DNA of 64,000 nucleotides, taken from assembly GCA_008012115.1 (NCBI GenBank), contig SSEB01000010.1, forward strand, positions 47,407-111,406, given 5' to 3'. The stretch comes from Nevskiaceae bacterium (lineage in GTDB: Bacteria; Pseudomonadota; Gammaproteobacteria; Nevskiales; Nevskiaceae). Numbering within the stretch: the stretch's first letter is position 1; every line of letters begins with the position of its first letter. The notes beneath the pieces were generated by a model. The model made no database searches. It saw only the letters and a program-made list of their open reading frames with translations, and was not told the DNA's origin. Made by a program: the position numbers and the translations under genes. Shown one piece after another: positions 1 through 64,000 of the stretch.

Positions 1-101
1 TCGAGCGCGCCACCGAAACGCTGCGCCTGATCCATCCGGCCAATTACAATTACTTCAACATCCTGCGCAACAAGCTCCACTGGGGCCGCGCGCCCGCCTG
101 A
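1..101 (+). CDS. nadK: NAD kinase, C-terminal fragment (gene starts upstream of the window)
   Basis: Frame 3 reads [32 protein letters not shown] and stops at TGA 99-101. The tail resembles NAD kinase, and nadK-recN adjacency is common. Confidence 0.5.
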
Positions 102-109
102 CGCGCTGC

Positions 110-1792
110 ATGCTCAAGCATCTCCACATCCGCAATCTCGCCATCATCGACGAGCTGACGCTCGATTTCGCCGCCGGCTTCACCGCGCTCACCGGCGAGA
201 CCGGCGCCGGCAAGTCCATCCTGATCGACGCCATCGGCCTGATCGTCGGCACCCGCGCCGACAGCGCCCTGGTGCGCGCCGGCCAGGAGAAAGCCGAGAT
301 CAGCGCCGAGTTTTCCCTGGCCGACTGCGCCGCCGCGCGCGACTGGCTGCGCGAGCAGGAGATGCTGGATGCCGACGACCACAATCTGTGCGTGATCCGC
401 CGCGTGGTCTACGCCGAGGGCCGCACCCGCGCCTTCGTCAACGGCAATGCGGTCAACGCCGGCCAGCTGCGCGAGCTGGGCGAGACGCTGATCGAAATCT
501 TCGGCCAGAGCGAAAGCCAGACCCTGCTGCGCGGCGACGTGCAGCGCCGCCTGCTCGACGAGTTCGGCGCCTACCCCAAGGCGCTGGAGACAGTGGCGCA
601 GGCGGCGCGGGCGCATGCCGACCTCGAGCGCCAGATCGAACGGCTGCGCGGCGCCGGCGAGCGCGATCCGGCGCAGCTCGATTACCTGCGCTTCCAGCTG
701 CGTGAACTGGAGGCGCTGAACCTGCAGGACGGCGAGCTGGAGCAACTCGAAGCCGATCATCGCCGCCTGGCCAATGCCGGCAAGCTGATCGGCGACGGCG
801 GCCAGGCGCTGGACCTGCTCTACGGCGGCGAGTCCAGTATCTACGATCAACTGACCCGGGCCAGCGGCCTGCTCGGCGCGCTGTCCGCCATCGACCCGGG
901 CTTCGGCGAGCCGCTGACCGCCGTCGACGCCGCTCAGGCGCAGGTGCGTGAGGCGGCCGACGCGCTGCGCCGCACGCTGGACCGCCTCGATCTCGATCCC
1001 GACCAGCTGGCGCAGCTGGAGCGCCGCCTCGCGGGCATTCACGACCTGGCGCGCAAGCACCGCATCAAGGCTGCCGAACTGCCGCAGCGACTCGCCGCGC
1101 TGACCGCCGAGCTGGACGAACTCGAACACGCCGCCGGCCGCCTCGCGGCGCTCGAACAGCAGCGCGATGCCGCGCTCAAGACCTACCGCAACGCGGCGCA
1201 GAAACTCAGTACCGAACGCGCCAAGGCCGCCAAGAAGTTCGGCGACGGCGTCAGCGCCATCGTGCGCCAGCTCGGCATGGCCAACGCGCAGTTCATCGCC
1301 GCGGTGGAGCCTGCCGCCGGCGACAAGCCGCGCCTCCACGGCGACGACGAGATCCGCTTCGATTTCTCCGCCAACCCCGGCCAGCCGCCGCGGCCGCTGG
1401 CCAAGGTCGCCTCCGGCGGCGAGCTGTCGCGCGTGTCGCTGGCGATCCAGGTCGTCGGCACCCAGCGCGGCGGCGCGGCGACGATGATCTTCGACGAGGT
1501 CGATGCCGGCATCGGCGGCGGCACCGCCGAGATCGTCGGCCAGAAACTGCGCGCGCTGGGCGACGGCCGCCAGGTGCTGTGCGTGACGCACCTCGCGCAG
1601 GTGGCGGCGCAGAGCCGCAACCACTTCGGCATCCGCAAGGAGGTCCGCACTGGCCAGACCTTCACCCGCGTGCGACCGCTGGCCGACCAGGAGCGCGTGG
1701 AGGAGCTGGCGCGCATGCAGGGCGGCGTCGAGATCACCGCCGGTGCGCTGACCCACGCCCGCGAACTGCTTAAAAACGCCGCCAAGGCCTGA
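110..1792 (+). CDS. recN: DNA repair protein RecN
   Basis: 560 aa. N-terminal MLKHLHIRNLAIIDELTLDF...LTGETGAGKSILIDAIG (Walker A), long coiled-coil middle, C-terminal SGGELSRVSLAIQV signature and MIFDEVDAGIGG Walker B. Confidence 0.95.
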   Translation: MLKHLHIRNLAIIDELTLDFAAGFTALTGETGAGKSILIDAIGLIVGTRADSALVRAGQEKAEISAEFSLADCAAARDWLREQEMLDADDHNLCVIRRVVYAEGRTRAFVNGNAVNAGQLRELGETLIEIFGQSESQTLLRGDVQRRLLDEFGAYPKALETVAQAARAHADLERQIERLRGAGERDPAQLDYLRFQLRELEALNLQDGELEQLEADHRRLANAGKLIGDGGQALDLLYGGESSIYDQLTRASGLLGALSAIDPGFGEPLTAVDAAQAQVREAADALRRTLDRLDLDPDQLAQLERRLAGIHDLARKHRIKAAELPQRLAALTAELDELEHAAGRLAALEQQRDAALKTYRNAAQKLSTERAKAAKKFGDGVSAIVRQLGMANAQFIAAVEPAAGDKPRLHGDDEIRFDFSANPGQPPRPLAKVASGGELSRVSLAIQVVGTQRGGAATMIFDEVDAGIGGGTAEIVGQKLRALGDGRQVLCVTHLAQVAAQSRNHFGIRKEVRTGQTFTRVRPLADQERVEELARMQGGVEITAGALTHARELLKNAAKA

Positions 1793-1811
1793 TGCGGGCG
1801 CTGCGAGCGGC

Positions 1812-1921
1812 CACCCGCTCTGCCTCAACGAGCCCCGTTATTGGTTATTTTTTATTTAACGAATTTTAATTCGTTAAATAATTTATAACGATTTCCGCAG
1901 GCGATCCGACGAGAGCGGGTG
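1812..1921 (+). repeat. 110-bp GC-clamped AT-core dyad element, copy 1
   Basis: CACCCGCT at 1812-1819 and AGCGGGTG at 1914-1921 (perfect 11-bp inverted repeat CCACCCGCTCT/AGAGCGGGTGG at 1811-1821 and 1912-1922). Nearly pure A/T core. Perfect central palindrome TTAACGAATT-TT-AATTCGTTAA at 1856-1877, centred on the element midpoint. Lies between the convergent stops of recN and the His-rich protein gene. Confidence 0.85.
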
Positions 1922-1947
1922 GCCCCGCTGTCGCCTCCCAGCGACAC

Positions 1948-2298
1948 TCAGTCCTTCTTTTCGGAACTCTCGGCCGGCGTTTTCGACGGCGCGTGCACCT
2001 CGGAGGCGGCGTGCTTGACGTGCTCGGCGGCCGAATGCGCGGTGTGCCCCACGGCCTTGGCCGCCTTGTGCATGCCGTGGCCCGCCGCGTTGGCGCCCTT
2101 GGTGAGGGCATGACCGGTGGCGACGGCCGCGCTTTTCGCGGTGTGAACCACCACGTCCGCGCCACGCTCGACGCCCTGCCCGGCCTCGACCGCACCCTGC
2201 TTGATCTCCTGGCCGACCGTCTCGTCGGCGAACGCCGACGCGCAGACGCCGAGGCCGGCGATGAGCAGCAACCGCGAGGACACGATGTACTTGTTCAT
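1948..2298 (-). CDS. small secreted histidine-rich protein (hypothetical)
   Basis: Internal start MNKYIVSSRLLLIAGLGVCASAFA|DETV gives a signal peptide. The mature part has 9 His in repeated H-x-x-K/A-A contexts (GHALTKGANAAGHGMHKAAKAVGHTAHSAAEHVKHAASEVH). Its ATG overlaps the fur stop (ATGA at 2295-2298). Confidence 0.6.
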   Translation of the reverse strand: MNKYIVSSRLLLIAGLGVCASAFADETVGQEIKQGAVEAGQGVERGADVVVHTAKSAAVATGHALTKGANAAGHGMHKAAKAVGHTAHSAAEHVKHAASEVHAPSKTPAESSEKKD

Positions 2299-2750
2299 GA
2301 TCCACCTTTCTTGCGTGGCGCCGCGGCGGCGCCGCGGCAGTTGCTGCATTCGCCGTACATGATCAGGCTGTGCTCACGCAGCGAGAAGCCCAGCTCCTTG
2401 GCTTTTTCGTGCTGGCGACGCTCGATGACCGGGTCCTCGAACTCCACCACCAGACCGCACTTGATGCACACCAGATGGTCGTGATGATGGCCGCGCTCGA
2501 GTTCGAACACGGCATAGCCGCCCTCGAAATGGTGGCGCCGGACGAGGCCGGCGGACTCGAACTGCGTCAGCACGCGATAGACGGTGGCGAGACCGATGTC
2601 CTCGTGCAGCTCCAGCAGCTGGCGGTAAATGTCCTCCGCCGAAAGATGGCGCGCCGGGTTGTGCTCCAGCATCTCGAGGATCTTGAGTCGCGGCAGCGTG
2701 ACTTTGAGGCCCGCATTGCGGAGGTCTGAGGATTCCACGGGGACGACCAT
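2295..2750 (-). CDS. fur: ferric uptake regulator Fur
   Basis: LKVTLPRLKILEMLE...HLSAEDIYRQLL...IGLATVYRVLTQFESAGLV...HHHDHLVCIKCG...ECSNC. Start taken at MVVPVESS (ATG 2748-2750). Confidence 0.9.
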   Translation of the reverse strand: MVVPVESSDLRNAGLKVTLPRLKILEMLEHNPARHLSAEDIYRQLLELHEDIGLATVYRVLTQFESAGLVRRHHFEGGYAVFELERGHHHDHLVCIKCGLVVEFEDPVIERRQHEKAKELGFSLREHSLIMYGECSNCRGAAAAPRKKGGS

Positions 2751-2809
2751 GGTGCGATGGATTTTCGTTATTATCGCACTCCCTCCGAGATGTGGGCACC
2801 TCACTCCGC

Positions 2810-3256
2810 ATGCGCGCTTTACTGATCCTGACCGCGATCCTGGCCCTGAGCGCCTGCTCGCTGATCTACAAACTGCCGACCCGCCAGGGCAATGTCATCG
2901 ACCAGAAGCAGGTCGACCAGTTGGCGCTGGGCATGACCCGCGATCAGGTCCGTTACCTGCTCGGCACCGCGGTGGCGGCAAGCCCGTTCACCGGCAACCG
3001 CTGGGACTACATCGGCTATTACAAGTCGCCGCGCGGCGAGGAAAGCCGCCGGGCGGTCACCGTGTTCTTCGACGGCGACAAGGTCAGCCGCATCGACGGC
3101 CAGGCCGCTCCTGAGACGGTGACCAACCTGCAGCCGCCCGATCCGAAAACGGTCATCAACCAGCAGAAGAAGGAAGCGACCGAGGATTCCCGCGCCGAAA
3201 GCGCCAAGGGCCACGACGCCGGCGTGATCATCACGCCGCCCAACCAGACGCCGTAG
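2810..3256 (+). CDS. bamE: outer membrane protein assembly factor BamE (SmpA/OmlA lipoprotein)
   Basis: MRALLILTAILALSAC lipobox followed by IYKLPTRQGNVIDQKQVDQLALGMTRDQVRYLLGT. Divergent from fur, the usual omlA-fur arrangement. Confidence 0.85.
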   Translation: MRALLILTAILALSACSLIYKLPTRQGNVIDQKQVDQLALGMTRDQVRYLLGTAVAASPFTGNRWDYIGYYKSPRGEESRRAVTVFFDGDKVSRIDGQAAPETVTNLQPPDPKTVINQQKKEATEDSRAESAKGHDAGVIITPPNQTP

Positions 3257-3262
3257 GCCGGT

Positions 3263-3538
3263 TCAGCGCCGGCGTGTGACGCGCGCGCGCCGCGCCGCCT
3301 TGGGGTCGGCGCGCAGCGGCCGGTAGATCTCGACGCGGTCGCCGGCGGCCAGCGGCCGCGCCAGCGTCGCGCGTTGCCCGAATACGCCGACCGTGAGTGT
3401 CGCCAGCTCCAGTTCCGGGTGCTGCTCCAGCAGGCCGGATCGCAGGATCGCCTCGCGCAGCGTGGCGCCAGCGGGAACTTCAACCGCCAGCAGCGTCTGC
3501 CGCTGCGGCAGCGCATAAACCACCTCCACCCGTAGCAT
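3263..3538 (-). CDS. rnfH: RnfH family ubiquitin-like protein (UPF0125)
   Basis: MLRVEVVYALPQRQTLLAVEVPAGATLREAILRSGLL...GDRVEIYRPLRADPK. Directly downstream of ratA. Confidence 0.8.
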   Translation of the reverse strand: MLRVEVVYALPQRQTLLAVEVPAGATLREAILRSGLLEQHPELELATLTVGVFGQRATLARPLAAGDRVEIYRPLRADPKAARRARVTRRR

Positions 3539-3539
3539 T

Positions 3540-3980
3540 TCAGTGGCCGCTGCCATACACCACGGCGGCGCGTTGGCGGAAGGCATCGATCAGGCTGCCG
3601 ACGGCACGATCGATCCACGGCGTCAGGGTCGATTCCAGCACGCGGCTGCCGAACTCCAGCGAGATGCGCAGCGTGACCTTGCAGGCGCGCTCGGCCAGGG
3701 GCTGGAACTCCCAGGCGCCGCTGAGCTGACGGAACGGCCCTTCGAGCAGCGTCATGTGGATGCGGCTGCCATGCTCCAGGCGGTTCTCGGTGGCGAAGCT
3801 GTCGCTCAGCGCCTTCACGCGAAAGCCGAGACGCGCACGCACCAGCGTGTCCTCGGCATGCTCGACGCGCGCCGACACACAGCCCGGCAGGAACTGCGGG
3901 TAGGACTCGATATCGCCGACCAGCCGGTAGAGTTCTTCCGCGCTGTAGGTGAGCAGCGCCGTGCGTTCCAGCTTCGGCAT
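3540..3980 (-). CDS. ratA: SRPBCC-fold RatA/PasT (CoQ-binding Coq10-like) protein
   Basis: 146 aa. MPKLERTALLTYSAEELYRLVGDIESYPQFLPGC...FATENRL...LLEGPFRQLSGAWEFQPL. Conserved ratA-rnfH pair next to smpB. Confidence 0.8.
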   Translation of the reverse strand: MPKLERTALLTYSAEELYRLVGDIESYPQFLPGCVSARVEHAEDTLVRARLGFRVKALSDSFATENRLEHGSRIHMTLLEGPFRQLSGAWEFQPLAERACKVTLRISLEFGSRVLESTLTPWIDRAVGSLIDAFRQRAAVVYGSGH

Positions 3981-3981
3981 C

Positions 3982-5367
3982 TCACAGGCTCCAGAGCGAT
4001 GCCAGCCAGCCCAGGAGCCCGGCTGAATACGCCAGCACCACGATCAGGCCGATGCGCGCCGGATAGCGCAGCAGGCCGCGCCATAGACCATAGAGCCAGC
4101 GGTCGCGCTCGCCGAACGCCACGCGCGACAGTTCACCCGGCATGATGCGCGCCGCGAAAATGCACAGCAGCAGGCCGCAGGCCGGTGCGAACCAGTTGGA
4201 GGTGAGCACTTGCACCCATTCGAAGAAATTGAGACCGAACAGTCGCGCATCCTGCAGGATGCTAAAGCACAGCAGCGAGGCGATGCCGATGAACCAGATC
4301 ACCAGCGCGCTCCACACCGCCGCGAACACGCGGGTGGTCCGCTGCCAGTCCATCAGGAAGCGCGCCACCGGCTCCAGCAGGGTCACGGCCGAAGCCAGCG
4401 TGCTGGTCAGCAGCACCAGGAAAACGGCGACCGTCACCAGCACCCCACCGGCGTCGGCCGGCAGCGCGCGCGGCAGCACCTCGAAGATCAGCGCCAGCCC
4501 CGGTGCCGGCTGCAGCCCGGCGCTGAAGATCAGGGCAAAGATCGCGAGGCCGGCTAGCAGGCTGAATACGGTGTCCATCAGGATCACCACGACCGCCAGA
4601 CGCTTCAGCGGCGCGTTGGCCGGCAGATAGCTGCCCAGCGCCATCATCACCCCCATGCCCAGCGCCAGCGTGAAGAACGCCTGGTGCAGCGCCACCACCG
4701 CACCGCGCCAGCCGAACTTGTGCAGGTCCGGCGTCAGCAGGTAGCTCAGCGCCGCCTGGGTGTCGCCGCGGCGCATGGCATAGGCGCAGACCGCGATGGT
4801 CAGTATGAAGGCCGCCGGCACCAGGCGTCCGGCAGCGTGCTCGATGCCATCGCGCACGCCGTGGGCCACGACAATGCAGGTCGCCACCATGAACAGCGTG
4901 TGCCAGGTCAGGCTGCGTTCCGGGTCCTGCGCCAGATGCAGGAAGATCGCGCGCGCCTGTTCGGCATTGATGCCCGACAGCAGCCCGCCGGCGGCGCGCA
5001 CCGCGTAGGCCGCGCTCCATCCGGCGATGACGCTGTAGAACGACAGGATCAGGGCGGCACAGATCAGCGAGCCGGCGCCGATCACGATCCAGGCCCGGTG
5101 CGTCTTGGCGGCCTCGGTCAGCCGGGCGAAGCCGTTGACCAGGTCGTCGCGCATCCAGCGGCCCAGCATCCACTCGGTGACCAGCAGCGGAAGGCCGATC
5201 GCGAACAGGGCCAGGAGGTACGCCGCCAGGAACAGCACGCCGCCGTACTCGCCCATCAGGTAAGGCAGGCGCGCGACGTTGCCGATGCCCATCGCCGCAC
5301 CGCCCGCCACCCAGAGGAAGGCGCGACTCGACGACCAGTACCCGTAACTGCTTTCGCGGATGCTCAT
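3982..5367 (-). CDS. sodium-dependent transporter, neurotransmitter:sodium symporter (SNF/NSS) family
   Basis: 461 aa polytopic protein. N-terminal WSSSRAFLWVAGGAAMGIGNVARLPYLMGEYGG...LPLLVTEWMLGR is typical of NSS. Confidence 0.85.
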   Translation of the reverse strand: MSIRESSYGYWSSSRAFLWVAGGAAMGIGNVARLPYLMGEYGGVLFLAAYLLALFAIGLPLLVTEWMLGRWMRDDLVNGFARLTEAAKTHRAWIVIGAGSLICAALILSFYSVIAGWSAAYAVRAAGGLLSGINAEQARAIFLHLAQDPERSLTWHTLFMVATCIVVAHGVRDGIEHAAGRLVPAAFILTIAVCAYAMRRGDTQAALSYLLTPDLHKFGWRGAVVALHQAFFTLALGMGVMMALGSYLPANAPLKRLAVVVILMDTVFSLLAGLAIFALIFSAGLQPAPGLALIFEVLPRALPADAGGVLVTVAVFLVLLTSTLASAVTLLEPVARFLMDWQRTTRVFAAVWSALVIWFIGIASLLCFSILQDARLFGLNFFEWVQVLTSNWFAPACGLLLCIFAARIMPGELSRVAFGERDRWLYGLWRGLLRYPARIGLIVVLAYSAGLLGWLASLWSL

Positions 5368-5416
5368 GGGCCTAGTTTAGCCAGCGGCCGCTCCGGCCCG
5401 CACCTATAATGGGCGG

Positions 5417-5896
5417 ATGGGCAAGGCCAAAGAAGAAAAAGAAGCTCCGCGCATCATCGCCGTCAATCGCCGCGCGCGCCACGACTACTTCATCGAGCAG
5501 ACCTACGAGGCCGGCCTGTCGCTGATGGGCTGGGAAGTGAAAAGCCTGCGCGAAGGCAAGGCGCAGATCACCGAGGCCTACGTCATCCTCAAGAACCGCG
5601 AAGCCTTTCTGATCGGCGCGCATTTCACCGCCCTCAACAGTGCCTCCACCCACGTCCGTCCCGATGCCATCCGCACCCGCAAGCTGCTGCTGCACGAGCG
5701 CGAGCTGTCGCAGCTGGTCGGCAAGGTCGAGCGCGCCGGCTACACCGTGGTGCCGCTGGACCTGCACTGGAGCAACGGCCGCGCCAAGCTCGCCATTGGC
5801 CTGGCCAAGGGCAAGAAACAGCACGACAAGCGTGCCACCGAAAAAGAGCGCGACTGGAACCGCGAAAAAGAGCGCGTGATGCGGCGCGACCGCTGA
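5417..5896 (+). CDS. smpB: SsrA-binding protein SmpB
   Basis: [43 protein letters not shown]...[29 protein letters not shown]. tmRNA gene 50 bp downstream. Confidence 0.95.
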
Positions 5897-5945
5897 CCGC
5901 AAAGCGGGAACCCCGGCGCGCTGTGGTAGTCTTATGGCTGCTTAC

Positions 5946-6301
5946 GGGGCCGATCCGGATTCGACGGCGACTGGAAAGCTGACGTGCATGCCGAGCTGCG
6001 GTGGATCTCGTAAAACTCTTCCGCAAACAAGCTAGTTGCGAACGACGCGAACTACGCCCTCGCCGCTTAATCCGGTGAGCGTCTGACCGGTTGGTGTTGA
6101 TACCGCCGAATCAGACGTCGACTCATATCAACTCGCGGTGAGGCAGGTCACTGGCCAATCCGCTAAAACCCTAAAGTGAATAAGCGGCGGCGATCCGTGC
6201 CCATCCGGAAGCCACCGACCAAAATCAATGAACGGGCTACGCATGTAGATCGAAGGACGGAAGGTTGTCGGACGGGGGTTCAATTCCCCCCGGCTCCACC
6301 A
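5946..6301 (+). ncRNA. ssrA: tmRNA (ssrA)
   Basis: 5' GGGGCCGATCCGGATTCGACG pairs with 3' CGGCTCCACCA, including the G3:U alanine identity pair. T-arm GGGGGTTCAATTCCCCC. Tag reading frame GCG AAC GAC GCG AAC TAC GCC CTC GCC GCT TAA at 6038-6070 encodes ANDANYALAA. Confidence 0.9.
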
Positions 6302-6379
6302 ACATGGTGATGCGACCAACCACCGCTGCCTAAGTCAGACTAGTAAAGTCAGTGACTTAGCGGCGGTGGTTTTTTATTG
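6296..6379 (+). repeat. attL-like direct repeat (tmRNA 3' end plus terminator)
   Basis: CCACCAACATGGTGATGCGACCAACCACCGCTGCC (6296-6330) recurs identically at 14729-14763. GACTTAGCGGCGGTGGTTTTTTATTG (6354-6379) recurs at 14787-14812 with one mismatch. Confidence 0.85.
6320..6377 (+). terminator. ssrA intrinsic terminator (compound hairpin plus T-run)
   Basis: CCACCGCTGCC pairs with GGCGGCGGTGG. Inner stem TAAGTCA/TGACTTA. Followed by TTTTTT. Confidence 0.8.
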
Positions 6380-6601
6380 CCCGCCTCCTGACTCGTCAGC
6401 ATTTGGCACCAAAGGGCACCGGGAAGGCCACGGGAAGGCCACAGACAATTCGTCCATCTCGAAGCAGCGACGCCAACACCGGGACGCGCAGCGCCGGGGG
6501 TGGCGGCGCCTCACCACCCCGCGCACGCAGTCCACGCTTTGTCCACATGAGCCAGCCCCTACGGGTGCTGGAGCGATTGTGGGCAAAGGGTGGACTGCCT
6601 C

Positions 6602-7075
6602 TCACCCGGCTAACGCAATCGGCCAAGGGGGCGCGTCATGAGTGCCGGGGCGACGAGCGTAGCGAGTGCCCCCGGCGCGAGTGCCGCGCCCTTTGGGCTT
6701 GTCCCTTCTCCAACAAGTGACAGAAACCCCGACCTCATCATCGACCGATTCGAGAGTCGGTAACGACGAGTCCATCTTTGCAATCTTCGGCTTCGCACCG
6801 TTGCGGTTGCGGACCCGCTGCTGAGCCTTGTTGCGCTCGCGATATTCGTGGTGAGTTCTGCGGTACTCTCGCCAGTAGTCGGAATTCCGGCGGCACCAGG
6901 CCTTCTGTGCACTGCGCTGGTTTTCACGGTAGTCCGGATCCGTCCGGAGCTTGGCTTCCTGCCATCGGCGGCGGCGTTCGCGCTGACAGACAGCCGCCCG
7001 GCAGTAGGACTGTCGGGGAACTTGCGGCCGGGGACTGAAAAGTTGCCTGCAGGCAGCGCACAACCGTTTTTCCAT
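6602..7075 (-). CDS. hypothetical Cys4 zinc-ribbon-like, Arg/Tyr/Trp-rich protein
   Basis: N-terminal CAAC-x15-C-x4-C (MEKRLCAACRQLFSPRPQVPRQSYCRAAVCQ), then basic repeats DPDYRENQR...DYWREYRR..HEYRERNK. No family recognised. The C-terminal third may be read-through of a shorter gene. Confidence 0.4.
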   Translation of the reverse strand: MEKRLCAACRQLFSPRPQVPRQSYCRAAVCQRERRRRWQEAKLRTDPDYRENQRSAQKAWCRRNSDYWREYRRTHHEYRERNKAQQRVRNRNGAKPKIAKMDSSLPTLESVDDEVGVSVTCWRRDKPKGRGTRAGGTRYARRPGTHDAPPWPIALAG

Positions 7076-7240
7076 GAACAGCTCTCCATGCTCGAAATCG
7101 GCATGGGAACTGTGTGACGATGACGGTGCATCGACGCGGCCGGGGGACCGCGACCACCATGATCCATTTACTTCTCTGGCCCACGGGCGACGGGCCGGAA
7201 TTGCCCAGCGCCGTAGATCGGCACTGAAAGGGCGTTCCGA

Positions 7241-8590
7241 ATGTCGGTTCTACAAGCCTTGAAACAGCTGCCCGACGGGCTGTTTTGGAGTGCCCCGCTT
7301 GCCTCCGATTCGGACTTCACGGCGGAGGATCCGCTGGCGCTCGACTACCTCGGGCAACAGGTCGGCCTTTGGTTGTTCCGCGGGTTCACGACCCGGACCA
7401 ATCGGGCCCAGAACTACGCGGTCGTTCTCTACGGGCTCGACCTCGCAGAGAAGGCCATTCAGCGCTTCGGCTATCCGGGTGACGATGAAACCCGAACGCG
7501 CCTCTTCGAGCGCTGGGAGCGCTTCTGGGCGCTCGCGACCCTTGAGTTTCGGAACGGCCAGCTATCGCGGGGCGATGAGGATGCGATGCGAGGCGTGCGC
7601 GGCGCCACCCGAGCTTGGTTTCCCGGCAGCAAACCTCTTCCCACTGACTTCGCACTGATCTCGCGTCAAAACGAGCTGGGTGGTCTGGGCGCGTATTTGT
7701 CGTCCCTCCGGGAGTACGGATTGGTCTTCCCCGGATCGCTGCGCGTCACTCCCGCGGCACGTGAGATTCTTGACTCCTTCTGGTCGGACAAAACCGAGCG
7801 CGACTGGAGCCGTCTATACGAGGACTACGCTCTCTCCGCTTTGGACTTCGATGCCAAGACCATCCCACGGTCGAACGGGCGACTCACGCTTGGCGGGTTG
7901 GGCGATCGGTCTCGTCTCTCCAGCCTCCGACACCGCAGTCGCGGCGAACAACAGCAGCGCTTGTGGAACGCCTTGTTCGTCGGCGCGCGAGATGGGTCGA
8001 CGCTGCCTTTGGCCGAATGTCTCATCGCCGCCCATGAAGCCGGCGTGGACGATCCTGAACAACTACTGGAAGGCATGCTCGCCGACCGGTGGCGGCCGCT
8101 GACTTCTGACAATCGAGGCAAGGTTGAAATCGCATTGCTGTTCGGCAGGGTTGCTCGGCTGCTGCTTCGGCGATTCGACCGCGCGTACGGCCACGTCGAC
8201 GAACACGGATGGGTAGCGGATTTCGCGGCGGTTGCCGCCGCGTGTTTTCCGAACAAGGAGGCTACGGAGCTGCGCAAAGCCTGCACGGCCCTACTGGAAG
8301 CGCCTGACGCTCGGCGTTTCGGGGGCCTGCAGTTCCACGGTCCGGATTTCCTGACGCTCCTTCGAAGGTTGGCTTCGTCGACAGCGACCGCTTCGTTGGA
8401 ACACATGCTCGCGTTCCATCGCGCGGTTCAGCGCACGCGCCGAGGTGGAGGTTCCTGGTTGCGAACCGAGCAGGGAAAGCTCGTGATGCAAGTCGCGGGC
8501 TATGCGGGATACACGACCGACTCGGAATTTCCGGGGCTGAAACTCAACGTCGTGCGGCAGCTTCTCGGCGACTTGGGGAAGCTCCCATGA
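7241..8590 (+). CDS. hypothetical protein, first gene of the island three-gene cassette
   Basis: 449-aa ORF with normal amino-acid composition. Its stop overlaps the next start (ATGA at 8587-8590). No catalytic motif recognisable by eye. Confidence 0.7.
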   Translation: MSVLQALKQLPDGLFWSAPLASDSDFTAEDPLALDYLGQQVGLWLFRGFTTRTNRAQNYAVVLYGLDLAEKAIQRFGYPGDDETRTRLFERWERFWALATLEFRNGQLSRGDEDAMRGVRGATRAWFPGSKPLPTDFALISRQNELGGLGAYLSSLREYGLVFPGSLRVTPAAREILDSFWSDKTERDWSRLYEDYALSALDFDAKTIPRSNGRLTLGGLGDRSRLSSLRHRSRGEQQQRLWNALFVGARDGSTLPLAECLIAAHEAGVDDPEQLLEGMLADRWRPLTSDNRGKVEIALLFGRVARLLLRRFDRAYGHVDEHGWVADFAAVAAACFPNKEATELRKACTALLEAPDARRFGGLQFHGPDFLTLLRRLASSTATASLEHMLAFHRAVQRTRRGGGSWLRTEQGKLVMQVAGYAGYTTDSEFPGLKLNVVRQLLGDLGKLP

Positions 8591-10740
8591 ATTTCGGGTC
8601 ATGGCGCGTCCTCGACCAGCTCCCGGCCGAGGAGCCGTGCCTGGGCGCGCTTTTCACGTCCTACAGCTTCGATCCCGCCTTCTTCGAGGAGCACGTTCTT
8701 CGAGCCGTGCTTCGACTCACTTCGGATCCGATCGAGCAGGCCGAGCGCTACCACCACGAGGCCAGACGAGCCCTGCAAGAAACCCCCGTCGTCGCCATCG
8801 TCGATGCCGGTGAGCGCCGACCCGGCCGGCGCCTGCCATTCGACCTACTCGAGGTCTCGGAGGCGGTATTCCATCCGAAATCCGTACTACTGCTCTATCG
8901 CAAATTCGCTAGGTTGCTCATCGGCTCGGGAAACCTCACATTCTCCGGCTACGGCGGCAACACCGAGCTGTTTCTGCGCACGGATCTGTCGTACACCAAT
9001 GCCACCGACGCTTCGATGCTGGCGGCATTCGACACCCACCTGGGACGAATACGCGCCTTGGTCAGGCATCCGGGGACGCAGTTCGATCTATTCCGCCAGG
9101 AGATGCGTCGGCGAATTCCCAATGCCGTCGCGGATCCGGTATCGCCGGCCCTTGCGCTTCTGGATTCGACCGGCGGACCCGTCATCCAGCAGTTGGCGGC
9201 GCTGCTGCCGGCGAACGCGGTCATCGAGTCTATCGGCATGCTCGCGCCGTTCTACGAACGAGACGACGCAGCGGAACTCGACGTGACTTCCGTGTTCGGG
9301 GCACTCGCGCCCCAAGCGGGTAAGGATGCGCTGCTCGATGTCGGTGTCGCGTGGGATAACCCGCAGGTCCATGCATCAAGCGCGTCGAGCCTGGAAGGCG
9401 GCCTGGGTCGCATCTGGACGTGGGCAACCGAGAAGGACGGGGCGCGCGTGCTCCAGCATATGGTTCCCACCGGCCTGGGTCCAAACACGCTCGCCTACGT
9501 CGATGACACCGGCCAGGGCCGCCGCGGTCCGCTTGACGAGGTGCAGGACGCCATCGAGCAGCGCAATCTGTGGGTCCAGCCGCCGCCGATTGCGTTCGCG
9601 CCCCGCAACGCGATTGCCGCTGCCGCGAAACGTTTTGCGGAAGTTCGCTTGTGGCTGCACCCCGCCACTCGACTCGACGAGGGGCGGCCCGTGCACCGGC
9701 CACTGCACGCGAAGCTGATGGTCGTTGCCTACCGTTCCGGTCGCACGCGTGAATCCTTGGTGATGCTGGGCTCGCCTAACATGTCGCGCCGAGCACTGCT
9801 CATGGGCGCCGGAACCGGCGCGGGCAACGTCGAGATCGCGGTCGCATTTCGCTTGGACTCGGTCGTTACCTTGCGCGACCTCGTCCCGGAGCTCGTTCAT
9901 GCCCCCGCCTCGGCATTCGAACTCAAGGAGCGGGACTTCCCCGAACCTGCGCGCAACTACGCCTTGGCAGTCGACCGCGCCGTTCACGACCCGACCGCAG
10001 GCTCGCTGGTGGTGAGCTGGTCACCGGCGGCATCCGACCTTCCGGCCTGGCGCCTGTCGTACGACGGCACCCAACTGGCGACCTCAACCTCGCCACCCGA
10101 TGCCCCGATCGTCGTTCCTGGATTCGTCCTGAAACCGTCGACGGCCGAAATCGTGCTCCACGTCGATGGGCGGGATTGTCCTGTGCCGATTCTCGTCACC
10201 GACCTCGTGGCATTGCCAGCCGCCCCTTCCGGACCCTCGATCGGACTCGACGAACTGCTGATGCTGCTCGGCCGAAGAATCGGCGCCGAGCGAGCAATTC
10301 AGATCGCAGAACGCCGCGAGCGCGACCCTGGCGGCAATGACGAGCTCGCTGCGATTTTCGGAGACGGCTTCGGTCCTACCGACGTCTTTCGTGCGTGGTG
10401 GTCTGTTGCCGACGATTTGAGAGACCCGAGCCTTTCGGTGCAGGGATTCCGACTTCGCCTCGAAGGCGCACTCGGCGCAGGAGCAGCATGGGCCTGCATG
10501 CTCGATGCAGTGAAGGCCAAACCCCTGACCCCGGAAGAAATTTGGTTCTACGGCGCCGAACTGCTCCGAACGTTGGGCGAGGTGGACATGCCACCCGCCG
10601 AAGATCGCGACGCCAAGGATGCTGTGTTGAAGACGTTCTGCGCCCGCGTGCGAGATGATCTGCGTTCTCTTGCCATCGATGCTGGCCCCCGACCCTGGGT
10701 AGAAAGAATCACGGCTTTCTATCGCGAGGCTCAGGCATGA
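8587..10740 (+). CDS. phospholipase-D-superfamily nuclease-like protein with two HxK...GSxN half-sites
   Basis: FHPKSVLLLY...LLIGSGNLT (aa about 96-117) and LHAKLMVVAY...VMLGSPNMS (aa about 374-398). This is the BfiI/NgoFVII-style HxK without the conserved Asp. A roughly 320-aa C-terminal extension is unassigned. Confidence 0.75.
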   Translation: MNFGSWRVLDQLPAEEPCLGALFTSYSFDPAFFEEHVLRAVLRLTSDPIEQAERYHHEARRALQETPVVAIVDAGERRPGRRLPFDLLEVSEAVFHPKSVLLLYRKFARLLIGSGNLTFSGYGGNTELFLRTDLSYTNATDASMLAAFDTHLGRIRALVRHPGTQFDLFRQEMRRRIPNAVADPVSPALALLDSTGGPVIQQLAALLPANAVIESIGMLAPFYERDDAAELDVTSVFGALAPQAGKDALLDVGVAWDNPQVHASSASSLEGGLGRIWTWATEKDGARVLQHMVPTGLGPNTLAYVDDTGQGRRGPLDEVQDAIEQRNLWVQPPPIAFAPRNAIAAAAKRFAEVRLWLHPATRLDEGRPVHRPLHAKLMVVAYRSGRTRESLVMLGSPNMSRRALLMGAGTGAGNVEIAVAFRLDSVVTLRDLVPELVHAPASAFELKERDFPEPARNYALAVDRAVHDPTAGSLVVSWSPAASDLPAWRLSYDGTQLATSTSPPDAPIVVPGFVLKPSTAEIVLHVDGRDCPVPILVTDLVALPAAPSGPSIGLDELLMLLGRRIGAERAIQIAERRERDPGGNDELAAIFGDGFGPTDVFRAWWSVADDLRDPSLSVQGFRLRLEGALGAGAAWACMLDAVKAKPLTPEEIWFYGAELLRTLGEVDMPPAEDRDAKDAVLKTFCARVRDDLRSLAIDAGPRPWVERITAFYREAQA

Positions 10741-13628
10741 GCGCTCGAAACCGCGAATGGCTGCGTACCTTTCTGCGCCTGGGAGCACGTGCGGAGAAAG
10801 ACGGTATTCCGATCGCGGACGTGGAGCGTCAGGAGGACACTGTCATCCGGGCGCTCGACATGCTCGACGACCGACCAGGCATCGTGCTTGCCGACGAGGT
10901 GGGAATGGGCAAGACCTACGAGGCGCTCGGAATCGCGGCCGCTGCACGCCATTCGAACCGACGCAGCCGAATCGTCGTCGTGACTCCGGGCCCCGACCTC
11001 AACACAAAGTGGTTTTCGGAGTTCTCTCGGTTCCGGGAGATGTACGACTTCGGTGACGACGTCGTTGCCGTCAGCAGCCTCGCGGAATTCGTTCACACCA
11101 TTCGCAAGCATCCCGTCGTGGTCGCGCCGGTGACGATGTTCCAGAGCGGCCGTGGTTCGGGCGCGCAGACATTCTTGCTATCGCTCTACTTTCATTGGAA
11201 GCAGCTCCACGGTCACACGGCGAATGCGATCATGGCGCGCTTTCGCGATGGCGCCCACGACCGCGTCGACGTCCGCACCGAGAAGTTTCTGGACGCCTTC
11301 ACCTTGGATCAACTCGAACCCCATCTTCAGGCGGCATTTCGTCGCGGACGGTCAGGTGGTGCCGCCGGGCTGGACGACCTGTATGACGCAGCCGGGTTGC
11401 AGGCATTCGACAACCAGGACGCCGTGCGCGCCGCGCTCTATCGAGCCCGATTTGTGCTGACGGGAAAATTGATGCCGATGCTCGATCTCCTGATCGTGGA
11501 CGAAGCGCACAAACTCAAGAATCCCGGATCGCTTCGGACGGACGCTATGCGCCGCGTCTTCCACAGGCGGTTCCGCAAGGCGTTGTTCTTGACGGCGACG
11601 CCGTTCCAGCTCGACGTTGCCGAATTGCGGGAAGTGTTCCGCATCTTCGCCGGCGCCGAGGACGCGCCCAAAGACCTCGAAAGCCAGGTGGAGGAATTGC
11701 TCGCTGCGGTTGCCGACTATCAAGCGCAGTACGAGGCGTTTCAGCAGACATGGTGCGCGCTGGATCCTGCCGTGGCGGCCGAGTTCCGCACGCTTTACGA
11801 CAACCAGCCTACCGCCCTCGAAGCCATCGAGGTGCCTTCGCTGCAGCTGATTACCAAGCAGGTGGCTGCCCTGAAGGCTCTCAAGACCCAAGCGATCGAG
11901 CCCGGCTTCCGCAAGTGGATGATCCGGAGCCTGCGCGAGGACAAGCGGACCTATCGTGCGCATCTGCGAAGGCCCATCCTCGCGGCGGGGGCCGGGGCGT
12001 TCCCCTTCTTGATCTATGAGCGCTTCATCGCCGAGCTGTTTCGGAGGCAGCGCCAGACGCACAAGGCGGCGGTCGAAATCAACATGGTCTCGTCATTCGC
12101 GGCGGCGCGGCAGGGAACGATCCTGTCCACGACGGATGGCATACCTGCGGAAGCCGAGGTTTACCGGCAACTGCTGCGCGAGGTCCTCGGCGACATCGAA
12201 ATGTGCGGCCATGACCATCCCAAGATTTCCGACGCTATCACCGATGCCCTGGATGCCGCTGATCGTGGCGAGAAGACTCTGATCTTTTGCTCGCGTGTCG
12301 CAACGCTTGAGCAGCTGCGGCGCGAGCTGGACGCAACATGGGAGTCCAGAATCCTGGAGCGGTGGCAACGCGTCTACCCTGGGACCGGCGCGACCGACAT
12401 CTTCGATACCCGGGAAGACGACGACAAACGACAACGCGGCCGGCATTCACTGCTGCAGGCGCGATTCCATCGTCCCCAGGATGCTCTCTATCTCGCATTG
12501 CGAGAGCCCTACTTGCGTACCATCGTCTCCACTGCGGAATGGGCACTCGCGCACCTGCCTGCCGTCGTGGAGGAGGCCAATCGCATCCTGGCCGGACTGC
12601 GGCTCGGCAAGACGTCGGCGGAGCGTCTCGATTACCAGGTCGCCAGACGCTGCGTGGAGCAAGCCGCTGCGCGGCTATCCGCCTCTGCAGGGGCAATTCC
12701 CGCTGCCGAGCGAGATGCGGTTGACCATCTGCTCAACGTGGACTACGTCAAGCTCGGCCTCGATCTGGCGCACGATGAATTCGAGAACGATTCGATCGGG
12801 ACCGAGGCTCCTCAGTGGCATATCACCGAGCGTGTTGCCCAGACAGTCGTCGGTACCCCGGGTTCGATCTGGGAGAGGCACACTGACCTCCTCGGCGCCC
12901 TTTCGCCAGTGTTGCGCGTCAGGGTCGTCGAACAGCTTGCGCGATACCTAACCTACAAGCAGGTTCCGTTTCTGGCGGATCTGCTCACGGAGGCCAAGGC
13001 CGCCGGCGCCCCCCTCGATCCAGTGGAATCGTCCAGCGTGCTGGATCTCATGCCCACCTTCTGGGAATCGGCTCCGGGCCGACGGTGGTTGGAGCAGATC
13101 GGGGCCTTTCTGCGCTATTTCCTCCAGCGCGATCCTCGCCAGCAACTCGAGATCCTGGACGGGCCCATCAAGACCGGGGATTTCGCTCGGCACACGCGCG
13201 ATGGCGAAAGCCGCGAGCGGCTCCGGGAAGCCTTCAACACCCCGCTCTATCCCATGATCCTGATCGCGAACGAAGTCATGCAGGAGGGACTCGACTTGCA
13301 CAAGCATTGCCGTCGGATCGTGCACCACGATCTCGTCTGGAATCCGGCGCAGGTCGAGCAGCGGATTGGGCGCATCGACCGCCTGGGATCGCTGACCAGC
13401 CGCCTCCGAAAGAACGGCTCCGACATCACGCTGGACGTGCTGTACCCGGTCATACGCGGCACGATCGACGAACGTCTGTTCCGAACCGTGAAGACCAGGG
13501 AAAAGTGGCTCGAATTCCTGCTGGGCGCGCCGCCGAATTTCTCCGACTACAGCTTTACCGACGAGGTGCCTCCCCCGCTACCTGAAAAGTTGAGTGCGGA
13601 CCTGGCGGTCGATCTCGGGCCGCGCTGA
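10737..13628 (+). CDS. SNF2-family (DEAH) helicase/translocase
   Basis: Motif I LADEVGMGKTYEA, motif II LLIVDEAHKLKN (about 11491-11520), motif III LFLTATPFQL, C-terminal lobe LIANEVMQEGLDLHKHCRRIVHHDLVWNPAQVEQRIGRIDRLGS. Start overlaps the upstream stop (ATGA at 10737-10740). Confidence 0.9.
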   Translation: MSARNREWLRTFLRLGARAEKDGIPIADVERQEDTVIRALDMLDDRPGIVLADEVGMGKTYEALGIAAAARHSNRRSRIVVVTPGPDLNTKWFSEFSRFREMYDFGDDVVAVSSLAEFVHTIRKHPVVVAPVTMFQSGRGSGAQTFLLSLYFHWKQLHGHTANAIMARFRDGAHDRVDVRTEKFLDAFTLDQLEPHLQAAFRRGRSGGAAGLDDLYDAAGLQAFDNQDAVRAALYRARFVLTGKLMPMLDLLIVDEAHKLKNPGSLRTDAMRRVFHRRFRKALFLTATPFQLDVAELREVFRIFAGAEDAPKDLESQVEELLAAVADYQAQYEAFQQTWCALDPAVAAEFRTLYDNQPTALEAIEVPSLQLITKQVAALKALKTQAIEPGFRKWMIRSLREDKRTYRAHLRRPILAAGAGAFPFLIYERFIAELFRRQRQTHKAAVEINMVSSFAAARQGTILSTTDGIPAEAEVYRQLLREVLGDIEMCGHDHPKISDAITDALDAADRGEKTLIFCSRVATLEQLRRELDATWESRILERWQRVYPGTGATDIFDTREDDDKRQRGRHSLLQARFHRPQDALYLALREPYLRTIVSTAEWALAHLPAVVEEANRILAGLRLGKTSAERLDYQVARRCVEQAAARLSASAGAIPAAERDAVDHLLNVDYVKLGLDLAHDEFENDSIGTEAPQWHITERVAQTVVGTPGSIWERHTDLLGALSPVLRVRVVEQLARYLTYKQVPFLADLLTEAKAAGAPLDPVESSSVLDLMPTFWESAPGRRWLEQIGAFLRYFLQRDPRQQLEILDGPIKTGDFARHTRDGESRERLREAFNTPLYPMILIANEVMQEGLDLHKHCRRIVHHDLVWNPAQVEQRIGRIDRLGSLTSRLRKNGSDITLDVLYPVIRGTIDERLFRTVKTREKWLEFLLGAPPNFSDYSFTDEVPPPLPEKLSADLAVDLGPR

Positions 13629-13672
13629 TTGCGCAGCAGCAGTGACGTGGTCGACGCCAGGCCGGGCCAAGT

Positions 13673-14278
13673 TCAGACGCCGGCGACTCTGAAATATCCG
13701 ATGATGCAGTCTGGATTGCGCACGGCGATCTGCACGTGAGTGCGCTTCTTGAAGCCGGCACCCGGATAAAGCTCCTCACCTTCTTCGAAGACGCCGTATA
13801 CGGTGTCGTAGGGGTCGAGTTCGGCCTCTTCACGGAGCTCGTGCACGGTCTTGATGACGGCACAATCCAGCGACCGCCGCAGAAAAACGCCGCTGGCCTG
13901 ATGCGTGTTCTTCGGAAGGTCAGCCTTGGCCTTGGCTGCGGCACTGGCGAGAAACTTGTGAGCGTCGGCCAACTCCTGCATCACCCCGTAGTCGGTGAGG
14001 TTGAGGCACAAGCCCGGGTGAATCAGGGCGCCGATCACAAAGGGCGTCTTGACGCTTGGGGTTTTGGTCTTGCCACGCTTGCGCTGACTGAGTTCCTGCG
14101 CCCAAGCAAGTCCGCGCTCCGGGCTATCGACCCAGAAGTAAGTCCCGGGCCCGAGCCAGTCGTACTCGTTCTCACTTGGCTTGAGCTTGGCCTTGCCGGC
14201 AAGAACCGATTCACCGACTGCTTCGTCACACCCGTGGAAGGCCACGAACGGGCCGAGGGTGTGCTTGGAACGACTCAA
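13673..14278 (-). CDS. hypothetical protein with ADP-ribosyltransferase-like motifs (possibly DUF3990-like toxin)
   Basis: VAFHGCDEAV, then LGPGTYFWVDSPERGLAWA (compare PARP-type HG[ST] and GxGxYF), and C-terminal THVQIAVRNPDCIIGYF. Assigned by motif resemblance only. Confidence 0.55.
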   Translation of the reverse strand: MSRSKHTLGPFVAFHGCDEAVGESVLAGKAKLKPSENEYDWLGPGTYFWVDSPERGLAWAQELSQRKRGKTKTPSVKTPFVIGALIHPGLCLNLTDYGVMQELADAHKFLASAAAKAKADLPKNTHQASGVFLRRSLDCAVIKTVHELREEAELDPYDTVYGVFEEGEELYPGAGFKKRTHVQIAVRNPDCIIGYFRVAGV

Positions 14279-14433
14279 CGGTAGTTGGCCGCCAGTTTGC
14301 CGCTCTTCGTGATGATGCCGGCTTTCACGAGAAATTTGACGGAGCGCTCACGGTCCTTCTGAACCTCGCGCGCAACGTCACGCGCCTGCTTGGGCAGGAC
14401 TTTGGCGGAGGCTTTGGTCACGACTGCGTTCAT
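14275..14433 (-). CDS. small basic protein coupled to the ART-like gene (putative antitoxin or partner)
   Basis: 52 aa: MNAVVTKASAKVLPKQARDVAREVQKDRERSVKFLVKAGIITKSGKLAANYR. Its stop overlaps the downstream ATG by 4 nt (14275-14278). An alternative start at 14457 is possible. Confidence 0.4.
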   Translation of the reverse strand: MNAVVTKASAKVLPKQARDVAREVQKDRERSVKFLVKAGIITKSGKLAANYR

Positions 14434-14728
14434 GTGGCGAGTATACCGACTTACCATCCCACCGACCAGACTGTATGCCAATCGTGAACAAGGAGCAGGG
14501 CCTTCGTGCCGGACGGCCAGGCCCCGCTGGGCGTCTTCATTTGAAGTCTGTGCCTCTCGCCCTCCGGACGCGGGTTCAGTTCCGCCGTCCGGAATCGAAT
14601 TGACGTTCGGCGCTGGGGCACGCCGGAGACCGTGCATCAAGGCGCCCCACGTAACTCCGCAATACTTCGCGAGATTCCGTTATTCTCCCGAGTTGAGAGG
14701 GGCGGTTCGTCCTCGACGGACTTCTCCA

Positions 14729-14812
14729 CCACCAACATGGTGATGCGACCAACCACCGCTGCCCAAACCTGACGCTGCGCGTCACGGACTTGGCGGCGGT
14801 GGTTTTTTATTG
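14729..14812 (+). repeat. attR-like direct repeat with orphan ssrA-type terminator
   Basis: Identical 35-mer at 14729-14763. A hairpin (inner stem TGACGC/GCGTCA) plus GGCGGCGGTGGTTTTTT follows at 14787-14808. No + strand gene reads into it. Confidence 0.85.
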
Positions 14813-14965
14813 GCGCCTGCCGGATATAACGACCCCAACGGCCCGCTCGGCTGGTAGCGAGCGCCGCGGCGCAACCTGATTGCTGGAAATGCCGTATGCG
14901 ATGCATCGGCAACTGCAAGCTGTCCCGTCAGGCCGGCGGGCTGAGCGCAACAGGAAGACTCGTGC

Positions 14966-16543
14966 ATGGACAGTACCGCCCTCGTCTGGTTCAAACGCGA
15001 TCTGCGGCTCGCTGACCATGCGCCGCTGGCAGAGGCGGCCCGGTTTCCCCGCGCCGCCGCCGTGTTCATCGTGGAACCGTCATGGCTGGCGAGCGCCGAG
15101 TTCGATCCTGCCCACCTCGCCTTCGCCTTGGGCTGTGTCGATGAACTGCGGCAGACGCTCGCGCAGCGTGGCCTGCCCCTCCTGATCGAGCACGGCGAGG
15201 CGGTGGCGGTGTTGCGGCGGCTGCACCAAACCCTGGGATTCCGCGACTTGCTCAGCCACGAGGAGACCGGCGCCGCCTGGAGCTGGGCACGGGATCGCGC
15301 CGTCGCCCGCTGGTGTGCGCAGCACGACGTGCGCTGGCGCGAGTGGCCGCAAACCGGCGTGGTGCGGCGTCTGGGCTCCCGCGACGGCTGGGCGCGCCGC
15401 TGGCACCAGCGCATGTCCGCAGTACGACTTCCGCCGCCGCAGCGCTTCTCGCCGGCGATGTCTATCAACCCCGCGCCGACAGCGACCCCCGCGACGTTCG
15501 GCCTCGCGCCGGAACACCGCGCCACTCCAGTGCCGGGAGAGCGAGCGGCGCAGCAAACCCTGCAGGAATTCCTCGATCATCGCGGGCGCGGCTACCGGCG
15601 CGGGTTGTCGAGCCCCGTCACCGCGCCGCACTGCTGCAGCCGCCTGAGCACCCACCTCAGCTTCGGCACGCTGTCGATGCGCGAGGTGTACCAGGCCACG
15701 GCCGGCCGCATCGCGTCGCTCGGGCGCAGCGCCGCGGCCCCCGACCGGGCGCTGGCGCAGGACCTGCGGGCGTTTGCCGGACGACTGCGTTGGCACTGTC
15801 ATTTCATGCAGAAGCTCGAGGACGAGCCGGCCATCGAGTGGCGCAACCTCGCCACGATCTACGACGGCCTGCGTCCCGGCGATGATCGTGGCGCAGCGTT
15901 GAACGCGGCCCGCAGCGCCGTGCAGGAGGCGCGCGGCCACGACCCGGTGTTCGGCCAGGACGCGGCGCTGCTGCTGGACGACGAAGCCCGTCAGCGCTAT
16001 CGGGCGTGGTGCGAGGGCCGCACCGGCTACCCGATGGTCGATGCCTGCATGCGCTATCTGCGCGCGGGTGGCTGGCTCAATTTCCGCATGCGCGCGATGC
16101 TGGTCAGCTTCGCGGCCTATCACCTCTGGCTGCATTGGCGCGCGCCCGGCCAGTTTCTCGCACGCCAGTTCCTCGACTTCGAGCCGGGCATCCATTGGAG
16201 CCAGATGCAGATGCAGTCCGGCACCACCGGCATCAACACCCTGCGGATGTATTCGCCGAGCAAGCAGGCCCGTGATCACGATCCGGCGGGCGTGTTCGTG
16301 CGCCAATGGTTACCCGAATTCGGCACGGCGGCGTATCCCGCGCCGATCGTCGATGAGAAAGCCGCGCTGGTTCATGCACAGCAACGCCTGTACGGCCTGC
16401 GTCGCCGCGATGAGGCGCGCGAGGAGGCCGACCGCATCCAGGCGCGTCACGGCTCACGGCGCAGCGGCTTGCCGCCGAGCGGCATGCGTCGCAAGGCCCG
16501 GAAGCCGCCAGCGGATACCGGACAAGGTCGGTTATTCGATTGA
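14966..16543 (+). CDS. cryptochrome/photolyase family protein
   Basis: N-terminal LVWFKRDLRLADHAPL. FAD-binding region with SRLSTHLSFGTLSMREVY, YPMVDACMRYLRAGGWLNFRMRAMLVSF and FLDFEPGIHWSQMQMQSGT. Confidence 0.85.
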   Translation: MDSTALVWFKRDLRLADHAPLAEAARFPRAAAVFIVEPSWLASAEFDPAHLAFALGCVDELRQTLAQRGLPLLIEHGEAVAVLRRLHQTLGFRDLLSHEETGAAWSWARDRAVARWCAQHDVRWREWPQTGVVRRLGSRDGWARRWHQRMSAVRLPPPQRFSPAMSINPAPTATPATFGLAPEHRATPVPGERAAQQTLQEFLDHRGRGYRRGLSSPVTAPHCCSRLSTHLSFGTLSMREVYQATAGRIASLGRSAAAPDRALAQDLRAFAGRLRWHCHFMQKLEDEPAIEWRNLATIYDGLRPGDDRGAALNAARSAVQEARGHDPVFGQDAALLLDDEARQRYRAWCEGRTGYPMVDACMRYLRAGGWLNFRMRAMLVSFAAYHLWLHWRAPGQFLARQFLDFEPGIHWSQMQMQSGTTGINTLRMYSPSKQARDHDPAGVFVRQWLPEFGTAAYPAPIVDEKAALVHAQQRLYGLRRRDEAREEADRIQARHGSRRSGLPPSGMRRKARKPPADTGQGRLFD

Positions 16544-16577
16544 GCGGCGCGGGAGCGCAAGTCCACCCCAATACTGA

Positions 16578-17645
16578 TCAGGAGGCCTCACCGAGGTTCT
16601 CCGCCCCGGTTTCCAGCAGTCGGTATTTGCGCAGCAAGCCGCGGAATTGGTGGTAGGTCAGGCCGAGCAGCTCGGCGGCTTTCTTCTGGTTGAAACGCGC
16701 CTCGTCCAGCGCCGACTGCACCAGCCTTCGCTCGAAGGTCTCCACTTCTCGTGAGAAATCGAGCGGCAAGCCGGGCACCGAGGGCGCAGCGGGCAAAACA
16801 GGCGGCGCCGCAATCGCGGCCGACGGCGGCTCCGCCGCCGGCCTCACCGCCGGCAACAGGCGGTACGGCGACGCGAAAGGGTCCAGTTCAATCTGCTCGA
16901 CCACCTGCCGCGCACTGTCCAGCCGGTACACCGCACGCTCGACGACGTTGCGCAATTCGCGGACGTTGCCCGGCCAGTCGTGGGCCTTGAGCTGGCGTTC
17001 GGCGGTTGGCGAAAAGCCGGCGAAGTATTCGCGGCCCAGCTCCTGCGCCATGCCTTCGGCGAATTTCTGTGCCAGCAGGAGAATGTCCTCCTCGCGTTCG
17101 CGCAACGGCGGCACGGTGATGACGTCGAACGACAGCCGGTCCAGCAGGTCTTCGCGAAATTTCCCGGCGCGGGCCAGCGCGGGCAGATCGACGTTGGCGG
17201 CACCGAGCAGGCGCACGTCGATCTTCTGCGTTTCCGACGAGCCGACGCGTTCGAATTCTCCGTATTCCACGACGCGCAGTAGTTTCTCCTGCAGGCGCAG
17301 CGACATCGACGCCAGCTCGTCGAGAAACAGGGTGCCGCCATGCGCCAGCTCGAAGCGACCAACGCGCGGCCGTGTCGCGCCGGTGTAGGCGCCGGCGACA
17401 TGGCCGAACAGTTCCGACTCCAGCAGTTCCTCGTTGAGCGCCGCGCAGTTGAACTTGATGAACGGCCGCTGCCAGCGCTCGGAGAGAAAGTGCAGGCGCG
17501 CCGCGATCAGTTCCTTGCCGGCACCGCGCTCGCCGATGATCAGCACCGGCTTGCTCAGGGGCGCAACCCGCGAGACGCGCTCCAGCGCGGCGAGAAAGTT
17601 GTCGGCCTGACCGATGATGGGATCGGGGTTGTCCCGCAGCAGCAT
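16578..17645 (-). CDS. pspF: sigma-54-dependent activator PspF (no receiver domain)
   Basis: AAA+ core LIIGERGAGKELIAARLH, ESELFGHVAGAYTGA (GAFTGA-type loop), C-terminal HTH AAELLGLTYHQFRGLLRKY. Divergent from the psp operon. Confidence 0.85.
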   Translation of the reverse strand: MLLRDNPDPIIGQADNFLAALERVSRVAPLSKPVLIIGERGAGKELIAARLHFLSERWQRPFIKFNCAALNEELLESELFGHVAGAYTGATRPRVGRFELAHGGTLFLDELASMSLRLQEKLLRVVEYGEFERVGSSETQKIDVRLLGAANVDLPALARAGKFREDLLDRLSFDVITVPPLREREEDILLLAQKFAEGMAQELGREYFAGFSPTAERQLKAHDWPGNVRELRNVVERAVYRLDSARQVVEQIELDPFASPYRLLPAVRPAAEPPSAAIAAPPVLPAAPSVPGLPLDFSREVETFERRLVQSALDEARFNQKKAAELLGLTYHQFRGLLRKYRLLETGAENLGEAS

Positions 17646-17746
17646 GCGCTTATTCCACTAATTGTTAGCGCTTTTTACCATCAGCTCGCCTTAACCGCTA
17701 CTTCCGACCACGGTCCGTTTCGACAGATGAAAAATAAATTCATATA

Positions 17747-17759
17747 AATCATTTGGTTG
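17747..17759 (+). promoter_or_regulatory. possible IHF site between pspF and the sigma-54 promoter
   Basis: AATCATTTGGTTG compared with WATCAANNNNTTR, in an AT-rich stretch about 20 bp upstream of the -24 element. Confidence 0.3.
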
Positions 17760-17775
17760 AGAGATTTTTCAGACT

Positions 17776-17791
17776 TGGCACGGTGCTGGCA
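17776..17791 (+). promoter_or_regulatory. sigma-54 (-24/-12) promoter of the psp operon
   Basis: TGGCACGGTGCTGGCA matches TGGCAC-N5-TTGC, with GG and GC 12 nt apart. Sits about 45 bp upstream of the first operon ATG. Confidence 0.7.
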
Positions 17792-17836
17792 ATAACCAGG
17801 GCAACGAACCCCGTCGCGCCCAAGGAGGGCAACAAC

Positions 17837-18133
17837 ATGAACCCGATCACCCGCAAGCTTCTGATCAGCGCCACCGCCCTCGCCCTTGCCGCCGGCACGC
17901 TGTCCGCGCAGGCCTCATCGGAGAGCGTCGGCATCCGTGTCGCCGGCGCGGCCGGCCAGTACCTGGTGAGCACCGGCGGCGCCCTGCTGGACGAAGTGCG
18001 CCGTGAAATCGCCGCCGGTATCCAGCCCAAGCTGCAGCGCCTGCCGACGGTGGTGGTCACGCCGTCCGACGAGGAACTGCGCGATGCCGGCATCGACCCG
18101 AAGCAGTTCCGCGCCGCGAAGAAGGCGCGCTAA
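17837..18133 (+). CDS. small secreted protein, first gene of the psp operon (hypothetical)
   Basis: Strong RBS AAGGAGGG. MNPITRKLLISATALALAAGTLSAQA signal peptide. 98 aa. Located between the sigma-54 promoter and pspA. Confidence 0.6.
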   Translation: MNPITRKLLISATALALAAGTLSAQASSESVGIRVAGAAGQYLVSTGGALLDEVRREIAAGIQPKLQRLPTVVVTPSDEELRDAGIDPKQFRAAKKAR

Positions 18134-18171
18134 ACCCTTACCATAGCGGCCAAAGCGGCAGGCAAAACGAA

Positions 18172-18861
18172 ATGGGCATTTTTTCCAGACGCAACGACGT
18201 CATCAATTCCGACCTCAGCAAGATGCTGGGCAAGGCCGGCGACCCCGAGAAACTGGTGCGCCTGATCATCCAGGAGATGGAGGACACGCTGGTCGAGGTG
18301 CGCTCCACCGGCGTGCGCAGCATCGCGCGCAAGAAGGAACTGCAGCGCGGCATCGCCGATGCCCAGCACGAGGCACTGGACTGGGAGTCCAAGGCCGAGC
18401 TGGCGCTGAGCAAGGACCGCGAGGACCTGGCCCGCGGCGCCCTCGCCGCGCGCCAGCGTGCGCTCGACCGCGTGCCGGCACTGGAGCGGGAGCTCAAGCT
18501 GATCGACGAGGAACTGGCCAAGCTCGACAGCGACACCACCAAGCTGCGCGCCAAGCTGGCCGATGCCCGCAGCCGCCAGAAGTCGCTGAGCCTGCGCAGC
18601 CAGACCTCCAGCTCGCGCCTGAAAGTGCGCGAACAGCTCGACGACCGCCGCGTCTCGGACACGCTGCAGAAAATGGACCAGTTCGAAAGTCACGTCGAGC
18701 GCCTGGAAGCCCAGGTCGATGCCTACGATCTGGGCCAGCGCACACTCGCCGACGAAATCGCTGCGCTCGCGCCGAACAACAAGATCGAAGACGAGCTGGC
18801 CAAACTGCGCGCGAAGCTGGGCAAAAACACCGCACCCGCCTCATCCGGCACAAAAGAATAA
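18172..18861 (+). CDS. pspA: phage shock protein A
   Basis: MGIFSRRNDVINSDLSKMLGKAGDPEKLVRLIIQEMEDTLVEVR, then coiled coil throughout. Confidence 0.9.
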   Translation: MGIFSRRNDVINSDLSKMLGKAGDPEKLVRLIIQEMEDTLVEVRSTGVRSIARKKELQRGIADAQHEALDWESKAELALSKDREDLARGALAARQRALDRVPALERELKLIDEELAKLDSDTTKLRAKLADARSRQKSLSLRSQTSSSRLKVREQLDDRRVSDTLQKMDQFESHVERLEAQVDAYDLGQRTLADEIAALAPNNKIEDELAKLRAKLGKNTAPASSGTKE

Positions 18862-18873
18862 AGGGAGCCGTCC

Positions 18874-19110
18874 GTGGAAGACACGCTTGTTCCGATCGTC
18901 GCGATGCTCAGCATCTTCGTGGCGCCGCTGTGGCTGATCCTGCACTACCGCGACCGCCGCCGCCTGCATGAAATCGAGCTGCAGAAAAAGAACGTCAACA
19001 ACGACGAGCTCCATGCCGTTGCCGAGCGCATGGAAAAGCGCATCGAGGCGCTGGAGGACATCCTCGACACGGAGGCCCCGGGCTGGAGGAAGCGTCATGA
19101 GCATTCGTGA
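18874..19110 (+). CDS. pspB: phage shock protein B
   Basis: 78 aa with a single TM (IVAMLSIFVAPLWLILHY), then ...DELHAVAERMEKRIEALEDILD. Confidence 0.85.
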   Translation: MEDTLVPIVAMLSIFVAPLWLILHYRDRRRLHEIELQKKNVNNDELHAVAERMEKRIEALEDILDTEAPGWRKRHEHS

Positions 19111-19528
19111 CAAGCTGCGCGGCGACATGCTGTCGCAGATGCGCCGTTATCCGCAGCGCGGCTGGATCGCCGGCGTCTGCGCCGGCGTCTGCGAATACTT
19201 CGACTGGAACGTGAAGCTGGTGCGGCTGCTGCTGATCGTTGCGCTGCTATGCACCCACGTGTTTCCGCTGGCCATCGCCTACATGGTGCTGTGGTACCTG
19301 ATCGACCCGGCCGATGCGAGCACCGACGCCTCAACCGCGCCGCCACCGCTGTCCGGCGCCGGCCCATCCACCGCAGACCCCGGCGCGCCACGCCCGGGCG
19401 CCACCCTCCGCAGCGGCGATCTCAAGGCCCGCTTCGCGCGCCTGGAACGCCGGCTCAGCAGCATGGAGGAGTGCGTGGTATCGAAAGACTTCGAACTGCG
19501 CCAGGAGCTGCGCAAGCTGGAGTCCTGA
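19097..19528 (+). CDS. pspC: phage shock protein C
   Basis: MSIRDKLRGD...RYPQRGWIAGVCAGVCEYFDWNVKLVRLLLIV (PspC domain). C-terminal leucine-zipper-like SSMEECVVSKDFELRQELRKLE. Overlaps the pspB end. Confidence 0.85.
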   Translation: MSIRDKLRGDMLSQMRRYPQRGWIAGVCAGVCEYFDWNVKLVRLLLIVALLCTHVFPLAIAYMVLWYLIDPADASTDASTAPPPLSGAGPSTADPGAPRPGATLRSGDLKARFARLERRLSSMEECVVSKDFELRQELRKLES

Positions 19529-19552
19529 GCGCCGGCAGAGCGTCGACGACGC

Positions 19553-19662
19553 CACCCGCTGTTGCCGTGGAGATCGGATAATTTGTTGTTAATTATTAAT
19601 TGAAAATTAATTCATTAAATAATTAAAAACAAACCAAACCGCCTTTGGCGCGACAGCGGGTG
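19553..19662 (+). repeat. 110-bp GC-clamped AT-core dyad element, copy 2
   Basis: CACCCGCTG at 19553-19561 and CAGCGGGTG at 19654-19662. AT core ATAATTTGTTGTTAATTATTAATTGAAAATTAATTCATTAAATAATTAAAAAC. Begins 24 nt after the pspC stop. Confidence 0.85.
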
Positions 19663-19809
19663 CGGCAGAAACGGCCGCTGACGACACGTCCAACGCGGAG
19701 TGGATGCGTCAGACCGGCACCGGCGCCCGGCCCGCCGCGCATCGGACCGGCGCCGCACGATCACCGCTGTCGCCGGCCTGAGCCTCGCGAGCCGGCAAAG
19801 ACCGACGCA

Positions 19810-20484
19810 ATGCGGCAGAATCGATCCAGAAAATTCCGCACGCCCATGCCGCGCAAACCCGCTCACGAACAATTCGACACGCTTTCCGCGATTCAGGACC
19901 GCTCCTTCGAACTCTTCGGCCGCTACGGCTACGAGGGCGTTTCGATCGGCGACATCGCCAAGGCCGCCAAGCTGAGCAAGGGTGCGCTCTACTGGCATTT
20001 CCGCGGCAAGGAAGAGCTGTACCTCGCCTGCCTGAAGAAACTGCACGCGATCTTCAACGAGTGCGTGTTCGATCCCGTCGGCGCCGAGGCGGATCCGGTG
20101 CAAGGCATCCTCGCGCTGTTCCAGGGCCTGCTGCGCCTGCAGCAGGACCCGCGCGTGGTCAACGGCGTCGCCGGCTACTGGCTGATTCCGTCGCGGCCGG
20201 AGACCGCGCCGCTGATCGCCGCGCAGCGCGCCTTCGAGGCCCAGGCGATCGCCAACATCACGCGCACGCTGCAGCAGGCTGAAGCCCAGGGTCGCTTCGA
20301 TCTGGGCAAGGACCAGGAGCCGATGGCGCGCGCCATGATTTCGCTGGTGGAAGCCGTCGTGCTGCCGCTGCGCCAGCAGACGCCCAAGGAAACCCGCGAC
20401 AACATCGGCATCCTCGCCCGCACGCTGTTCCGCGCCTATGCGCGCGGCGATGCGGCGACGCTGGTACTGGATCGCCTGCGCTAG
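19810..20484 (+). CDS. TetR/AcrR family transcriptional regulator
   Basis: HTH region FELFGRYGYEGVSIGDIAKAAKLSKGALYWHFRGKEELY. Start uncertain (ATG 19810 or 19846). Confidence 0.8.
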   Translation: MRQNRSRKFRTPMPRKPAHEQFDTLSAIQDRSFELFGRYGYEGVSIGDIAKAAKLSKGALYWHFRGKEELYLACLKKLHAIFNECVFDPVGAEADPVQGILALFQGLLRLQQDPRVVNGVAGYWLIPSRPETAPLIAAQRAFEAQAIANITRTLQQAEAQGRFDLGKDQEPMARAMISLVEAVVLPLRQQTPKETRDNIGILARTLFRAYARGDAATLVLDRLR

Positions 20485-20494
20485 CCGGGGCCGG

Positions 20495-20854
20495 TCACCG
20501 CTTGCCGGGTTTCACGCCGAACAGCGCGTTGAGTCCGGATTCGACGATGCCGGCACCGAGCCCGGCACTGGCGCTGACCATCTTGGCCGTGTCCTCCACC
20601 AGCCCGGCGGCGCGCGACTGCGACATCGCGTCGGTGAAACCCTGTGCCACCTGCTTGCGCAGCTCCGGCAGCAGGTCGAGCGCTGCGGCGGTGACGCCAC
20701 TCTTCACGCGTGCCTCGAACTCGATCTGGATCTGCTCCAGGCGCTTGTCGAGCCGCGGCTCCAGCGAGGACTTGTAGAACCAACCGGCGATCATCCAGGT
20801 CAGCAGGCTGGAACACAGCGCGGTCAGCAACAGCATCACGGCATCGTGCAGCAT
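20495..20854 (-). CDS. hypothetical membrane protein
   Basis: Start at MLHDAVMLLLTALCSSLLTWMIAGWFY (TM helix). 119 aa. Divergent from the RND gene. Confidence 0.45.
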   Translation of the reverse strand: MLHDAVMLLLTALCSSLLTWMIAGWFYKSSLEPRLDKRLEQIQIEFEARVKSGVTAAALDLLPELRKQVAQGFTDAMSQSRAAGLVEDTAKMVSASAGLGAGIVESGLNALFGVKPGKR

Positions 20855-21020
20855 GGCGGCATCTCCCCCGGGGCCGGTATCTTTTCGGCCATTCTGCCGC
20901 AAAAGCGCGGGCATGCGCAGGCGCTTCGTGGCAAGCACGGCGCGATTCACTCACAATGCCGAAAACGGATCATGCAAAGGGCGCACGCGGCCCGGCGCGT
21001 GGCAGAACACGGAGGAGCGC

Positions 21021-23363
21021 GTGCTGACCGCCGAGAAAATCCTGGAGCGGGTAATCCCGCTGGTGTATGGCCGCCGCAAACTGACCTTTGCGCTGCTGAT
21101 GGCCGCCACCGCGGCGCTGTTTGCCATGGCCCTGCAGCTGCGGCCGGACGCCGGTTACGAGAAGCAGATTCCGCTCGACCATCCGTACATGAAGGTGTTC
21201 CGGCACTACGAGAAGGCCTTTGGCGGCGCCAACCTGATTTCCATCGCCCTGATCCAGAAGCAGGGCGACATCTACAACGAGCACTTCCTCGACACGCTGA
21301 AGAAGGCCACCGACGAGGTGTTCTTCCTGCCCGGCGTGGACCGTTCGCGCGTGCAGTCGCTGTTCACGCCGGGCGTACGCTACGTCGAGATCGTCGAGGA
21401 CGGCTTTGCCGGCGGCGACGTGGTGCCGCGCAATTACGCACCGAGCCCGGAGATGTTCGCGCTGATCCGCGCCAACGTCGCCAAGGCCGGCATCATCGGC
21501 CGCCTGGTCTCCGGCGACCAGCGCGGCGCCCTGATCACCGCGGAGTTGCTGGAGCACGATCCGGCCACCGGCGAGCGCCTCGACTACCGCGCCGTGGCGG
21601 AGAAGCTGGAAGCCATCCGCGGCCAGTTCCAGGACGACCGCATCGACGTGCGCATCATCGGCTTCGCCAAGGTGGTGGGCGACGTCACCGACGCCAGCCT
21701 GCAGGTGGTCGGCTTCTTCGTGATCGCCCTGCTGCTCACCCTGGGCCTGCTCTGGCTGTTCTGCGGCTCGATCCGGCTGTCGCTGCTGCCGCTGTCGGCG
21801 GCGCTGACGGCGGTGGTCTGGGAACTGGGCCTGCTCGAGCTCGCCGGCTTCGGGCTCGACCCCTTCGCCATCCTCGTGCCCTTCCTGATCCTGTCCATCG
21901 GCGTCTCGCACGGCGTGCAATACATCAACGGCTGGGGCCACGAGGTGGCGGTGCACGGCCGCGATCCGCTGGACGCCTCGCGCGAGACCTTCCGGCGCCT
22001 GTTCATCCCCGGCACCGTGGCCATCGTCACCAACGTTATCGGCTTCGCCACGCTGGCCTTCATCAAGATCGAGATCGTGCAGGAGATGGCGATCAACGCC
22101 GCGCTGGGCATGGCCGCCGTCATCGTCACCAACAAGGTGATGCTGCCGATCGTGCTGACCTGGGTGAAGCTCGATGACGTCGACCAGTTCCGCCGCCGCC
22201 AGAAGGCGCGCGAGGACATGGGCGACCGCCTCTGGCGCAAGGTGGCGGACTTCGCCACGCCGCGCCTGGCGCTGCCGACGCTGGGCCTGGCGCTGCTGGC
22301 GCTGGTCTGGGCGATCTGGATGTATCCCAAGCTGATCATCGGCGACCAGCAGGTCGGCGTGCCGGAACTGCGGCCGGACAGCCGCTACAACGTCGACTCC
22401 CGTGCCATTGCCGACAACTTCATCATCGGCGTCGATCTGCTCAAGGTGATTGCGGAGGCGGAGCCCTATGCCTGCGTGCACCACGAGCGCATGCAGACCA
22501 TCGAGCATTTCGCCTGGACCCTGCAGAACGTGCCCGGCGTGCAGTCGGTGATCTCGCTGCCGCAGATCGCGCGCTCGCTCAACATCGCCGTGCACGAAGG
22601 CTCGCCCAAGTGGTACGTGCTGCCTCGCAACCAGGGCGGGCTGGCGCACATCATCGGCCCGGTGCCCTCATCCGCCGGCCTGCAGAATCCGGACTGCTCG
22701 GTGATGCCGGTGCTGATCTTCACCCAGGACCACCGCGCCGACACCATCCGCCGCATCGTCGATGCCGCCCAGGCCTTCGATACCGCGCACAAGGACGAGG
22801 GCGTGCACTTCGCCCTGGCCTCCGGCAACGTCGGCGTGATGGCCGCGACCAATGCCGAGATCAAGGCGCGCGAGATCGTGGTGATCGTCTGGGTGCACCT
22901 GACGCTGCTGATCTTCGTCTGGATCTCCTTCCGTTCGCTGGCGGCCGTGGTCAGCATCATCACGCCGCTGGTGCTGTGCTCGCTGCTGACCTACGGCGGC
23001 ATGGCCACCATCGGCGTCGGCATGAAGGCGGCGACCCTACCGGTGGCGGCCTTCGGCGTCGGCATCGGCGTCGACGACGGCATCTACCTGTGGAGCGTGC
23101 TGGTGCTCTACCTGCAGCAGGGCGCGACGCTGCGCGAGGCGTATTTCCAGGCCCTGCGCCACACCGGCAAGGCGGTGGTATTCACCTCGCTGTCGCTGAT
23201 CGTGGCGGTGTTCACCTGGCTGTTCTCGCAGCTGCAGTTCCAGGCCGACATGGGCCTGCTGCTGCTGTTCATGTTCACCACCAACCTGTTCGGCGCGGTG
23301 CTCTTGCTGCCGGCGCTCGCTTGGGTCATGGTGAAGCCCGGAACCATCGAGAAGGCGGCATAA
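21021..23363 (+). CDS. RND superfamily transporter (MMPL/HpnN-like)
   Basis: GTG start after GGAGGA. About 780 aa with two 6-TM bundles and two periplasmic loops, and a repeated ...GVSHGVQY.../...GIGVDDGIY... architecture. Followed by DUF1329. Confidence 0.8.
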   Translation: MLTAEKILERVIPLVYGRRKLTFALLMAATAALFAMALQLRPDAGYEKQIPLDHPYMKVFRHYEKAFGGANLISIALIQKQGDIYNEHFLDTLKKATDEVFFLPGVDRSRVQSLFTPGVRYVEIVEDGFAGGDVVPRNYAPSPEMFALIRANVAKAGIIGRLVSGDQRGALITAELLEHDPATGERLDYRAVAEKLEAIRGQFQDDRIDVRIIGFAKVVGDVTDASLQVVGFFVIALLLTLGLLWLFCGSIRLSLLPLSAALTAVVWELGLLELAGFGLDPFAILVPFLILSIGVSHGVQYINGWGHEVAVHGRDPLDASRETFRRLFIPGTVAIVTNVIGFATLAFIKIEIVQEMAINAALGMAAVIVTNKVMLPIVLTWVKLDDVDQFRRRQKAREDMGDRLWRKVADFATPRLALPTLGLALLALVWAIWMYPKLIIGDQQVGVPELRPDSRYNVDSRAIADNFIIGVDLLKVIAEAEPYACVHHERMQTIEHFAWTLQNVPGVQSVISLPQIARSLNIAVHEGSPKWYVLPRNQGGLAHIIGPVPSSAGLQNPDCSVMPVLIFTQDHRADTIRRIVDAAQAFDTAHKDEGVHFALASGNVGVMAATNAEIKAREIVVIVWVHLTLLIFVWISFRSLAAVVSIITPLVLCSLLTYGGMATIGVGMKAATLPVAAFGVGIGVDDGIYLWSVLVLYLQQGATLREAYFQALRHTGKAVVFTSLSLIVAVFTWLFSQLQFQADMGLLLLFMFTTNLFGAVLLLPALAWVMVKPGTIEKAA

Positions 23364-23391
23364 GCCGCCCGCGGGCGTGCTCGACATCGGC

Positions 23392-23501
23392 CACCCGCTC
23401 TCGCGGTTTTGGCCTGGAGGATTGTTAAAAAATGTATATCAAATCAAAATTCATTAAACTATTTATCACATCTTCCCTGCTGATTCCGGTGCTAGCGGGT
23501 G
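23392..23501 (+). repeat. 110-bp GC-clamped AT-core dyad element, copy 3 (overlaps the DUF1329 start)
   Basis: CACCCGCT at 23392-23399 and AGCGGGTG at 23494-23501. The core aligns without gaps to the other copies (for example offsets 60-69 TCATTAAACT versus TCATTAAATA in copy 2). Begins 28 nt after the RND stop. Confidence 0.8.
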
Positions 23502-24784
23502 CCAAGGTCACGCCTGAAGAGGCGGCCAAACTGGGCACGGAACTGACCCCGATGGGCAGCGGGGTCGCCGGCAACAAGGCCGGCACCATCCCCAAGTGGG
23601 AGGGCGGCCTGCCGCAGAAGACGATGGCGCGTGGCGAGAATCCCTTTGCCGCCGACAAGCCGCTGTACACCATCACCGCGGCCACCCTCGACAAGTACAA
23701 GGACATCCTGACGGAAGGCTACAAGAACCTGTTCAAGACCTATCCCGATTACAAGATGAACGTGTACCCGACGCGTCGCAGCGCGTCGTATCCGCAGTGG
23801 TTCTATGACGCCAGCAAGAAGAACGCGACCACGGTGGAGCTGACCGACAACGGTTACGGCTTCTGCTGCACCACCAGCGGCTACCCGTTTCCGGTCCCGA
23901 AGAACGGCACCGAGGTGATGTGGAATCACATCATGCGCTACAACACCAAGGGCTTTAAGGGCTACCTCGACTCGGCGGCGACGCAGGCCGACGGTTCCTA
24001 CGTGATCCAGCGCGATTACCTGGAGCTGTCCTTCGTCTACAACAACCCCAGGACCACGCTTTCCACCCTCAAGGGCATGAACGTGTACGCCTTCACCAAG
24101 ACGGTGGCGCCACCCAATCTCGCCGGCGAGGCGCACCTGCTGCACGTGCCCATCGACCGCATCAAGGACCAGACCGGCGTCTGGTTCTACAGCCCGTCCG
24201 TGGGCCGCGTGCGGCGCATCGGCGAAGTCGGCTACGACAATCCCCTGTTCGACGGCCTGATGACGCACGACCAGATCGACATGTTCAACGGCCCGCTCGA
24301 CCGCTACACCATCAAGCTGCTGGGCAAGAAGGAAATGCTGGTGCCGTACAACAGCTACATGCTGTACAGCGACAAGCTCAAGTACAAGGACATCATCAAG
24401 ACCGGCCACATCAACCAGGATCTGGCGCGCTACGAGCTGCACCGCGTCTGGGTGATCGAGGCCGAGGTCAAGAAGGGCTTCAACCACCGCTACAAGAAGC
24501 GCACCTTCTACCTCGACGAAGACAGCTGGATCGTCCTGCTGCAGGACATCTACGACGAGCGCGACCAGTTCTGGCGCACGGCCGAGTCCCACGCCATCTG
24601 CTTCGCCAACGTGCCGGTGGTGGTCAACGGCGTGCAGGTGCACTACGACCTGCAGTCGCGCCGTTACGTGATCATCAACATGACCAACGAAGAGAAGAAG
24701 CTGATCGGCTACGACTGGGAGGCCTCTCCGGACTATTTCACGCCGGCCTCGCTGAAGAAATTCGCCGATACCGCTGCCAACTGA
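23432..24784 (+). CDS. DUF1329 domain protein (periplasmic, outer-membrane lipoprotein-sorting-like fold)
   Basis: Signal peptide MYIKSKFIKLFITSSLLIPVLAGA, then the hallmark TPEEAAKLGTELTPMGSGVAGNKAGTIPKWEGG. An in-frame TAA at 23426-23428 rules out a longer N-terminus. Confidence 0.9.
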   Translation: MYIKSKFIKLFITSSLLIPVLAGAKVTPEEAAKLGTELTPMGSGVAGNKAGTIPKWEGGLPQKTMARGENPFAADKPLYTITAATLDKYKDILTEGYKNLFKTYPDYKMNVYPTRRSASYPQWFYDASKKNATTVELTDNGYGFCCTTSGYPFPVPKNGTEVMWNHIMRYNTKGFKGYLDSAATQADGSYVIQRDYLELSFVYNNPRTTLSTLKGMNVYAFTKTVAPPNLAGEAHLLHVPIDRIKDQTGVWFYSPSVGRVRRIGEVGYDNPLFDGLMTHDQIDMFNGPLDRYTIKLLGKKEMLVPYNSYMLYSDKLKYKDIIKTGHINQDLARYELHRVWVIEAEVKKGFNHRYKKRTFYLDEDSWIVLLQDIYDERDQFWRTAESHAICFANVPVVVNGVQVHYDLQSRRYVIINMTNEEKKLIGYDWEASPDYFTPASLKKFADTAAN

Positions 24785-24876
24785 ACGTTGGCGGCGCGCA
24801 GCATTCAGGGGCAATTCAGTTAGCCGGGGTAATCTGCGTCCATGCCCGAAAAGGGCGGGACCGCAGGAGAACCTTC

Positions 24877-25422
24877 ATGAACAAGCTGATGATCGCAAGC
24901 CTGATGGCAGGTGTCACCGCCGTGACCGCCACCGCCCCGGCCTTTGCCGACCGCTGGGATGACTACGGCGAGACCACCTATGCCCCGGTGGTCAGCAGCC
25001 GCCCGGTGTACACGCAGGTGCGCGTCAGCGAGCCGCGCCAGGAGTGCCGCAGCGAGCCGGTGGTCTACCGCCAGCCGGTCTACGGCCAGGGCAGCAATCC
25101 GGGCGGCGCCATCCTCGGCGGCATTCTCGGCGGCGTGGTCGGCCACCAGTTCGGCGGCGGCCGCGGTCGCGACGTCGCCACGGCGGTCGGCGCAGTGATC
25201 GGCGCCGGCATCGGCGGCCAGGCATCGACCTACCAGGGCAGCAACGAGCAGGTCCGCTACGAGCAGCGCTGCCAGGTGGTGGACGCCTACCACTACGAAG
25301 ACCGCGTGCAGGGCTACGACGTCACCTATCGCTACAACGGCCGCCTGTACAACACGCGCCTGCCCTACGATCCGGGCAGCCGCATCGCGGTCAACGTCGA
25401 CGTGCGCCCGGCGCAGTATTGA
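24877..25422 (+). CDS. glycine-zipper 2TM domain protein
   Basis: Signal peptide. GGAILGGILGGVVGHQFGGGRGRDVATAVGAVIGAGIGG glycine zipper. Confidence 0.75.
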   Translation: MNKLMIASLMAGVTAVTATAPAFADRWDDYGETTYAPVVSSRPVYTQVRVSEPRQECRSEPVVYRQPVYGQGSNPGGAILGGILGGVVGHQFGGGRGRDVATAVGAVIGAGIGGQASTYQGSNEQVRYEQRCQVVDAYHYEDRVQGYDVTYRYNGRLYNTRLPYDPGSRIAVNVDVRPAQY

Positions 25423-25452
25423 GTATTGGGCGCCTCGCCCTAAACTAGGCCC

Positions 25453-25740
25453 ATGCGCACGCTACGCTCCACTCTTGCAGTGATCCTCCTGGGCGGGCTG
25501 GTTCTCCAGCCCGCCCTTGCCGATCCCGGGCGCCTGGGCGGCGCCCTGGCGAACGAGCACCAGGAGCTGGAGCACGGTCATCGCGAGCCCGGGCGCATGA
25601 GTCCCAGCGAGGCAGCGCGCCTGGCGCAAGAGCGCAACGGCGGCGGCCGCGTCCTGTCGGTGGACAGCGAAGGCAACGGCTACCGCGTCAAGCTGCTGCA
25701 GCGCGGCGACGTTCACATCGTTTTCATCCCCTCCGAATAA
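25453..25740 (+). CDS. PepSY domain small periplasmic protein
   Basis: Signal peptide, then SPSEAARLAQERNGGGRVLSVDSEGNGYRVKLLQRGDVHIVFI. Typically found upstream of two-component systems. Confidence 0.7.
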   Translation: MRTLRSTLAVILLGGLVLQPALADPGRLGGALANEHQELEHGHREPGRMSPSEAARLAQERNGGGRVLSVDSEGNGYRVKLLQRGDVHIVFIPSE

Positions 25741-25753
25741 ACCGGACGAGCGC

Positions 25754-26431
25754 ATGCGAGCATTGGTCATCGAAGACGATCCGGCGCTGCGCGCCCAGAT
25801 CTCGAAAATCCTGAGCGACGAGGGTTTCGTCGTGGATGTCGCCGGCGACGGCGAGCAGGGCCTGTACATGGCCCAGGAATACCCGGTGGATCTGGCCATC
25901 GTCGACCTCGGCCTGCCCAAGACGCCGGGCATCGACATCATCCGCAAGGCGCGCAAGAGCGGCCGCAGCTTCCCGGTGCTGATTCTCACCGCCCGCGACG
26001 GCTGGCAGAGCAAGGTCGAGGGCCTGGAGGCCGGTGCCGACGACTACCTGGTCAAGCCTTTCCACAAGGAGGAGCTGCTGGCCCGCGCCCGTGCCCTGCT
26101 GCGCCGTTCCGGCGGCTGGGCGCAACCGCAGCTGGTTTCCGGCCCGATCAAGGTCGACATCAGCGGCAAGACCGTCACCGTCGGCGAACAGCCGGTGGAT
26201 CTGACCAGCTTCGAGTATCGCGTACTGGAGTACCTGCTGACCCATGCCGGCAAGGTGATCTCCAAGACCGAGCTGACCGAGCATCTCTATACCGAGGACG
26301 AGGAGCGCGACAGCAACGTCATCGAGGTCTTCATCAAGCGCCTGCGCTCCAAGCTGGATCCCGGGGCGACACTGAACCCGATCACCACCCTGCGCGGCCA
26401 GGGTTATCGCTGGGACCTGCCGCGCCAGTGA
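25754..26431 (+). CDS. OmpR/PhoB-family response regulator
   Basis: MRALVIEDD...DLAIVDLGLP (receiver Asp), ...LILTARD..., ADDYLVKPF, and winged-helix C-terminus ...LRGQGYRW. Confidence 0.9.
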   Translation: MRALVIEDDPALRAQISKILSDEGFVVDVAGDGEQGLYMAQEYPVDLAIVDLGLPKTPGIDIIRKARKSGRSFPVLILTARDGWQSKVEGLEAGADDYLVKPFHKEELLARARALLRRSGGWAQPQLVSGPIKVDISGKTVTVGEQPVDLTSFEYRVLEYLLTHAGKVISKTELTEHLYTEDEERDSNVIEVFIKRLRSKLDPGATLNPITTLRGQGYRWDLPRQ

Positions 26432-26492
26432 GCCCCGCCCTGGCGCGAACCGCTAGACTGCAGCGGTTCGCACCGCCGAGACCGACCGCCGA

Positions 26493-27815
26493 ATGACCTC
26501 GCTCCGCGCCCGCCAGTTGCTGGCCGCCTCGCTCGTGCTCACGGCGTTCATCGCGCTGTGCGGCGCCAGCCTCGAGCAGGCGTTCCGCAGTAGCGCACTG
26601 CAATCCGAGGAGGACAAGCTGCAAGGCCTCGCCTATGCCCTGCTCGGTGTGGCGGAGGCCAACGACAACGGCGACCTCGCCGTACCCGAAAGCCGCCTGC
26701 CCGACCCGCGTCTGGCCAACCCGCAGTCCGGCCTGCAAGCGGCCATCGTCGATGAACGGGGCGGCCTGATCTGGGGCTCTCCGAGCCTGGCCGACGAGTG
26801 GCCGCTGCCGCTGGCGCAGGAAGTCGGGACCTGGCGCTTCCAGGAGCAGGACGACTGGTTCTCCCTCAGCTTCGGCCTGCGCTGGCTGGACCGCAAGGAT
26901 GCACCGCGCCGCTACACCCTGCTGCTGCTGGAAGACAATGGCGCGTTCAAGGCGCAACTACGCACCTACCGCCGCACGCTGTGGGGCTGGCTGGGTGGCG
27001 CTGCGCTGACGTTGCTGGCGGTGCAGTTGCTGGTGCTGCGCTGGAGCCTCAAGCCCCTGCGCAAACTCGCCGACGAGCTGCGCGGCGTGGAAACTGCGCA
27101 GCAGACGCACATCGAAGCCTCCTACCCCAGCGAACTGGCGCCGCTGACCGGGGCACTGAACAGCATGATCCAGGCGGAACGCAACCAGCAGGCGCGCTAC
27201 CGCAACGCCCTGGGTGACCTCGCCCACAGCCTGAAGACGCCGCTGGCCGTGCTGGGCGGCATCACCGATGGGGATATCGCTGACGACGGGCTGCGCGCGC
27301 GCGTTCGCGAGCCGCTGGATCGCATCCAGCAAATCACTGACTACCAGCTGCGCAAAGCGGCGACCGTCGGTCGCCGGACCCTGTCTGGGCCTGTTCCCTT
27401 GCGGCCGCTCGTTGAAAAAATCACCGCCGCCTTGGCCAAGGTTTACGCCGACAAGGGCCTGCACTTCGAAATCCAGGTGGTGCCGGCGCTGCAGCTGCGC
27501 GCCGACGAAGGCGACCTCTACGAACTGCTTGGCAACCTGCTGGACAACGCCGGCAAGTGGGCACGTCAGCAGGTGCGGATCGAGGCGCTGACCCGGGGTC
27601 GCGAGATGACGATCCTGGTGGACGACGATGGCCCGGGGTTCCCCGCCGACGCCGAAAAACTGCTGGAGCGCGGCGTGCGCGCCGACACCAAGGTGCCTGG
27701 CCAGGGCATCGGACTCGCGGCGGTGCGCGACCTGATCGGCGCCTACGACGGCCACATCGAACTGCAACGCGCACCGCTGGGCGGCGCCCGCGTCGCGGTC
27801 ACACTCAGCGTCTAG
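26493..27815 (+). CDS. sensor histidine kinase (PhoQ/QseC-like topology)
   Basis: Two TM segments around a periplasmic domain. H-box [16 protein letters not shown]-box [14 protein letters not shown]-boxes DDGPGF and GQGIGLAAV. Confidence 0.9.
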
Positions 27816-28369
27816 CCCTGCGACGGCAGGCGCAGGAAATGCTCGCGGTAATAGCGCAACTCCGCCACCGAGTCACGGATGTCGTCCAGCGCCAGGTGGG
27901 TGGAGTGCTTGCTGAAGCCGCGCGCCACCTCCGGTGACCAGCGACTGCAGAGCTCCTTCAGCGTGCTGACGTCGAGATTGCGGTAATGGAAGAATTTTTC
28001 CAGAGCCGGCATCCAGCGCGCCAGGAAACGCCGGTCCTGGCAGATCGAGTTGCCGCACATCGGCGACTTGCCTGGCGGCACCCACTGCTGCAGGAACTCC
28101 AGCATCAGCCGCTCGGCTTCGGCCTCGCCGATCACGCTGTCGCGCACGCGCTGGGTCAGGCCGGAGCGCCCGTGCTGGTTGGTGTTCCAGGCATCCATCG
28201 CCGCCAGATCCTCGGCGGACTGATGAACCGCGATCACCGGCCCCTCGGCCAGCACATTGAGGTGCTGGTCGGTGACCAGGACCGCCATCTCGATGATGCG
28301 ATGCACCTCCGGCACCAGGCCGGTCATTTCGAGGTCGATCCAGATGAGGTTGGAGGCGCTGGCGGTCAT
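27812..28369 (-). CDS. orn: oligoribonuclease
   Basis: [12 protein letters not shown] (DEDDh exo I), ...[15 protein letters not shown]..., [26 protein letters not shown]. Stop overlaps the kinase stop convergently. Confidence 0.9.
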
Positions 28370-28449
28370 GTCGTGATGCGTTCGGGGAATGCTGCTATCG
28401 TGCGGCAAACCCGCGCACCGCGCAAAGGCGCGCCGCACCGGAGCTTCAC

Positions 28450-28782
28450 ATGACCGAACTTTCCCAGCGCCGCTGCGTTCCCTGCGAAGGCGGCGTCAAA
28501 GCCCACGATCTGGCGACCGCCAATAAACTGAAGCAGGATCTGCGCGCCGAGTGGCAACTCGTCAACGACGGCAAGGCCCTGCGCGCGACCTTTGGCTTCA
28601 AGAACTACTATCACACCACTGCGTTCATCAACGCTGTCGCCTACATCGCCCACCGCGAGGACCACCACCCGGACATCGCCTTCGGCTACCGCGAGGCGAC
28701 GGTCACCTGGTGGACACACGCCATCGGCGGCCTGTCGGACAACGACTTCATCTGCGCCGCCAAGGTCGACGCCCTGCTCTAG
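28450..28782 (+). CDS. phhB: 4a-hydroxytetrahydrobiopterin (pterin-4-alpha-carbinolamine) dehydratase
   Basis: 110 aa. CVPCEGG..., [27 protein letters not shown]...V.WWTH. Confidence 0.9.
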
Positions 28783-29801
28783 GCACGACCCGCTGCAGCA
28801 CGTCGCCGCACCGCCGACGGCGGCGCCTCGAACCAGCGGCGGCAGGCGCGCGTCAGCACGGCCTGTTCCGAATAACCCAGGAGCCCGGCCAGTTGGCTGA
28901 GCGGCATGCGCGTCTGGCGAAGGTAGCGCGCGGCCATCTCCTTCTGGATGGCGTCCCGCAGTTGTTCGAAGCTGGTGTTCTCGGCGCTCAGGTGGCGCTG
29001 CAAGGTCCTGGGGTGCATGCCGAGCAAACCGGCGATATCGGATTTTCCACTCTGCCCGGTGCCTAACGTCTGCTGCAGCGCATGCCGTACACGCACCGCC
29101 ACGGTCTGCTCGGGATTGCCGAAAGTCAGCGCCAGATAGTCCACGGCAATTTTTCTCAGGGCATGATTGCCGCCCTGCAGGTTGCGCTCGAAGATCGACC
29201 GCGCGATGTGAAGGCCGGCGTGCGGCTGCTCGACATGGATCGGCGCCCCGAAAAAGCGCCGGTACGTGCTCAAGGGTGCCGCCGGCTTGTGCGGCAGCGC
29301 CACAGCGAGCAAGCCATGACGCGTTCCCGCCAGCAACTGCACCATGTGATAGAGGTCACCCAGACACACATCGAGCGTCTGCCGGCGTGCAATGTGGCTG
29401 GCGACATGCAGTTCAAAGCGCATCTCGATCGCGCCGCGCTCCAGGCTGCTGCGCGGGTGGATCGTCAACGACATGCCGGGGCTGTGAACGAACAGATAGC
29501 GTGACGCCGTCTCGAGCGCGGCGGCGACGGTCGGCGCGTTCTGCATGGCAATGGCGACCGGCCCGAGTACCGAAATGTCCTGGATGTCGGCTAGGCGCAG
29601 CCCGAAATCCGGGCACTGGGTGACGCCAGCGCTGGCCTCCAGCAGGTGCACGACCGAACTCAGACGCAGCAACGCCTCATCGTCATTCAGCGCTTCCGGC
29701 GCAATCCGGTAGCGGCGCAGCATGTGATGGGCGTCGGCGCCGAGACGCTGCATCAGCGTCACGTATCCCCTCAGACCACTGGCTCGGACCATGGCAGGCA
29801 T
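28779..29801 (-). CDS. AraC family transcriptional regulator
   Basis: C-terminal double HTH: IAGLLGMHPRTLQRHLSAENTSFEQLRDAIQKEMAARYL...LSQLAGLLGYSEQAVLTRACRRWF. Divergent from the monooxygenase. Confidence 0.85.
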   Translation of the reverse strand: MPAMVRASGLRGYVTLMQRLGADAHHMLRRYRIAPEALNDDEALLRLSSVVHLLEASAGVTQCPDFGLRLADIQDISVLGPVAIAMQNAPTVAAALETASRYLFVHSPGMSLTIHPRSSLERGAIEMRFELHVASHIARRQTLDVCLGDLYHMVQLLAGTRHGLLAVALPHKPAAPLSTYRRFFGAPIHVEQPHAGLHIARSIFERNLQGGNHALRKIAVDYLALTFGNPEQTVAVRVRHALQQTLGTGQSGKSDIAGLLGMHPRTLQRHLSAENTSFEQLRDAIQKEMAARYLRQTRMPLSQLAGLLGYSEQAVLTRACRRWFEAPPSAVRRRAAAGRA

Positions 29802-29922
29802 GTCCTATAAAATCAAATATTAGTCTCGATAAGTCAATTCGGCGCTTCCTCCACCATGCAAAGTAGGATGGCAATCAACACCTGCCCTCGGGCACATAGA
29901 GTCCGGATCAGAGGAGACTGAA

Positions 29923-31413
29923 GTGGACCAGATTTTCGACGTTTTGATCATCGGCGCGGGCATTTCCGGCATTGGCACTGCCTGTCATCTCGCACGTGAA
30001 TGCCCTGACAAGAAGGTCGGCATCATCGAGCGCCGCGAGCGCATCGGCGGCACCTGGGATTTGTTCCGCTACCCCGGCATCCGCTCCGATACCGACATGA
30101 TCAGCTTCTGCTACAAATTCCGGCTCTGGGACCAACTCAAGGTAATGGCGGACGGGCCCGCACTGCGGCAGTACATCAACGACACCGCACGGGAATTTGG
30201 GGTCGACAAGAAGGTGCAGTTCGGCCTCAAGACCACGGCCATGGACTGGTCGAGCCAGGATCAGTGCTGGACCGTGTCCACGACGCAGGAATCCACTGGC
30301 GAAGTAAAGACCTTCAGGGCCAAGTTCCTGGTCTGCGCGACCGGTTACTACAACTACGACCAGGGCTATCTGCCAACCTTCCCCGGGCAGGACCTTTTCA
30401 AGGGACTGCGCATCCATCCGCAGCACTGGCCGGAAAATCTGGACTACAGCGGCAAGCGCGTGGTCGTTATCGGCAGCGGCGCCACCGCCGTCACCGTGGT
30501 CCCGGCGATGACCGACAAGGCGGCGCACGTCACCATGCTGCAGCGCTCACCAAGCTACATCTTCTCGCTGCCGAACCACGACAAGGTGACGGCCGTTCTG
30601 CAGAAAATCCTGCCGAAGGACTGGGCCTACCGGCTGGCCCGCAAGCGCAACATCCTCGTGCAGCGTGCCATTTACCTGGCCTCGCGTCGCTGGCCGGAGA
30701 AGGTCCGGGCATGGCTGCTGAACAGCGTGCGCAAGCAGCTGGGTCCGAACGCCGACATGAGTCATTTCACGCCGCGTTACATGCCCTGGGACGAGCGCCT
30801 GTGCGCTTCACCTGACGGCGACCTGTTTGCCGCCATCCGCGCCGGCAAGGCCAGCGTGGTGACGGATCACATCGAGACCTTCAACGAAACTGGCATCCGT
30901 CTGAAATCCGGCAAGCAGCTTGATGCCGACATCATCGTCACCGCCACGGGCCTGCAGATCCAGTTGCTCGGCGGCGCCGAGCTCCTGGTCGACCACCAGC
31001 CGCGCCCGATCAGCCGCAGCATGACCTACAAGGGCGTGCTGATCCAGGACGTGCCGAACCTCGCCTGGATCTTCGGCTACACCAATGCGCCGTGGACGCT
31101 GAAGGCGGACCTCTCCTCCGGCTACATCTGCCGCTTGCTGAAGGAAATGGACGCGCGCGGGATGCGCGTAGTCACACCGCGCGCGCCGGCAGGCGAGATG
31201 GAGACCGACAACATTCTCGGGTCGCTCGGCTCGGGTTATGTTCAGCGCGGACAGGCATTGCTGCCGCGCCAGGGTCGTGGCCTGCCATGGCGGGTGCTGC
31301 ATCACTACGGCAAGGACATCCAGATGATGGCTAACGAGCCGGTCGATGACGGCAGTCTCGAATTTGTGCCCGCGGCCTCACGCAACCCGGTTCCGTCCGC
31401 CCTCGCCGCCTGA
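29923..31413 (+). CDS. flavin-dependent Baeyer-Villiger-type monooxygenase
   Basis: GTG start after GAGGAG. DVLIIGAGISGIG (FAD GxGxxG), FRYPGIRSD, second dinucleotide fold VVVIGSGATAV. About 496 aa. Confidence 0.85.
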   Translation: MDQIFDVLIIGAGISGIGTACHLARECPDKKVGIIERRERIGGTWDLFRYPGIRSDTDMISFCYKFRLWDQLKVMADGPALRQYINDTAREFGVDKKVQFGLKTTAMDWSSQDQCWTVSTTQESTGEVKTFRAKFLVCATGYYNYDQGYLPTFPGQDLFKGLRIHPQHWPENLDYSGKRVVVIGSGATAVTVVPAMTDKAAHVTMLQRSPSYIFSLPNHDKVTAVLQKILPKDWAYRLARKRNILVQRAIYLASRRWPEKVRAWLLNSVRKQLGPNADMSHFTPRYMPWDERLCASPDGDLFAAIRAGKASVVTDHIETFNETGIRLKSGKQLDADIIVTATGLQIQLLGGAELLVDHQPRPISRSMTYKGVLIQDVPNLAWIFGYTNAPWTLKADLSSGYICRLLKEMDARGMRVVTPRAPAGEMETDNILGSLGSGYVQRGQALLPRQGRGLPWRVLHHYGKDIQMMANEPVDDGSLEFVPAASRNPVPSALAA

Positions 31414-31433
31414 GCAGCGCCCGTCCGCACCCT

Positions 31434-31465
31434 CCCCACCCGTTCCGTTGAGGGAACGGGTGGGG
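31434..31465 (+). terminator. perfect 13-bp hairpin whose stems resemble the 110-bp element clamps
   Basis: CCCCACCCGTTCC-GTTGAG-GGAACGGGTGGGG, then TTCGTCGTTG. Lies between the monooxygenase stop and the esterase start. Confidence 0.5.
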
Positions 31466-31495
31466 TTCGTCGTTGATAACAATCCTGGAGCTCCC

Positions 31496-32662
31496 ATGCC
31501 GCTCAAGAACCCCATTGATGCCGTGCTGCAGCGTGCCGCCGATGCCGGCCATGTCCCCGGTGTCGTTGCGATGGTCACCAATGGCCGCGACACGCTCTAC
31601 CAGGGCGCCTTCGGCAAGCGCGCGCTGGATCAAGGCCAGCCGATGACACTGGATACCGTGGGCTGGATCGCCTCGATGACCAAGGCCGTCACCGCCACCG
31701 CGGCGCTGCAACTGCTGGAGCGGGGAAAGCTGGACCTGGACAGTCCCGCGCAACAGTGGCTGCCGGCCCTGGGCCAAGTACAGGTGCTGGAAGGATTTGA
31801 CGCAACGGGGCGGCCGAGGACGCGCGCGCCGAAACAGGCCATCACCCTGCGCCACCTGCTTACACACACTTCGGGATTCGGCTACGAATTCCTCAGCCAC
31901 GACATTCAGAAGGTTCAACAGAGCGAAGGCATCCCCAGCGCCATCACCTGCGAGCGGGCCGCGCTGAACCTGCCGCTGCTGTTCGATCCCGGCGAGCGCT
32001 GGGAATACGGCATCGGACTGGACTGGGTCGGTCTGATCGTCGAGGCGGTGAGCGGAAAACGCCTCGGCGAATATTTCGCTGAAAACATCCTGAAGCCCAT
32101 CGGCATGCATGACACCAGCTTCGCCCTGTCACCCGGCATGCGCGCGAGAAAAGCCAAGCTGCATCAGCGCGTCGAGGCCGATCAACTCGTGCCTCTCGAC
32201 CTGGAGATGCCGTCGGCACCCCAGGTGGAGATGGGCGGTAGCGGCCTCTACAGCACCGTCGGCGACTATCTGAAGTTCACCCGCATGCTCCTCAACCGCG
32301 GCGCCGCCGATCATGGCCGCGTCCTGCGCGAGGAGACCGTCGACCTGCTGTCGCGCAACCAGATGGGCAACCTGGATGTGCGCCCGACGATCAGCGCCAA
32401 CCGCATGCTGTGCAACGACATGCCGCTGCCGCCCGACAACCCGCAGAAGTGGGGCCTGCTGAACATGATCAACACCAAGCCCATGATCACCGGCCGCTCG
32501 GCGGGCAGTCTGATGTGGGCGGGCCTCTCCAACGCCTATTACTGGATCGACCCGACCCGCCAGATCGCCGGCGTGTTCATGACGCAGGTGCTGCCCTTCG
32601 CGGACATCCGCGCCATGCCCCTGTTCTTCGAGTTCGAGTACGCCGTCTACCAGAACCTGTAA
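31496..32662 (+). CDS. serine hydrolase, class C beta-lactamase/esterase family
   Basis: SxxK motif IASMTKAVTATAALQLLERGKL, LLTHTSGF, ...GSLMWAGLSNAYYWIDP. Start taken at MPLKNPID (31496). Confidence 0.8.
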   Translation: MPLKNPIDAVLQRAADAGHVPGVVAMVTNGRDTLYQGAFGKRALDQGQPMTLDTVGWIASMTKAVTATAALQLLERGKLDLDSPAQQWLPALGQVQVLEGFDATGRPRTRAPKQAITLRHLLTHTSGFGYEFLSHDIQKVQQSEGIPSAITCERAALNLPLLFDPGERWEYGIGLDWVGLIVEAVSGKRLGEYFAENILKPIGMHDTSFALSPGMRARKAKLHQRVEADQLVPLDLEMPSAPQVEMGGSGLYSTVGDYLKFTRMLLNRGAADHGRVLREETVDLLSRNQMGNLDVRPTISANRMLCNDMPLPPDNPQKWGLLNMINTKPMITGRSAGSLMWAGLSNAYYWIDPTRQIAGVFMTQVLPFADIRAMPLFFEFEYAVYQNL

Positions 32663-32676
32663 CCGCAGGCCGCCGG

Positions 32677-33693
32677 CTAGAACCCCTCCAGCACCAGCTT
32701 GCCGATGCTGCGGCCGCTTTCGATGCGCGCGTGCGCCTGGCGCAGCGTCGCCGCATCGATGCGGCCCAGCACCTCGCCCAGGGTGCTGCGGATCTCACCC
32801 CCGTCGATCAAGTCGGCGACGCGGTTGAGGATCTTGTGCTGCTCGACCATGTCGGCCGTGCGGAAGCGCGAACGGGTGAACATCGACTCCCAGACGAAGC
32901 CGGCGCTTTTCGCCTTGAGCACGGTGAGATCGTGCGGCTGCACGCTATCGACCAGCGCGCAGATCAGACCCTGCGGCTGGATGGCCACCGCCATCGCGGC
33001 GAAGTGCTGATCGGTGTCGTTGCAGCAGAGAATCCAGTCCACGCCCTCGATACCGCGCTCCTGAAGCTGCGATGCCAGGTACCCGCGATGGTCGATCACC
33101 TCGTCCGCACCCATCGCGCGGCACCACTCCACCGACTCCGGACGCGAAGCTGTGGCGATGACGTTGAGCCGCGCGATACGCTTGGCGAACTGGATGGCGA
33201 TGGAGCCGACGCCGCCCGCGCCGCCGATGATGAGGATGCGGCGGCCACGATCCTGACCGTTGCGCGCGATGCGCAGCCGATCGAACAGGCTCTCCCACGC
33301 CGTGACTGCCGTCAGCGGCAGCGCCGCCGCCTGCGCCGCGCTGAGTTTGCGCGGCTTGTGTCCGACGATGCGTTCGTCGACCAGCTGGTACTCGCTGTTG
33401 CTGCCCGGCCGCGTGATGTCGCCGGCGTAGTAGACCGCGTCGCCGGGCTTGAACAGGGTCGCCTCGGGCCCGACGGCTTCGACCACGCCGCAGGCGTCCC
33501 AGCCGAGCACGCGCGGCTTCGGCTCGATGCGGTCTTTGGGCGCACGCTGCTTGCAGTCGATGGGATTGACCGAGACCGCGCGCACCGCCACCAGCAGATC
33601 ACGGCCCTGTGGCTGCGGCTTGGGCAGGTCGAGATCGATCAGGGACTCGGGGTTGTCGATGGGCAGGTATTTGAGCAAACCGACCGCTTTCAT
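32677..33693 (-). CDS. zinc-binding alcohol dehydrogenase / quinone oxidoreductase (MDR) family
   Basis: MKAVGL...DLLVAVRAVSVNPIDCK..., nucleotide fold ILIIGGAGGVGSIAIQFAK. Confidence 0.85.
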   Translation of the reverse strand: MKAVGLLKYLPIDNPESLIDLDLPKPQPQGRDLLVAVRAVSVNPIDCKQRAPKDRIEPKPRVLGWDACGVVEAVGPEATLFKPGDAVYYAGDITRPGSNSEYQLVDERIVGHKPRKLSAAQAAALPLTAVTAWESLFDRLRIARNGQDRGRRILIIGGAGGVGSIAIQFAKRIARLNVIATASRPESVEWCRAMGADEVIDHRGYLASQLQERGIEGVDWILCCNDTDQHFAAMAVAIQPQGLICALVDSVQPHDLTVLKAKSAGFVWESMFTRSRFRTADMVEQHKILNRVADLIDGGEIRSTLGEVLGRIDAATLRQAHARIESGRSIGKLVLEGF

Positions 33694-33720
33694 GAAACCT
33701 CCGTGTCCCGTCCTCGAGGA

Positions 33721-34320
33721 TTACAGCGGCTGCCTCCCGGTCAGGGCATGGGACAGCGTGCCGCCATCGACGTATTCCAGTTCGCCGCCCATCGGCACCC
33801 CGTGCGCAATGCGGCTGACGCGAACGCTGCGGGCGCGCGCCATCTCCGCCAGGTAGTACGCCGTCGCCTCGCCCTCCACCGTGGGATTGGTGGCGATGAT
33901 CAACTCCTGGACGATGCCGTCCGCCAGTTGTTGACCCAGCAAATCCAGCCCAAGTTCCTGCGGACCGATGCCATCGAGCGGCGACAGCCGCCCCATCAGC
34001 ACGAAATAACGGCCGCGATAGGCCGTTCCCGCCTCGATCGCCATGAGGTCCGCCGGTCCTTCGACCACGCAAAGCTGGCCGCTGGCATTGCGCGCTGGCG
34101 TGCAGTAGCGGCAGGCCTCATCCTCGCAGAACATGCGGCAGGTCTTGCAGCGGCCGATGCCGTCGAGCGCCTCGCTGATGGCGCGTCCCAGAAAGGCCGC
34201 CCCCTCGCGGTCGCGATCGAGCAGATGAAACGCCATGCGCTGCGCCGATTTCGGCCCGACGCCCGGCAGGCGCCGCAGGCTGTCGATCAGCCGCGTCAGT
34301 CGCGGCGGATACTGGCTCAT
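33721..34320 (-). CDS. recR: recombination protein RecR
   Basis: [24 protein letters not shown], Cys4 zinc finger [16 protein letters not shown], Toprim [14 protein letters not shown]. Confidence 0.95.
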
Positions 34321-34326
34321 GCGACC

Positions 34327-34650
34327 TCAGAGCCCGAGGTTGAGCCCCGGCGGCAGCTGCATGCCGCCCGCCACCGCCGACATCTTCTGCGCGGCCGCGG
34401 CCTCGATCTTCTGCGAGGCGTCGTTGATCGCCGCGGCGATCAGGTCTTCGAGGAATTCCTTGTCTTCCTTCAGCGCGTCCGGATTGATCTCGACCTTGCG
34501 GGCCTGATGCTTGCCGGTGAGCGTGACCTTGACCAGGCCGGCACCGGACTCGCCGGTGATTTCCATGCGCGCGATCTCTTCCTGCGCGCGCTTCAGGTTT
34601 TCCTGCATCTTCTGGGCCTGCTGCATCATCTGGCCGAGGGCGCCTTTCAT
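34327..34650 (-). CDS. ybaB: YbaB/EbfC nucleoid-associated protein
   Basis: [67 protein letters not shown]. Sits between dnaX and recR. Confidence 0.9.
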
Positions 34651-34669
34651 CTTTTCTCTCCGAAAAATC

Positions 34670-36295
34670 TCATGAATCCAGCGGCCGCACCGAGCCGGGC
34701 TTGACGCTGGCACCGAACAGGTCCTTGAACGCCCGCACCGCGGGGTCCGCTTCGATGGCGGCCTCTGCGGCACGCTGGCGGTCGCTGGCACGCTGCTGAT
34801 CGAGCTGTGCCGGCGAGGCGATGGCCTCGTCCGCCGCCAGATCCACGATCACGCGCACCGGCTCGCCGAGCTGCGCCGCCAGTCCGCGTTCCAGCGCCGC
34901 GCGACGCTCCTCGTTGAGCAGGTGACGCGCGCGCAGGTCGAGCGACAGGCGCACGGCATCGCCGTCGCGCGCAGTCCAGGCGCAATTGCGCGCCAGCTGC
35001 TTGGCCAGCCCCTCCAGCGGCATCGCCTCGACACGCTGATCCCAACTGGCATCCAGCGGCAGGGATTGCATCGGCGCAACGGCCGGTGCCACGGACACCC
35101 CGGCGGCAGCGGGCGCGGGCCTGGCCGCCACCGCGCTTGCACTGACCGGCCCGCTCGCCGGTGCCGGCCGCGTGCCCGCCGGCGGCGTGGCGCGCTGCGG
35201 CGTGCCGCCTCCCTCGTCCGGGCGGAACGCGAGCATGCGCAGCAGGGTCATCTCGAAACCCAGACGCGGATCGGGCGCATACGGCAGGTCGCGGCGGCCG
35301 AGCACGGCGATCTGGTAGTAGAGCTGCACGTCCTCGGCGGCGATCTGTTCGCGTAGCGCCAGCAGCGCCTCTTCGTCGTCCTCGTTCTGCGCCTTGGGCA
35401 GCAGTTGCAGCACCGAGAGCCGCTGCAGGATCGCCGCGAAATCATTGAGCAGCGCGGCGTAATCCGGCGCCTGCGCATCGAGACGCTGGATGCAGGCCAG
35501 CAGCGCATCGCCATCGTTCCTGGCCAGCGCCGCGAGAATCTCGAACAGCGTGGCACGGCCGGCGGTGCCGAGCATGTCCTCCACCGCCTCGCGCTGCAGC
35601 GCGCCGCCGCCGGCAAAGGCGATCGCCTGGTCGAGCAGCGACAGGCCGTCGCGCATGGAGCCGTCCGCCGCGCGCGCCAACGCGTTGAGCGCCCCGGGTT
35701 CGGCGGCGATGCCCTCGTTGCCGAGCACCAGCGCCAACTGCTCGCGGATGGTCGCCGCCGGCAGGCGCTTGAGGTTGAACTGCAGACAGCGCGACAGCAC
35801 CGTGACCAGCAGCTTCTGCGGATCGGTGGTGGCGAGAATGAACTTCACATGCGGCGGCGGCTCTTCCAGCGTCTTGAGCAGCGCGTTGAACGCGCCCTTG
35901 GACAGCATGTGCACTTCGTCGATCAGGTAGACCTTGTAGCGGCCGCCGGCCGGCGCGTACTGGGCGTTGTCGATCAGTTCGCGCACGTTATCGACGCCGG
36001 TATTGGACGCCGCGTCGATCTCCAGCATGTCCACCGAGCGGCCCTCGTCCACCTCGCGGCAGGCGGCGCAGACACCGCAGGGATGGGCGCTGACGCCCTG
36101 CTCGCAGTTGAGGCCCTTGGCGATGATGCGCGCCAGCGTGGTCTTGCCGACGCCACGCGTGCCGGTGAGCAGGATCGCCGGGTGCAGCTTGTCGTGATCC
36201 AGCGCGTGCATCAGCGCCTTGACCACGTGGCCCTGACCCATCACGTCTTCGAAACGTCGCGGGCGCCATTTGCGCGCGAGGGCGAGATAGCTCAT
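34670..36295 (-). CDS. dnaX: DNA polymerase III subunits gamma/tau
   Basis: [28 protein letters not shown]...[16 protein letters not shown]...[10 protein letters not shown]...[10 protein letters not shown]. Confidence 0.95.
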
Positions 36296-36375
36296 CGGGA
36301 AGACCGGCTGGAAGTGAGACGCGATTTTCCTTGATTGCGCCGCCGCTGACCAGCGGACGCGGCTGCTTTTTGCGT

Positions 36376-36485
36376 CACCCGCTCGGATGCGTTTCCCTAC
36401 GGAATTTGTTTTATTTTATTTATCATTTTTAAAAACGATAAATAAATATTAACTACAGGAGATCGCCCAACACCCAGAGCGGGTG
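36376..36485 (+). repeat. 110-bp GC-clamped AT-core dyad element, copy 4
   Basis: CACCCGCTC at 36376-36384 and GAGCGGGTG at 36477-36485. The near-perfect 30-bp palindrome TTATTTATCATTTTT|AAAAACGATAAATAA (36416-36445) is centred exactly on the element midpoint. Lies between ffs and dnaX. Confidence 0.85.
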
Positions 36486-36515
36486 GCGGTGTCCGGCGCA
36501 TTTCCGGACGCAGAA

Positions 36516-36635
36516 ATGGCGGCGGCCCGTACCAGCGATTCCCGGCACCCGGCGTCACCGTTACCGTTGCTCCCTTCCGGGCCTGGCGGGGTTCGCGGCT
36601 TGCCGTCGCGGGAGGCCGGCACGGGCCACCATTGA
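36516..36635 (-). ncRNA. ffs: signal recognition particle RNA (4.5S type)
   Basis: The reverse complement reads GGUGGCCCGUGCCGGCCUCCCGCGACGG...CCGCCAGGCCCGGAAGGGAGCAACGG...GCCGGGAAUCGCUGGUACGGGCCGCC, with the conserved domain IV GGAA tetraloop region and paired termini. Conserved ffs-dnaX synteny. End positions approximate. Confidence 0.75.
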
Positions 36636-36990
36636 ACGTGCGTGGCGCAGGGCGCCAGCGGACGCGCAGTGTACGTGCGCGCCCGCACGAGCGCAAAGCT
36701 TCCATGCGCTAGGCTTTTTTCTTCGGGCCCCTTCGGCAGCGCCGGGCGTCACCGCTCTGGGCGGATCAGCCGGCGCGCAGCGCCGGGCGAGGCATGGATG
36801 CCGACGCTTTCGTCGCCGGGCCAGGATGGCCCGTCAACGCAACCCGCCCAGGGCGAGAAGCGCAGGGCATCCTTGCGCAGCAAGGACGCGAACGGAGAGT
36901 GTGCTTTCTTTGGGTGACTTCAATTCTTTGCACAAGCAAAGAAAAATCATCCGCGCGACAGTGCGGAAAACGTCTTTGCCGCCGGAAAGA

Positions 36991-37710
36991 TTACCTCCGC
37001 AACGCCGCCTGCTCCTCCAGGTTCAGCGCCACCTTGTCGCGCAGGTACAGCGGCACCAGCGCGTCGGCACTGATCGTCTGCCCCGCTGCGAACATCGGGA
37101 CCGCCAGCTGCAGCGCATCGGCGGCATGCGGCAGGGCGTCGCCTTGGGCGGCGACAAGTTCGACGCCGTCGATGCGCCTCAGCGTTTCGCCGTACGTCGC
37201 CCAGCCGCTGCCAACCGCAAGGTAACGCCCTGACGGCACCTGCACCGCCGATGGCGCGCAGACCTGCAAGGGCGCCAAAGCCGCGACCCCCTCGCCCGCC
37301 GCGCGGTAGACGCCGACGTAAACCTCGTTCATGCGTGCATCGATGGCCGCCAGCACCTGTGACGCGCCCGGCTCACGCATACCACGCAGCGCCAGCATCG
37401 CCAGCGAGCTGATGCCGACCACCGGCAGGTCCAGGGCCAGCGCCAGGCCCTTCACGTAACCGACGCCAATACGCACACCGGCGAAGCTGCCGGGGCCGAT
37501 GCCGCAAGCGATGCCGTCGAGCTGCGCGAAGGCGATGCCGGCATCCGCCATCAGCGCCGCCACCTGCGGCATCAGCTTCTGGGTGTGCTCGCGGCCGGCG
37601 ACGTCAAAGTGTTCGCGGATGTCGCCGTCGATCCACAACGCCGCGGAACAGGCTTCGGTGGCGGTATCGACCGCCAGGAACCGGCGCGCGCTCACAGGGT
37701 CCGCAGCCAT
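36991..37710 (-). CDS. tsaB: tRNA t6A37 biosynthesis protein TsaB (YeaZ)
   Basis: FLAVDTATEACSAALW...HTQKLMPQVAALM...GIACGIGPGSFAGVRIGVGYVKGLA. Start is ATG 37710 or GTG 37695 (GTGA overlap with the dinG stop). The upstream 160 codons of the tracked ORF are rejected. Confidence 0.85.
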   Translation of the reverse strand: MAADPVSARRFLAVDTATEACSAALWIDGDIREHFDVAGREHTQKLMPQVAALMADAGIAFAQLDGIACGIGPGSFAGVRIGVGYVKGLALALDLPVVGISSLAMLALRGMREPGASQVLAAIDARMNEVYVGVYRAAGEGVAALAPLQVCAPSAVQVPSGRYLAVGSGWATYGETLRRIDGVELVAAQGDALPHAADALQLAVPMFAAGQTISADALVPLYLRDKVALNLEEQAALRR

Positions 37711-39617
37711 TGCTGCGCCTCGGTGAGATCGGCCATCTGCGGCATCGGCGGCAGGCTGGCGAGCATGCGGCGACCATAGGGCTTGGAGCGCAGGCGTGGA
37801 TCGCAGAGCATCAGCAGGCCGCGGTCGCCGGCATCGCGGATCAGGCGGCCGACGCCCTGGCGCAGGGTCATGATCGCCTGCGGCACCTGCACGTCGTTGA
37901 AGGGATTGCCGCCGGCGCGGCGCACGGCATCGAGCCGCGCTTCGAACACCGGATCGCCGGGCGCGGCGAACGGCAGGCGGTCGATGATCACCAGGCGCAG
38001 CGCACGTCCCTTCACGTCCACCCCCTCCCAGAAACTGCTGGTGCCGATCAGCACGGCGTTGCCGTTCTCGGCGAAGGCGCGCAGCAGGGCGCCGCGACTG
38101 TCCTGCCCCTGCACGAACATCGGCAGACGCAGGCGCGCGCTCAGGCGCTCGGCAATTTTCTGCAAGGCGCGATGACTGGTGCACAGCACGAAGGCGCCGC
38201 CGCCGCTGGCCTCGATGGCCGGTACCGCAGCCTCGGCCACCGCCTCGGCGTAGGAGAAGTCGGTCGGGTCCGGCAATCCGCGCGGGATATAGAGCCGCGC
38301 CTGCTCGGCGTAATCGAAAGGACTGTCGACGCGCAGGGTGCGCGCGTCGTCCAGGCCGAGCTGGCGCGTGAACAGCGAAAAATCGTCGCTCGCCGCCAGC
38401 GTCGCCGAGGTGAACACCCAGGCACCGGGATAGGTCGCGAGCATGCGGCTGAAGCCTTCGGCGACCTCGATGGGCGTGGCATGCAGGCTGCCGCCCCGAC
38501 CCGCGGCCTCGACCCAGCGCACCACCTCGGTCTGCGCCGGCTGCAGCACCAGATTCAGGTTGGCGGTGAGCTTGGCGGCGCGCTCGACACAGGCAGCGAG
38601 TTCCGCATTGCGCTCCTCGTAGGGCTTGAGTTCGGCATACAGCGCATCCAGCGCCTGCTGCGCGTCGGCCAGCGCCTCAGCGACGCCGTCGCGCGCGGAG
38701 AACGCCTCCAGCGTCAGCCGGTTCTGTACGCCGGCGAAAGCCGCTTCCAGCAGCGTGGCCTTCTGCGACAGCAGGGTGGCGGCGGCTTCAAGGTCCGGCA
38801 TGTCGCCGGACTTGTCGGCTTCGGCACGCGTATCGCGCGACAGCTCCTGCAGCTGGCGCGTGGACACGCGCTGGCCGAAGAAGCTGCTGGCCAGTTCCGG
38901 CAGCTGGTGTGCCTCGTCCACCACCACCGCATCGCTGCCGGCCAGGATCTGGCCGAAGCCTTCCTCCTTGAGCATGAAGTCGGCGAACAACAGGTGATGA
39001 TTGATCACCACCAGGTCGGCGGCCTGCGCATTGCGCCGCGCCTTGGCGACGAAGCATTCGCCGAAGTCCGCGCACTTGGCGCCCAGGCAGTTGTCGGCCG
39101 TGGAGGTGATCCGCGGCGTCAGTGGATCGTCGCCGGCAAACTCCGCCAGCTCCGACAGCTCGCCGGTGGCGGTGCTGCGCGACCATTCCTCGACGCGGCG
39201 CAGGCGCGCGGGGTCGGCGCGCAGCCCGGGCACGCCCTGCGCACGCTTCATGCGGTACAGACACAGGTAGTTGGAGCGGCCCTTGAGCAGGGCGCTGCGC
39301 ACCGGCACGCGCAGCGCCTCGGAGACGCGCGGCAGATCGCGGTGGAACAACTGGTCCTGGAGATTCTTGGTGCCGGTGGACACCACGATGCGCTTGCCCG
39401 ACATCAGCGCCGGCACCAGATAGGCGTAGGTCTTGCCGGTGCCGGTACCGGCCTCCACCGCCAGTTGGCCGTCGTGCTCGAAAGCCTCGGCCACGGCCTG
39501 CGCCATCTCCTGTTGCGCCCCGCGCGGCACAAAGCCCTTGATCGACAGCGCCAGCGGCCCGTCGGCACCCAGCAGTTCCGCGGTGGCGCCCCCACTCGCG
39601 TGGGACGCGTCGCTCAT
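37692..39617 (-). CDS. dinG: ATP-dependent DinG/YoaA-family Fe-S helicase
   Basis: Start MSDASHASGG. AVEAGTGTGKTYAYLVPA (Walker A), Cys cluster LCLYR...NCLGAKCADFGEC, VVVDEAHQL (DEAH), C-terminal FWEGVDV and QGVGRLIR. Confidence 0.85.
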   Translation of the reverse strand: MSDASHASGGATAELLGADGPLALSIKGFVPRGAQQEMAQAVAEAFEHDGQLAVEAGTGTGKTYAYLVPALMSGKRIVVSTGTKNLQDQLFHRDLPRVSEALRVPVRSALLKGRSNYLCLYRMKRAQGVPGLRADPARLRRVEEWSRSTATGELSELAEFAGDDPLTPRITSTADNCLGAKCADFGECFVAKARRNAQAADLVVINHHLLFADFMLKEEGFGQILAGSDAVVVDEAHQLPELASSFFGQRVSTRQLQELSRDTRAEADKSGDMPDLEAAATLLSQKATLLEAAFAGVQNRLTLEAFSARDGVAEALADAQQALDALYAELKPYEERNAELAACVERAAKLTANLNLVLQPAQTEVVRWVEAAGRGGSLHATPIEVAEGFSRMLATYPGAWVFTSATLAASDDFSLFTRQLGLDDARTLRVDSPFDYAEQARLYIPRGLPDPTDFSYAEAVAEAAVPAIEASGGGAFVLCTSHRALQKIAERLSARLRLPMFVQGQDSRGALLRAFAENGNAVLIGTSSFWEGVDVKGRALRLVIIDRLPFAAPGDPVFEARLDAVRRAGGNPFNDVQVPQAIMTLRQGVGRLIRDAGDRGLLMLCDPRLRSKPYGRRMLASLPPMPQMADLTEAQQWLRTL

Positions 39618-40213
39618 GGCGTCGCGGGCGCGGCCGACTGCAGCAACTGCTGGATCGCGTCGATGCGCGACTGCGCCAGCGCGGCGCCGTCGATATCGCC
39701 GCTGGCGCTGCGCGCGTCGCGGATCACGCGCCAGTTTTCCTGCTCGACGTAAACATTGCCGCGCGCCAGGCTGCTGGCTTTCTGCGCGACGCTGATCGCC
39801 TGGTCGTAATTCTTCTGCAGCAGGTAGGTGCCGGCCAGCGACGACCAGACGAAGTAGTTGCGCGGTTCGATGCGCTGGGCGCGCTCGAGCGCCGCCGCGG
39901 CCTGGTCGTAGCGACCGGCACTGCGCGCGGCCTGCGCCTGGCGCAACAGCGACAGCACCGCGCCGCCGCTGATTTCGTCCGCGGATTTCGGATAGTTGGG
40001 CAGCGCCTTGGGTGGCGGCAGCGGCATGGCCTGCGGCGACTGGCTTTCCGGCACGATCACCGGCGCAGGCGTGCCGCTGGGTGCGGCCGGCAACGGACGC
40101 GACACCGGCGGCGCGGACGGCGGCTGGTTGGTCTCTCGACGGCCGTGTACGGTCTGGCAACCGGCGGCGACGACAGCCAGGGCCAGAATGGCCAGCTTGA
40201 TGCCTTGCTTCAT
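39614..40213 (-). CDS. TPR-containing outer-membrane lipoprotein, LpoP-like candidate PBP1B partner
   Basis: Lipobox LAVVAAGC. Pro-rich linker (PPSAPPVSRPLPAAPSGTPAPV...PLPPPKALP). TPR-like repeats (RYDQAAAALERAQRIEPRNYFVWSSLAGTYLLQKNYDQAI). 4-nt overlaps with mrcB upstream and dinG downstream. Confidence 0.6.
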   Translation of the reverse strand: MKQGIKLAILALAVVAAGCQTVHGRRETNQPPSAPPVSRPLPAAPSGTPAPVIVPESQSPQAMPLPPPKALPNYPKSADEISGGAVLSLLRQAQAARSAGRYDQAAAALERAQRIEPRNYFVWSSLAGTYLLQKNYDQAISVAQKASSLARGNVYVEQENWRVIRDARSASGDIDGAALAQSRIDAIQQLLQSAAPATP

Positions 40214-42510
40214 TTAAAAATTCCCTTGAGCCAGTCCACCGCCGAATCCACCGGCGACGCCGATTTGGCGCAGGGCGCGGCGTCGTTGGGCGCGTAACCC
40301 TGCATGTACGGCACGCTGATCGCGCCGGTGCAGCCTTCATCGGCGCGCAGGCCGGTCACCGGATCGGTGAGCTGTTCGACGACATCGGCCGGCGGCGTCA
40401 CGTCGAGCCCGCGCACGTTGATGTCGTGCATGACCTTGGTCCAGATTTGCAGGGCGCCGCTGGCACCGGTCAGGCCCATCGGCTTGTAGTCGTCACGGCC
40501 GACCCAGACCACGGCGACGCGGTCGGCGCCAAAGCCGGCGAACCAGCTGTCGCGCAACTCGTCGGTGGTGCCGGTCTTGCCGGCCAGCACGACATCGGGG
40601 GAGATGACGTTATAAACGCTGCGCGCGGTGCCCAGCGTCATCACGTGGCGCATCGCCCAGGTGGTGAGATACACCGGCCCTTCCGGCAGCGTCTGCTTGA
40701 CCTTGATCGGATAGCGCGACAGCGGCTGGCCTTCCTTGGTCTCGACCTCGCGGATCGCCGACAGCGGCGACTGGTAGCCGCTGGCCGCGAGCGTGGCATA
40801 CATCTGCGCCACTTCGACCGGCGCGATATCGACCGCACCCAGGAAGATCGACGGCACCGCGGCGGCATCGCCGGTGTAGCCGGCGGCATGCAGGGTTTCC
40901 ATCACCGCCGGCGGCCCGATCTGCAGACCCAGGGCTACCGTCGGCAGGTTGTAGGACTGCGCCAGCGCCATATACAGCGGCTGCGGACCGTGCAACTGCT
41001 TGTCATAGTTGTGCGGCTCCCACACATCCTTGTTGGGCAGCGTCAGCTGGATCGGCTCATCCGGCAGGATGGTGTGCAGGTTGTACTGCTGCGGCCGCGA
41101 CAGCGCGGTGAGATACAGGAACGGCTTGGCCAGCGAGCCGATGGAGCGGCGCGAATCCAGCGCGCGGTTGAAGCCCGGGAACCGCGTCTCGCGGCTGCCG
41201 ACCAGCGCCAGCACCTCGCCGCCATCGACACTGGTGACCACGCCGGCGGCCTCCAGCGTATCCGGCTTCATGCGGCGCTGCTGCTCGAGTTGCGGCAGGC
41301 CGTCGGTGATTTCCTTCTCCAGCGCTTCCTGCGTCCGCGGGTCCAGCGTGGTGAAGATGCGCAGGCCGTCGTTGGTCAGATCGCTTTCCTGGTACTGGCC
41401 CTTGAGCTGGCGTTTGACCAGATCGACGAAGGCCGGATAGCGATCGACGCCGCCGCCCTTGCCGGCCAGGCCCAGCGGTCGTTCGATGGCGCTCTTGTAC
41501 TCGTTGTCGTCGATCAGGCCTTCGTCGCGGAAAATCTGCAGCACCAGGTCGCGCCGCGCCTTGGCGCGCGCCTCGTTGCGCCGCGGGTTGTAGAACGACG
41601 GCCCTTTGACCAGACCCACCAGCAGTGCGATCTCGTGCGAACGCAGCTCGTTGAGCGGCTTGTTGAAATAGAACTGCGCACCCAGGCCGAAGCCATGCAC
41701 GGCGCGATTGCCGTCCTGCCCGAGGTGCACCTCGTTCAGGTAGGCCTCCATGATCTCGTCCTTGGAGTAATGCGCCTCCAGCAGCAGCGCCATGAAGACT
41801 TCCTTGAACTTGCGATCCCAGGTCTGGGCGCTGTTGAGGAAGAAATTCTTGACCAGCTGCTGCGTCAGCGTGCTGCCACCCTGCACCACGTGACCGGCAC
41901 GCAGGTTGGCGAAGGCGGCGCGGAAGATGGCCTTGGGACTGACGCCGTAATGGCTGTAGAAGCTGCGGTCCTCGACCGCCACCAGACCCTTGGTCAGCAT
42001 CGGCGGCACGTCCGACAACTTGACCAGCACGCGGTCCTCGCCCTGCTGCGGGTAGATGCTGCCGATCAGCAGCGGATCCAGGCGGACGATGTCCATCGGC
42101 TTGCCGGTGGTCGCGTCATTGACCCCGGTGATGCCCGCGGGCGCCAGGCGCAGCGACAGCTTGAGCGCGGCCTGCTCACCGTCCCAGAACTTGAAATCGC
42201 GCGTGTTGATCAGCGCCTGGTCGCGCGTGATCTCGAAGGTGCCGGGACCGTCCGGCTCGGCCATGCTGCGGTAGCCCAGGCGCTCCAGCTCGTGCCGCAG
42301 CGTATCGGCGTCGAGGTTCTGGCCTGGATACAACTCCAGCGGCGCGGAATAGACCTGGGCCGGCAGGGCCCAGCGTGCGCCGGCGAAGCGCGCGCGGACC
42401 TCATGATCGAGGCCGACCAGGTAGATGGAGAACACGACCACGCCGGCGCTGAGCAGAATCAGCAACGCGGCGACGATCAGGGAGCGGAATCGGGTCACGG
42501 AGAAAGTCAT
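40210..42510 (-). CDS. mrcB: penicillin-binding protein 1B (bifunctional glycosyltransferase/transpeptidase)
   Basis: N-terminal TM and UB2H-like region (ARWALPAQVYSAPLEL...LRHELERLGY). GT51 motifs AVEDRSFYSHYGV and GGSTLTQQLVKN. TP motifs SIGSLAKP (SxxK) and KTGTT. Confidence 0.9.
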   Translation of the reverse strand: MTFSVTRFRSLIVAALLILLSAGVVVFSIYLVGLDHEVRARFAGARWALPAQVYSAPLELYPGQNLDADTLRHELERLGYRSMAEPDGPGTFEITRDQALINTRDFKFWDGEQAALKLSLRLAPAGITGVNDATTGKPMDIVRLDPLLIGSIYPQQGEDRVLVKLSDVPPMLTKGLVAVEDRSFYSHYGVSPKAIFRAAFANLRAGHVVQGGSTLTQQLVKNFFLNSAQTWDRKFKEVFMALLLEAHYSKDEIMEAYLNEVHLGQDGNRAVHGFGLGAQFYFNKPLNELRSHEIALLVGLVKGPSFYNPRRNEARAKARRDLVLQIFRDEGLIDDNEYKSAIERPLGLAGKGGGVDRYPAFVDLVKRQLKGQYQESDLTNDGLRIFTTLDPRTQEALEKEITDGLPQLEQQRRMKPDTLEAAGVVTSVDGGEVLALVGSRETRFPGFNRALDSRRSIGSLAKPFLYLTALSRPQQYNLHTILPDEPIQLTLPNKDVWEPHNYDKQLHGPQPLYMALAQSYNLPTVALGLQIGPPAVMETLHAAGYTGDAAAVPSIFLGAVDIAPVEVAQMYATLAASGYQSPLSAIREVETKEGQPLSRYPIKVKQTLPEGPVYLTTWAMRHVMTLGTARSVYNVISPDVVLAGKTGTTDELRDSWFAGFGADRVAVVWVGRDDYKPMGLTGASGALQIWTKVMHDINVRGLDVTPPADVVEQLTDPVTGLRADEGCTGAISVPYMQGYAPNDAAPCAKSASPVDSAVDWLKGIFK

Positions 42511-42581
42511 GCAGCGCGAAATGATACAGGCTTGACCGCGCCCGGACCGTGCGGTTCGGCGTGAAAGCGAGAAAAAATCCC

Positions 42582-42691
42582 CACCCGCTCCGGGTCTTGG
42601 CCGCCGTGCATTTGTTTTATTTTATATATTTAATTTTAATTCAGTAAATTAAATATAACATCATTTTTGCCCCCAGTGATGACAGCGGGTG
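42582..42691 (+). repeat. 110-bp GC-clamped AT-core dyad element, copy 5
   Basis: CACCCGCT at 42582-42589 and AGCGGGTG at 42684-42691. Central AATT-TT-AATT (42632-42641) sits on the exact midpoint. Core offsets 30-39 TTTGTTTTAT are identical to copy 4. Lies in the divergent mrcB / DUF47-pit intergenic region. Confidence 0.85.
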
Positions 42692-42882
42692 AGCGGAATG
42701 GGCGCCCGAAAAGCCCATCTGAGCAAGCCTGGGGCCGGCGGCACGCACTGGCGGGCGTGCGGCCGCATCCGTATGCTTCGCGCCCGCGCGATGTCACATC
42801 GCTGTCATAATGCCGGCGGCGGAGCCGGCCCAGCCCGATCGCGGGCAATACAAGAATTCCGAAACCACCCGGGAGCACAACG

Positions 42883-43509
42883 ATGTTTGGACGCCTGATG
42901 CCCAGAGAGGGCCGCTTCTTCGAGTATTTCATCGAGCACGCCGAACAATTGGTGCTGGGCGCCATCGAGCTCAAGGCCCTGATGGCCAACGTGGCCGAGC
43001 TGCCGCTGCGCAAGCGCAACATCGAGAGCATCGAGCACCGCGCCGACAAGGTCACGCAGCAGACCATGCAGCTGCTGCACCAGACTTTCATCACACCGCT
43101 GGACCGCGACGAAATACACCAGCTGATCACCCGCATGGACGACATCCTCGACCTGATGGAGGACGCGTCGCAGTGCATGCACCTCTACGACATCCACACG
43201 GTCACCGACGAGACCCGCCAGCTGGCCAGCATCTGCCTGGAGAGCACCGAGAAGGTGCGCGAGGCGATCAAGCTGCTGCCGAACATGAAGAACGCCGAGG
43301 CGATCCTCGAGTCCTGCAAGCGCATCGACCGCCTGGAGAGCGACGCCGACCATGTGATGCGCACCGCCATGGCCAAGCTGTTCCGCGAGGAGGCCGACGC
43401 GCGCCAGATCATCAAGATGAAAGAGCTGTACCAGTTGCTGGAGTCGGTCACCGACCGCTGCCAGGACGTGGCCAACATCATCGAAGGCATCGTGCTGGAA
43501 AACGCCTGA
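42883..43509 (+). CDS. DUF47 (PhoU-like, TIGR00153) Pit accessory protein
   Basis: MFGRLMPREGRFFEYFIEHAE...IESIEHRADKVT...FITPLDRDEIHQLITRMDDILD...ADHVMRTAMAKLF. Its stop overlaps the pit start. Confidence 0.85.
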   Translation: MFGRLMPREGRFFEYFIEHAEQLVLGAIELKALMANVAELPLRKRNIESIEHRADKVTQQTMQLLHQTFITPLDRDEIHQLITRMDDILDLMEDASQCMHLYDIHTVTDETRQLASICLESTEKVREAIKLLPNMKNAEAILESCKRIDRLESDADHVMRTAMAKLFREEADARQIIKMKELYQLLESVTDRCQDVANIIEGIVLENA

Positions 43510-44516
43510 TGGGCACCCTGCACATCGCCATGGAGATCGTGATCTTCCTGGTGGCGCTGGCGCTGCTGTTCGATTTCATGAACGGCTTCCACGACTCCGC
43601 CAACTCCATCGCCACCATCGTCTCCACCGGCGCGATGAGCCCGCAGAAGGCGGTGGTCTGGGCGGCGTTCTTCAACTTCATCGCCTTCCTGTTCTTCGGC
43701 TTTCATGTCGCCACGACCGTCGGCAAGGGCATCATCGACCCGAGCATCGTCGATCATCACGTGGTGTTCGGCGCGCTGGTCGGCGCCATCAGCTGGAACA
43801 TCATCACCTGGTATTACGGCATCCCCTCCAGTTCCTCGCACGCGCTGGTGGGCGGCCTGGCGGGCGCGGCGGTGGCCAAGGGCGGCACCGGCACCCTGGT
43901 CGCGGCCGGCTTTCTCAAGACCGCGAGCGCCATCGTGCTGTCACCGCTGCTGGGTTTCATCCTCGGCGCCCTGCTCATGGTCGGCGCAGCCTGGAGCGGC
44001 TCGCTGTTCACCGCACGCAAGGCCGACCGCGGTTTCAAGTACCTGCAGTACGTTTCGGCCGCGCTCTACAGCCTCGGGCACGGCAGTAACGATGCGCAGA
44101 AAACCATGGGCATCATCTGGATGCTGCTGATCGCGGCGGGCCTCACCGGCCCGCAGGACTCGCTGCCGTTCTGGGTGGTGCTGAGCTGCCAGACCGCGAT
44201 GGGCCTGGGCACGCTGTTCGGCGGCTGGCGCATCGTCAGGACCATGGGCATGAAGATCACCAAGCTAAAACCGGTGGGCGGCTTCTGTGCCTCGGCCAGT
44301 GGCGCGGCGACGCTGTTCCTGGCCACCAGCCTGGGCGTGCCGGTGTCCACCACGCACACCATCACCGGGTCCATCGTTGGCGTGGGCGCCGCACGCAACG
44401 TCAACGCCGTGCGCTGGGGCATCGCAGGGAATATCGTCTGGGCCTGGGTGCTCACCATCCCCGCCTCGGCCTTCATCGCCGGCGTGGCCTGGTGGCTGGG
44501 ACAGCGCTACTTCTGA
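43509..44516 (+). CDS. pit: inorganic phosphate transporter, PiT family
   Basis: LLFDFMNGFHDSANSIATIVST and second repeat LGHGSNDAQKTMGII...TTHTITGSIVGVG. 335 aa. Confidence 0.9.
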   Translation: MGTLHIAMEIVIFLVALALLFDFMNGFHDSANSIATIVSTGAMSPQKAVVWAAFFNFIAFLFFGFHVATTVGKGIIDPSIVDHHVVFGALVGAISWNIITWYYGIPSSSSHALVGGLAGAAVAKGGTGTLVAAGFLKTASAIVLSPLLGFILGALLMVGAAWSGSLFTARKADRGFKYLQYVSAALYSLGHGSNDAQKTMGIIWMLLIAAGLTGPQDSLPFWVVLSCQTAMGLGTLFGGWRIVRTMGMKITKLKPVGGFCASASGAATLFLATSLGVPVSTTHTITGSIVGVGAARNVNAVRWGIAGNIVWAWVLTIPASAFIAGVAWWLGQRYF

Positions 44517-44641
44517 GACACCGACCCCAGTTTCGGGGGCATCGCCGGGGGCATCGTTCGCTCTGGGCCTGGGTGCTTACCATCCCCGCCTCGGCCTTCA
44601 CTGCCGGCGTGGCCTGGTGGCTGGGACAGTGCTATCTCTGA
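44437..44641 (+). repeat. tandem duplication of the pit 3' terminus (two 80-bp copies with 125-bp period)
   Basis: The 80 bp at 44437-44516 (the last 77 nt of pit coding sequence plus TGA) recur at 44562-44641, also ending TGA, with 6 mismatches. Weaker similarity extends about 20 bp further upstream. Confidence 0.85.
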
Positions 44642-44658
44642 ATCACCGGCTCATCGTC

Positions 44659-44699
44659 ACCGGCATCGCCCGGAGTACGACTCAGGGCGATGCCCGGTG
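44659..44699. terminator. hairpin between the convergent pit and phoU genes
   Basis: CACCGGCATCGCCC-GGAGTACGACTCA-GGGCGATGCCCGGTG (14-bp stem with one bulge). No clear U-run. Confidence 0.45.
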
Positions 44700-44715
44700 A
44701 CCCGGGCACTGGGCC

Positions 44716-45429
44716 TTACTCGCCCTTGACCTCGCGCTTCATCAGCTCCAGCGAGAGATGGCGCACGTCCTTGCCCTTGACCAGGTAGATGACGTACTCG
44801 GCGATGTTCTTGGCGTGGTCGCCGATGCGCTCCAGCGCGCGCACCGCCCAGATGATGTCCATCACACGGCGAATGGTGCGCGGGTCTTCCATCATGAAGG
44901 TGATGCACTGGCGCATCAGCGCTTCATATTCGCGATCGACATAGACGTCTTCGTGCGCCACCGACAGCGCCTGATCGACATCCAGGCGGGCGAAGGCGTC
45001 CAGCGAGTCGTGCACCATCTGGCCGACATGCCGCGAGAGGTGGCTGATTTCCACCATTGGACCGGCGCGGTCCTGGGTCGAAAGGTCCGACGCCATCCGC
45101 GCAATTTTCTCGGCCTCGTCGCCGATGCGCTCGAGGTCGGTGATGGTCTTGATCACCGCCACGATCAGGCGAAGATCGCTGGCCGCCGGCTGACGCAGGG
45201 CCAGAACGCGGCTGCATTCCTCGTCGATCATCACCTCGAACTGGTTGACCTTGTAATCGTTGCGCGCAACCTGCTCGGCCAGAGCGCCGTCGACCTCGGT
45301 GAAAGCGTCGGTAGCGTCGCGGATCTGCTGCTCGACGAGCCCGCCCATCGCCATGACACGCTGGCGCACATCTTCCAGCTCGGCATTGAACTGGCTGGAG
45401 ATATGCTGTTTGAAAACCGGCTTGTCCAT
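44716..45429 (-). CDS. phoU: phosphate signalling complex protein PhoU
   Basis: KQHISSQFNAELEDVRQRVMAMGGLVEQQI...ASDLRLIVAVIKTITDLERIGDEAEKIA...IWAVRALERIGDHAKNIAEYVIY. Confidence 0.9.
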   Translation of the reverse strand: MDKPVFKQHISSQFNAELEDVRQRVMAMGGLVEQQIRDATDAFTEVDGALAEQVARNDYKVNQFEVMIDEECSRVLALRQPAASDLRLIVAVIKTITDLERIGDEAEKIARMASDLSTQDRAGPMVEISHLSRHVGQMVHDSLDAFARLDVDQALSVAHEDVYVDREYEALMRQCITFMMEDPRTIRRVMDIIWAVRALERIGDHAKNIAEYVIYLVKGKDVRHLSLELMKREVKGE

Positions 45430-45528
45430 GGCCGAACGTCCTAGGAATGAAGGAAGGAAGAGAGTGTCATTCTGACGGGCTTGCTTCTTGGGTCAAGTAC
45501 CCCTTGCGGAGTACCTGAGCGAAGAAGC

Positions 45529-45552
45529 GTCCGGCGCCTCGCAGCGCCGGAC
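45529..45552 (-). terminator. hairpin downstream of the porin gene
   Basis: GTCCGGCGC-loop-GCGCCGGAC, 14 nt after the porin stop, followed on the - strand by GCTTCTTCGCT. Confidence 0.5.
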
Positions 45553-45565
45553 GTTTCCGTACTGC

Positions 45566-46792
45566 TTAGAACGCGATCTGCGCGCGGGCCATCAGGGCCT
45601 TCGGCTTCGCGGTCTGGCCAGCGGTCACGCCGGCAACACCGTCAAGCTTGGACAGCGAGTAGTCCACCATGAAGCGGACATTCGGGTTGACGTAGTAGTT
45701 CACGCCGAAGGTCAGGGCATCGACCTTGGCATCGGTGTCCTTGTTCTTGGTGGCGTCGTAGCGAACCGCCACTTCGACCGCGCCGTCGACATCCTTCGGC
45801 TTGGCGGCGCCATAAGAACCGTCGCCCGCCTTGTAAACCTTGGACTCGCCGGTCACGTACCAGCTCGCGGTCACCGAGTAGGCATCCACGCTCTGGCCGT
45901 TGGCCGCATCGCCCCTGCGCTTGAACTTGGCCTTGCCGTATTCGCCCTGCAGGAAGACAGGACCGACGACGCCGAGCGCTTCCACAGTAAAGGTATCAGC
46001 CTTGGCCGTGCCCGCGGCGCCCGCCGTATTGGCGAAGGCGAAGACGTTGTACGAGGCGCCAACCTTGCTGTACGACGTGCTGTAACCGGCCGTCGGCGCG
46101 CCGAAGCCGGCATTGCCGGCCACGAGGTCAAACTGATCCTCGGAGTAAGTGGCGCCGACGTGCAGCACCTTGCCTTCCTCGTTGATCGGAGCGTAGGCCA
46201 GACGGACGTTGCCGCCCGCGCCCTGGGTATTGCCCTTGCTCACCTTGGTCTGCGAGTAGAAGGAAGCACCGGCCCAGAGGCCGTCAGCGGCATACTTGTA
46301 GTACACGCCGTCGGTGTAATCGCGGCCGCCGAACAGGCCGTTGGCCGACAGGACGTTGCGCTCCAGGAACACGACGTCGTTGTTGCTGGCCAGCTCATCG
46401 AGGCTGCGCCACGGCTTGTGCTGACCGAAATAAACGGTGTTGTCGCCGAAGGACTTGTTGAGCCAGACGTCGTTGAAGCCGGCGCCCGGCGACGACGTGC
46501 TGCTGATGTCCTCATCGATCTGGTAGCCCCAGCCGTAGGCCTTGCCCTTGAGGGTGATGAACACGCGGCGGAAGTAGAAGCCGCTGTTCTCGTTGTTGGC
46601 CGTCTGGTTGGAGTCGGTGTTCAGCAGAGCACCGTCGAAGTGGATACGGCCGCCGACCGTCGCTTCAAAACGGCCGTCGTCCGACTTGATCGTCAGGCCA
46701 CCCTTGGTCGAGGCGCTATCCGCAAAAGCGGACTGCGCGGTGACCGCCAGGGCGGCGGCGGCGAAAGCGGAAAGCTTGAACAGAGTGCGCAC
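45566..46792 (-). CDS. oprP: phosphate-selective porin (OprO/OprP family)
   Basis: Signal peptide MRTLFKLSAFAAAALAVTAQSAFA, GGLTIKSDDGRFEATVGGRIHFD, beta-barrel pattern, terminal ARAQIAF. Located inside the pho cluster. Confidence 0.8.
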   Translation of the reverse strand: MRTLFKLSAFAAAALAVTAQSAFADSASTKGGLTIKSDDGRFEATVGGRIHFDGALLNTDSNQTANNENSGFYFRRVFITLKGKAYGWGYQIDEDISSTSSPGAGFNDVWLNKSFGDNTVYFGQHKPWRSLDELASNNDVVFLERNVLSANGLFGGRDYTDGVYYKYAADGLWAGASFYSQTKVSKGNTQGAGGNVRLAYAPINEEGKVLHVGATYSEDQFDLVAGNAGFGAPTAGYSTSYSKVGASYNVFAFANTAGAAGTAKADTFTVEALGVVGPVFLQGEYGKAKFKRRGDAANGQSVDAYSVTASWYVTGESKVYKAGDGSYGAAKPKDVDGAVEVAVRYDATKNKDTDAKVDALTFGVNYYVNPNVRFMVDYSLSKLDGVAGVTAGQTAKPKALMARAQIAF

Positions 46793-46932
46793 TAAAATTC
46801 TCCCATTTGGACTGCAGTGAAATAAGGCTTCCTTTCGGAGGGACTAGACTGAGGAGGCCAGTCAGCCTGACCCCGAATGGTGCGTACCCCCACGAAAACG
46901 CGGCGAGTGTGGCCGGCCAACATCTCAGTCGT

Positions 46933-46961
46933 ATGAAGAACAAATGTCTTTTTTGTGACAA
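46933..46961 (-). promoter_or_regulatory. candidate Pho-box array in the oprP-pstS divergent region
   Basis: The - strand reads TTGTCAC-aaaa-AAGACAT-ttgt-TCTTCAT. That is three 7-mers at 11-bp phasing resembling CTGTCAT repeats, about 140 bp upstream of the porin ATG. Confidence 0.35.
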
Positions 46962-47127
46962 ACAACCCGGGTTTACCGCGGGAATCTGACTCCACCCTCA
47001 TCTAATAATAAGGACAGATCCGGGATGACCGCAGCGAATGCAAAGAAACTGCAAAGAACGGACGTTACTATCGCCGCGCCAAACGAAATGCCCCTTGTCT
47101 TTTCTGGAGAAATTCACTGTGAGCCTC

Positions 47128-48171
47128 ATGACTTCCATCACACGCGCTGCGGCCGCCGTACTGGCCGGTGCGGCGTTCGCAACCGCAGCCTACGCCGGCG
47201 ATATTTCCGGCGCCGGCGCGACCTTCCCCTACCCGGTCTACGCCAAGTGGGCGGATGCCTATAAGAAGGAAACTGGCGTTGGTCTCAACTATCAGTCGAT
47301 CGGCTCCGGCGGCGGCATCAAGCAGATCAAGGCCAAGACCGTGACTTTCGGCGCGACCGACAAGCCGCTGAAGGCCGACGCGCTTGAAGAGGCCGGCCTG
47401 GTGCAGTGGCCGATGGTGATGGGCGGCGTGGTGCCGGTGGTCAACGTCAAGGGTGTCGGCCCGGGCGAACTGGTGCTGGACGGCGCAACGCTCGCCAACA
47501 TCTTCATGGGCAAGATCAGCAAGTGGAACGACCCGGCGATCCAGAAGCTCAACCCCAGCCTCAAGCTGCCCAGCACCGCGATTGCCGTGGTGCACCGCTC
47601 GGACGGCTCCGGCACCACCTTCAACTTCGCCTACTACCTCGGCGAAGTCAGCTCGACCTGGAAGAACGTGGTCGGCGTCGACGCCTCCGTCGAATGGCCG
47701 GTCGGCATTGGTGGCAAGGGCAACGAAGGCGTGGCCAACATGACCGCCCAGACCGACGGCGCGATTGGCTACGTTGAGTATGCTTATGCGCTGCAGAACA
47801 AGATGGCCTACACGCGCATGGTGAACCGGGAAGGCAAGGTCGTCTCTCCGAGCGACGCCACGTTCAAGGCTGCCGCCGCCAACGCCAACTGGGCCAAGGC
47901 GCCGGGCTACTATCTGATCCTCGCCAACCAGCCGGGTGCGGAAAGCTGGCCGATGACTGCCGCCACCTTCATCCTGGTCTACAAGAAGCCGGATGACCCG
48001 GCCGCGGTGCTCGAAGCCCTGAAGTTCTTTGATTGGGCGTATCGCAAGGGCGACAAGCTCGCCGAGGAACTGGACTATGTGCCGATGCCCAACAGCGTGA
48101 CCCAGCTCGTCGAGAAGAGCTGGCTGCAGATCACCGATTCGGCTGGCAAGCCGGTCTGGCAGGCCAAGTAG
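47128..48171 (+). CDS. pstS: phosphate ABC transporter substrate-binding protein PstS
   Basis: Signal peptide, then [42 protein letters not shown]. An alternative GTG start at 47119 follows GGAGA. Confidence 0.9.
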
Positions 48172-48267
48172 CATGTCCGGGGCGGGAGGAGCCTGCACAG
48201 GCTCCTCCCGTTTCCGCTTCCTGATATACCATCGTTTCGACGCAAAAAGACTGACTAGGGAGCAGGC

Positions 48268-49248
48268 GTGGACGTTGCAGCCCAAAATACCGGTGTGATC
48301 GTTGCGGACGCCGCGGCACTGTCCAGAAACACCTTCTGGGATGGTTTTGCCCGGCAGTTGACGCGGGCTGCCGTGATCCTGGTCCTGATCATGCTGGGCG
48401 GCGTCATGGTCGCGCTGCTTGACGGCGCCGCGCCCGCGCTCAAAACCTTCGGATTCTCTTTCCTCACGACGGAGAGCTGGAATCCCGTCACCGAAAAATT
48501 TGGCGCCGTCGCGCCGATTTACGGCACCCTCATTACCTCCGCAATCGCCATGATCATCGGCATCCCGATCGGAATTGGCATTGCCATCTTTATTACCGAA
48601 CTCTGTCCGCGCTGGCTCAAGCGCCCCATCAGCACGGCAATCGAACTGCTGGCCGGCATTCCCAGCATCATCTACGGCATTTGGGGACTCTTCATCCTCG
48701 CCCCGCTCCTGCAGAGATACGTGCAACCCGCCCTGATCGATCTCTTCGACGGCGTGCCCATCCTCTCGGATCTCTTCACCGGCCCTCCGTACGGCATCGG
48801 TGTCCTGACCGCCGGCCTGATCCTCAGCATCATGGTGCTGCCCTTCATCACCTCGATCACCCGCGATGTGTTCGAAACCGTGCCGCCCATGCTCAAGGAG
48901 TCCGCCTATGGCCTTGGCTGTACGACCTGGGAAGTGGTACGCCGTATCGTCCTGCCTTACACCCGTACCGGCGTGATCGGCGGCATCATGCTGGGCCTTG
49001 GCCGCGCCCTGGGCGAGACCATGGCGGTGACCTTCGTCATCGGTAATGCCCACAAGATCGCGCACTCGCTGTTGGCCCCCGGCACCACGATTTCGGCCAG
49101 CATCGCCAATGAATTCACCGAAGCCGACGGCGTGCTGTACACCTCGTCGCTGATCGCACTCGGCCTGATCCTGTTCGTCATCACCTTCATCGTGCTCGCC
49201 GCCGCGCGCCTGTTGCTCCTGCGCCTGCAGCAGAAGGCGGGGAATTGA
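48268..49248 (+). CDS. pstC: phosphate ABC transporter permease PstC
   Basis: GTG start after GGGAG. 6-TM permease with the EAA-type loop ...[21 protein letters not shown]. Confidence 0.9.
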
Positions 49249-49249
49249 T

Positions 49250-50107
49250 ATGAATGCCATCGCGCGGCAGCGCTACCAGCGTCGCAAGATCCGCAACTAC
49301 ATCGCCATGGCGCTGGCCTGCGTTGCCACCAGCCTCGGATTGCTGGCACTTGCCTGGATCCTCGGCACGCTGCTGTGGAAGGGTTTCGGCAACCTGTCGT
49401 TCGACGTTTTCACGCAGATGACTCCGCCACCCGGCGGCGCGGGCGGCCTGCTCAACGCCATCTACGGCAGCTTCATCCAGACCGCCATCGCCACACTGAT
49501 TGGCACCCCGATCGGCATTCTCGCCGGGACCTACATGGCGGAATACGGACGTGGCACCAAGCTCACGGGCATCGTCCGGTTCATCAACGACATCCTGCTG
49601 TCGGCGCCATCGATTGTCGTCGGCCTCTTCGTCTACGAAATCATGGTCGCGCCGATGGGACATTTTTCGGCCTGGGCCGGCTGCGTCGCGCTCGCCATCC
49701 TGATGATGCCGGTGGTGGTCCGCACCACCGAAGACATGTTGCTGCTGGTTCCCGACAGCCTGCGCGAAGCGGCCTCGGCCCTCGGCGCACCGCGCCATCA
49801 CGTGATCCGCAAGGTCTGCTACAGCGCCGCGCGCGCCGGTCTGGTCACCGGCGTTCTGCTGGCAGTGGCCCGCATCAGCGGCGAAACTGCGCCCCTGCTG
49901 TTCACGTCGCTCAACAACCAGTTCTGGAGCACCAACATGAACGCTCCGATGTCGAACCTTCCGGTGGTCATCTTCCAGTTCGCGCTGTCTCCCTATGCCG
50001 ACTGGCAGAAACTGGCATGGGTCGGCGCGCTGATCATCACGCTCACCGTCCTGATCCTCAACATCGCCGCGAGGACGCTGGTTGCCCCTCGCAGCCAGCA
50101 GAACTGA
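49250..50107 (+). CDS. pstA: phosphate ABC transporter permease PstA
   Basis: Follows pstC by 1 nt. ...[21 protein letters not shown]... EAA loop. Confidence 0.9.
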
Positions 50108-50132
50108 ACCCAAGACTCCTGTGGATACCTTG

Positions 50133-50948
50133 ATGAAAGACCGCCCCAACATCCTCGTGCCGTCCACGACGGCGTCGCATGGCAATGCGACCGCCGCCGA
50201 GAAGGTCTCGATCCGCGACGTCTGCTTCTATTACGGCGAGACGATGGCGCTCAAGCACATCACCCTGCCGCTCTACGAGCGCAACGTCACGGCATTCATC
50301 GGTCCCTCAGGCTGCGGCAAATCGACACTGCTGCGCATCCTCAACCGGATGTACGACCTCTACCCGAAGCAGCGTGCCTCGGGTGAAGTGCTGCTGGACG
50401 GCCAGAACATCCTGGCCCCCGGCCAGGACCTCAACCTGCTGCGTGCGCGCATCGGCATGGTGTTCCAGAAGCCGACGCCGTTCCCGATGTCGATCTACGA
50501 AAACATCGCGTTCGGCGTCCGCCTGTACGAAAAGCTGTCGCGTACCGACATGGACGAGCGCGTCGAGGAATCGCTGCGCCGCACCGCCCTCTGGGAGGAG
50601 GTGCGCAACGACCTGCACCGCAGCGGCATGAGCTTGTCGGGTGGCCAGCAGCAGCGCCTGTGTATCGCCCGTACCATCGCCGTTCGTCCGCACGTCATCT
50701 TGCTCGACGAACCCACCTCGGCACTCGACCCGATCTCGACGGCAAAAATCGAAGAGTTGATCTACCAGCTCAAGGCCGACTACACCATCGCCATCGTGAC
50801 CCATAACATGCAGCAGGCAGCGCGCGTAGCCGATCACACCGCCTTCATGTACCTGGGCGAGCTGGTGGAATTCGGCCCGACCGACCAGATCTTCACCAAG
50901 CCGCGCGAGCAGCGCACCGAAGACTACATCACGGGCCGCTTCGGCTAG
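50133..50948 (+). CDS. pstB: phosphate ABC transporter ATP-binding protein PstB
   Basis: [14 protein letters not shown] (Walker A), [25 protein letters not shown], and the PstB-typical [19 protein letters not shown]. Confidence 0.95.
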
Positions 50949-50974
50949 CGTCGCAAATTCCCCACCAGAGACAA

Positions 50975-51008
50975 GGAAGGGGCGCCACCAGGCGCCCCTT
51001 CCGTTTTT
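50975..51008 (+). terminator. pstB intrinsic terminator
   Basis: GGAAGGGGCGCC-ACCA-GGCGCCCCTTCC (perfect 12-bp stem) followed by GTTTTT. Confidence 0.85.
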
Positions 51009-51043
51009 ATTGCCCCCAATCGCGCGCTCTGGCGCCCAGAATC

Positions 51044-52420
51044 TCAGACTTTTGCCGCGGCCGCGGTCGTGAGCGCCGGCAAGCCCTGTGCACGTAGCCG
51101 GGACGCCGGGAAGTGACAGATGAAGGTGCTGCCCTTGCCCAGTTCACTGCGGATTTCCAGGCTCGCCTCGTGGCGGTCCAGGGCGTGCTTCACGATCGAC
51201 AGGCCCAGGCCAGTGCCTCCGCTGGCGCGCGAGCGGCCGACGTCCACCCTGTAGAAACGCTCAGTCAGACGCGGAATATCTTTTTCCGAGATGCCAATAC
51301 CCGTGTCCTTGACCGAAAATTGCGCGCCATCTGTCTCGGCGCGCCAGACAATCCGGATTTCCCCGCCCTTGCGGGTGTAGCGCACGGCATTGGAGACCAG
51401 ATTGGTGAAGACGCTCTGCAGATCGTTCTCGTCACCCAGCAGGCGCAGATCGGGATCGATCTCGGCTTCGATGCGGTGCTCGTTGTGCGACAGCGCGCGC
51501 GCGTCTTCGACGACCCGGCGCAGCATCGCGGGAACGTCCAGCACCTCGCTGCGCGCTGGCGTGTCGGCCTCCAGGCGCGCGAGACGCAGCATGTCGCGGA
51601 CCAGCGACTCCATGCGCGCGGCTTGCGCCTTCATTTCGGCGATCGGGCCGCGCCACAGTGCCAGGGCTTCCTGCCGCTGCAGTTCGGGCTCCATCATGTC
51701 GAGATAGCCGCGCAGCACCGTCAGTGGCGTCCGCAGCTCATGTGATGCGTTGGCGACGAAATCCCGGCGCGCCGTCTCGAGGCGCTTGAATTCGGAGATG
51801 TCGCGCACGATCAGCAAGCGCTGGTTGTTGCCATAAGGGATGATGTGTAGCGACAGTGTGTTGCGCGGATTGAGCGGCGAAAGCACCTCCACCGGATCGC
51901 TGTAATCGCCGCGTACAAAATAATCGGTGAACACCGGGTTGCGGATCAGATTCGGAATGCGCAGGCCGACGTCTGCCGCGCCGCGCAGTCCCAGTAGCAC
52001 CTGTGCGGCCTGGTTGAACCAGGCGATTTCACCGTACGCGCCCAAGACGACCGCGCCATCCGGCAGGGCCGCCGTCGAAGCCTGGTACTCCGCGAGCATC
52101 CCGGCCAAGCGCTTCTTCTTGCGGCGATTGCGGCGCTGCAGATCGATCAGGCGATCGAACACCTCGCCCCAGACACCGCCCGCTTCCGGCAGGTTGAGCC
52201 CTTTTGGTCGCTGCAGCCAGGCGCTGAGTCGCGCCAAGTGGCGTAGATAAAGCCCCAGGAACAGCGCCAGGCTGATGCACACGCCGACCATGGCATGGCC
52301 GAAGGCGGCGCCGACCAGCAGGGCCAGCGTCGTGACGACGATCACGCGAACCAGTTCCTGCCGCCAGGCCGGCGGCGGCGAGAGTCTCGGAACGGGTTTT
52401 TCGGGCTCAGTCACGGCCAT
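51044..52420 (-). CDS. phoR: phosphate regulon sensor histidine kinase PhoR
   Basis: Two N-terminal TM segments, PAS region, H-box DFVANASHELRTPLTVL, N-box NLVSNAVRYT, G-boxes DTGIGI and GGTGLGLSIVKH. Confidence 0.9.
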   Translation of the reverse strand: MAVTEPEKPVPRLSPPPAWRQELVRVIVVTTLALLVGAAFGHAMVGVCISLALFLGLYLRHLARLSAWLQRPKGLNLPEAGGVWGEVFDRLIDLQRRNRRKKKRLAGMLAEYQASTAALPDGAVVLGAYGEIAWFNQAAQVLLGLRGAADVGLRIPNLIRNPVFTDYFVRGDYSDPVEVLSPLNPRNTLSLHIIPYGNNQRLLIVRDISEFKRLETARRDFVANASHELRTPLTVLRGYLDMMEPELQRQEALALWRGPIAEMKAQAARMESLVRDMLRLARLEADTPARSEVLDVPAMLRRVVEDARALSHNEHRIEAEIDPDLRLLGDENDLQSVFTNLVSNAVRYTRKGGEIRIVWRAETDGAQFSVKDTGIGISEKDIPRLTERFYRVDVGRSRASGGTGLGLSIVKHALDRHEASLEIRSELGKGSTFICHFPASRLRAQGLPALTTAAAAKV

Positions 52421-52524
52421 GCGCTCCCAACCGGGGGTGCCTCATCATATGGAGTCGACGCCTGTTGTGCGAAAGCCCGGCGGCATGGGCGTTCCTGGAC
52501 CGGACGCGATGGCGCAGTGACGGT

Positions 52525-53217
52525 TTAAGCGCGTTCTGAAAAGCGGTAGCCGGTGCCGCGCACAGTCTGGATCATCTGATCGTAGCCATGCGGCTCCAGC
52601 GCCTTGCGCAACCTGCGGATGTGGACGTCGACGGTGCGCTCCTCGACATAGACGCTCTGTCCCCACACGCGGTCCAGCACCTGCTCGCGCGTGTAGACGC
52701 GCTCGGGGTGGCTGACGAAAAAGTGCAGCAGCCGGTATTCGGTCGGCCCCAGATGCACCGGTGCGCCCTTGGCCGTCACGCGCTGGCTGGCGACGTCGAC
52801 CTCCAGGCCGTTGATCGCGAGCTTCTCTTCTTCGCCACCCGGCATGGCGCGACGCAGCACGGCCTGGATTCGGGCGATCAGTTCAGGAAACGAGAAAGGC
52901 TTGGAGACGTAGTCGTCACAGCCCAGATTGAGCGCGCGGACCTTGTCTTCCTCTTCAGCGCGCGCAGTCACCATGATCACCGGAATATCCTTGCTGGTCG
53001 GGGCCGCCTTCAATTCGCGCGTCAGTTCGACGCCGGAGGCACCGGGCATCATCCAGTCCATCAGCACGAGATCGGGGCGTTCCTCGGCGATGCGCAGGCG
53101 CGCTTCCTGGGCATTGGCGGCCTCCGTCACGCGGAACTCTGCCCGGGTCAAGGCAAAGCGGATCATCTCGCGAATCGCGCTTTCGTCTTCGACGACGAGG
53201 ATTAGTTTATTGCTCAT
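52525..53217 (-). CDS. phoB: phosphate regulon response regulator PhoB
   Basis: MSNKLILVVEDESAIREMI...DLVLMDWMMPG...IMVTARAEEED..., winged helix TVDVHIRRLRKAL...IQTVRGTGYRF. An alternative ATG at 53223 is possible. Confidence 0.95.
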   Translation of the reverse strand: MSNKLILVVEDESAIREMIRFALTRAEFRVTEAANAQEARLRIAEERPDLVLMDWMMPGASGVELTRELKAAPTSKDIPVIMVTARAEEEDKVRALNLGCDDYVSKPFSFPELIARIQAVLRRAMPGGEEEKLAINGLEVDVASQRVTAKGAPVHLGPTEYRLLHFFVSHPERVYTREQVLDRVWGQSVYVEERTVDVHIRRLRKALEPHGYDQMIQTVRGTGYRFSERA

Positions 53218-53262
53218 ACCCATAGTCTGATGATGCGACAGGGACGAGAATATTGCGAGCGC

Positions 53263-53280
53263 GTGAAGAATTCGTTACAG
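53263..53280 (-). promoter_or_regulatory. candidate Pho box upstream of phoB
   Basis: The - strand reads CTGTAAC-GAAT-TCTTCAC (compare CTGTCAT-AWAW-CTGTCAY), with TATTCT about 10 nt downstream as a -10 candidate. Overlaps the stop of the upstream KAS III gene. Confidence 0.45.
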
Positions 53281-54390
53281 CCGCCGCATCACCACGCTGC
53301 CTGCGGAATAACCCGCGCCAAAGGCGCACAGCACCGCGGCATCGCCGGTCACCAGGTCGTCGTGATACATGTGGAAGGCGATCACCGAACCGGCCGAGCT
53401 GGTGTTGGCGTAACGGTCGAGAATGACCGGCGCCTCCTGTACGGAAGGCTCGCGTCCCAGCACCTTCTTCGATATCAGCTGGTTCATCGACAGATTGGCC
53501 TGGTGCAACCAGAAGCGCTTCACGCCGTTGGGTTCGATGCCGAGATCGCCGAGGTGCGTGGTGATCAGCTCCGACACCAGCGGCACGACTTCCTTGAACA
53601 CCTTGCGGCCTTCCTGGTTGAACAACACGTCGTGCCACTCACGCGGCGGCTGCTCGCTGGCGTTGAGGAAGCCGAAGTTGTTGCGGATGTTGTTGGAGAA
53701 CTGGGTCTGCAGACGGGTGCCCAGCACCTCGAAGCCGTCACGCCCTTCCTTCAGCGGTTCCACGAGAACCGCCGTGGCGGCATCGCCGAAGATGAAATGG
53801 CAGTCGCGATTACGGAAATTGAGATGCCCGCTGCAGATTTCCGGGCTCACCACCAGGGCCGCGCGCGCGCTGCCGTTGCGCACCGCATCCACCGCCGCCT
53901 GGATGCCGAAAGCCGCGGAGGCGCAGGCCACGTTCATGTCGTAGGCATAGCCCCCGGTGCCCAGCAGCTGCTGCAGTTCCACCGCGATCGCCGGGTACGG
54001 GCGCGCCAGGTTGGAGCAGGCCACCAGGACCGCATCCACGTCCTCGGCCTTGCGGCCGGCGCGTTGCAGTGCCTCGCGGGCCGCCGCCGCGCCCATTTCG
54101 GCGAGGATCGACGGCTCGTCGTTGCCGCGACGACGGATCAGCGGGCGCATCACGTCCGGATCGAGAATGCCGGACTTGTTGACGACGTTGCGCGCCTGGA
54201 TGCCCGAGGCCTTGACGATGAATTCGCTGGAGGAATGCGCCAGCGGTTGCACCGTGCCGGCCGCGATGGCCTCGGCATGGCGCGCGTTGAACTTGTCGAC
54301 GTAGGCGTTGAAAGCGACCACCAGCTCGTCATTGCTGATGGATTCCGGCGGCGTGTAAAGGCCGGTACCGGTGATGGCGACGCGCGTCAT
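53275..54390 (-). CDS. beta-ketoacyl-ACP synthase III family protein
   Basis: Start MTRVAITGTGLYTP. Active-site Cys in DMNVACASAAF. C-terminal WLHQANLSMN and ANTSSAGSV (His/Asn). The upstream 174 codons of the tracked ORF are rejected. Confidence 0.85.
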   Translation of the reverse strand: MTRVAITGTGLYTPPESISNDELVVAFNAYVDKFNARHAEAIAAGTVQPLAHSSSEFIVKASGIQARNVVNKSGILDPDVMRPLIRRRGNDEPSILAEMGAAAAREALQRAGRKAEDVDAVLVACSNLARPYPAIAVELQQLLGTGGYAYDMNVACASAAFGIQAAVDAVRNGSARAALVVSPEICSGHLNFRNRDCHFIFGDAATAVLVEPLKEGRDGFEVLGTRLQTQFSNNIRNNFGFLNASEQPPREWHDVLFNQEGRKVFKEVVPLVSELITTHLGDLGIEPNGVKRFWLHQANLSMNQLISKKVLGREPSVQEAPVILDRYANTSSAGSVIAFHMYHDDLVTGDAAVLCAFGAGYSAGSVVMRRL

Positions 54391-54428
54391 GGGGGTCGTC
54401 CCTGGGAGTCTGGTCTTGAATCGCGATT

Positions 54429-55841
54429 TTAGCCGACGGCGGGCCAACCGGCCCGCAGCAGGGCCTCGCGCAGGACTTCGCGCGTTTCCGGCTCGCGGCG
54501 GATCGTCAGGTGCGCGCCCTGGTACCAGGTCACTGGCACGCCCCAGTGCTGCGACAGCTGCACCGGGTGCTGGGGCACGACGATGCGGTCGGCGGCGCCG
54601 CCGAGAATCAGCAGCCGGTCCTTGTCGAGCAGCGGCGCCCGCGCCAGCGGCGACACAGGCGCGAGAATCTGCCGGTAACGCGACTCGCTGACGCCGCGCG
54701 CCGTGAAATAACGCAGCTGCGCCGGCGGCATGAACCGCCATAACGCGGTGGCGAAATCCACCACCGGAATGGCGGCGACGACAAAATCGAGCCCCGCGTC
54801 GTAGGTCGCCAGCAGGCTGACGTTGTAGCCGCCCAGGCTGACGCCGAAGGCACCGATGCGCGGCCTCTCCTCCTGTTGGCGGATCCAGGCCAGCGTACGG
54901 CGCAGATCCCAAAGGGCATGCGCCTCGGCATGGGCGAGGTCGAGCACATCACCGTCCAGGAAATGATCGCCCGAGCGCAGGCCGACCCGGCGCGGGCCGT
55001 GCAGCGGCAGCACCGGCTGCACGATGTTCAGCCCCAGGCGGGCGTGCAGCCAGCGCGGGTGGAACAGGCCCAGGTCCAGCCACGGCATGCCCATGCGGTA
55101 ACCATGCACGCAGAGCAGCCAGGGACGCGGCGGGCCGGGATGGCGCAGCACGCGCACCACGCAGCGGTTGTTGGTCACCTGGCTCGTCCAGGCGGCGGCG
55201 CCCGGCAGGCTCTCGTCGGGGATGTAGCCGCTGTCCCAGCTCAGTTCCTCGTAGCGGTAGCCGAAGATCTGGCGCTCGCGGGCGGTGACGCCCTCCGGCG
55301 GCGGTGGCTCGGCGTGGTAGGCGGCCGGGTTGGCATCCCAGCCCCGCTCGCGGATCAGGGCATCCAGCTTCAGGGCGTCCTCGCACATGCGGTCGGCATC
55401 GTCGCCGGACGGCAGATCGATGCCGGCGACGAAATAGCCGAGCATCGCCTCGTCGAGGGCGGACTTGGCATCCATCGCCAGCGACAGTTCCGGTGCCGGC
55501 GCGCCCGCCGGCAGCGGCTCGGCGGTGAGCGCGACTCGGCCGGCCACCAGGAAACTGGCAACACAGCCGAAGAAAGCGACAAAAGCCAATGCCGAGGGAC
55601 CGAACACGAACAGGAGCAGTGCGATGAGGGCGCCGACCACGCTGGCCAGCGACATGTAGCTGGTCACGCGCGGATCGCCCGGCATCAGCAGCAGCGACAC
55701 ACCGGTGCCGAGCAGCACGCCGCCGGGCAGCAGCGCCCAGATCAGCCAGTGGCCGTCGCCGCTGGCCAGCAACCAGTACAGCCCGGCCAGGATCGGCACG
55801 GCGCTCAGCGTCTCCCAGCGTTTCGGTCGAGGAATCTGCAT
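54429..55841 (-). CDS. membrane-anchored alpha/beta hydrolase (hypothetical)
   Basis: Four N-terminal TM helices, then a hydrolase fold with nucleophile elbow GAFGVSLGGY. Start taken at ATG 55841 (MQIPRPKRW). The tracked GTG at 55877 lies inside repeat copy 6. Confidence 0.65.
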   Translation of the reverse strand: MQIPRPKRWETLSAVPILAGLYWLLASGDGHWLIWALLPGGVLLGTGVSLLLMPGDPRVTSYMSLASVVGALIALLLFVFGPSALAFVAFFGCVASFLVAGRVALTAEPLPAGAPAPELSLAMDAKSALDEAMLGYFVAGIDLPSGDDADRMCEDALKLDALIRERGWDANPAAYHAEPPPPEGVTARERQIFGYRYEELSWDSGYIPDESLPGAAAWTSQVTNNRCVVRVLRHPGPPRPWLLCVHGYRMGMPWLDLGLFHPRWLHARLGLNIVQPVLPLHGPRRVGLRSGDHFLDGDVLDLAHAEAHALWDLRRTLAWIRQQEERPRIGAFGVSLGGYNVSLLATYDAGLDFVVAAIPVVDFATALWRFMPPAQLRYFTARGVSESRYRQILAPVSPLARAPLLDKDRLLILGGAADRIVVPQHPVQLSQHWGVPVTWYQGAHLTIRREPETREVLREALLRAGWPAVG

Positions 55842-55874
55842 CGTCAGGGAATCCGGCTGTGCCTCGTTCGGTGC

Positions 55875-55984
55875 CACCCGCTCTCGGCGTTACCCGCGGG
55901 CAGACTGTTATTAAATATATATCGTTTGTATTTTCTATCTACAAAATATAACGACTTTACTGGACCATGCACCCGGAGCGGGTG
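55875..55984 (+). repeat. 110-bp GC-clamped AT-core dyad element, copy 6
   Basis: CACCCGCTC at 55875-55883 and GAGCGGGTG at 55976-55984. The core aligns without gaps (offsets 40-49 AATATATATC versus copy 3 AATGTATATC; offsets 70-79 AAATATAACG versus copy 5 AAATATAACA). The centre is degenerate. Ends 18 nt after the stop of the 98-aa membrane protein gene. Confidence 0.8.
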
Positions 55985-56002
55985 GCGGGATTGCAGGGCC
56001 GG

Positions 56003-56299
56003 TCAGGCTCGCAACATGTTCCAGAAAGTCATGCCGATCGTCACGGCACTCACCAGCAGCAAGGCCTGCGTCGGCCACAACCAGCGATTGGCGCGGCGCA
56101 GGGGCACGAACGCGGCGAAGCCGACCCCGCTGAGCAGCAGGAACAGCAGCGTCATCTGGATCAGCCCCGGCAGCTGCGCGGGAATTTCCGGCGACTCGTC
56201 GCGGTGCGCCCAGTACAGCAGGCAGACCACGCCGATGGTGAGTGACATGGTTGCGGCCATCAGCATCACGCCGACGGTCCACCAGCGGATAAAGCTCAT
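56003..56299 (-). CDS. small 3-TM membrane protein (hypothetical)
   Basis: 98 aa, hydrophobic (WWTVGVMLMAATMSLTIGVVCLLYW...). ATGA overlap with the upstream small ORF. Confidence 0.5.
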   Translation of the reverse strand: MSFIRWWTVGVMLMAATMSLTIGVVCLLYWAHRDESPEIPAQLPGLIQMTLLFLLLSGVGFAAFVPLRRANRWLWPTQALLLVSAVTIGMTFWNMLRA

Positions 56300-56556
56300 T
56301 TCTTGCGTCTCAGCAGTCGGACGATCGGGAAAAATTCGCGCGTGACGGCCGGCGATCTCAGGCCGCTCTTGAGCAGCAGCGACACGAAACCGCGAACGAT
56401 GCGGTCGCGGCTCTTGAACACGCTGTCGACCATCGGCACGCGACGGTCGTCGAGCACGGTGATGGCATCCTCGGGCTGTTCGCCAAAATTGAAGCGCACG
56501 GTCAGGTGCACATCAATGGGCTCTTTCTCGCGGCGTCTCGGGCGTTTTTCCTGCAT
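56296..56556 (-). CDS. hypothetical 86-aa basic protein coupled to the membrane protein
   Basis: MQEKRPRRREKEPIDVHLTVRFNFGEQPEDAITVLDDRRVPMVDSVF... Translationally coupled (56296-56299). The remaining 5' part of the tracked ORF overlaps a better + strand gene. Confidence 0.4.
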   Translation of the reverse strand: MQEKRPRRREKEPIDVHLTVRFNFGEQPEDAITVLDDRRVPMVDSVFKSRDRIVRGFVSLLLKSGLRSPAVTREFFPIVRLLRRKK

Positions 56557-56601
56557 CTTCGGCCTACCTGATCTGGTTATCATGCGTGGATGCCCTCCCC
56601 C

Positions 56602-57105
56602 ATGAACCTCGTCTGCTTTGCCCACGGCAAAGAAAGCGGCCCCTGGGGCACCAAGATCACCCATCTCGCCGAAGTTGCCAAGCGCAACGGCTACGAGGTC
56701 ATCAGTCCGGATTATAGTCACACCCACGACCCGCGGGCGCGCGTGGCGCAACTGCTGGCGCTGGCGCCCAAGGCGCGGCGGCTGGTGCTGGTCGGTTCGA
56801 GCATGGGCGGTTACGTGTCCGCGCAGGCCTGCGCGGCGTTGCAGCCCCAGGCGCTGTTCCTGATGGCGCCGGCCCTCTATTTCCCCGGCTGGGACGAAGA
56901 ACCCGCCGGCATTCCCGCGCACTGCGCGGTGGTCCATGGCTGGCGCGACGACATCGTCCCCGTGGAACGCGGAATCCGCTTCGCCAAAACCCATCGGGCC
57001 GCGCTGCACGTGCTCGACTCCGACCACGGACTCAACGATCAACTTCCAGCACTTGCCATGCTGTTTGGGGACTTCCTCCAACGCGTTTCACCGGATCCGG
57101 CATGA
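56602..57105 (+). CDS. alpha/beta hydrolase (YqiA-like esterase)
   Basis: MNLVCFAHGKESGPWGTK..., nucleophile elbow LVGSSMGGY, ...VVHGWRDDIVP..., ...DSDHGL. Confidence 0.7.
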   Translation: MNLVCFAHGKESGPWGTKITHLAEVAKRNGYEVISPDYSHTHDPRARVAQLLALAPKARRLVLVGSSMGGYVSAQACAALQPQALFLMAPALYFPGWDEEPAGIPAHCAVVHGWRDDIVPVERGIRFAKTHRAALHVLDSDHGLNDQLPALAMLFGDFLQRVSPDPA

Positions 57106-57539
57106 CCACCCCCAAACTCTCGATGCGTCAGCTTTACGAAGAGGCCTACATCAACACCGATTACCGGGTGTTGCTGCCGCGCCGCGCGCTGACGTTCCGC
57201 ATCGGCATGCACGACCCTGACGCCGAGGCCGAGCTGCAGCGTCACTGCAATATCCAGCGGGAGTGGGCGATCATCACCCCCTGCAATCCCAATTCCGACA
57301 AGACCGACGAGGACGCCAACCTGACCGCGCTGGCGCGTCTGCGGCAGGAATTGGAGATCGTCGGGCTGCGCTATTACAACGCGATCAACCAGAGTCCGGA
57401 TGGCGAGTGGCCCGAGCTGGGCTATCTGATCGCCGATCCCGAACTCGCCAAGGCCAAGGCGCTGGGCCGGCGCTACCGCCAGAACGCCTTCGTCAGCGGC
57501 ACGCTCGGTCAGGCCCCCAAGCTCGTCTGGCTGCTCTGA
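57102..57539 (+). CDS. DUF3293-like protein
   Basis: YINTDYRVLL..., ...WAIITPCNPNS...N...L (characteristic of DUF3293). ATGA overlap with the upstream gene. Confidence 0.6.
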   Translation: MTTPKLSMRQLYEEAYINTDYRVLLPRRALTFRIGMHDPDAEAELQRHCNIQREWAIITPCNPNSDKTDEDANLTALARLRQELEIVGLRYYNAINQSPDGEWPELGYLIADPELAKAKALGRRYRQNAFVSGTLGQAPKLVWLL

Positions 57540-57542
57540 ACC

Positions 57543-57995
57543 TCAGACGGCCGCCACCGGCCGGTAAGCGGCCACGAACTCCGGCGGCATGCGCTTGGGC
57601 CTGCCGGTCCTGAGATCGACGCAGACCCAGTGCGTGCGGCCGCGCAGCACGGTCCTGCCGTCGCCAACGCGGATGATCTGGTAGGCGCGCCACATGGTCA
57701 GGCGCGCGTCGCACTCCGCGATCCAGGTGCCCAGCAGCAGCTCGTCGCCGGCGAAGGTGGCGGCGAGATAGTCCAGCTCGTGACGGCGCGCGACGCATCC
57801 GGCGTTGAGCCGCTCGTAGGCATCGAACCCCAGGCCCAGGCTGATCGAGTGCGCCCAGGCCACCTGCTCCAGCCAGCGCAGGTACTGCACATTGTTGGCG
57901 TGACCAAACTGGTCGAGATGCTCCGGACCGACGCGCGCGGTCTGGACGAAGGGGCTGGCGACATCCCAGGCGGCGGCGGGCGTGGACGAGGACAT
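57543..57995 (-). CDS. acyl-CoA thioesterase, 4HBT (hotdog) family
   Basis: VGPEHLDQFGHANNVQYLRWLEQVAW...RRHELDYLAATFAGDEL. Confidence 0.8.
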   Translation of the reverse strand: MSSSTPAAAWDVASPFVQTARVGPEHLDQFGHANNVQYLRWLEQVAWAHSISLGLGFDAYERLNAGCVARRHELDYLAATFAGDELLLGTWIAECDARLTMWRAYQIIRVGDGRTVLRGRTHWVCVDLRTGRPKRMPPEFVAAYRPVAAV

Positions 57996-58001
57996 GAGGG
58001 C

Positions 58002-59624
58002 TCAGCGGAGGTTGGGTGCGAAACTCCGGCTGTCCGCCATTTTCCAGAAATAGGCGTAGACCGGATGCTCGGCGCGATTGTCCAGCAAATCGCCCGGCTT
58101 CAGGAACGGGATGAGGTTCGACACCAGCCGCACTTCGTTGGCGGAGACGCGCCGCACGATGTGGTGCGGCCGGAGCTGGTTGGGATGCGACAGTCCCGCG
58201 GCGCCGACCAGTTCGGCGAGCGCCTTGAGCGTGTTGCGATGAAAGTTGTGCACGCGCTGCGCCTTGTCGTCCACCACCAGGGCGCGCTGGCGCAGGGGAT
58301 CCTGGGTGGCCACACCGGTCGGGCAGTGATCGGTATGACAGGCCTGCGCCTGCAGGCAGCCGACCGCGAACATGAACCCGCGCGCGGAATTGCACCAGTC
58401 GGCGCCCAGCGCCATCGTGCGGGCGATGTCGAAGGCGCTGATGATCTTGCCGCTGGCGCCGATGCGCACCCTGTCGCGCAGACGCAGCCCGACCAGGGTG
58501 TTGTGCGTCAGCAGCAGGGCCTCCTGCAATGGCGTGCCGACGTGGTCGGTGAATTCGACGGGCGCCGCGCCGGTACCGCCCTCGCCGCCGTCGACGACGA
58601 TGAAATCCGGGTGCTCACCGGTCTCGATCATCGCCTTGCAGATTGCAAAGAATTCCCAGGGATGGCCCAGCGCGTACTTGAAACCCACCGGCTTGCCGCC
58701 CGACAGCTCGCGCAGCCGCGCGATGAACTGCAGCAGTTCCGTCGGCGTGGAGAAGGCCGAATGCCGCGCCGGCGACACGCAGTCCACGCCCTCGGGCACG
58801 CCGCGCGTCAGGGCGATCTCGCGCGAAACCTTGGCGCCGGGCAGCACGCCACCGTGCCCCGGCTTGGCGCCCTGCGAAATCTTGATCTCGATCATCTTGA
58901 CCTGCGGATCGCAGGCGTTGGCCGCGAACTTGTCGGCATTGAAACTGCCGTCGTCGTTGCGGCAGCCGAAATAGCCGCTGCCGATCTCCCAGATCAGGTC
59001 GCCGCCGAATTCCCGGTGGTAGCGGCTGATGCTGCCCTCGCCGGTGTCGTGCGCGAAACCGCCGGCCCTGGCGCCGCGGTTGAGCGCGCGGATGGCGTTG
59101 GCGGACAGCGCGCCGAAGCTCATCGCCGAGATGTTCAGCACCGAAGCGGCATAAGGCTGGGCGCAGCGGCCGCCACCGACCACGACGCGGAAATTCGCAT
59201 CGCCGATCTTCACCGGGTTCATCGAATGATTGATCCACTCGTAGTTGTCGTCGTAGACCTGCAGCTGCGTGCCATAAGGCCGCTTGTCCAGGACGTTCTT
59301 GGCGCGCTGGTACACCAGTGAACGCTGGGCGCGGGAGAACGGCGTCTCCTCGGTGTCGGTCTCCAGAAAGTACTGACGGATTTCCGGACGGATGAATTCC
59401 AGGAAAAAGCGGATGTGGGCCAGGATCGGGTAGTTGCGACGGATCGCGTGGCTGCGCTGGCCGAGGTCGAGGACGCCGACCGCCGTCAGCAGGCCCGTCA
59501 CCGCCGCCACCAGCGTCGCCGCCGGCCAGGGGCGCATCAGGGCCGTCACGACACTGAGCGCGAAAACCAGCAGGCAGGCGGCGAAGAAGCCGTATCGGAC
59601 CGGCAGCGTTTCCGAAAGCGACAT
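58002..59624 (-). CDS. FMN-binding glutamate synthase family protein
   Basis: N-terminal TM segments, RNYPILAHIRFFLEFIRPEIRQYF, ...KISQGAKPGHGGVLPG..., ...VVDGGEGGTGAAP..., ...CHTDHCPTGVATQD. Confidence 0.85.
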   Translation of the reverse strand: MSLSETLPVRYGFFAACLLVFALSVVTALMRPWPAATLVAAVTGLLTAVGVLDLGQRSHAIRRNYPILAHIRFFLEFIRPEIRQYFLETDTEETPFSRAQRSLVYQRAKNVLDKRPYGTQLQVYDDNYEWINHSMNPVKIGDANFRVVVGGGRCAQPYAASVLNISAMSFGALSANAIRALNRGARAGGFAHDTGEGSISRYHREFGGDLIWEIGSGYFGCRNDDGSFNADKFAANACDPQVKMIEIKISQGAKPGHGGVLPGAKVSREIALTRGVPEGVDCVSPARHSAFSTPTELLQFIARLRELSGGKPVGFKYALGHPWEFFAICKAMIETGEHPDFIVVDGGEGGTGAAPVEFTDHVGTPLQEALLLTHNTLVGLRLRDRVRIGASGKIISAFDIARTMALGADWCNSARGFMFAVGCLQAQACHTDHCPTGVATQDPLRQRALVVDDKAQRVHNFHRNTLKALAELVGAAGLSHPNQLRPHHIVRRVSANEVRLVSNLIPFLKPGDLLDNRAEHPVYAYFWKMADSRSFAPNLR

Positions 59625-59797
59625 GTCCCCTCCCCCACGCGCCGCCCGCGATGCGCGACGGCGTCCGTTTTGTTGATTTCCGCGTTATGCCAGTAAATCA
59701 GATTTTCCCCGGCCTGCAAGCCGCAACGGGGCCGACGCGGCTTGCGGCGCGGTGTCGCGGAAAGGTATCATTCAAATAGGACCAAAACAGTCTTTTT

Positions 59798-60256
59798 ATG
59801 TTGAAGCTGAGCAAGCTCGCGGACTACGCCACCATGCTGATGACCGCGATGGCCGCCGCCCCCACGCAATTGCATACCGCGCAGGGCCTTGCCGCCAGCA
59901 CCCGCGTGTCCGCGCCGACGGCGGCGAAGCTGCTGAAACTGCTGGCCAGGGCCGGCTTGGTGGAATCGCTGCGCGGCGCCCATGGCGGATACCGCCTGAG
60001 CGTGGCGCCGGAGCGCATCAACGTCGCCCAGGTGATCGACGCGCTGGAAGGCCCCATCGCGGTCACCGAATGCTCGGAGCACCGCGGCGGCTGCAGCATC
60101 GAATCGAGCTGCGCCACGCGCGCCAACTGGCGTCTGATCAATCATGCCATCCGCCAGGCGCTGGAGGCCGTCACTCTGGCGCAGATGGCGGCGCCGGCGC
60201 GCCGCGGCGAATTCCCTGTCCACTTTCATCCGGCGACGCCGTCGGCCGGACGCTGA
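59798..60256 (+). CDS. Rrf2 family (SUF system Fe-S assembly) transcriptional regulator
   Basis: [19 protein letters not shown]..., HTH ...[31 protein letters not shown], Cys ligands [15 protein letters not shown]. Immediately upstream of sufB. Confidence 0.85.
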
Positions 60257-60257
60257 T

Positions 60258-61709
<1,452 letters not shown>

Positions 61710-61829
61710 GGCGGAGCTTTCCTGGATTGCCGGGAAGGGCAATCGACGCCGGCGAACGCCCGGCCAGTGATTGGAAAACGAATTGAACTTGCGCCATGGA
61801 TGGCCTAGCGAAGTGGCACGAATAGCGAA

Positions 61830-62575
<746 letters not shown>

Positions 62576-62579
<4 letters not shown>

Positions 62580-63766
62580 GCCTGCGGCATTACACCGACG
62601 CCTTCCAGCAACTGGCGGTGCAGCTCCCGTCCGAGGAGCGCACGGCGCGCGAGGCCAGCCTGCAGCGTTTCACGCAGGCCGGATTCCCGACCCGCAAGCT
62701 GGAAGACTGGCGCTATACCGACCTCTCGGCACTGACCGATCAGTCCTACGCACTGCCCTCGCCAGCCACGCCCGATCTGTCGCACCTGCATCTCGAAGCG
62801 GCCACGGCACAGATCTTCGTCAACGGCGGCGACGGCGCCTTCACCGACACAGGCCGGGAAGGTGGCGCCGTGGTGGCGCTCAATGCGGCGTTCGCGCGCA
62901 ACGGCCTGGATCTCGATATCGGCCCCGGCCAATCGCTGGCGCAGCCGCTGCACGTGCTGACCTGGACCGGCCACCGCACATCGGCGATGACCCACCTGCG
63001 TCACCGCATCCGGCTTGGCGCCAATGCGCGCGCCACAGTGATCTTTCACCATGCCGGCGAAGGTGCCTATCTCACCACCCAGGTCACCGATATCGACTTG
63101 GGGCCGGGCGCGCAACTGACGCTCTACCGCGTACAGGACGAAAGCGCCGGCAGCACGCATCTGGCACAGAGCGATGTCCGGTTGGCGCGCGACAGTGTCC
63201 TCGACGCGATCAGCATCGATCTCGGCGACGGCCTTGCCCGGCACGATCTCAACGTCCATCTGGACGCACCGGGCGCGCAGGCCGGGCTGTACGGCCTCTA
63301 CGCGCCCAGCGGACGCGCCCACGTCGACAATCACACCCGCATCCACCACCGCGCGCCGCACTGCGGCAGCCGCGAATTCTTCCGCGGCGTGGTCGCCGGT
63401 TCCGCGCGCGCCGTGTTCAACGGCAAGGTCGTGGTGCATGAGCAGGCGGTCAAGACCGATTCCGAAACCCGTGTCGCCAATCTGCTGCTGAGCAAGACCG
63501 CCGAGGTCTACGCCAAGCCGGAGCTGGAGATCTACAACGACGACGTGAAGTGCGCGCACGGCGCCACCTTCGGCCAGATCGACGAGGACGCGGTCTACTA
63601 CCTGCGCGCGCGCGGTCTCGAGGCCGACGTCGCCCGCGCCCTGCTGACCCAGGCTTTCGCCCAGCAGGTCATCGACCGCATCACCCACGCGCCGCTGCGC
63701 GCGCTCGTCACCCGGCGCTTCCTCGAGCGTCTGCCGCAGGGCGCGATGCTGGAGACGCTGCTGTGA
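62576..63766 (+). CDS. sufD: Fe-S cluster assembly protein SufD
   Basis: ATGA overlap with sufC. ...[35 protein letters not shown]... Confidence 0.9.
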
Positions 63767-64000
63767 GCGCGCTGCCCGCGACGGCAGCGGCGCTGGACCT
63801 CGCGCGCATCCGCGCCGACTTTCCGATCCTGTCGGAAAAAGTCCGCGGCAAGCGGCTGGCCTATCTCGACAACGCCGCCACCACGCAGAAGCCGGAAGCG
63901 GTGCTGCGGGCGCTGGACGGCTACTACCGCCATCGCAACGCCAACGTGCACCGCGCGGTGCACGATCTCGCCGAGCGCGCGACCCAGGCCTACGAAGGCG
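63763..64000 (+). CDS. sufS: cysteine desulfurase SufS, N-terminal fragment (continues past the window)
   Basis: GTG start overlapping the sufD stop (GTGA). ...IRADFPIL...[18 protein letters not shown]..., ...[16 protein letters not shown]. Confidence 0.85.

Follow-up and report, generated by a model that had tools for sequence, protein, structure and literature searches.

Six units of 110 bp, each with short GC-rich ends (clamps) and an A/T-rich interior, lie in a stretch of 64,000 nucleotides (the window) from the chromosome of a Nevskiaceae MAG. The question is whether these units are copies of one element and, if so, as what they are kept. The six units are genuine copies of an undescribed, old and vertically inherited palindromic intergenic repeat of one Nevskiaceae group. 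The interpretation given to the 110 bp units in an earlier note on this DNA is partly supported, as described below.

Six copies in the window

The pattern CACCCGCT-N94-AGCGGGTG matches the window exactly six times, at the positions claimed before and with 110 bp in each case; 0 matches are expected from 100 dinucleotide-preserving shuffles. Twelve of the 13 window occurrences of the clamp 8-mer or its complement fall in these six pairs. Over the spacings from 70 to 130, the window has no clamp 8-mer pairs but these six. When three clamp mismatches were allowed, only one extra match appeared, at 35006; it is GC-rich and due to chance. The gap-free alignment of the six copies was reproduced, and the strings that the earlier note quotes for offsets 30-39 and 50-59 are correct. 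That the six copies are all given on the + strand is uninformative because the unit is a near-perfect dyad. The copies (no strand assigned) and the features in copy 3 are as follows.

Copy 1, 1812-1921: exact pattern, nhmmer E=3e-24; between convergent recN (110-1792, +) and an unnamed ORF (1948-2349, -), whose stops are 19 and 26 nt away
Copy 2, 19553-19662: exact pattern and nhmmer; 24 nt past the stop of a PspC-domain gene (18968-19528, +), also upstream of a TetR-family gene
Copy 3, 23392-23501: exact pattern; 28 nt past the stop of an MMPL/RND gene (20853-23363, +); its right half doubles as the 5′ end of a DUF1329 gene
23416-23421, +: Shine-Dalgarno-like GGAGGA in the left spacer of copy 3
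23432, +: ATG of the DUF1329 gene, inside copy 3 (feature 23416-23434)
Copy 4, 36376-36485: exact pattern; 40 nt downstream of the SRP RNA gene (36526-36622, -), also 80 nt upstream of dnaX (34670-36295, -)
Copy 5, 42582-42691: exact pattern; between the divergent genes for PBP1B (40210-42510, -) and PhoU_div/PHO4 (from 42883, +)
Copy 6, 55875-55984: exact pattern and nhmmer; 18 nt past the stop of an unnamed ORF (56003-56299, -), also upstream of a peptidase S9 gene (54429-55877, -)

The window copies are intergenic, except that copy 3 overlaps the 5′ end of the DUF1329 gene. Neighbouring copies are 4-18 kb apart amid housekeeping genes, and the genes around them are arranged convergently, in tandem or divergently. 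The context of the element is indifferent to transcription. None of the six copies lies in an apparently acquired ssrA island (6.3-14.8 kb). The family is homologous and uncatalogued, as had been proposed: no match was found in Rfam even at E<=10 or among plasmids and viral contigs, and we found no literature on repeats in the Nevskiaceae group that bears the element.

The statement that no copy contains an internal ORF is not fully accurate, because the ATG and the signal peptide of the DUF1329 protein are encoded inside copy 3. This gene takes its ribosome-binding site, start codon and signal peptide from the copy, whose offsets 41-110 encode MYIKSKFIKLFITSSLLIPVLAG(A). In nine protein clusters, the N-termini of DUF1329 homologues follow M-x10-I-T-x8-A-G/S-A, in which ATAAC (I-T) and GCGGGTG (A-G-A) are held 8 codons apart. 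Solimonas and other DUF1329 homologues have ordinary GC-rich signal peptides.

Anatomy and conservation of the element

Each half consists of a terminal box ACCCGCY (ACCCGCT, frequently CACCCGCTCT), a 24-nt spacer (shoulder), an inner box TTGTTATwAAATAT and its part of an A/T-rich centre. GTT at offsets 33-35 and AC at offsets 77-78 are invariant in the six window copies. When these copies are compared in pairs, the clamps are 100% identical (GC content 0.75), the shoulders 31% (random level; GC 0.61), the inner boxes 68% (GC 0.11) and the centre 53% (GC 0.19). The GC content of the shoulders is near that of the genome (65%). Because the centre stays A/T-rich in such a genome without conservation of its sequence, its composition is selected rather than its sequence. 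In short, the end boxes, the inner boxes, the A/T-rich middle and the exact spacing are conserved. The end box is an insertion site for a second, GC-rich mini-element, which lies directly 3′ of GCGGGTG and itself ends in GCGGGTG.

We found 14 further copies in five relatives of the Stenotrophobium-like clade, fetched around two or three chosen loci, so that the sample is 20 copies in six genomes. Orthologous sites with copies are ffs-dnaX, PhoU-PBP1B and MMPL-DUF1329.

Orthologues of copy 3: L121:21241-21350; L132:9962-10070
Orthologues of copy 4: L121:9812; L119:9680; L125:9865; L129:9415
Orthologues of copy 5: L121:3608; L125:3914; L129:3488

The copy sites are thus retained across genus-level divergence, and no insertion polymorphism was found at three sites compared over four or five lineages. 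The length, claimed to be strict, is 110 bp in 17 of the 20 copies; one lineage accounts for the remaining three (108, 108 and 109 bp). In five genomes (all six carriers but L125), the gap from clamp to GTT is 24 nt in 34/34 arms, and the flanking spacers in the same intergenic regions range from ~28 to 216 bp across relatives. Spacer length is constrained and spacer sequence is free to drift. For example, the close pair L119 and L121 (DnaX 94% identical, fourfold sites 83% identical) matches at 20/20 clamp positions and 46/50 core positions, with ~60% identity in the shoulders; in the right shoulder, a single insertion is apparently offset by a single deletion. Copies with substitution-saturated spacers still have perfect clamps.

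In L125, 3/3 copies at three orthologous loci share a dialect, GACCCGCC...GGCGGGT (terminal box ACCCGCC), which is a derived state according to the DnaX tree. The spacing is 23 nt in 5/6 arms of this lineage; the coding arm reached the same clamp by substitution and retained 24 nt. In the S. rhamnosiphilum clade, which is nested among the carriers, four loci of 13-22 kb contain no copy, and the PBP1B site retains only an A/T-rich relic. This clade lost the elements; Solimonas never had them. Decayed clamps are tolerated in L121:21241 (on the coding side) and in both L129 copies. Therefore, strict selection does not act on every copy.

As for the dyad described in the earlier note, the matching ends stand, the inner boxes match as well, and the shoulders are indeed not complementary; the central palindrome is not family-wide. 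Mirror pairing at offsets 48-55 is ~50%, as expected from pure A/T sequence. Therefore, a cruciform centred on the midpoint is not conserved. The left and right shoulders of one copy anneal no better than non-cognate shoulders do (p=0.27), and mirror pairing at offsets 11-30 is 0.07-0.57. Without complementary shoulders, the family does not conserve a full-length hairpin either. The argument that both clamps lie on the same helical face is loose: 110/10.5 gives a half-integer number of turns, and the clamps are 102 bp apart from centre to centre (~9.7 turns). Among the roles that the earlier note offers, an architectural site, a gyrase site and an RNA module are hypothetical.

Hairpin, mobile DNA or protein-recognised site

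Our preferred reading, which we hold tentatively, is that the units are MITE-derived dyad DNA sites, read sequence-specifically by a putative clade-specific factor. The anatomy, length constraint, deep orthology, lineage dialect and nested-clade loss were observed; that a binding factor exists, what it is and what its complex does are inferences.

A REP/ERIC-like RNA element seems rather unlikely. Here, the unit would be co-transcribed with the upstream gene, and a GC end-stem and an A/U inner stem would form a hairpin that blocks 3′ exonuclease, attenuates read-through or marks processing (the A/U-rich loop being an RNase E/Hfq target). Five of the six window copies begin 18-40 nt past the 3′ end of a gene or RNA, too close for a separate terminator to fit in between. 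Copy 1 is the sole candidate terminator between its two convergent genes. All copies are predicted to fold far better than shuffles (-27 to -44 kcal/mol, z -2.4 to -8.0). Complementary variants occur at outer stem pairs 1/110 (C-G, G-C, T-A), 8/103 (T-A, C-G) and 9/102 (C-G, G-C). These variants do not discriminate, because a palindrome suits a symmetric protein and a hairpin equally. However, copy 5 and its orthologues sit between divergent gene starts, no U-tract follows the stem, and the two copies scanned (1 and 4) contain no terminator-like site. Because of the non-complementary shoulders, the fold has a 22x22-nt internal loop. Furthermore, a hairpin needs neither exact loop lengths nor an identical clamp change in every L125 copy, and it has no Rfam family. 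As judged from the sequences, the L125 dialect at three loci points to specific recognition of bases, beyond mere pairing. Recognition of double-stranded DNA by sequence is favoured over a conserved hairpin.

We also doubt that the unit is a purely selfish MITE. Such a non-autonomous transposon would carry terminal inverted repeats of 8-10 bp and, subterminally, an A/T-rich site for a bending protein of the host. It would have no host function, and its conserved features would be the needs of a transposase encoded elsewhere in the genome. IS10/Tn10 ends have a terminal box, then a subterminal box at a fixed distance, and a site for a host bending protein; the terminal and subterminal boxes of our unit show this layout. 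The family occurs in a single clade and has disappeared from a nested one, and its clamp serves another mini-element as an insertion site. Bacterial MITEs are small and strictly intergenic, with terminal inverted repeats, an A/T-rich interior and stable transcript hairpins (PMC10969869), and our unit has these traits. However, the flanks of the copies show no target-site duplication, as had been reported before. Solo ends or half elements were not found in the window and related DNA, nor was a partner IS seen there (proteins were searched non-exhaustively). No genome has near-identical, young copies; the shoulders are at random level, the ssrA island is free of copies, and insertion polymorphism is absent at the sites compared. 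Dead-copy decay would leave a pattern other than perfect clamps beside saturated spacers. The Correia/NEMIS elements of Neisseria resemble our unit in size (100-150 bp), terminal inverted repeats, homogeneous length, intergenic position and co-transcription, and may carry protein-bending sites, promoters or ORF fusions (general features, PMC10969869). In contrast, our unit has no TA or other target duplication and no similarity to Correia, its copies within a genome are highly diverged, and they keep orthologous sites and intact ends over genus-level divergence. The element resembles a docking site for a specific protein more than a jumping element that was active recently.

A folded single-stranded DNA site for a structure-specific recombinase or HUH enzyme (attC-like or REP/RAYT-like) is improbable. 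In this explanation, clamps and inner boxes would form stems, fixed-length spacers would stay unpaired, and sequence elsewhere would matter little. The imperfect dyads of attC (57-141 bp) likewise conserve short boxes and geometry and leave the sequence between them free, and a neighbour placed 3′ of GCGGGTG and ending in the same motif is a pattern also seen in single-strand transposers. However, the box order (GTT...AAC) is opposite to R′′/R′ of attC, the internal loop is very large for a recognised fold, and the dialect suggests base-specific reading. No integrase or cassette array was seen among the examined flanking genes and related-locus neighbours, all ordinary chromosomal, and the copies are kilobases apart among housekeeping genes. 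REPINs are REP doublets that form hairpins, are vertically inherited and are thought to co-evolve, and to be lost, with a single-copy protein, RAYT. Our units share with them the ~100-bp size, two inverted conserved ends and vertical inheritance in a clade. However, REPINs conserve a 20-25-nt REP stem, the whole doublet pairs and populations cluster on a master sequence, whereas a single arm of our unit is not palindromic, its arms do not pair throughout and its copies do not cluster. A non-exhaustive scan of the window's ORFs revealed no RAYT gene.

A portable cassette whose A/T-rich core is a bidirectional promoter, UP-element or global-regulator operator is very improbable: although five of the six copies precede a gene start, with copy 5 flanked by divergent genes and copy 4 standing at a distance from dnaX that two relatives conserve, and although the S. 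rhamnosiphilum clade retains the A/T-rich part alone, sigma-70-like promoters match sporadically (none in copies 1-4) and in no conserved register, copy 1 is flanked by two gene ends, and the clamps and fixed spacers are left without a role.

The element as a putative docking site

In E. coli, BIME-1/RIP (RIB) elements are two inverted REP units around an IHF site; they are ~100 bp long, intergenic, often in 3′ UTRs, dispersed in many copies and targeted by specific insertion sequences. Our unit is similar in size, in location and in its inverted GC-rich arms around an A/T-rich centre, which in BIME-1 binds a bending protein. However, its arms are not REP palindromes: conservation is limited to 8-10 terminal bases, beyond which each arm is a spacer of fixed length and free sequence. 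Our unit also differs in taxon, shows no sequence similarity to BIME-1 and is not enriched in the IHF consensus. Rickettsia palindromic elements are repeats that can lie in frame within coding genes and be translated (PMC10969869). Copy 3, which encodes a signal peptide, is comparable to them. However, these elements insert inside many ORFs of an A/T-rich genome, whereas ours overlaps a gene at 1/20 copy sites and provides an N-terminus, not an internal insert.

Several points speak against a protein-recognised site, among them the small sample of 20 copies and the decayed clamps noted above. A concerted dialect switch at hundreds of sites lacks an explanation; none of the nucleoid-protein and regulator motifs compared with composition-matched shuffles (IHF, H-NS, Fur, ARG-box, DnaA and extended -10) is enriched; and the predicted RNA folding is strong. 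Since the units stand 18-40 nt behind gene ends, they are transcribed too, and the hairpin of the GC end-stem may be a by-product of transcription that can be recruited locally, for example in copy 3.

We propose that the element probably originated as a MITE, by fusion of two transposon ends, and that its units may now be kept as double-stranded DNA sites for a clade-specific protein. This dimeric or tetrameric factor would contact the outer and the inner box in each half; it may be transposase-derived and possibly aided by a nucleoid protein on the A/T-rich part. The A/T-rich, sequence-free centre between the facing halves should readily bend or melt, and its bending would unite both halves in one complex of ~110 bp. 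The collective decay of the elements in the S. rhamnosiphilum clade is the pattern that loss of such a trans-acting partner would produce.

Occurrence and anatomy of the 110-bp repeat

The pattern CACCCGCT-N94-AGCGGGTG matched the window at 1812, 19553, 23392, 36376, 42582 and 55875, and gave no match in 100 dinucleotide-preserving shuffles. Twelve of the 13 window occurrences of the 8-mer that forms the end box (the clamp) fall in these six pairs. No clamp pair was found in the window at other spacings from 70 to 130 nt, and when the clamps were relaxed by three mismatches only one extra match appeared there, a GC-rich chance hit. Thus, the six clamp pairs of fixed length described in the earlier note are exact, and the observation of a 110-bp repeat is correct and far above chance. 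The six copies within 64 kb have perfect inverted termini of 8-10 bp and align without gaps, as had been reported; their flanks cannot be aligned. The fixed length survived the collection of more copies: 17 of the 20 copies studied (20 only, most of them fetched around chosen loci) are exactly 110 bp. The density in the window is one copy per about 11 kb, which would correspond to a few hundred copies per genome if the window is representative.

From the outside inwards, the element consists of clamp, shoulder, inner box and A/T-rich centre, followed by their mirror image. The window copies share their clamps completely (100% identity). In the shoulders (offsets 11-30 and 81-100 within the element), identity is 31%, which is the random level, and GC content is 0.61. 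The corresponding values are 68% and 0.11 for the inner boxes (31-47 and 64-80) and 53% and 0.19 for the centre (48-63); the average GC content of the window is about 0.65. When the copies were split into two half-sites, the consensus was CACCCGCTct, about 20 variable nt, TTGTTATwAwwTATTTAT and then the A/T-rich centre. Mirror pairing is near 100% at offsets 1-8 and 33-35 and remains high up to offset 37; it is 0.07-0.57 in the shoulders and about 50% in the centre, as expected for pure A/T. Cognate left and right shoulders formed duplexes no better than mismatched shoulder pairs (p=0.27). These two results rule out the shoulders as a stem and bear out the earlier description of paired ends with unpaired shoulders. 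Because the ends and inner boxes pair and the shoulders do not, the unit is made of two bipartite half-sites arranged as a dyad and does not form one continuous hairpin. Neither solo half-sites nor a long-range clamp pair (as in a composite transposon) were found in the window and the related loci searched. Two further ideas were dropped: the nhmmer strand preference was inconsistent between orthologues, so that no orientation of the element can be defined, and nothing else in the window matches the shoulders over 14 nt or more, as guides or copies of other DNA would.

Genomic context of the six window copies
Copy 1 (start 1812): between recN and a convergent unnamed ORF, with 19 and 26 nt to the respective stop codons
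Copy 2 (start 19553): 24 nt past a PspC-domain gene and ahead of a TetR gene
Copy 3 (start 23392): 28 nt past an MMPL gene and across the start of a DUF1329 gene
Copy 4 (start 36376): 40 nt past the SRP RNA gene and 80 nt ahead of dnaX
Copy 5 (start 42582): between the divergent PBP1B and PhoU_div/PHO4 genes
Copy 6 (start 55875): 18 nt past an unnamed ORF and ahead of a peptidase S9 gene

Each of the six copies lies between genes, apart from the overlap of copy 3 with its gene start, and convergent, tandem and divergent settings are all represented. Five of the six lie too near the upstream 3' end to leave room for a separate terminator, which means, judging from these positions, that the five must be transcribed. 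No intrinsic terminator was called inside copies 1 and 4, and the right flanks have no consistent T-run.

Several other features of the window were observed. About 20 nt directly upstream of the PBP1B start (window 42511-42530; read in PBP1B orientation, CCTGTATCATTGCGCGCTGC) hardly vary across the seven aligned lineages, whose PhoU-PBP1B spacers are otherwise not conserved; this stretch is probably a leader or a regulatory site that has been conserved. The PHO4 phosphate-transporter gene ends in 87 nt (44437-44523, stop codon included) that recur 125 bp downstream (44562-44648) with 91% identity. The DnaX encoded in the window is 100% identical to a protein of a Nevskiaceae bacterium MAG. The window holds one SRP RNA gene and one tmRNA gene. 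The 3' end of the latter and the sequence that follows (6296-6379) are directly repeated 8433 bp downstream (14729-14812), again with 91% identity. The interval from about 6.4 to 14.7 kb has a lower GC content (0.62-0.645), contains none of the six copies and looks like a genomic island integrated in ssrA. No integrase was found in the two flanking ORFs scanned. The three large ORFs of the interval, which match the PADLOC candidate defence systems PDC-M27B/C and ZacB/C and include a SNF2 helicase and a weak PLD-like match below the Pfam cut-off, are as follows.

Large ORFs of the ssrA interval
7241-8590
8587-10740
10737-13628

Orthologous copies, a lineage dialect and loss in one clade

Loci around dnaX homologues and one DUF1329 homologue were fetched from related genomes (L numbers; the number after the colon is the position within the locus) and searched with a profile built from the element copies. 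Together with a scan of genome contigs, this gave 14 further non-redundant copies in five other genomes; the duplicate contigs L120, L122, L123, L126 and L133 repeat the same sequences. The contig scan used a variable-gap pattern of 16 fixed bases and 29 allowed lengths. Among the matches listed, chance matches were spread flat over lengths 96-124, and at least two were true 110-bp copies (L036 and L113), both from a Stenotrophobium MAG.

Compared sites in carriers, and the A/T-rich stretch in the S. rhamnosiphilum clade
ffs-dnaX site: window copy 4, L121:9812, L119:9680, L125:9865, L129:9415
PhoU-PBP1B site: window copy 5, L121:3608, L125:3914, L129:3488
MMPL-DUF1329 site: window copy 3, L121:21241, L132:9962
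A/T-rich stretch, weak match to the element core (E 4e-4 to 0.07): L118:2580-2690, L124:2530-2625, L127:2604-2695, L128:2579-2688

The three compared sites are filled in every carrier lineage where the site could be compared. The Solimonas loci (GC content 0.68-0.70) contain no copy and no A/T-rich stretch whatever. Four loci of the S. rhamnosiphilum clade also lack a copy. In this clade, the PhoU-PBP1B spacer retains an A/T-rich stretch of about 55 bp without proper clamps, preceded by a conserved TTTTGCGCT. The stretch is probably a decayed copy that lacks the clamps and part of one spacer. The absence in this clade is loss or decay, not an empty site. In a neighbour-joining tree of DnaX, the S. 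rhamnosiphilum clade is sister to L119/L121 and is thus nested among carriers; L125 and L129 branch earlier and Solimonas lies outside. By this distribution, the family is younger than the split from Solimonas; it has been passed on vertically and has disappeared or decayed in one nested clade.

The close pair L119/L121 (DnaX 94% identical, fourfold sites 83% identical) was compared at the dnaX-site copy. The clamps are kept at 20 of 20 positions and the core at 46 of 50, and identity in the shoulders is just about 60%. The right shoulder aligns best with one insertion and one deletion that cancel each other; this compensation is suggestive, not proven. Hypervariable shoulders were considered, as shoulder divergence in L119/L121 exceeds that at fourfold sites, but the idea was dropped because fourfold sites are compositionally constrained in this genome and a second pair is identical at 109 of 110 positions. 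Between lineages, the flanking spacers at orthologous copies vary in length by tens of bp up to more than 100 bp, and the length of the element is constant within a lineage. The centre stays A/T-rich without retaining its sequence, and the shoulders have drifted to near-genomic GC content. On sequence comparison, the retention of clamps, core, length and centre composition beside drifting shoulders and flanks indicates selection at individual loci on the boxes, their spacing and the composition of the centre, unlike the decay of a dead transposon.

A coordinated change was found in the L125 genome, where all three copies, at three orthologous loci, read GACCCGCC...GGCGGGT. In five of the six arms, the gap between clamp and GTT is 23 nt instead of 24 nt; this change is equivalent to the loss of T8 and A103. 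The sixth arm, which lies inside the DUF1329 reading frame, reached the same clamp by substitution and kept 24 nt. According to the DnaX tree, the L125 state is derived. Since the same end state occurs at several loci, by different mutations where coding forbids a deletion, this dialect argues for a putative base-specific reading of the clamp and of its distance to the inner box over simple maintenance of pairing. Compensation of total length in this lineage was rejected because the third copy measures 109 bp instead of 108 bp.

The DUF1329 gene start and a second mini-element

In copy 3 (window 23416-23501), GGAGGA in the left spacer and an ATG at offset 41 start the DUF1329 gene (23432-24784), and the core, right spacer and clamp encode the signal peptide MYIKSKFIKLFITSSLLIPVLAGA. 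As read from the sequence, the DUF1329 gene owes its Shine-Dalgarno sequence, its start codon and all of its predicted signal peptide to copy 3. The earlier statement that the copies contain no internal ORF thus needs correction for copy 3. Nine clusters of DUF1329 homologues share M-x10-I-T-x8-A-G/S-A, in which ATAAC is read as I-T and GCGGGTG as A-G-A. In relatives without the element, the DUF1329 signal peptides are ordinary, GC-rich and unrelated, with a similar length.

A second mini-element of about 122 bp, GC-rich and palindromic (CCGACACGG...CCGTGTCG), was observed directly after the right clamp of the 110-bp element. The two sites that carry it, L119:9790-9911 and L121:3718-3840 (likewise in L120 and L122), are not orthologous. 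The window lacks this mini-element, and Rfam gave no match for it. Comparison of L119 with the empty dnaX site in L121 reveals its precise insertion, and in L121 it is followed by a second GCGGGTG that resembles a 7-bp target duplication. The clamp is therefore an insertion target of a further small mobile element.

Nature of the repeat

Our leading reading, held tentatively, is that the element is a DNA site read sequence-specifically by a putative clade-specific factor, with bending or melting that would be located at the A/T-rich centre. A broader proposal is doubtful: a genome-wide cis/trans system peculiar to the clade, in which perhaps several hundred dyads of fixed geometry and one dedicated putative factor, possibly a domesticated transposase, would organise or insulate the chromosome. 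The factor and its sites would evolve jointly, giving rise to dialects (ACCCGCT with 24 nt and ACCCGCC with 23 nt), and would disappear together, as in S. rhamnosiphilum.

An RNA role similar to that of REP sequences is unlikely: the 3'-UTR positions and the strong predicted folds fit it, but the copies at divergent promoters, the unpaired arms and the L125 dialect do not. REP, BIME and REPIN sequences are imperfect palindromes of 20-40 nt whose doublets pair over their full length. In contrast, the element conserves only 8-10 terminal nt, and its arms are neither self-complementary nor paired with each other. Such repeats are associated with a RAYT (Y1 transposase) gene; of the 17 window proteins scanned against Pfam, none is a transposase. 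BIME-1/RIP carries a central IHF consensus, WATCAANNNNTTR, for which the element cores are not enriched (mean best mismatches 1.56 per core versus 1.72 in composition-matched shuffles). The earlier note recognised no named repeat family in the element, and no Rfam family matched it: no match overlapped any window copy at the gathering score or even at E<=10, and the five related loci gave none at the gathering score.

A purely selfish MITE is likewise improbable. As in MITEs, the element is a non-coding unit of less than 500 bp with terminal inverted repeats and multiple dispersed copies. Moreover, its layout is that of two joined transposon ends (a terminal box and a subterminal A/T-rich box at fixed distance, mirrored), which makes a MITE origin plausible. 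At present, however, it behaves neither as an active nor as a dead MITE would. Young, near-identical copies are missing (within the genome, spacers are identical only at random level), and the three sites compared showed no filled/empty differences among carriers. The copy flanks contain no direct repeat, in agreement with the earlier failure to find a target-site duplication, and all that was seen there is a weak extension of the palindrome by G-C; duplications once present may have disappeared from old copies. Taken with the perfect clamps beside saturated spacers, the deep orthology, the dialect of one lineage and the collective loss of the set in one clade, these observations favour the sequence-read DNA site over a selfish MITE.

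A folded single-strand recombination site is very unlikely. Integron attC sites have RYYYAAC...GTTRRRY boxes, a cassette array and a nearby intI; the inner boxes of the element, GTTAT...ATAAC, have the opposite order, and the copies lie 4-18 kb apart beside recN, dnaX, PBP1B and other genes. A promoter cassette is scarcely credible: sigma-70-like promoters gave sporadic hits out of register. H-NS, ARG-box, Fur, DnaA and extended -10 motifs were not enriched over shuffled cores. A central GAAwwTTAATTC (ARG-box-like) occurs in some window copies only and is not a feature of the family.

Viral contigs and plasmids gave no element match, and metagenomes gave none for an exact 21-base pattern; as the pattern syntax was correct, the collection seems to lack samples of this kind. 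The sole metagenome hit of the inner box was an unrelated palindrome in a contig of 21% GC. Literature searches found nothing on repeats in this clade, and the clamp 8-mer retrieved only primer noise.

Small intergenic palindromic repeats (REP, BIME, ERIC and MITEs) are common, but hosts seldom have an obvious reason to keep them. In this family the signal of constraint is unusually clean: boxes, exact spacing and centre composition are kept at the same loci across genus-level divergence, with free drift between the boxes, a parallel change of box and spacing in one lineage and loss of the whole set in a nested lineage. Here a repeat has also been recruited to start translation and to provide a secretion signal. 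The pattern of constraint, dialect and loss predicts a specific partner protein.

Follow-up and report, generated by a model that had tools for sequence, protein, structure and literature searches.

The three-gene operon A-B-C, found in a 64,000-nucleotide stretch of DNA from a Nevskiaceae bacterium (the window), is most likely a divergent clade of the Azaca (ZacABC)/PDC-M27 superfamily that is incompletely recognised by present HMM sets, as judged from sequence comparison, and it probably encodes an anti-phage or anti-plasmid nuclease machine. The genes 1, 2 and 3 of the original prediction are here termed A, B and C. The features of the locus are as follows.

5946..6301, + strand: ssrA (tmRNA gene), identified by ARAGORN and Rfam (190.9 bits); its 3' end is the left border of the insert
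6296..6379, + strand: left direct repeat, spanning the final 6 nt of ssrA plus the terminator
7241..8590, + strand: gene A, 449 aa; putative remote member of the ZacA/PDC-M27A superfamily, mostly alpha-helical
8587..10740, + strand: gene B, 717 aa; predicted two-lobed single-chain PLD-superfamily phosphodiesterase of the H-x-K...GSxN type
8869..8940, + strand: PLD half-site 1 of gene B, FHPKSVLLLYRKFARLLIGSGNLT; H96, K98, S114, N116
9703..9786, + strand: PLD half-site 2 of gene B, LHAKLMVVAYRSGRTRESLVMLGSPNMS; H374, K376, S396, N398
10737..13628, + strand: gene C, 963 aa; predicted ATPase/translocase of the SNF2 family; every motif intact, two large inserts
10902..10916, + strand: Walker A (motif I) of gene C, GMGKT
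11499..11510, + strand: motif II of gene C, the DEAH box
13673..14433, - strand: two-gene co-cargo module outside the operon core, a 52-aa ORF and a 201-aa ORF
14729..14812, + strand: right direct repeat, sharing 91% identity with the left copy and carrying a variant terminator stem; the 8.4-kb insert ends here

The three reading frames are taken from the ORF listing, and direct reading of the junctions confirmed, at the same coordinates as first described, the ATGA start/stop overlaps that join A to B (8587-8590) and B to C (10737-10740). The genes constitute a translationally coupled operon. They are the cargo of an insert adjacent to ssrA, which has smpB upstream; direct repeats of ~85 nt flank the 8.4-kb insert at the ssrA 3' end and bear out the initial view of A-B-C as the main cargo of an ssrA island. 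A 28-nt probe from the ssrA end gave no further match, where the chance expectation is also none, and no integrase was found within the island. In the co-cargo module, the 52-aa ORF (14433-14275) shares a 4-nt overlap with the 201-aa ORF (14278-13673). The 201-aa protein has a weak PADLOC match to PD-T4-9_A (3.5e-5), and a homologue with 36% identity adjoins a distant A-B-C operon in two loci (L058 and L059); none was found in the other 40 genome loci.

Gene C is predicted to be an intact SNF2 ATPase. The complete SNF2/DEAH motif set that had been proposed is present, with motif I (GMGKT) at residues 56-60, motif II (DEAH) at 255-258, motif III at 286-291, motif IV at 513-518, motif V at 849-854 and motif VI at 875-884. 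The single insertion of ~350 aa assumed between the lobes is replaced by two inserts: motifs III and IV are set apart by one of ~220 aa (aa ~292-512), motifs IV and V by one of ~330 aa (aa ~519-848). Pfam SNF2-rel_dom, Helicase_C and ResIII are each matched above cut-off, and among solved structures RapA and other SNF2 proteins come closest. PADLOC ranks PDC-M27C (8.7e-48) above ZacC (1.4e-29) and DrmD (1.3e-28); these matches represent chiefly generic helicase motifs, and the top one, in three stretches, reaches 161 bits against an 892-position model, which indicates a clade different from PDC-M27.

Gene B is predicted, from its sequence and its AF2 model (pLDDT 86.6, pTM 0.88), to be an intact two-lobed PLD phosphodiesterase of the H-x-K...N type. 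Its catalytic residues H96-x-K98...S114/N116 and H374-x-K376...S396/N398 are invariant in 28 homologues, which substantiates both the two half-sites in one chain and the histidine positions (aa ~96 and 374) of the original prediction. Half-site 1 is kept in 33 of 35 aligned orthologues, distant clades included; the other two rows (L005 and L016) are gaps, in which the segment was missed by ORF extraction. The catalytic residues of both B and C are conserved in all clades. The PLD lobes are followed by a beta-sandwich (~aa 460-535) and a helical C-terminal domain (~aa 554-714), so that the unassigned C-terminal region amounts to ~260 aa in the model and not to the ~320 aa estimated earlier.

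Foldseek places the eukaryotic repair enzyme tyrosyl-DNA phosphodiesterase 1 (Tdp1) of yeast and human at the head of the fold matches to B (E 8e-8 to 1e-5, probability 1.0; TM-scores 0.43-0.48, identity 9-12%), followed by the PLD nucleases NgoAVII, SauUSI and BfiI. No profile match of B to any PDB chain was obtained, and no modified-base reader domain was identified. Like B, Tdp1 is a single-chain pseudo-dimer with two H-x-K...N sites devoid of the HKD aspartate, whereas B possesses two added C-terminal domains and obligatory operon partners. SauUSI and other PLD-helicase type IV enzymes likewise combine a PLD nuclease with an ATP-dependent SF2 motor and have no cognate methyltransferase. 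In contrast to SauUSI, NgoAVII and BfiI, where one PLD half-site dimerises and is fused to a helicase or DNA reader in the same chain, both half-sites of A-B-C are located in one chain, and the motor and the third subunit are separate proteins. In PADLOC the best match of B is ZacB (2.5e-13), ahead of PDC-M27B and DrmC; the ZacB match is confined to aa 366-497 (48 bits) and that to PDC-M27B (5e-6) spans only ~40 residues.

Gene A has 307 homologues, every one annotated as hypothetical, and carries the conserved motifs EDPLALDYL (aa 29-37), TTRTNRAQNY (50-59), ERWERFWALA (90-99), SRQNELGGLGAY (141-152) and FHRAVQRTRRGGGSW (392-406). It has no match in Pfam (including DUF6361), NCBIfam or PADLOC even at E 10, the ZacA and PDC-M27A HMMs among them, and Foldseek with its AF2 model (pLDDT 87, pTM 0.84) finds none in PDB or BFVD. 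A profile search of 1.84 billion proteins yielded 260 representatives. Among 45 distant full-length relatives, 10 match PDC-M27A (best 9e-26) and 10 match ZacA (best 1.9e-8), the latter weakly and within the N-terminal 100-190 residues, which is the same region that aligns to gene A. Comparison by hhalign of the A family with two clusters of these ZacA/PDC-M27A-matching relatives gives 99.9-100% probability over ~400 columns. The A-B-C order is kept at 10 metagenome loci of distant relatives, one of which ends at a contig edge inside C, and in the three such operons that were scanned B best matches ZacB and C best matches PDC-M27C. On profile comparison, gene A is thus predicted to be homologous over its full length, though remotely, to the first gene in many other A-PLD-SNF2 operons, and its putative link to ZacA and PDC-M27A is transitive, through intermediate relatives.

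The matches of all three genes, those of A by way of its relatives, favour assignment to an Azaca/PDC-M27 clade and not to DISARM. Azaca consists of ZacA, ZacB and ZacC (Millman et al. 2022), and its architecture had been named in the original prediction, which proved the right lead. The alternative of a new helicase-nuclease system, raised alongside it, is not supported, every component having a homologue in a known architecture. Azaca and A-B-C share the order of a protein of unassigned function (ZacA, DUF6361), a PLD nuclease (ZacB) and an SF2/SNF2 helicase (ZacC), and neither has a methyltransferase. They differ in that gene A gives no direct ZacA or DUF6361 match, gene B exceeds the ZacB model by ~130 aa and has the helical C-terminal domain, gene C scores PDC-M27C above ZacC, and A-B-C is hosted by high-GC Proteobacteria, Myxococcota and Planctomycetota as against Bacillus. 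PDC-M27 is a "phage defence candidate" of PADLOC-DB v2, cassette CAS_00110 (Payne et al., bioRxiv 10.1101/2024.01.29.577857). This candidate is also a three-family cassette in the order A, B, C; its PDC-M27C tops all PADLOC models for gene C and its PDC-M27A is strongly matched by some remote relatives of gene A, while gene A itself does not match PDC-M27A and the PDC-M27B match of gene B is marginal.

The original prediction had named co-localisation of the homologues as a check, and the three genes are adjacent, in the same order and on the same strand in 29 of the 33 genome loci with space for the whole operon, within unrelated surroundings that are often rich in defence genes. Beyond these 33, five contig-edge loci show A-B before the contig stops and two show A at the edge; four related loci (L033, L036, L037 and L040) carry gene A fragments alone. 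The identities of A, B and C to the window copies covary across 28 loci (r = 0.96-0.97), and A-B-C is one conserved, co-evolving unit. Copies from the Nevskiaceae MAG, Burkholderia/Caballeronia, Polyangiaceae and Planctomycetes are 70-79% identical, and one copy is situated on a Methylocystis plasmid; A-B-C passes on as a unit, both by inheritance and by horizontal transfer. No relatives were found in phage genomes. In Dyella the operon lies beside a type I R-M system; at other loci it adjoins an N6-MTase/helicase cluster, IS elements, or a serine recombinase with DUF2726. In Pfam, the 94 nearest neighbour ORFs divide among 89 families, with a maximum of four ORFs per family, and include Mrr, BrxL, AbiEii-type AAA_21 and NA-iREase1. 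In agreement with the initial description of an operon devoid of methyltransferase, the island contains none and no DNA methyltransferase recurs among these 94 ORFs.

The Azaca mechanism, regarded as uncharacterised in the original prediction, is described in a 2025 preprint in which ZacABC cleaves T4 DNA (bioRxiv 10.1101/2025.07.10.664194). Cleavage depends on each of the three proteins as well as on the PLD site and the Walker A motif of ZacC, and the system protects more than 10^6-fold against T4; mutation of conserved ZacA residues in BmAzaca had no effect in vitro (bioRxiv 10.1101/2025.07.10.664194). By analogy with Bacillus Azaca, A, B and C may assemble as a complex, in which C would load on or translocate along double-stranded DNA at the expense of ATP, B would cut DNA without metal through covalent phosphohistidine intermediates at H96 and H374, and A would be indispensable as a structural or regulatory subunit, possibly the one that confers specificity. 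Because the cassette has no methyltransferase, host DNA is probably spared by the need of the complex for a feature of the invading DNA, which may be a base modification (compare the glucosyl-hmC DNA of T4 for Azaca) or an unusual DNA structure.

The same machine might instead exclude plasmids or rival islands, or act in addiction, and so serve competition between mobile elements or island maintenance and not anti-phage defence. This reading, which we consider unlikely, draws on A-B-C being the main cargo of a small ssrA insert free of integrase, on the IS elements or recombinases that flank other copies, on the plasmid-borne copy and on the lack of relatives in phage genomes. Its sole difference from the preferred explanation is the target, the architecture and chemistry being the same; Azaca protects strongly against phage T4 (bioRxiv 10.1101/2025.07.10.664194), and no toxin-antitoxin logic is evident in A-B-C. 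A role in DNA repair, in which a Tdp1-like B strips 3' adducts or trapped protein-DNA complexes, C clears or locates the lesion and A is an adaptor, appears slightly more improbable. The top rank of yeast and human Tdp1 among the structural matches of B, the Tdp1-like half-sites without the HKD aspartate, and RapA, a housekeeping SNF2 protein, as the closest solved relative of C are consistent with it; however, the TM-scores to Tdp1 are modest and no PDB chain is matched at the sequence level. A-B-C has a patchy distribution of clearly horizontal character that includes decayed copies, and it occurs in islands, on a plasmid and beside R-M, Mrr and BREX genes with no conserved repair neighbourhood, while the homologous Azaca PLD cuts phage DNA endonucleolytically (bioRxiv 10.1101/2025.07.10.664194).

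DrmC and DrmD of DISARM had also been named for B and C, and the two systems do share, in a defence context, the pairing of a PLD-family protein with an SNF2 helicase, with similarity at the HMM level: DrmD is matched by C at 1.3e-28 in PADLOC and 1.5e-34 in NCBIfam, and DrmC by B at 6e-4 in PADLOC. That B and C are DrmC and DrmD of a DISARM-type restriction module which has lost DrmA, DrmB and the methyltransferase is nevertheless very unlikely, and the candidate was rejected. The NCBIfam scores are far under the cut-offs (119.5 bits against 610 for DrmD in C, 15.1 against 133 for DrmC in B); PDC-M27C and ZacC outrank DrmD for C, and ZacB outranks DrmC by far for B. DrmA, DrmB (DUF1998) and a methyltransferase are absent from the island and do not recur beside the orthologues, B is a two-lobed protein of 717 aa as against single-lobed DrmC models of 150-270 positions, and the conserved partner, gene A, has no DISARM counterpart. 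We give the least credence to a decayed remnant, in which the three ORFs no longer form a functioning system. The solitary gene A fragments at four loci and the island without integrase would accord with decay, but the ORFs in the window are full length with each catalytic motif intact, an identical B protein is recorded from the same MAG lineage, orthologues at 92% identity exist, and the overlapping gene junctions are kept.

The preferred reading, a divergent Azaca/PDC-M27 clade, would make A-B-C a new branch of an already described kind of defence that has spread among distant bacteria. If its action depends on a feature of the invading DNA, A-B-C would be closer in its working to a modification-dependent restriction enzyme (type IV) than to a restriction-modification pair.

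The operon consists of three plus-strand genes, A, B and C, which encode an unassigned protein, a phospholipase D (PLD) family enzyme and a SNF2 ATPase, respectively. It is carried by an insert at the 3' end of the tmRNA gene ssrA, and the features of the region are as follows.

5946-6301: tmRNA gene ssrA (ARAGORN; Rfam, 190.9 bits)
6296-6379: left direct repeat, comprising the 3'-terminal 6 nt of ssrA plus the terminator
7241-8590, plus strand: gene A, ORF of 449 aa
8587-10740, plus strand: gene B, ORF of 717 aa
10737-13628, plus strand: gene C, ORF of 963 aa
14729-14812: right direct repeat, 91% identical to the left copy

The A/B and B/C junctions, read directly from the window sequence, are cccATGAat and gcATGAgc, in which the stop codon and the next start share 4 nt. 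The A-B-C operon is coupled, as the original prediction held from these ATGA overlaps. The two direct repeats set the bounds of the insert at 8.4 kb and bear out the earlier view of the three genes as cargo of an ssrA island. The repeats are about 85 nt long and consist mostly of terminator, with an ssrA overlap of just 6 nt, and the two copies differ in the terminator stem-loop. smpB is situated upstream of ssrA, and a photolyase gene followed by a sigma-54 activator is found to the right of the insert. The G+C content is 0.63 in the insert versus 0.66 in the remainder of the window. No integrase or recombinase gene was detected within the 8.4 kb, the small remaining insert ORFs are without Pfam match, the tmRNA was the sole match of the Rfam scan, and promoter and terminator scans of the insert gave no signal exceeding shuffled expectation. 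A B protein identical to that of the window is on record for a Nevskiaceae bacterium MAG.

Two further elements were observed in the insert. A two-gene module on the minus strand (13673-14433) comprises two overlapping ORFs: the stop codon of the first, of 52 aa (14433-14275), runs into the TTG start of the second, of 201 aa (14278-13673). The product of the latter displays an 'FHGC...YDWLGPGTYFW...E' pattern and a weak PADLOC match to PD-T4-9_A (3.5e-5); at two loci (L058 and L059) a homologue of 36% identity precedes a distant A-B-C operon in divergent orientation, and none is present at the other loci. This pair of genes may represent an additional small module of defence or toxin type that shares islands with A-B-C operons. 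The space from the left repeat to gene A contains a 157-aa ORF (6602-7075, minus strand) whose product is rich in Cys at the N-terminus (CxxC...C...C) and strongly basic in the middle; neither a family match nor a homologue in related loci was found for it.

Gene C belongs to the SNF2 family, as it exceeds the Pfam gathering cut-offs for SNF2-rel_dom (43.4 versus 24.9 bits) and Helicase_C (44.2 versus 23.5 bits) and retains motifs I to VI intact; ResIII passes its Pfam cut-off too. The motifs are assigned as I (GMGKT, 56-60), Ia, II (DEAH, 255-258), III (TATPFQ, 286-291), IV (KTLIFC, 513-518), V (QEGLDL, 849-854) and VI (QRIGRIDRLG, 875-884), and they are kept in all clades. The extra sequence described in the original prediction is present in gene C, but it is distributed over two inserts, between motifs III and IV and between motifs IV and V, and does not form a single insertion between the lobes. 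RapA and eukaryotic SNF2 remodellers are the nearest solved relatives.

Gene B is a member of the PLD superfamily by its motifs and its predicted fold. The two half-sites, H96-x-K98...GS114-x-N116 and H374-x-K376...GS396-x-N398, do not vary among 28 homologues and are kept even in the most distant clades, and the classical HKD aspartate is missing from both; Pfam PLDc_2 reaches 22.4 bits, under its 27-bit cut-off. Foldseek with the AF2 model (pLDDT 86.6, pTM 0.88) places Tdp1 first (E 8e-8, probability 1.0, TM about 0.45-0.48), followed by the PLD restriction nucleases NgoAVII, SauUSI and BfiI. The model further reveals a beta-sandwich at about aa 460-535, which has Fn3-like Foldseek matches, and an unassigned helical domain at aa 554-714. 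A profile search of PDB sequences with B gave nothing meaningful. The gene B nuclease is described as a Tdp1-like PLD of the H-x-K...N type in a single chain, rather than as an HKD nuclease working as a dimer.

Gene A has no match in Pfam (0.01), in NCBIfam, or in PADLOC even at E 10, and a precomputed Pfam domain in the gene A region was found in none of its 307 homologues. The confident AF2 model (pLDDT 87, pTM 0.84) is mostly helical; its N-terminus (aa 1-30) is conserved yet of low pLDDT. The original prediction looked to structure prediction and Foldseek for an assignment; the fold search of PDB and BFVD returned no match, with nothing better than E 0.14, and a profile search of PDB sequences with A likewise gave nothing meaningful.

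A coupled PLD nuclease and SNF2 helicase had been likened to DrmC and DrmD of DISARM. This reading fails on the NCBIfam equivalog cut-offs (DrmC, 15.1 versus 133 bits; DrmD, 119.5 versus 610) and on the missing core genes. The insert is without any other large ORF that could be the core helicase DrmA or the DUF1998 protein DrmB, and neither recurs beside orthologues. The methyltransferase of DISARM (DrmMI or DrmMII) is also absent from the insert, with none conserved beside orthologues. The window operon is not a DISARM fragment.

The second system named in the original prediction was Azaca (ZacA-ZacB-ZacC), which is composed of a DUF6361 protein, a PLD nuclease and a helicase (bioRxiv 10.1101/2025.07.10.664194). 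The window trio has the same arrangement of an unassigned protein, a PLD nuclease and an SF2 helicase, in that order and without a methyltransferase. ZacB is the top PADLOC match of gene B, at just 47.8 bits (E 2.5e-13) and without a curated cut-off, and its best stretch pairs aa 366-497 with model positions 292-413 of 586. Further PADLOC matches of gene B are PDC-M27B (5.3e-6), over just aa 91-131, and DrmC (6e-4). Gene C matches PDC-M27C at 8.7e-48 and ZacC at 1.4e-29, then DrmD, DrmA, DpdE and BrxH; the ZacC match comprises 101 bits in two stretches, and PDC-M27C scores higher. Gene A was not recognised as ZacA or DUF6361 by HMM. PDC-M27 is a phage defence candidate of PADLOC, a three-family cassette obtained by 'guilt by embedding' (bioRxiv 10.1101/2024.01.29.577857); it was not found in the main texts searched and is named only in the cassette table of the PADLOC preprint supplement (bioRxiv 10.1101/2024.01.29.577857). 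The window operon differs from PDC-M27 in that its adjacent genes do not all match the three HMMs: A has no match, compared with 5.3e-6 for B and 8.7e-48 for C.

The connection of gene A to these systems was provided by its relatives. The A-family profile yielded 260 matches among 1.84 billion representative proteins, many of them full-length (420-470 aa) and aligned over the N-terminal half or more. In PADLOC, 10 of 45 distant relatives match PDC-M27A (FAM_00725; best 9e-26) and 10 of 45 match ZacA (best 1.9e-8), and the ZacA matches map to the same N-terminal segment as the alignment with gene A. In hhalign comparisons with two clusters of distant relatives, the A family reached probabilities of 99.9% and 100% across some 400 columns. 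The link of gene A to ZacA and PDC-M27A rests on the HMMs of those families and is transitive via these relatives.

The gene order around remote relatives was obtained by scanning metagenomes with a less diverse sub-alignment; the contigs of two of them, P0365 and P0326, are too short for neighbours. Ten metagenome loci (L047-L051, L058, L059, L061, L063 and L066) share the A-B-C architecture, with A of 429-480 aa, B of 628-731 aa, C of 920-1193 aa and overlapping junctions; at L048 the contig ends inside C. When three of these operons were scanned with PADLOC, B had ZacB (1e-25 to 4e-16) and C had PDC-M27C as top match, and the A proteins of the three operons and of L063 had no match. Each of the three window parts has a homologous counterpart in other A-PLD-SNF2 operons. 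These comparisons indicate that Azaca, PDC-M27 and several uncatalogued clades constitute one superfamily with a fixed A-PLD-SNF2 order. On the basis of the ZacA and PDC-M27A matches of the A relatives, the hhalign result and the shared architecture, the window operon is best described as a divergent clade of the superfamily containing Azaca and PDC-M27. The suggestion of a new helicase-nuclease system is accordingly narrowed, from a new category to a clade of the known Azaca-type kind.

The 307 A homologues are annotated as hypothetical, with 56-92% identity among the matches listed. A genome scan in which each species was represented once gave 40 loci. A, B and C are adjacent in 29 of these, with order and strand kept; five contain A-B followed by the contig end, and two have A at the contig end. 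The remaining four (L033, L036, L037 and L040) contain gene A fragments alone, despite room for the whole operon. They are decayed copies, which are common for defence cassettes. We also note a gene C fragment at L037, 4 kb off from the A fragment. Identity to the window copies declines for all three proteins together over 28 loci (Pearson r = 0.96-0.97). The three genes are well supported as a unit, and dispersal of the homologues, which would have spoken against a functional unit, is not what the adjacency and co-variation reveal.

Hosts include Caballeronia and Burkholderia (78-79%), Polyangiaceae and Kofleriaceae (74-77%), Planctomycetes (70%), Bradyrhizobium, Dyella and many other Myxococcota. 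Since identity is so high between phyla, the sequence comparison points to horizontal transfer of A-B-C. A plasmid of Methylocystis sp. MJC1 (L067, 9004-12467; NZ_CP107561) carries an A gene of 34% identity and a B gene, both hypothetical proteins in the record, and as the two end the linearised plasmid record, C would cross the origin; the neighbours are QueC-like, XRE, Fic and methyltransferase-domain genes. The search of phage genomes yielded no relative. At another locus (L038, 10001-16423) identity to the window proteins is 69% for the N-terminal part of A but just 32% for B and 45% for C, which suggests a mosaic or recombinant operon.

The neighbourhoods vary by genome. The operon is surrounded by IS elements in B. 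multivorans, by proteases and sulfatases in Bradyrhizobium, and by a large serine recombinase and DUF2726 in Mariniblastus. At the locus of the 92% orthologue (L068, 1-9362) the operon is downstream of a cluster of N6_Mtase/Eco57I, a 943-aa protein, a 1384-aa helicase and a 731-aa protein, and in Dyella jiangningensis (L069, 1326-8481) it directly follows a type I R-M system that is complete, with two HsdM, HsdS and HsdR. The 94 nearest neighbour ORFs at 26 loci contain 89 Pfam families, each in at most four ORFs, including Mrr, BrxL, AbiEii-type AAA_21, NA-iREase1 and NYN, and no recurrent DNA methyltransferase is among them. The lack of a methyltransferase in the original prediction therefore holds for the insert and extends to the surroundings of orthologues, where none is kept; likewise, the neighbourhoods examined present no conserved housekeeping context, the setting that would have argued against defence. 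It follows that the cassette is self-contained and mobile, with defence genes frequently as neighbours and at no locus a conserved housekeeping setting.

A 496-aa protein is encoded immediately upstream of A, co-directionally and with a 10-nt gap, in a distant clade (L047/L050, 6500-7990), and a full-length homologue of 31% identity occupies the same place in a close clade (L005, 7848-9335). It could be an occasional fourth component. The upstream proteins of about 1380 aa at three loci were ruled out as a recurrent partner, being mutually non-homologous. Neither the 496-aa upstream neighbour nor a 1374-aa neighbour has a PDB sequence match.

The mechanism proposed as likely for the window operon is drawn from the Bacillus system with biochemistry, BmAzaca, which cuts T4 DNA only when all three proteins are present and both the PLD site and the Walker A motif of ZacC are intact (bioRxiv 10.1101/2025.07.10.664194). 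A need for all three proteins in ATP-dependent cleavage of modified phage DNA, and protection against T-even phages, are known for BmAzaca alone. By analogy, A, B and C would assemble into a complex, the SNF2 motor C would engage DNA using ATP, and the PLD enzyme B would cut via a phosphohistidine intermediate. Host DNA would be spared by the requirement for a feature of foreign DNA, a type IV-like logic. BmAzaca prefers T4 glucosyl-hmC DNA, and mutations of conserved ZacA residues were without effect in vitro (bioRxiv 10.1101/2025.07.10.664194).

A Tdp1-like repair module is made unlikely by the mobility of the cassette and by its context. Competition between mobile elements, with the same machine directed at another target, is an unlikely explanation as well. 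Gene A combines a set of conserved polar motifs with the lack of a detectable fold relative. It is possible, albeit as a tentative proposal, that the window clade and the other 'dark' A-PLD-SNF2 clades are functionally distinct from Bacillus Azaca, with gene A a new kind of sensor that sets the target. That target might be some feature of DNA distinct from glucosyl-hmC, or else a cue of infection, and Azaca, PDC-M27 and these clades might be one modular family with interchangeable specificity subunits. If true, this family would be large, and its members would be PLD nucleases driven by a SNF2 motor and free of a methyltransferase.

Members of the superfamily occur widely among high-GC bacteria of soil and water, and the window operon links Azaca and PDC-M27. 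The PADLOC v2 models scanned leave a detection gap, with a partial match for C, a weak one for B and none for A, and new A and B family profiles would allow annotation of these systems. The role of the first subunit, which is without structural relative, is the main question for Azaca-type systems, and this well-conserved proteobacterial version, with confident models of pLDDT 87 for A and B, offers a second, distant test case for the A subunit.

Follow-up and report, generated by a model that had tools for sequence, protein, structure and literature searches.

A 110-bp intergenic repeat as the probable source of the start region and predicted signal peptide of a DUF1329 gene in Nevskiaceae

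Introduction

The 5' end of a DUF1329 gene in a Nevskiaceae bacterium coincides with one copy of a short interspersed repeat, which raises the question of whether non-coding repeat DNA can become the start region and export signal of a gene. The demands on a signal peptide are few (a positive n-region, a hydrophobic core and small residues at -3 and -1), and many unrelated sequences can therefore act as one. An earlier note on this DNA proposed that the copy had been recruited to encode a secretion signal, or had replaced the original 5' end by insertion. Here we describe the repeat family, the gene start that lies in it, and the orthologous loci with and without the element. The window is the whole 64,000-nucleotide stretch of contig SSEB01000010.1 that was analysed.

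Results

A dyad-symmetric repeat family

Six copies of a dyad-symmetric repeat are present in the window, each exactly 110 bp long and aligning without gaps. The layout is CACCCGCT, a 24-nt variable spacer, a 46-bp core (GTT...AAC) of about 90% A+T, a second 24-nt variable spacer, and AGCGGGTG; the two ends are referred to as clamps. A copy was counted as a member when CACCCGCT and AGCGGGTG were separated by exactly 94 bp and a 46-bp core delimited by GTT...AC, with at least 80% A+T, lay 24 nt from either clamp. The corresponding 21-base search pattern, CACCCGCT-N24-GTT-N41-AC-N24-AGCGGGTG, matched six times, at 1812, 19553, 23392, 36376, 42582 and 55875, against 0.00 matches expected in shuffles. 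A search with the clamps only, allowing up to two mismatches, returned the same six loci (0.05 expected).

1812 to 1921, unstranded: family copy 1, between convergent genes; syntenic copy in a Stenotrophobium MAG (L032 2745)
19553 to 19662, unstranded: family copy 2, after pspC; syntenic copy in L082; no copy in L003, where an ordinary terminator occupies the site
23392 to 23501, plus strand: copy 3, spanning the DUF1329 translation start region and predicted signal-peptide codons; identified by pattern match, HMM and gap-free alignment
36376 to 36485, unstranded: family copy 4; distance to the SRP RNA gene (3' end) 40 nt; L077 has no copy at the syntenic site
42582 to 42691, unstranded: family copy 5, between divergent genes
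55875 to 55984, unstranded: family copy 6; syntenic copy in a Stenotrophobium MAG (L075 2516)

At least about 85 copies of the family were recovered in total, those outside the window coming from Stenotrophobium MAGs; the scan of a genome collection gave at least 71 loci, and all the matches listed came from three Stenotrophobium MAGs. A profile HMM built from 84 copies (nhmmer) scored copy 3 at 58.9 bits (E = 5e-17) and the other five window copies at 59-64 bits. These results indicated that the repeat proposed in the earlier note is real: a dyad-symmetric intergenic element of 110 bp in Nevskiales bacteria, of which 23392-23501 is a genuine copy.

The left clamp was found intact in 6/6 window copies and in 83 of the 85 copies found. 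The terminal inverted repeat is invariant over 8 bp and extends to 10 bp in 66-75% of copies, and the spacer positions carry approximately 0 bits of information across the family. Between paralogous copies, spacer identity averaged 0.35 with a maximum of about 0.6, and the only similar pairs shared their flanks as well; no two paralogous copies had common spacers, and no recent copies or signs of recent mobility were detected. Direct-repeat matches of k = 2-7 were at control level in 87 copies, giving no indication of target-site duplications. Neither the relaxed clamp search nor nhmmer revealed a decayed copy in the window, and no long-range clamp pair that could represent a parent IS was found within it. 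Syntenic intergenic copies in different genera had clamps that were 94-100% identical, spacers that were 33-44% identical and flanks at random identity. Empty-site comparison for copy 2 was attempted between the window and L003, where the intergenic regions proved unalignable.

Copies are dispersed singly, at about one per 10 kb, and their gene contexts (42 tandem, 17 convergent and 14 divergent, counted with ORFs filtered by GC1 > GC2) are close to random. They often lie tight against genes, 3-30 nt from stop codons or with ATGs 1-10 nt past the clamp. Genes that start 1-10 nt after AGCGGGTG are a minority, and the clamp was rejected as a general Shine-Dalgarno sequence. A promoter or terminator cassette was likewise rejected, as the consensus scan of copy 3 for such signals was empty and the gene contexts are near random. 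MFE folds suggested a long hairpin with compensatory spacer changes, which was not borne out: complementarity of left and right spacers was -9.5 kcal/mol within a copy and -8.9 kcal/mol between copies (p = 0.2). Strict mirror pairing of the spacers was at the chance level of about 40%; of the proposed pairing, only that of the clamps was upheld, together with a weak signal in the core (p = 0.004).

On metagenomes, the relaxed clamp pattern, applied as a measure of clamp covariation, gave 120 matches, of which 3 were real copies and 117 chance, and viral contigs gave 0 matches. With Rfam 15, the window yielded only tmRNA and SRP RNA; the element had no match, and the best sub-threshold match, from copy 1, reached 26 bits against a cut-off of 65. 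No specific report of a Nevskiales repeat, or of a signal peptide derived from a repeat, emerged from a literature search, and the family is apparently undescribed.

Copy 3 contains the start region of the DUF1329 gene

Copy 3 lies between an MMPL transporter gene and the DUF1329 gene, with the following features.

20853 to 23363, plus strand: upstream MMPL/RND-like transporter gene (Pfam MMPL); stop 28 nt before the element
23392 to 23399, plus strand: left clamp CACCCGCT, invariant in window copies
23400 to 23423, plus strand: left variable spacer ("shoulder"), holding the Shine-Dalgarno sequence GGAGGA
23416 to 23421, plus strand: GGAGGA, element positions 25-30, 10 nt before the ATG
23424 to 23469, plus strand: AT-rich core, 46 bp (GTT...CAC), with the TAA, the ATG and codons 2-13 (YIKSKFIKLFIT) inside
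23426 to 23428, plus strand: in-frame stop TAA, in the core
23432 to 23434, plus strand: ATG, element position 41
23470 to 23493, plus strand: right variable spacer, encoding the remainder of the hydrophobic region (SSLLIPV + L)
23494 to 23501, plus strand: right clamp AGCGGGTG, read (CT)A GCG GGT G(CC) = L-A-G-A; predicted signal-peptidase I site Ala-Gly-Ala
23432 to 23503, plus strand: predicted 24-residue Sec signal peptide MYIKSKFIKLFITSSLLIPVLAGA, from feature counts and alignment with homologues
from 23504, plus strand: mature sequence KVTPEEAAKLG, from translation
23432 to 24784, plus strand: DUF1329 (LolA-like) gene, 450 aa (Pfam PF07044)

The gene product matched PF07044 with E = 1.3e-125 (419.9 bits against a cut-off of 23.1) and LolA_like with 47.2 against 30, and it is 100% identical to a Nevskiaceae MAG protein; a PDB sequence search gave no match. 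The sequence of the copy and the positions of its GGAGGA, TAA and ATG were as the earlier note had given them. Its central claim, that one element copy supplies the ribosome-binding site, the start codon and the entire signal peptide, was also borne out: copy 3 includes the GGAGGA, the start codon at 23432 and the full set of 24 predicted signal-peptide codons, and the conserved mature sequence follows from 23504, the element ending at 23501. An upstream start had been said to be blocked, and the in-frame TAA does lie two codons before the ATG; the next in-frame ATG is codon 41 (Met41). No other start gives a signal peptide, because of this TAA and because a start at Met41 would remove an N-terminal stretch that is conserved across all 120 homologues listed. 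The core of copy 3 has a GC content of 0.17 against 0.65 for the window, and the contrast noted earlier between A/T-rich early codons and a GC-rich remainder was reproduced as a GC3 of 0.29 in codons 2-15 and 0.92 in the rest of the gene.

The translation signals are not general features of the family. A Shine-Dalgarno-like motif occurs in the left spacer of only 7/84 copies, and the ATG-equivalent triplet reads TTA 38 times, ATA 32 times and ATG 3 times, the last of these in DUF1329 copies only. The earlier note had misread this position in copy 5 as ATT; the copy at 42582 has TTA, and that at 55875 has ATA. The Shine-Dalgarno sequence and ATG are thus inside the element but copy-specific, and most likely arose in place after insertion. 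The core is translated only in the DUF1329 copies (about 85 copies examined). The same frame is nevertheless open in 31/168 copy-orientations (18%), giving hydrophobic, I/L/F/Y/N/K-rich peptides that end in xAG.

Predicted mRNA folding from -30 to +42 was -4 to -10 kcal/mol with the element, compared to -29 in Solimonas. Pairing of the two clamps in the mRNA is predicted to enclose the Shine-Dalgarno sequence and ATG (-34 kcal/mol), and in this model could hinder rather than help initiation. At 10 nt, the spacing between the Shine-Dalgarno sequence and the ATG is among the longest commonly seen, which counts against co-option of the element as a start region.

The encoded N-terminus resembles a Sec signal peptide

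The signal peptide was assessed by simple feature counts and Kyte-Doolittle means rather than with a trained predictor. The n-region is positive (K4, K6 and K9), with zero acidic residues within the first 10. The h-region, for which a length of about 7-15 residues is typical, is LFITSSLLIPVL, with a mean Kyte-Doolittle value of 2.09 in its best 10-residue window (1.9-3.4 in orthologues). The candidate cleavage motif, A22-G23-A24 before K25, aligns with the A-x-A before KV of homologues, and Cys is absent. In agreement with the suggestion that the right clamp encodes the signal-peptidase region (LAGA before KV), the clamp reads L-A-G-A and aligned orthologues have A-x-A at the predicted site. 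The peptide lines up with the signal peptides of the 120 homologues listed, nearly all of which end just before KV. Judged from sequence, the DUF1329 protein would therefore be exported and its signal peptide cleaved.

The element is conserved in register at nine orthologous loci

The element was found in identical register at nine orthologous loci (the window, L081, L082, L001/L002, L003, L013, L078, L079 and L077), with 76-90% protein identity and a locus G+C of 55-67%. All nine place the ATG at core positions 9-11, encode the A-x-A site before the mature N-terminus in the right clamp, and show GTTAnAnnATG, a TATAAC-type core end and largely kept clamps. GC3 across the nine is 0.00-0.29 in codons 2-15 and 0.74-0.92 in the rest. 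Despite sequence turnover, each encodes 1-3 positive charges, a hydrophobic 10-mer and A-x-A before K/H/E-V/A, the cleavage triplet being AGA in 7, ASA in L081 and AVA in L077. GGAG or GAGGAG is kept in 8/9 copies, with GAAAAC instead in L079. The tripeptide FIT, LIT or YIT derives from the conserved core end TATAAC/TATCAC, and the right spacer is better conserved among DUF1329 copies than in the general family, CTGCTGATTCCGG being common to the window and L003. The MMPL stop codon lies inside the element in L079 and L082.

These data bear on whether the overlap could be inert, with translation starting downstream or the gene decaying, and the element merely an intergenic insertion that runs into an annotated ORF. 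The DUF1329 start was indeed chosen by ORF logic only. However, the conserved (A)KVxxxEAAKLG...LTP precedes Met41, the frame is open in 9/9 orthologues although generic copies have on average 1.6 stops in it, the signal-peptide-like features and A-x-A are conserved, and the remaining gene is intact with its GC3 of 0.92. We consider an inert overlap highly improbable.

Two lineages show loss of the DNA-level hallmarks. In L077, where a clamp variant of the ACCGCCT type is seen, the left clamp is lost and the gene survives. The L080/P0006 peptide (MKNLKTIICLLATL...) resembles the element-derived peptides, with a GC3 of 0.71 and the clamps gone, and here too the gene survives; the L080 lineage has later recoded its peptide into GC-rich codons.

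A neighbor-joining tree of DUF1329 proteins did not unite the two element-bearing groups: A+B had a bootstrap value of 26, compared to 81 for A and 66 for B. Because the protein tree leaves A+B at 26, a single origin rests on the shared register. The element could have entered the MMPL-DUF1329 junction two or more times, in groups A and B, through a preferred target and with convergent register. This would fit the failure to recover an A+B clade in the protein tree, the frequent position of elements tight against stop and start codons, and the unrelated spacers of syntenic copies in different genera. Yet the register is nucleotide-identical at nine loci, including the frame through the clamp; no other family member has an ATG at core positions 9-11; groups A and B encode related N-terminal peptides (M-N/I-I-N-K-N-I..-x-I-T); and signs of recent mobility are absent, spacers being unshared between paralogues and target duplications lacking. 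Independent insertions are thus unlikely.

Orthologues without the element

An alignment of orthologues and their upstream regions, as the earlier note had proposed, showed that element-free orthologues (Solimonas and others) carry different, ordinary Ala/Leu-rich signal peptides with GC-rich codons. In Solimonas, GC3 is 0.86 in codons 2-15 and 0.94 in the rest, and the locus showed neither an A/T island nor an nhmmer match. Solimonas fluminis (L004/L005) and the P0013 contig both have a 4-nt overlap of the MMPL and DUF1329 genes, and L203 has a 14-nt gap between them. The window MMPL protein has a shorter C-terminal tail than element-free orthologues (junction comparison with L004). The junction with the element is only about 20 nt longer than that of Solimonas; therefore about 90 nt must also have been lost. 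Among the orthologous junctions compared, no clean empty site or intermediate was found, which counts against the insertion model.

The polarity could in principle be reversed, with the element-bearing 5' end ancestral and the GC-rich peptides of Solimonas and others its ameliorated descendants. Amelioration does occur, as the GC-richer, clamp-free L080/P0006 illustrates, and P0026, nested in group B, has an ordinary peptide. Against this, all more distant clades among the 120 homologues listed have conventional peptides, the tight junctions (-4 nt and +14 nt) recur in three separate element-free lineages, and the Solimonas locus has no trace of an A/T island or element. We regard reverse polarity as quite improbable.

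Discussion

Probable co-option of an old insertion

The results are best explained by an old insertion or replacement at the MMPL-DUF1329 junction, whereby the repeat was co-opted as start region and signal peptide, and we consider this probable. The event is old rather than a recent accident, because nine orthologues keep the register while element-free ones have an ordinary peptide and a tight junction. The earlier idea of a recruited repeat or a replaced 5' end is thus supported by orthologues with and without the element, and is refined to an ancient, conserved arrangement rather than a recent one.

In the proposed history, the ancestral MMPL-DUF1329 junction would have been tight and translationally coupled. 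A copy would have landed there in an ancestor of the present lineage and, with an accompanying deletion, replaced the MMPL 3' tail together with the earlier, GC-rich codons for the signal peptide. Within the core, ATA or TTA would have become ATG by a point change, giving the start codon, and the Shine-Dalgarno sequence would have arisen or been retained in the unconstrained left spacer. The frame through core, right spacer and right clamp would then yield a Sec-type signal peptide: the A/T-rich codons may have provided the Lys, Ile, Phe, Leu and Tyr of the positive n-region and of the beginning of the hydrophobic stretch, which the right spacer would complete, and the clamp, as GCGGGTGCC, would supply the Ala-Gly-Ala of an A-x-A site directly before the conserved KV. 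DUF1329 translation would thereby have been uncoupled from MMPL and would start in an almost structure-free, A/T-rich context. Like export and cleavage of the peptide, the sequence in which the mutations occurred, their single origin and any advantage are inferred.

A possible second function

It is possible, though we hold it with reservation, that the element is a cis-acting site maintained by selection and still operating within the gene, whether as a protein-binding site or through a structure in DNA or RNA. The resulting dual constraint on codons 1-24 would explain the persistent A/T at synonymous sites, which is seen in nine lineages whose genes otherwise have a GC3 of 0.74-0.92. The translated copies retain the core ends GTTA/TAAC and most clamps, syntenic copies across genera keep their clamps while spacers and flanks randomise, and decayed copies are absent from the window. 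At the innermost clamp pair, the orthologous copies show complementary double changes (T.A three times, A.T once and C.G twice, compared to two mismatched states). However, the gene survives in the recoded, clamp-free L080 and in L077 without its left clamp, so the DNA-level features are dispensable there. Moreover, A/T-rich, weakly folded 5' coding ends generally favour translation initiation, and this preference could explain the retention alone. That the element belongs to an undescribed class of maintained chromosomal sites rather than being a decaying selfish repeat, with two codes on the same 72 nucleotides at DUF1329, is doubtful on present evidence.

Comparison with known systems

REP/BIME elements of enterobacteria are abundant, strictly intergenic, often located just past stop codons, dyad symmetric and syntenic over long periods. 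The family described here resembles them in being intergenic, in occurring in all gene-orientation contexts, in its dyad symmetry and in its syntenic persistence. The REP-IHF-REP arrangement (RIB/RIP), two inverted GC-rich ends around an A/T-rich center, is similar in architecture to the 110-bp element. Correia elements of Neisseria (CREE/NEMIS) are 100-150 bp long with terminal inverted repeats and an A/T-rich, IHF-binding center; they affect how neighbouring genes are expressed and, as RNA, form long hairpins. The likeness extends to size, terminal inverted repeats and A/T-rich center, but Correia elements have 26-bp terminal inverted repeats, TA target duplications and conserved interiors, none of which is found here.

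Other assignments were rejected. REPs are GC-rich hairpins of 20-40 bp with GTAG/CGTC heads (PMC3733652). Unlike REPs or REPINs, the present element has conserved ends of 8-10 bp, 94 bp apart, without such heads or local hairpins, and its same-copy spacers are not complementary beyond chance. A classical MITE would agree in terminal inverted repeats and small size, but target duplications and recent copies are lacking. Integron attC sites carry R'' (RYYYAAC) and R' (GTTRRRY) at their outer ends; here GTT and AAC bound the inner core, the opposite arrangement, and the outer ends are CACCCGCT and AGCGGGTG. Nor do the copies form attC cassette arrays next to an integrase, being dispersed singly.

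Rickettsia palindromic elements lie in frame in protein-coding genes, are translated, and are conserved among related species (PMC10969869). Like copy 3, they are small palindromic interspersed repeats inside an ORF that form part of a functional protein. They are inserted internally and contribute an additional peptide segment in many unrelated genes, whereas here only one of about 85 copies, that at DUF1329, has a translated core, and it appears to replace the N-terminus including start codon, Shine-Dalgarno sequence and targeting signal. The same 2024 MITE review makes no mention of a repeat-derived signal peptide (PMC10969869). Coxiella QMITEs overlap gene ends and supply C-terminal residues or stops (PMC5896051), as does this element for the MMPL stop in L079 and L082. 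In QMITEs the internal sequence is conserved, direct repeats are present and recent copies can be recognised; this family, in contrast, has invariant 8-bp clamps, fixed-length, information-free spacers, and neither target duplications nor recent copies. Compared to de novo signal peptides from arbitrary sequence, the raw material here is an identifiable repeat family, and the transition is preserved in several lineages, including the later recoded stage in L080.

Implications

The conservation pattern of the family (invariant 8-bp ends, fixed spacing, information-free spacers and no recent copies) is unlike neutral transposon decay, and the family therefore merits study of its own. For gene callers and signal-peptide annotation in such genomes, A/T-rich 5' ends should not be dropped as artefacts. 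In a GC-rich genome, the A/T-rich cores of repeats are pre-adapted as coding sequence for export signals rich in Lys, Ile, Phe and Leu, and translation of a GC clamp can yield an A-x-A cleavage site. The DUF1329 locus would be a natural example of how non-coding repeat DNA can give rise to a new N-terminal targeting signal, with stages in living lineages that run from the coupled junction (Solimonas) through the intact coding element (window, Stenotrophobium) and eroding hallmarks (L077, L081) to the recoded peptide (L080). If the element does retain a cis-acting function, it would be a bacterial element caught in a dual-coding state, as signal peptide and cis-element at once.

DUF1329 gene start lies within a copy of a repeat element

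The DUF1329 gene encodes a protein identical (100%) to that of a Nevskiaceae MAG. It lies downstream of an MMPL/RND-like transporter gene that ends at 23363 and upstream of a gene encoding a glycine-zipper protein. At the DUF1329 start, G+C falls from about 0.70 to 0.23 (60-nt windows). The window sequence matched the earlier description of the clamps, GGAGGA, A/T-rich stretch, TAA and ATG. A consensus scan of this element copy (copy 3, 23392-23501) identified no promoter- or terminator-like consensus.

Features of the DUF1329 gene start, from the window sequence; the ORF was assigned by Pfam
23392-23399, + strand, left clamp CACCCGCT
23416-23421, + strand, GGAGGA
23424-23469, + strand, A/T-rich stretch, GTT to CAC
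23426-23428, + strand, TAA in frame with the ATG
23432, + strand, ATG of the DUF1329 gene
23494-23501, + strand, right clamp AGCGGGTG
23432-24784, + strand, DUF1329 ORF, 450 aa (Pfam E = 1.3e-125)

Inverted clamp pairs exactly 94 bp apart were found at six positions in the window (1812, 19553, 23392, 36376, 42582 and 55875), and all six copies aligned without gaps. The pattern CACCCGCT-N24-GTT-N41-AC-N24-AGCGGGTG gave six matches in the window versus 0.00 expected, which bears out the proposal that copy 3 is one member of a repeat element. The clamps alone, with two or fewer mismatches, identified the same six loci and no others in the window (0.05 expected). Five of the six copies matched the pattern on both strands, which makes the element dyad symmetric.

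A scan of species representatives (one genome per species) detected at least 71 element loci, those listed all belonging to three Stenotrophobium MAGs, and these loci together with the window copies gave a family set of 84-85 distinct copies. Across this set the clamps are invariant, the inverted repeat is usually extended by positions 9-10 and 101-102 (66-75% paired), and the two 22-24-nt spacers carry essentially zero information (G+C 47%). The 46-bp core has a G+C content of 9.5% across the family, and its consensus is a perfect palindrome (left half GTTATAATTTATTTAATAAATTT, right half AAATTTATTAAATAAATTATAAC). With a profile built from the copies, copy 3 scored 58.9 bits and the five other window copies 59-64 bits; the profile search found no degraded copies in the window. 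The clamp flanks are mirror-biased, with G at position -2 in 51 of 87 copies and C at +2 in 60 of 87, while A is almost absent at -1 and T at +1 (about 87 copies). Given this bias, the conserved unit may extend a few bases beyond the 110 bp.

Element-bearing DUF1329 orthologues

Among the best 120 DUF1329 matches, 12 of the closest homologues (P0001-P0005, P0007-P0012 and P0022) had Asn/Ile/Lys/Tyr-rich N-termini ending in AGA (or ASA, AVA) immediately before KV. The remaining homologues had ordinary Ala/Leu-rich signal peptides, likewise ending immediately before KV. Comparison of orthologues and their upstream regions, the check proposed in the earlier note, agreed with its reading, as relatives without the element had these different, Ala/Leu-rich signal peptides. 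When DNA of the orthologous loci was compared, nine loci held the element in exactly identical register.

Element clamps at nine orthologous DUF1329 loci (L-numbers, loci from relatives)
Window, left CACCCGCT, right AGCGGGTG, exact
L003, left CACCCGCT, right AGCGGGTG, exact
L013, left CACCCGCT, right AGCGGGTG, exact
L081, left CACCCGCA, right TGCGAGTG
L082, left CACCCGCT, right CGCGGGCG
L001/L002, left GACCCGCC, right GGCGGGTG, left spacer one base shorter
L078, left CACCCGCT, right TGCGGGTG, left spacer one base shorter
L079, left CACCCGCC, right GGCGGGTG
L077, left clamp lost, right GGCGGTGG, core intact

In all nine loci the ATG occupies core positions 9-11, the right clamp region translates as A-x-A and the core end (TATAAC/TATCAC/TTCAAC) as x-I/S-T. 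The left spacer ends in a GGAG-type SD at eight loci and in GAAAAC at the ninth, L079. All nine DUF1329 copies were detected by nhmmer (22-59 bits), which gave zero element matches in the Solimonas fluminis locus L004 or in L080.

The GC3 of codons 2-15 was 0.00-0.29 versus 0.74-0.92 for the rest of the gene in the seven element-bearing genes measured; the corresponding values were 0.86 and 0.94 in S. fluminis, which lacks the element at this locus. The identical register and the low GC3 support the proposal that the signal peptide is element-derived. In L080, GC3 was 0.71 in codons 2-15 and 0.92 in the rest of the gene. Its peptide MKNLKTIICLLATLA resembles element-derived ones, e.g. MNINKNIIIFLITCLL, and the locus retains AAAAAATG at the start without clamps; on sequence, it may be read as a recoded descendant of an element-derived peptide. 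Every element-bearing orthologue has one to three positive charges and zero acidic residues among the first ten, a hydrophobic 10-mer (mean Kyte-Doolittle 1.9-3.4) and small residues at -3/-1. These predicted signal-peptide features are thus kept in all of them although the sequence turns over rapidly.

Probable replacement of a coupled gene junction

In S. fluminis (L004/L005) the MMPL stop and DUF1329 start overlap by 4 nt. The identical overlap was found on the P0013 contig, and L203 has a gap of 14 nt; both lack the element. At element-bearing loci the MMPL tail is shortened, and its stop lies before the element or within its left part (L079, L082). In these two loci (L079 3602-3711, L082 7547-7656) the MMPL gene enters the element and its stop codon lies in the left spacer or core edge, so a single copy holds both the MMPL stop and the DUF1329 start.

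Deeper branches of a 70-sequence tree and the rest of the best 120 homologues have conventional signal peptides. The simplest reading of these sequences is that the coupled, GC-rich junction would be ancestral and the element-bearing junction derived. Because the latter exceeds the Solimonas junction by only about 20 nt, the original signal-peptide codons and some of the MMPL tail, about 90 nt together, must have disappeared as well; insertion of the element with this loss would have replaced the original coupled junction. No intermediate was found among the loci compared. In the protein tree, two groups bear the element, with bootstrap values of 81 and 66; their union is not recovered (26). 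The argument for a single origin therefore comes from the relatedness of the peptides and a register shared to the nucleotide.

What the element supplies to the gene

The earlier note had proposed that the element supplies the RBS, ATG and signal peptide. Physically this holds entirely, but the ATG and SD are specific to these copies and are not family features. Across the family the triplet at the ATG position is TTA in 38 copies and ATA in 32, and ATG occurs there in the DUF1329 copies only; an SD-like motif is present in the left spacer of 7 of 84 copies. The signal-peptide frame is stop-free in 31 of 168 copy-orientations, where it encodes hydrophobic and in some cases basic peptides (e.g. 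LYKILIIIVYIITLLIHANGTAG or LLNILILIQLLLTTAISKPTGAG) whose xAG ending comes from the clamp. Judged by these frames, the family is a favourable substrate for a signal peptide, start codon and SD not included.

Among about 85 copies, the core is translated in the DUF1329 copies only. A few other genes appear to start within the right spacer or at the clamp GTG (L048 3850, - strand, MGLAGARKTVVLLGALALCGC; L027 6431, + strand, VALCGLLLALLVGC), and these two starts appear to encode putative lipoprotein-type signal peptides. In several further cases the ATG of a gene follows the clamp by 1-10 nt, as if the clamp GGGTG might serve as their SD.

Persistence of element features

At element-bearing loci the predicted fold of -30 to +42 was -4 to -10 kcal/mol, versus -29 kcal/mol in Solimonas; this weak predicted fold therefore suggests that translational coupling gave way to independent initiation in an open context. 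Element-bearing DUF1329 genes retain A/T at synonymous sites in genomes of 60-67% G+C, and GTTA/TAAC and most clamps are retained in nine lineages. At the innermost clamp pair of the nine loci, complementary double changes (T.A, A.T, C.G) were found versus two mismatched states. This persistence is hard to explain by drift. Either A/T is kept by selection for an unstructured initiation region, or the element's own function continues inside the DUF1329 gene. The whole element has a predicted fold of -34 kcal/mol (z = -4.4), and mRNA pairing between the clamps would place the SD and ATG inside the paired structure, which, in this model, would speak against a simple benefit. L080 and L077 show that hallmarks can be lost while the gene is kept.

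An apparently old and sedentary repeat family

No target-site duplications were found around copies. Copies at non-homologous sites shared no spacer similarity (mean identity 0.35), and the only similar-spacer pairs also share flanks, so there is no sign of recent transposition. Spacer complementarity within a copy was not above that between different copies (p = 0.2); single-copy predictions of a whole-element hairpin therefore rest on the clamps and core. Intergenic contexts were near random expectation (tandem 42, convergent 17, divergent 14), and a stop codon often lies 3-30 nt from the element, sometimes within it.

Syntenic pairs in different genera (copies 1, 2 and 6 with L032, L082 and L075, respectively) had clamp identities of 94-100%; identity in the spacers (33-44%), the cores (52-59%, equal to the family background) and the flanks was no better than random. 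Copy 2 is absent from L003 at pspC-tetR. Copy 4 (36376-36485), which lies 40 nt past the 3' end of the SRP RNA gene (36526-36622, minus strand) and upstream of a dnaX-like gene, is absent beside the SRP RNA in L077, where the syntenic interval is about 80 bp shorter. L077 carries copies of the same AT-core architecture (5830-5939 and 18195-18304) with different, ACCGCCT/AGGCGGT-like clamps, whose distance to the core is 22 nt instead of 24 nt. At its DUF1329 locus the right clamp, GGCGGTGG, is closer to this variant than to GCGGGTG, which hints that clamps may co-evolve in a lineage-specific manner.

These mobility, synteny and presence/absence data therefore indicate that the family behaves as an intergenic element that is old, sedentary and constrained. 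Classification as a MITE failed on the absent target-site duplications and lack of recent transposition, and the element also failed the defining tests for REPs and attC sites. REP/BIME-type repeats, despite the failed REP tests, and Correia-type repeats are its closest analogues. Rfam gave zero matches to the element, viral contigs held zero copies, and no description of the family was found in the literature. The family appears undescribed so far, and its constraint pattern is unusual.

A second repeat, CCGAYACGGTGCTTGCCCGAAGGGCAATGGGYGCGGGAGGCACCC, directly adjoins the clamps at four Stenotrophobium loci (L060 ~871, L036 ~1143, L057 and L065), and a similar sequence adjoins the copy at L032 2745; by their positions the two families seem associated. 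Elsewhere in the window, a tmRNA gene (5946-6301, Rfam 190.9 bits) is followed by about 8.4 kb of ORFs with low GC3. This region, with the tmRNA 3' end present as a 45-nt direct repeat at both boundaries (6296-6340 and 14729-14773, 91% identical), resembles a prophage or genomic island inserted in ssrA. An 87-nt direct repeat (44437-44523 and 44562-44648, 91% identical, 125 nt apart), both copies of which end in a stop codon (...WWLGQRYF* and ...WWLGQCYL*), appears to reflect duplication of a gene's 3' end.

The presence of an element copy at the DUF1329 start was confirmed, and its interpretation as an element-derived secretion signal is supported. Palindromic repeats are used in frame in Rickettsia (RPEs; PMC10969869), and gene ends are donated by repeats in Coxiella (QMITEs; PMC5896051). 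What is new relative to RPEs and QMITEs is that one repeat copy gives both the start site and a complete, conserved predicted secretion signal.
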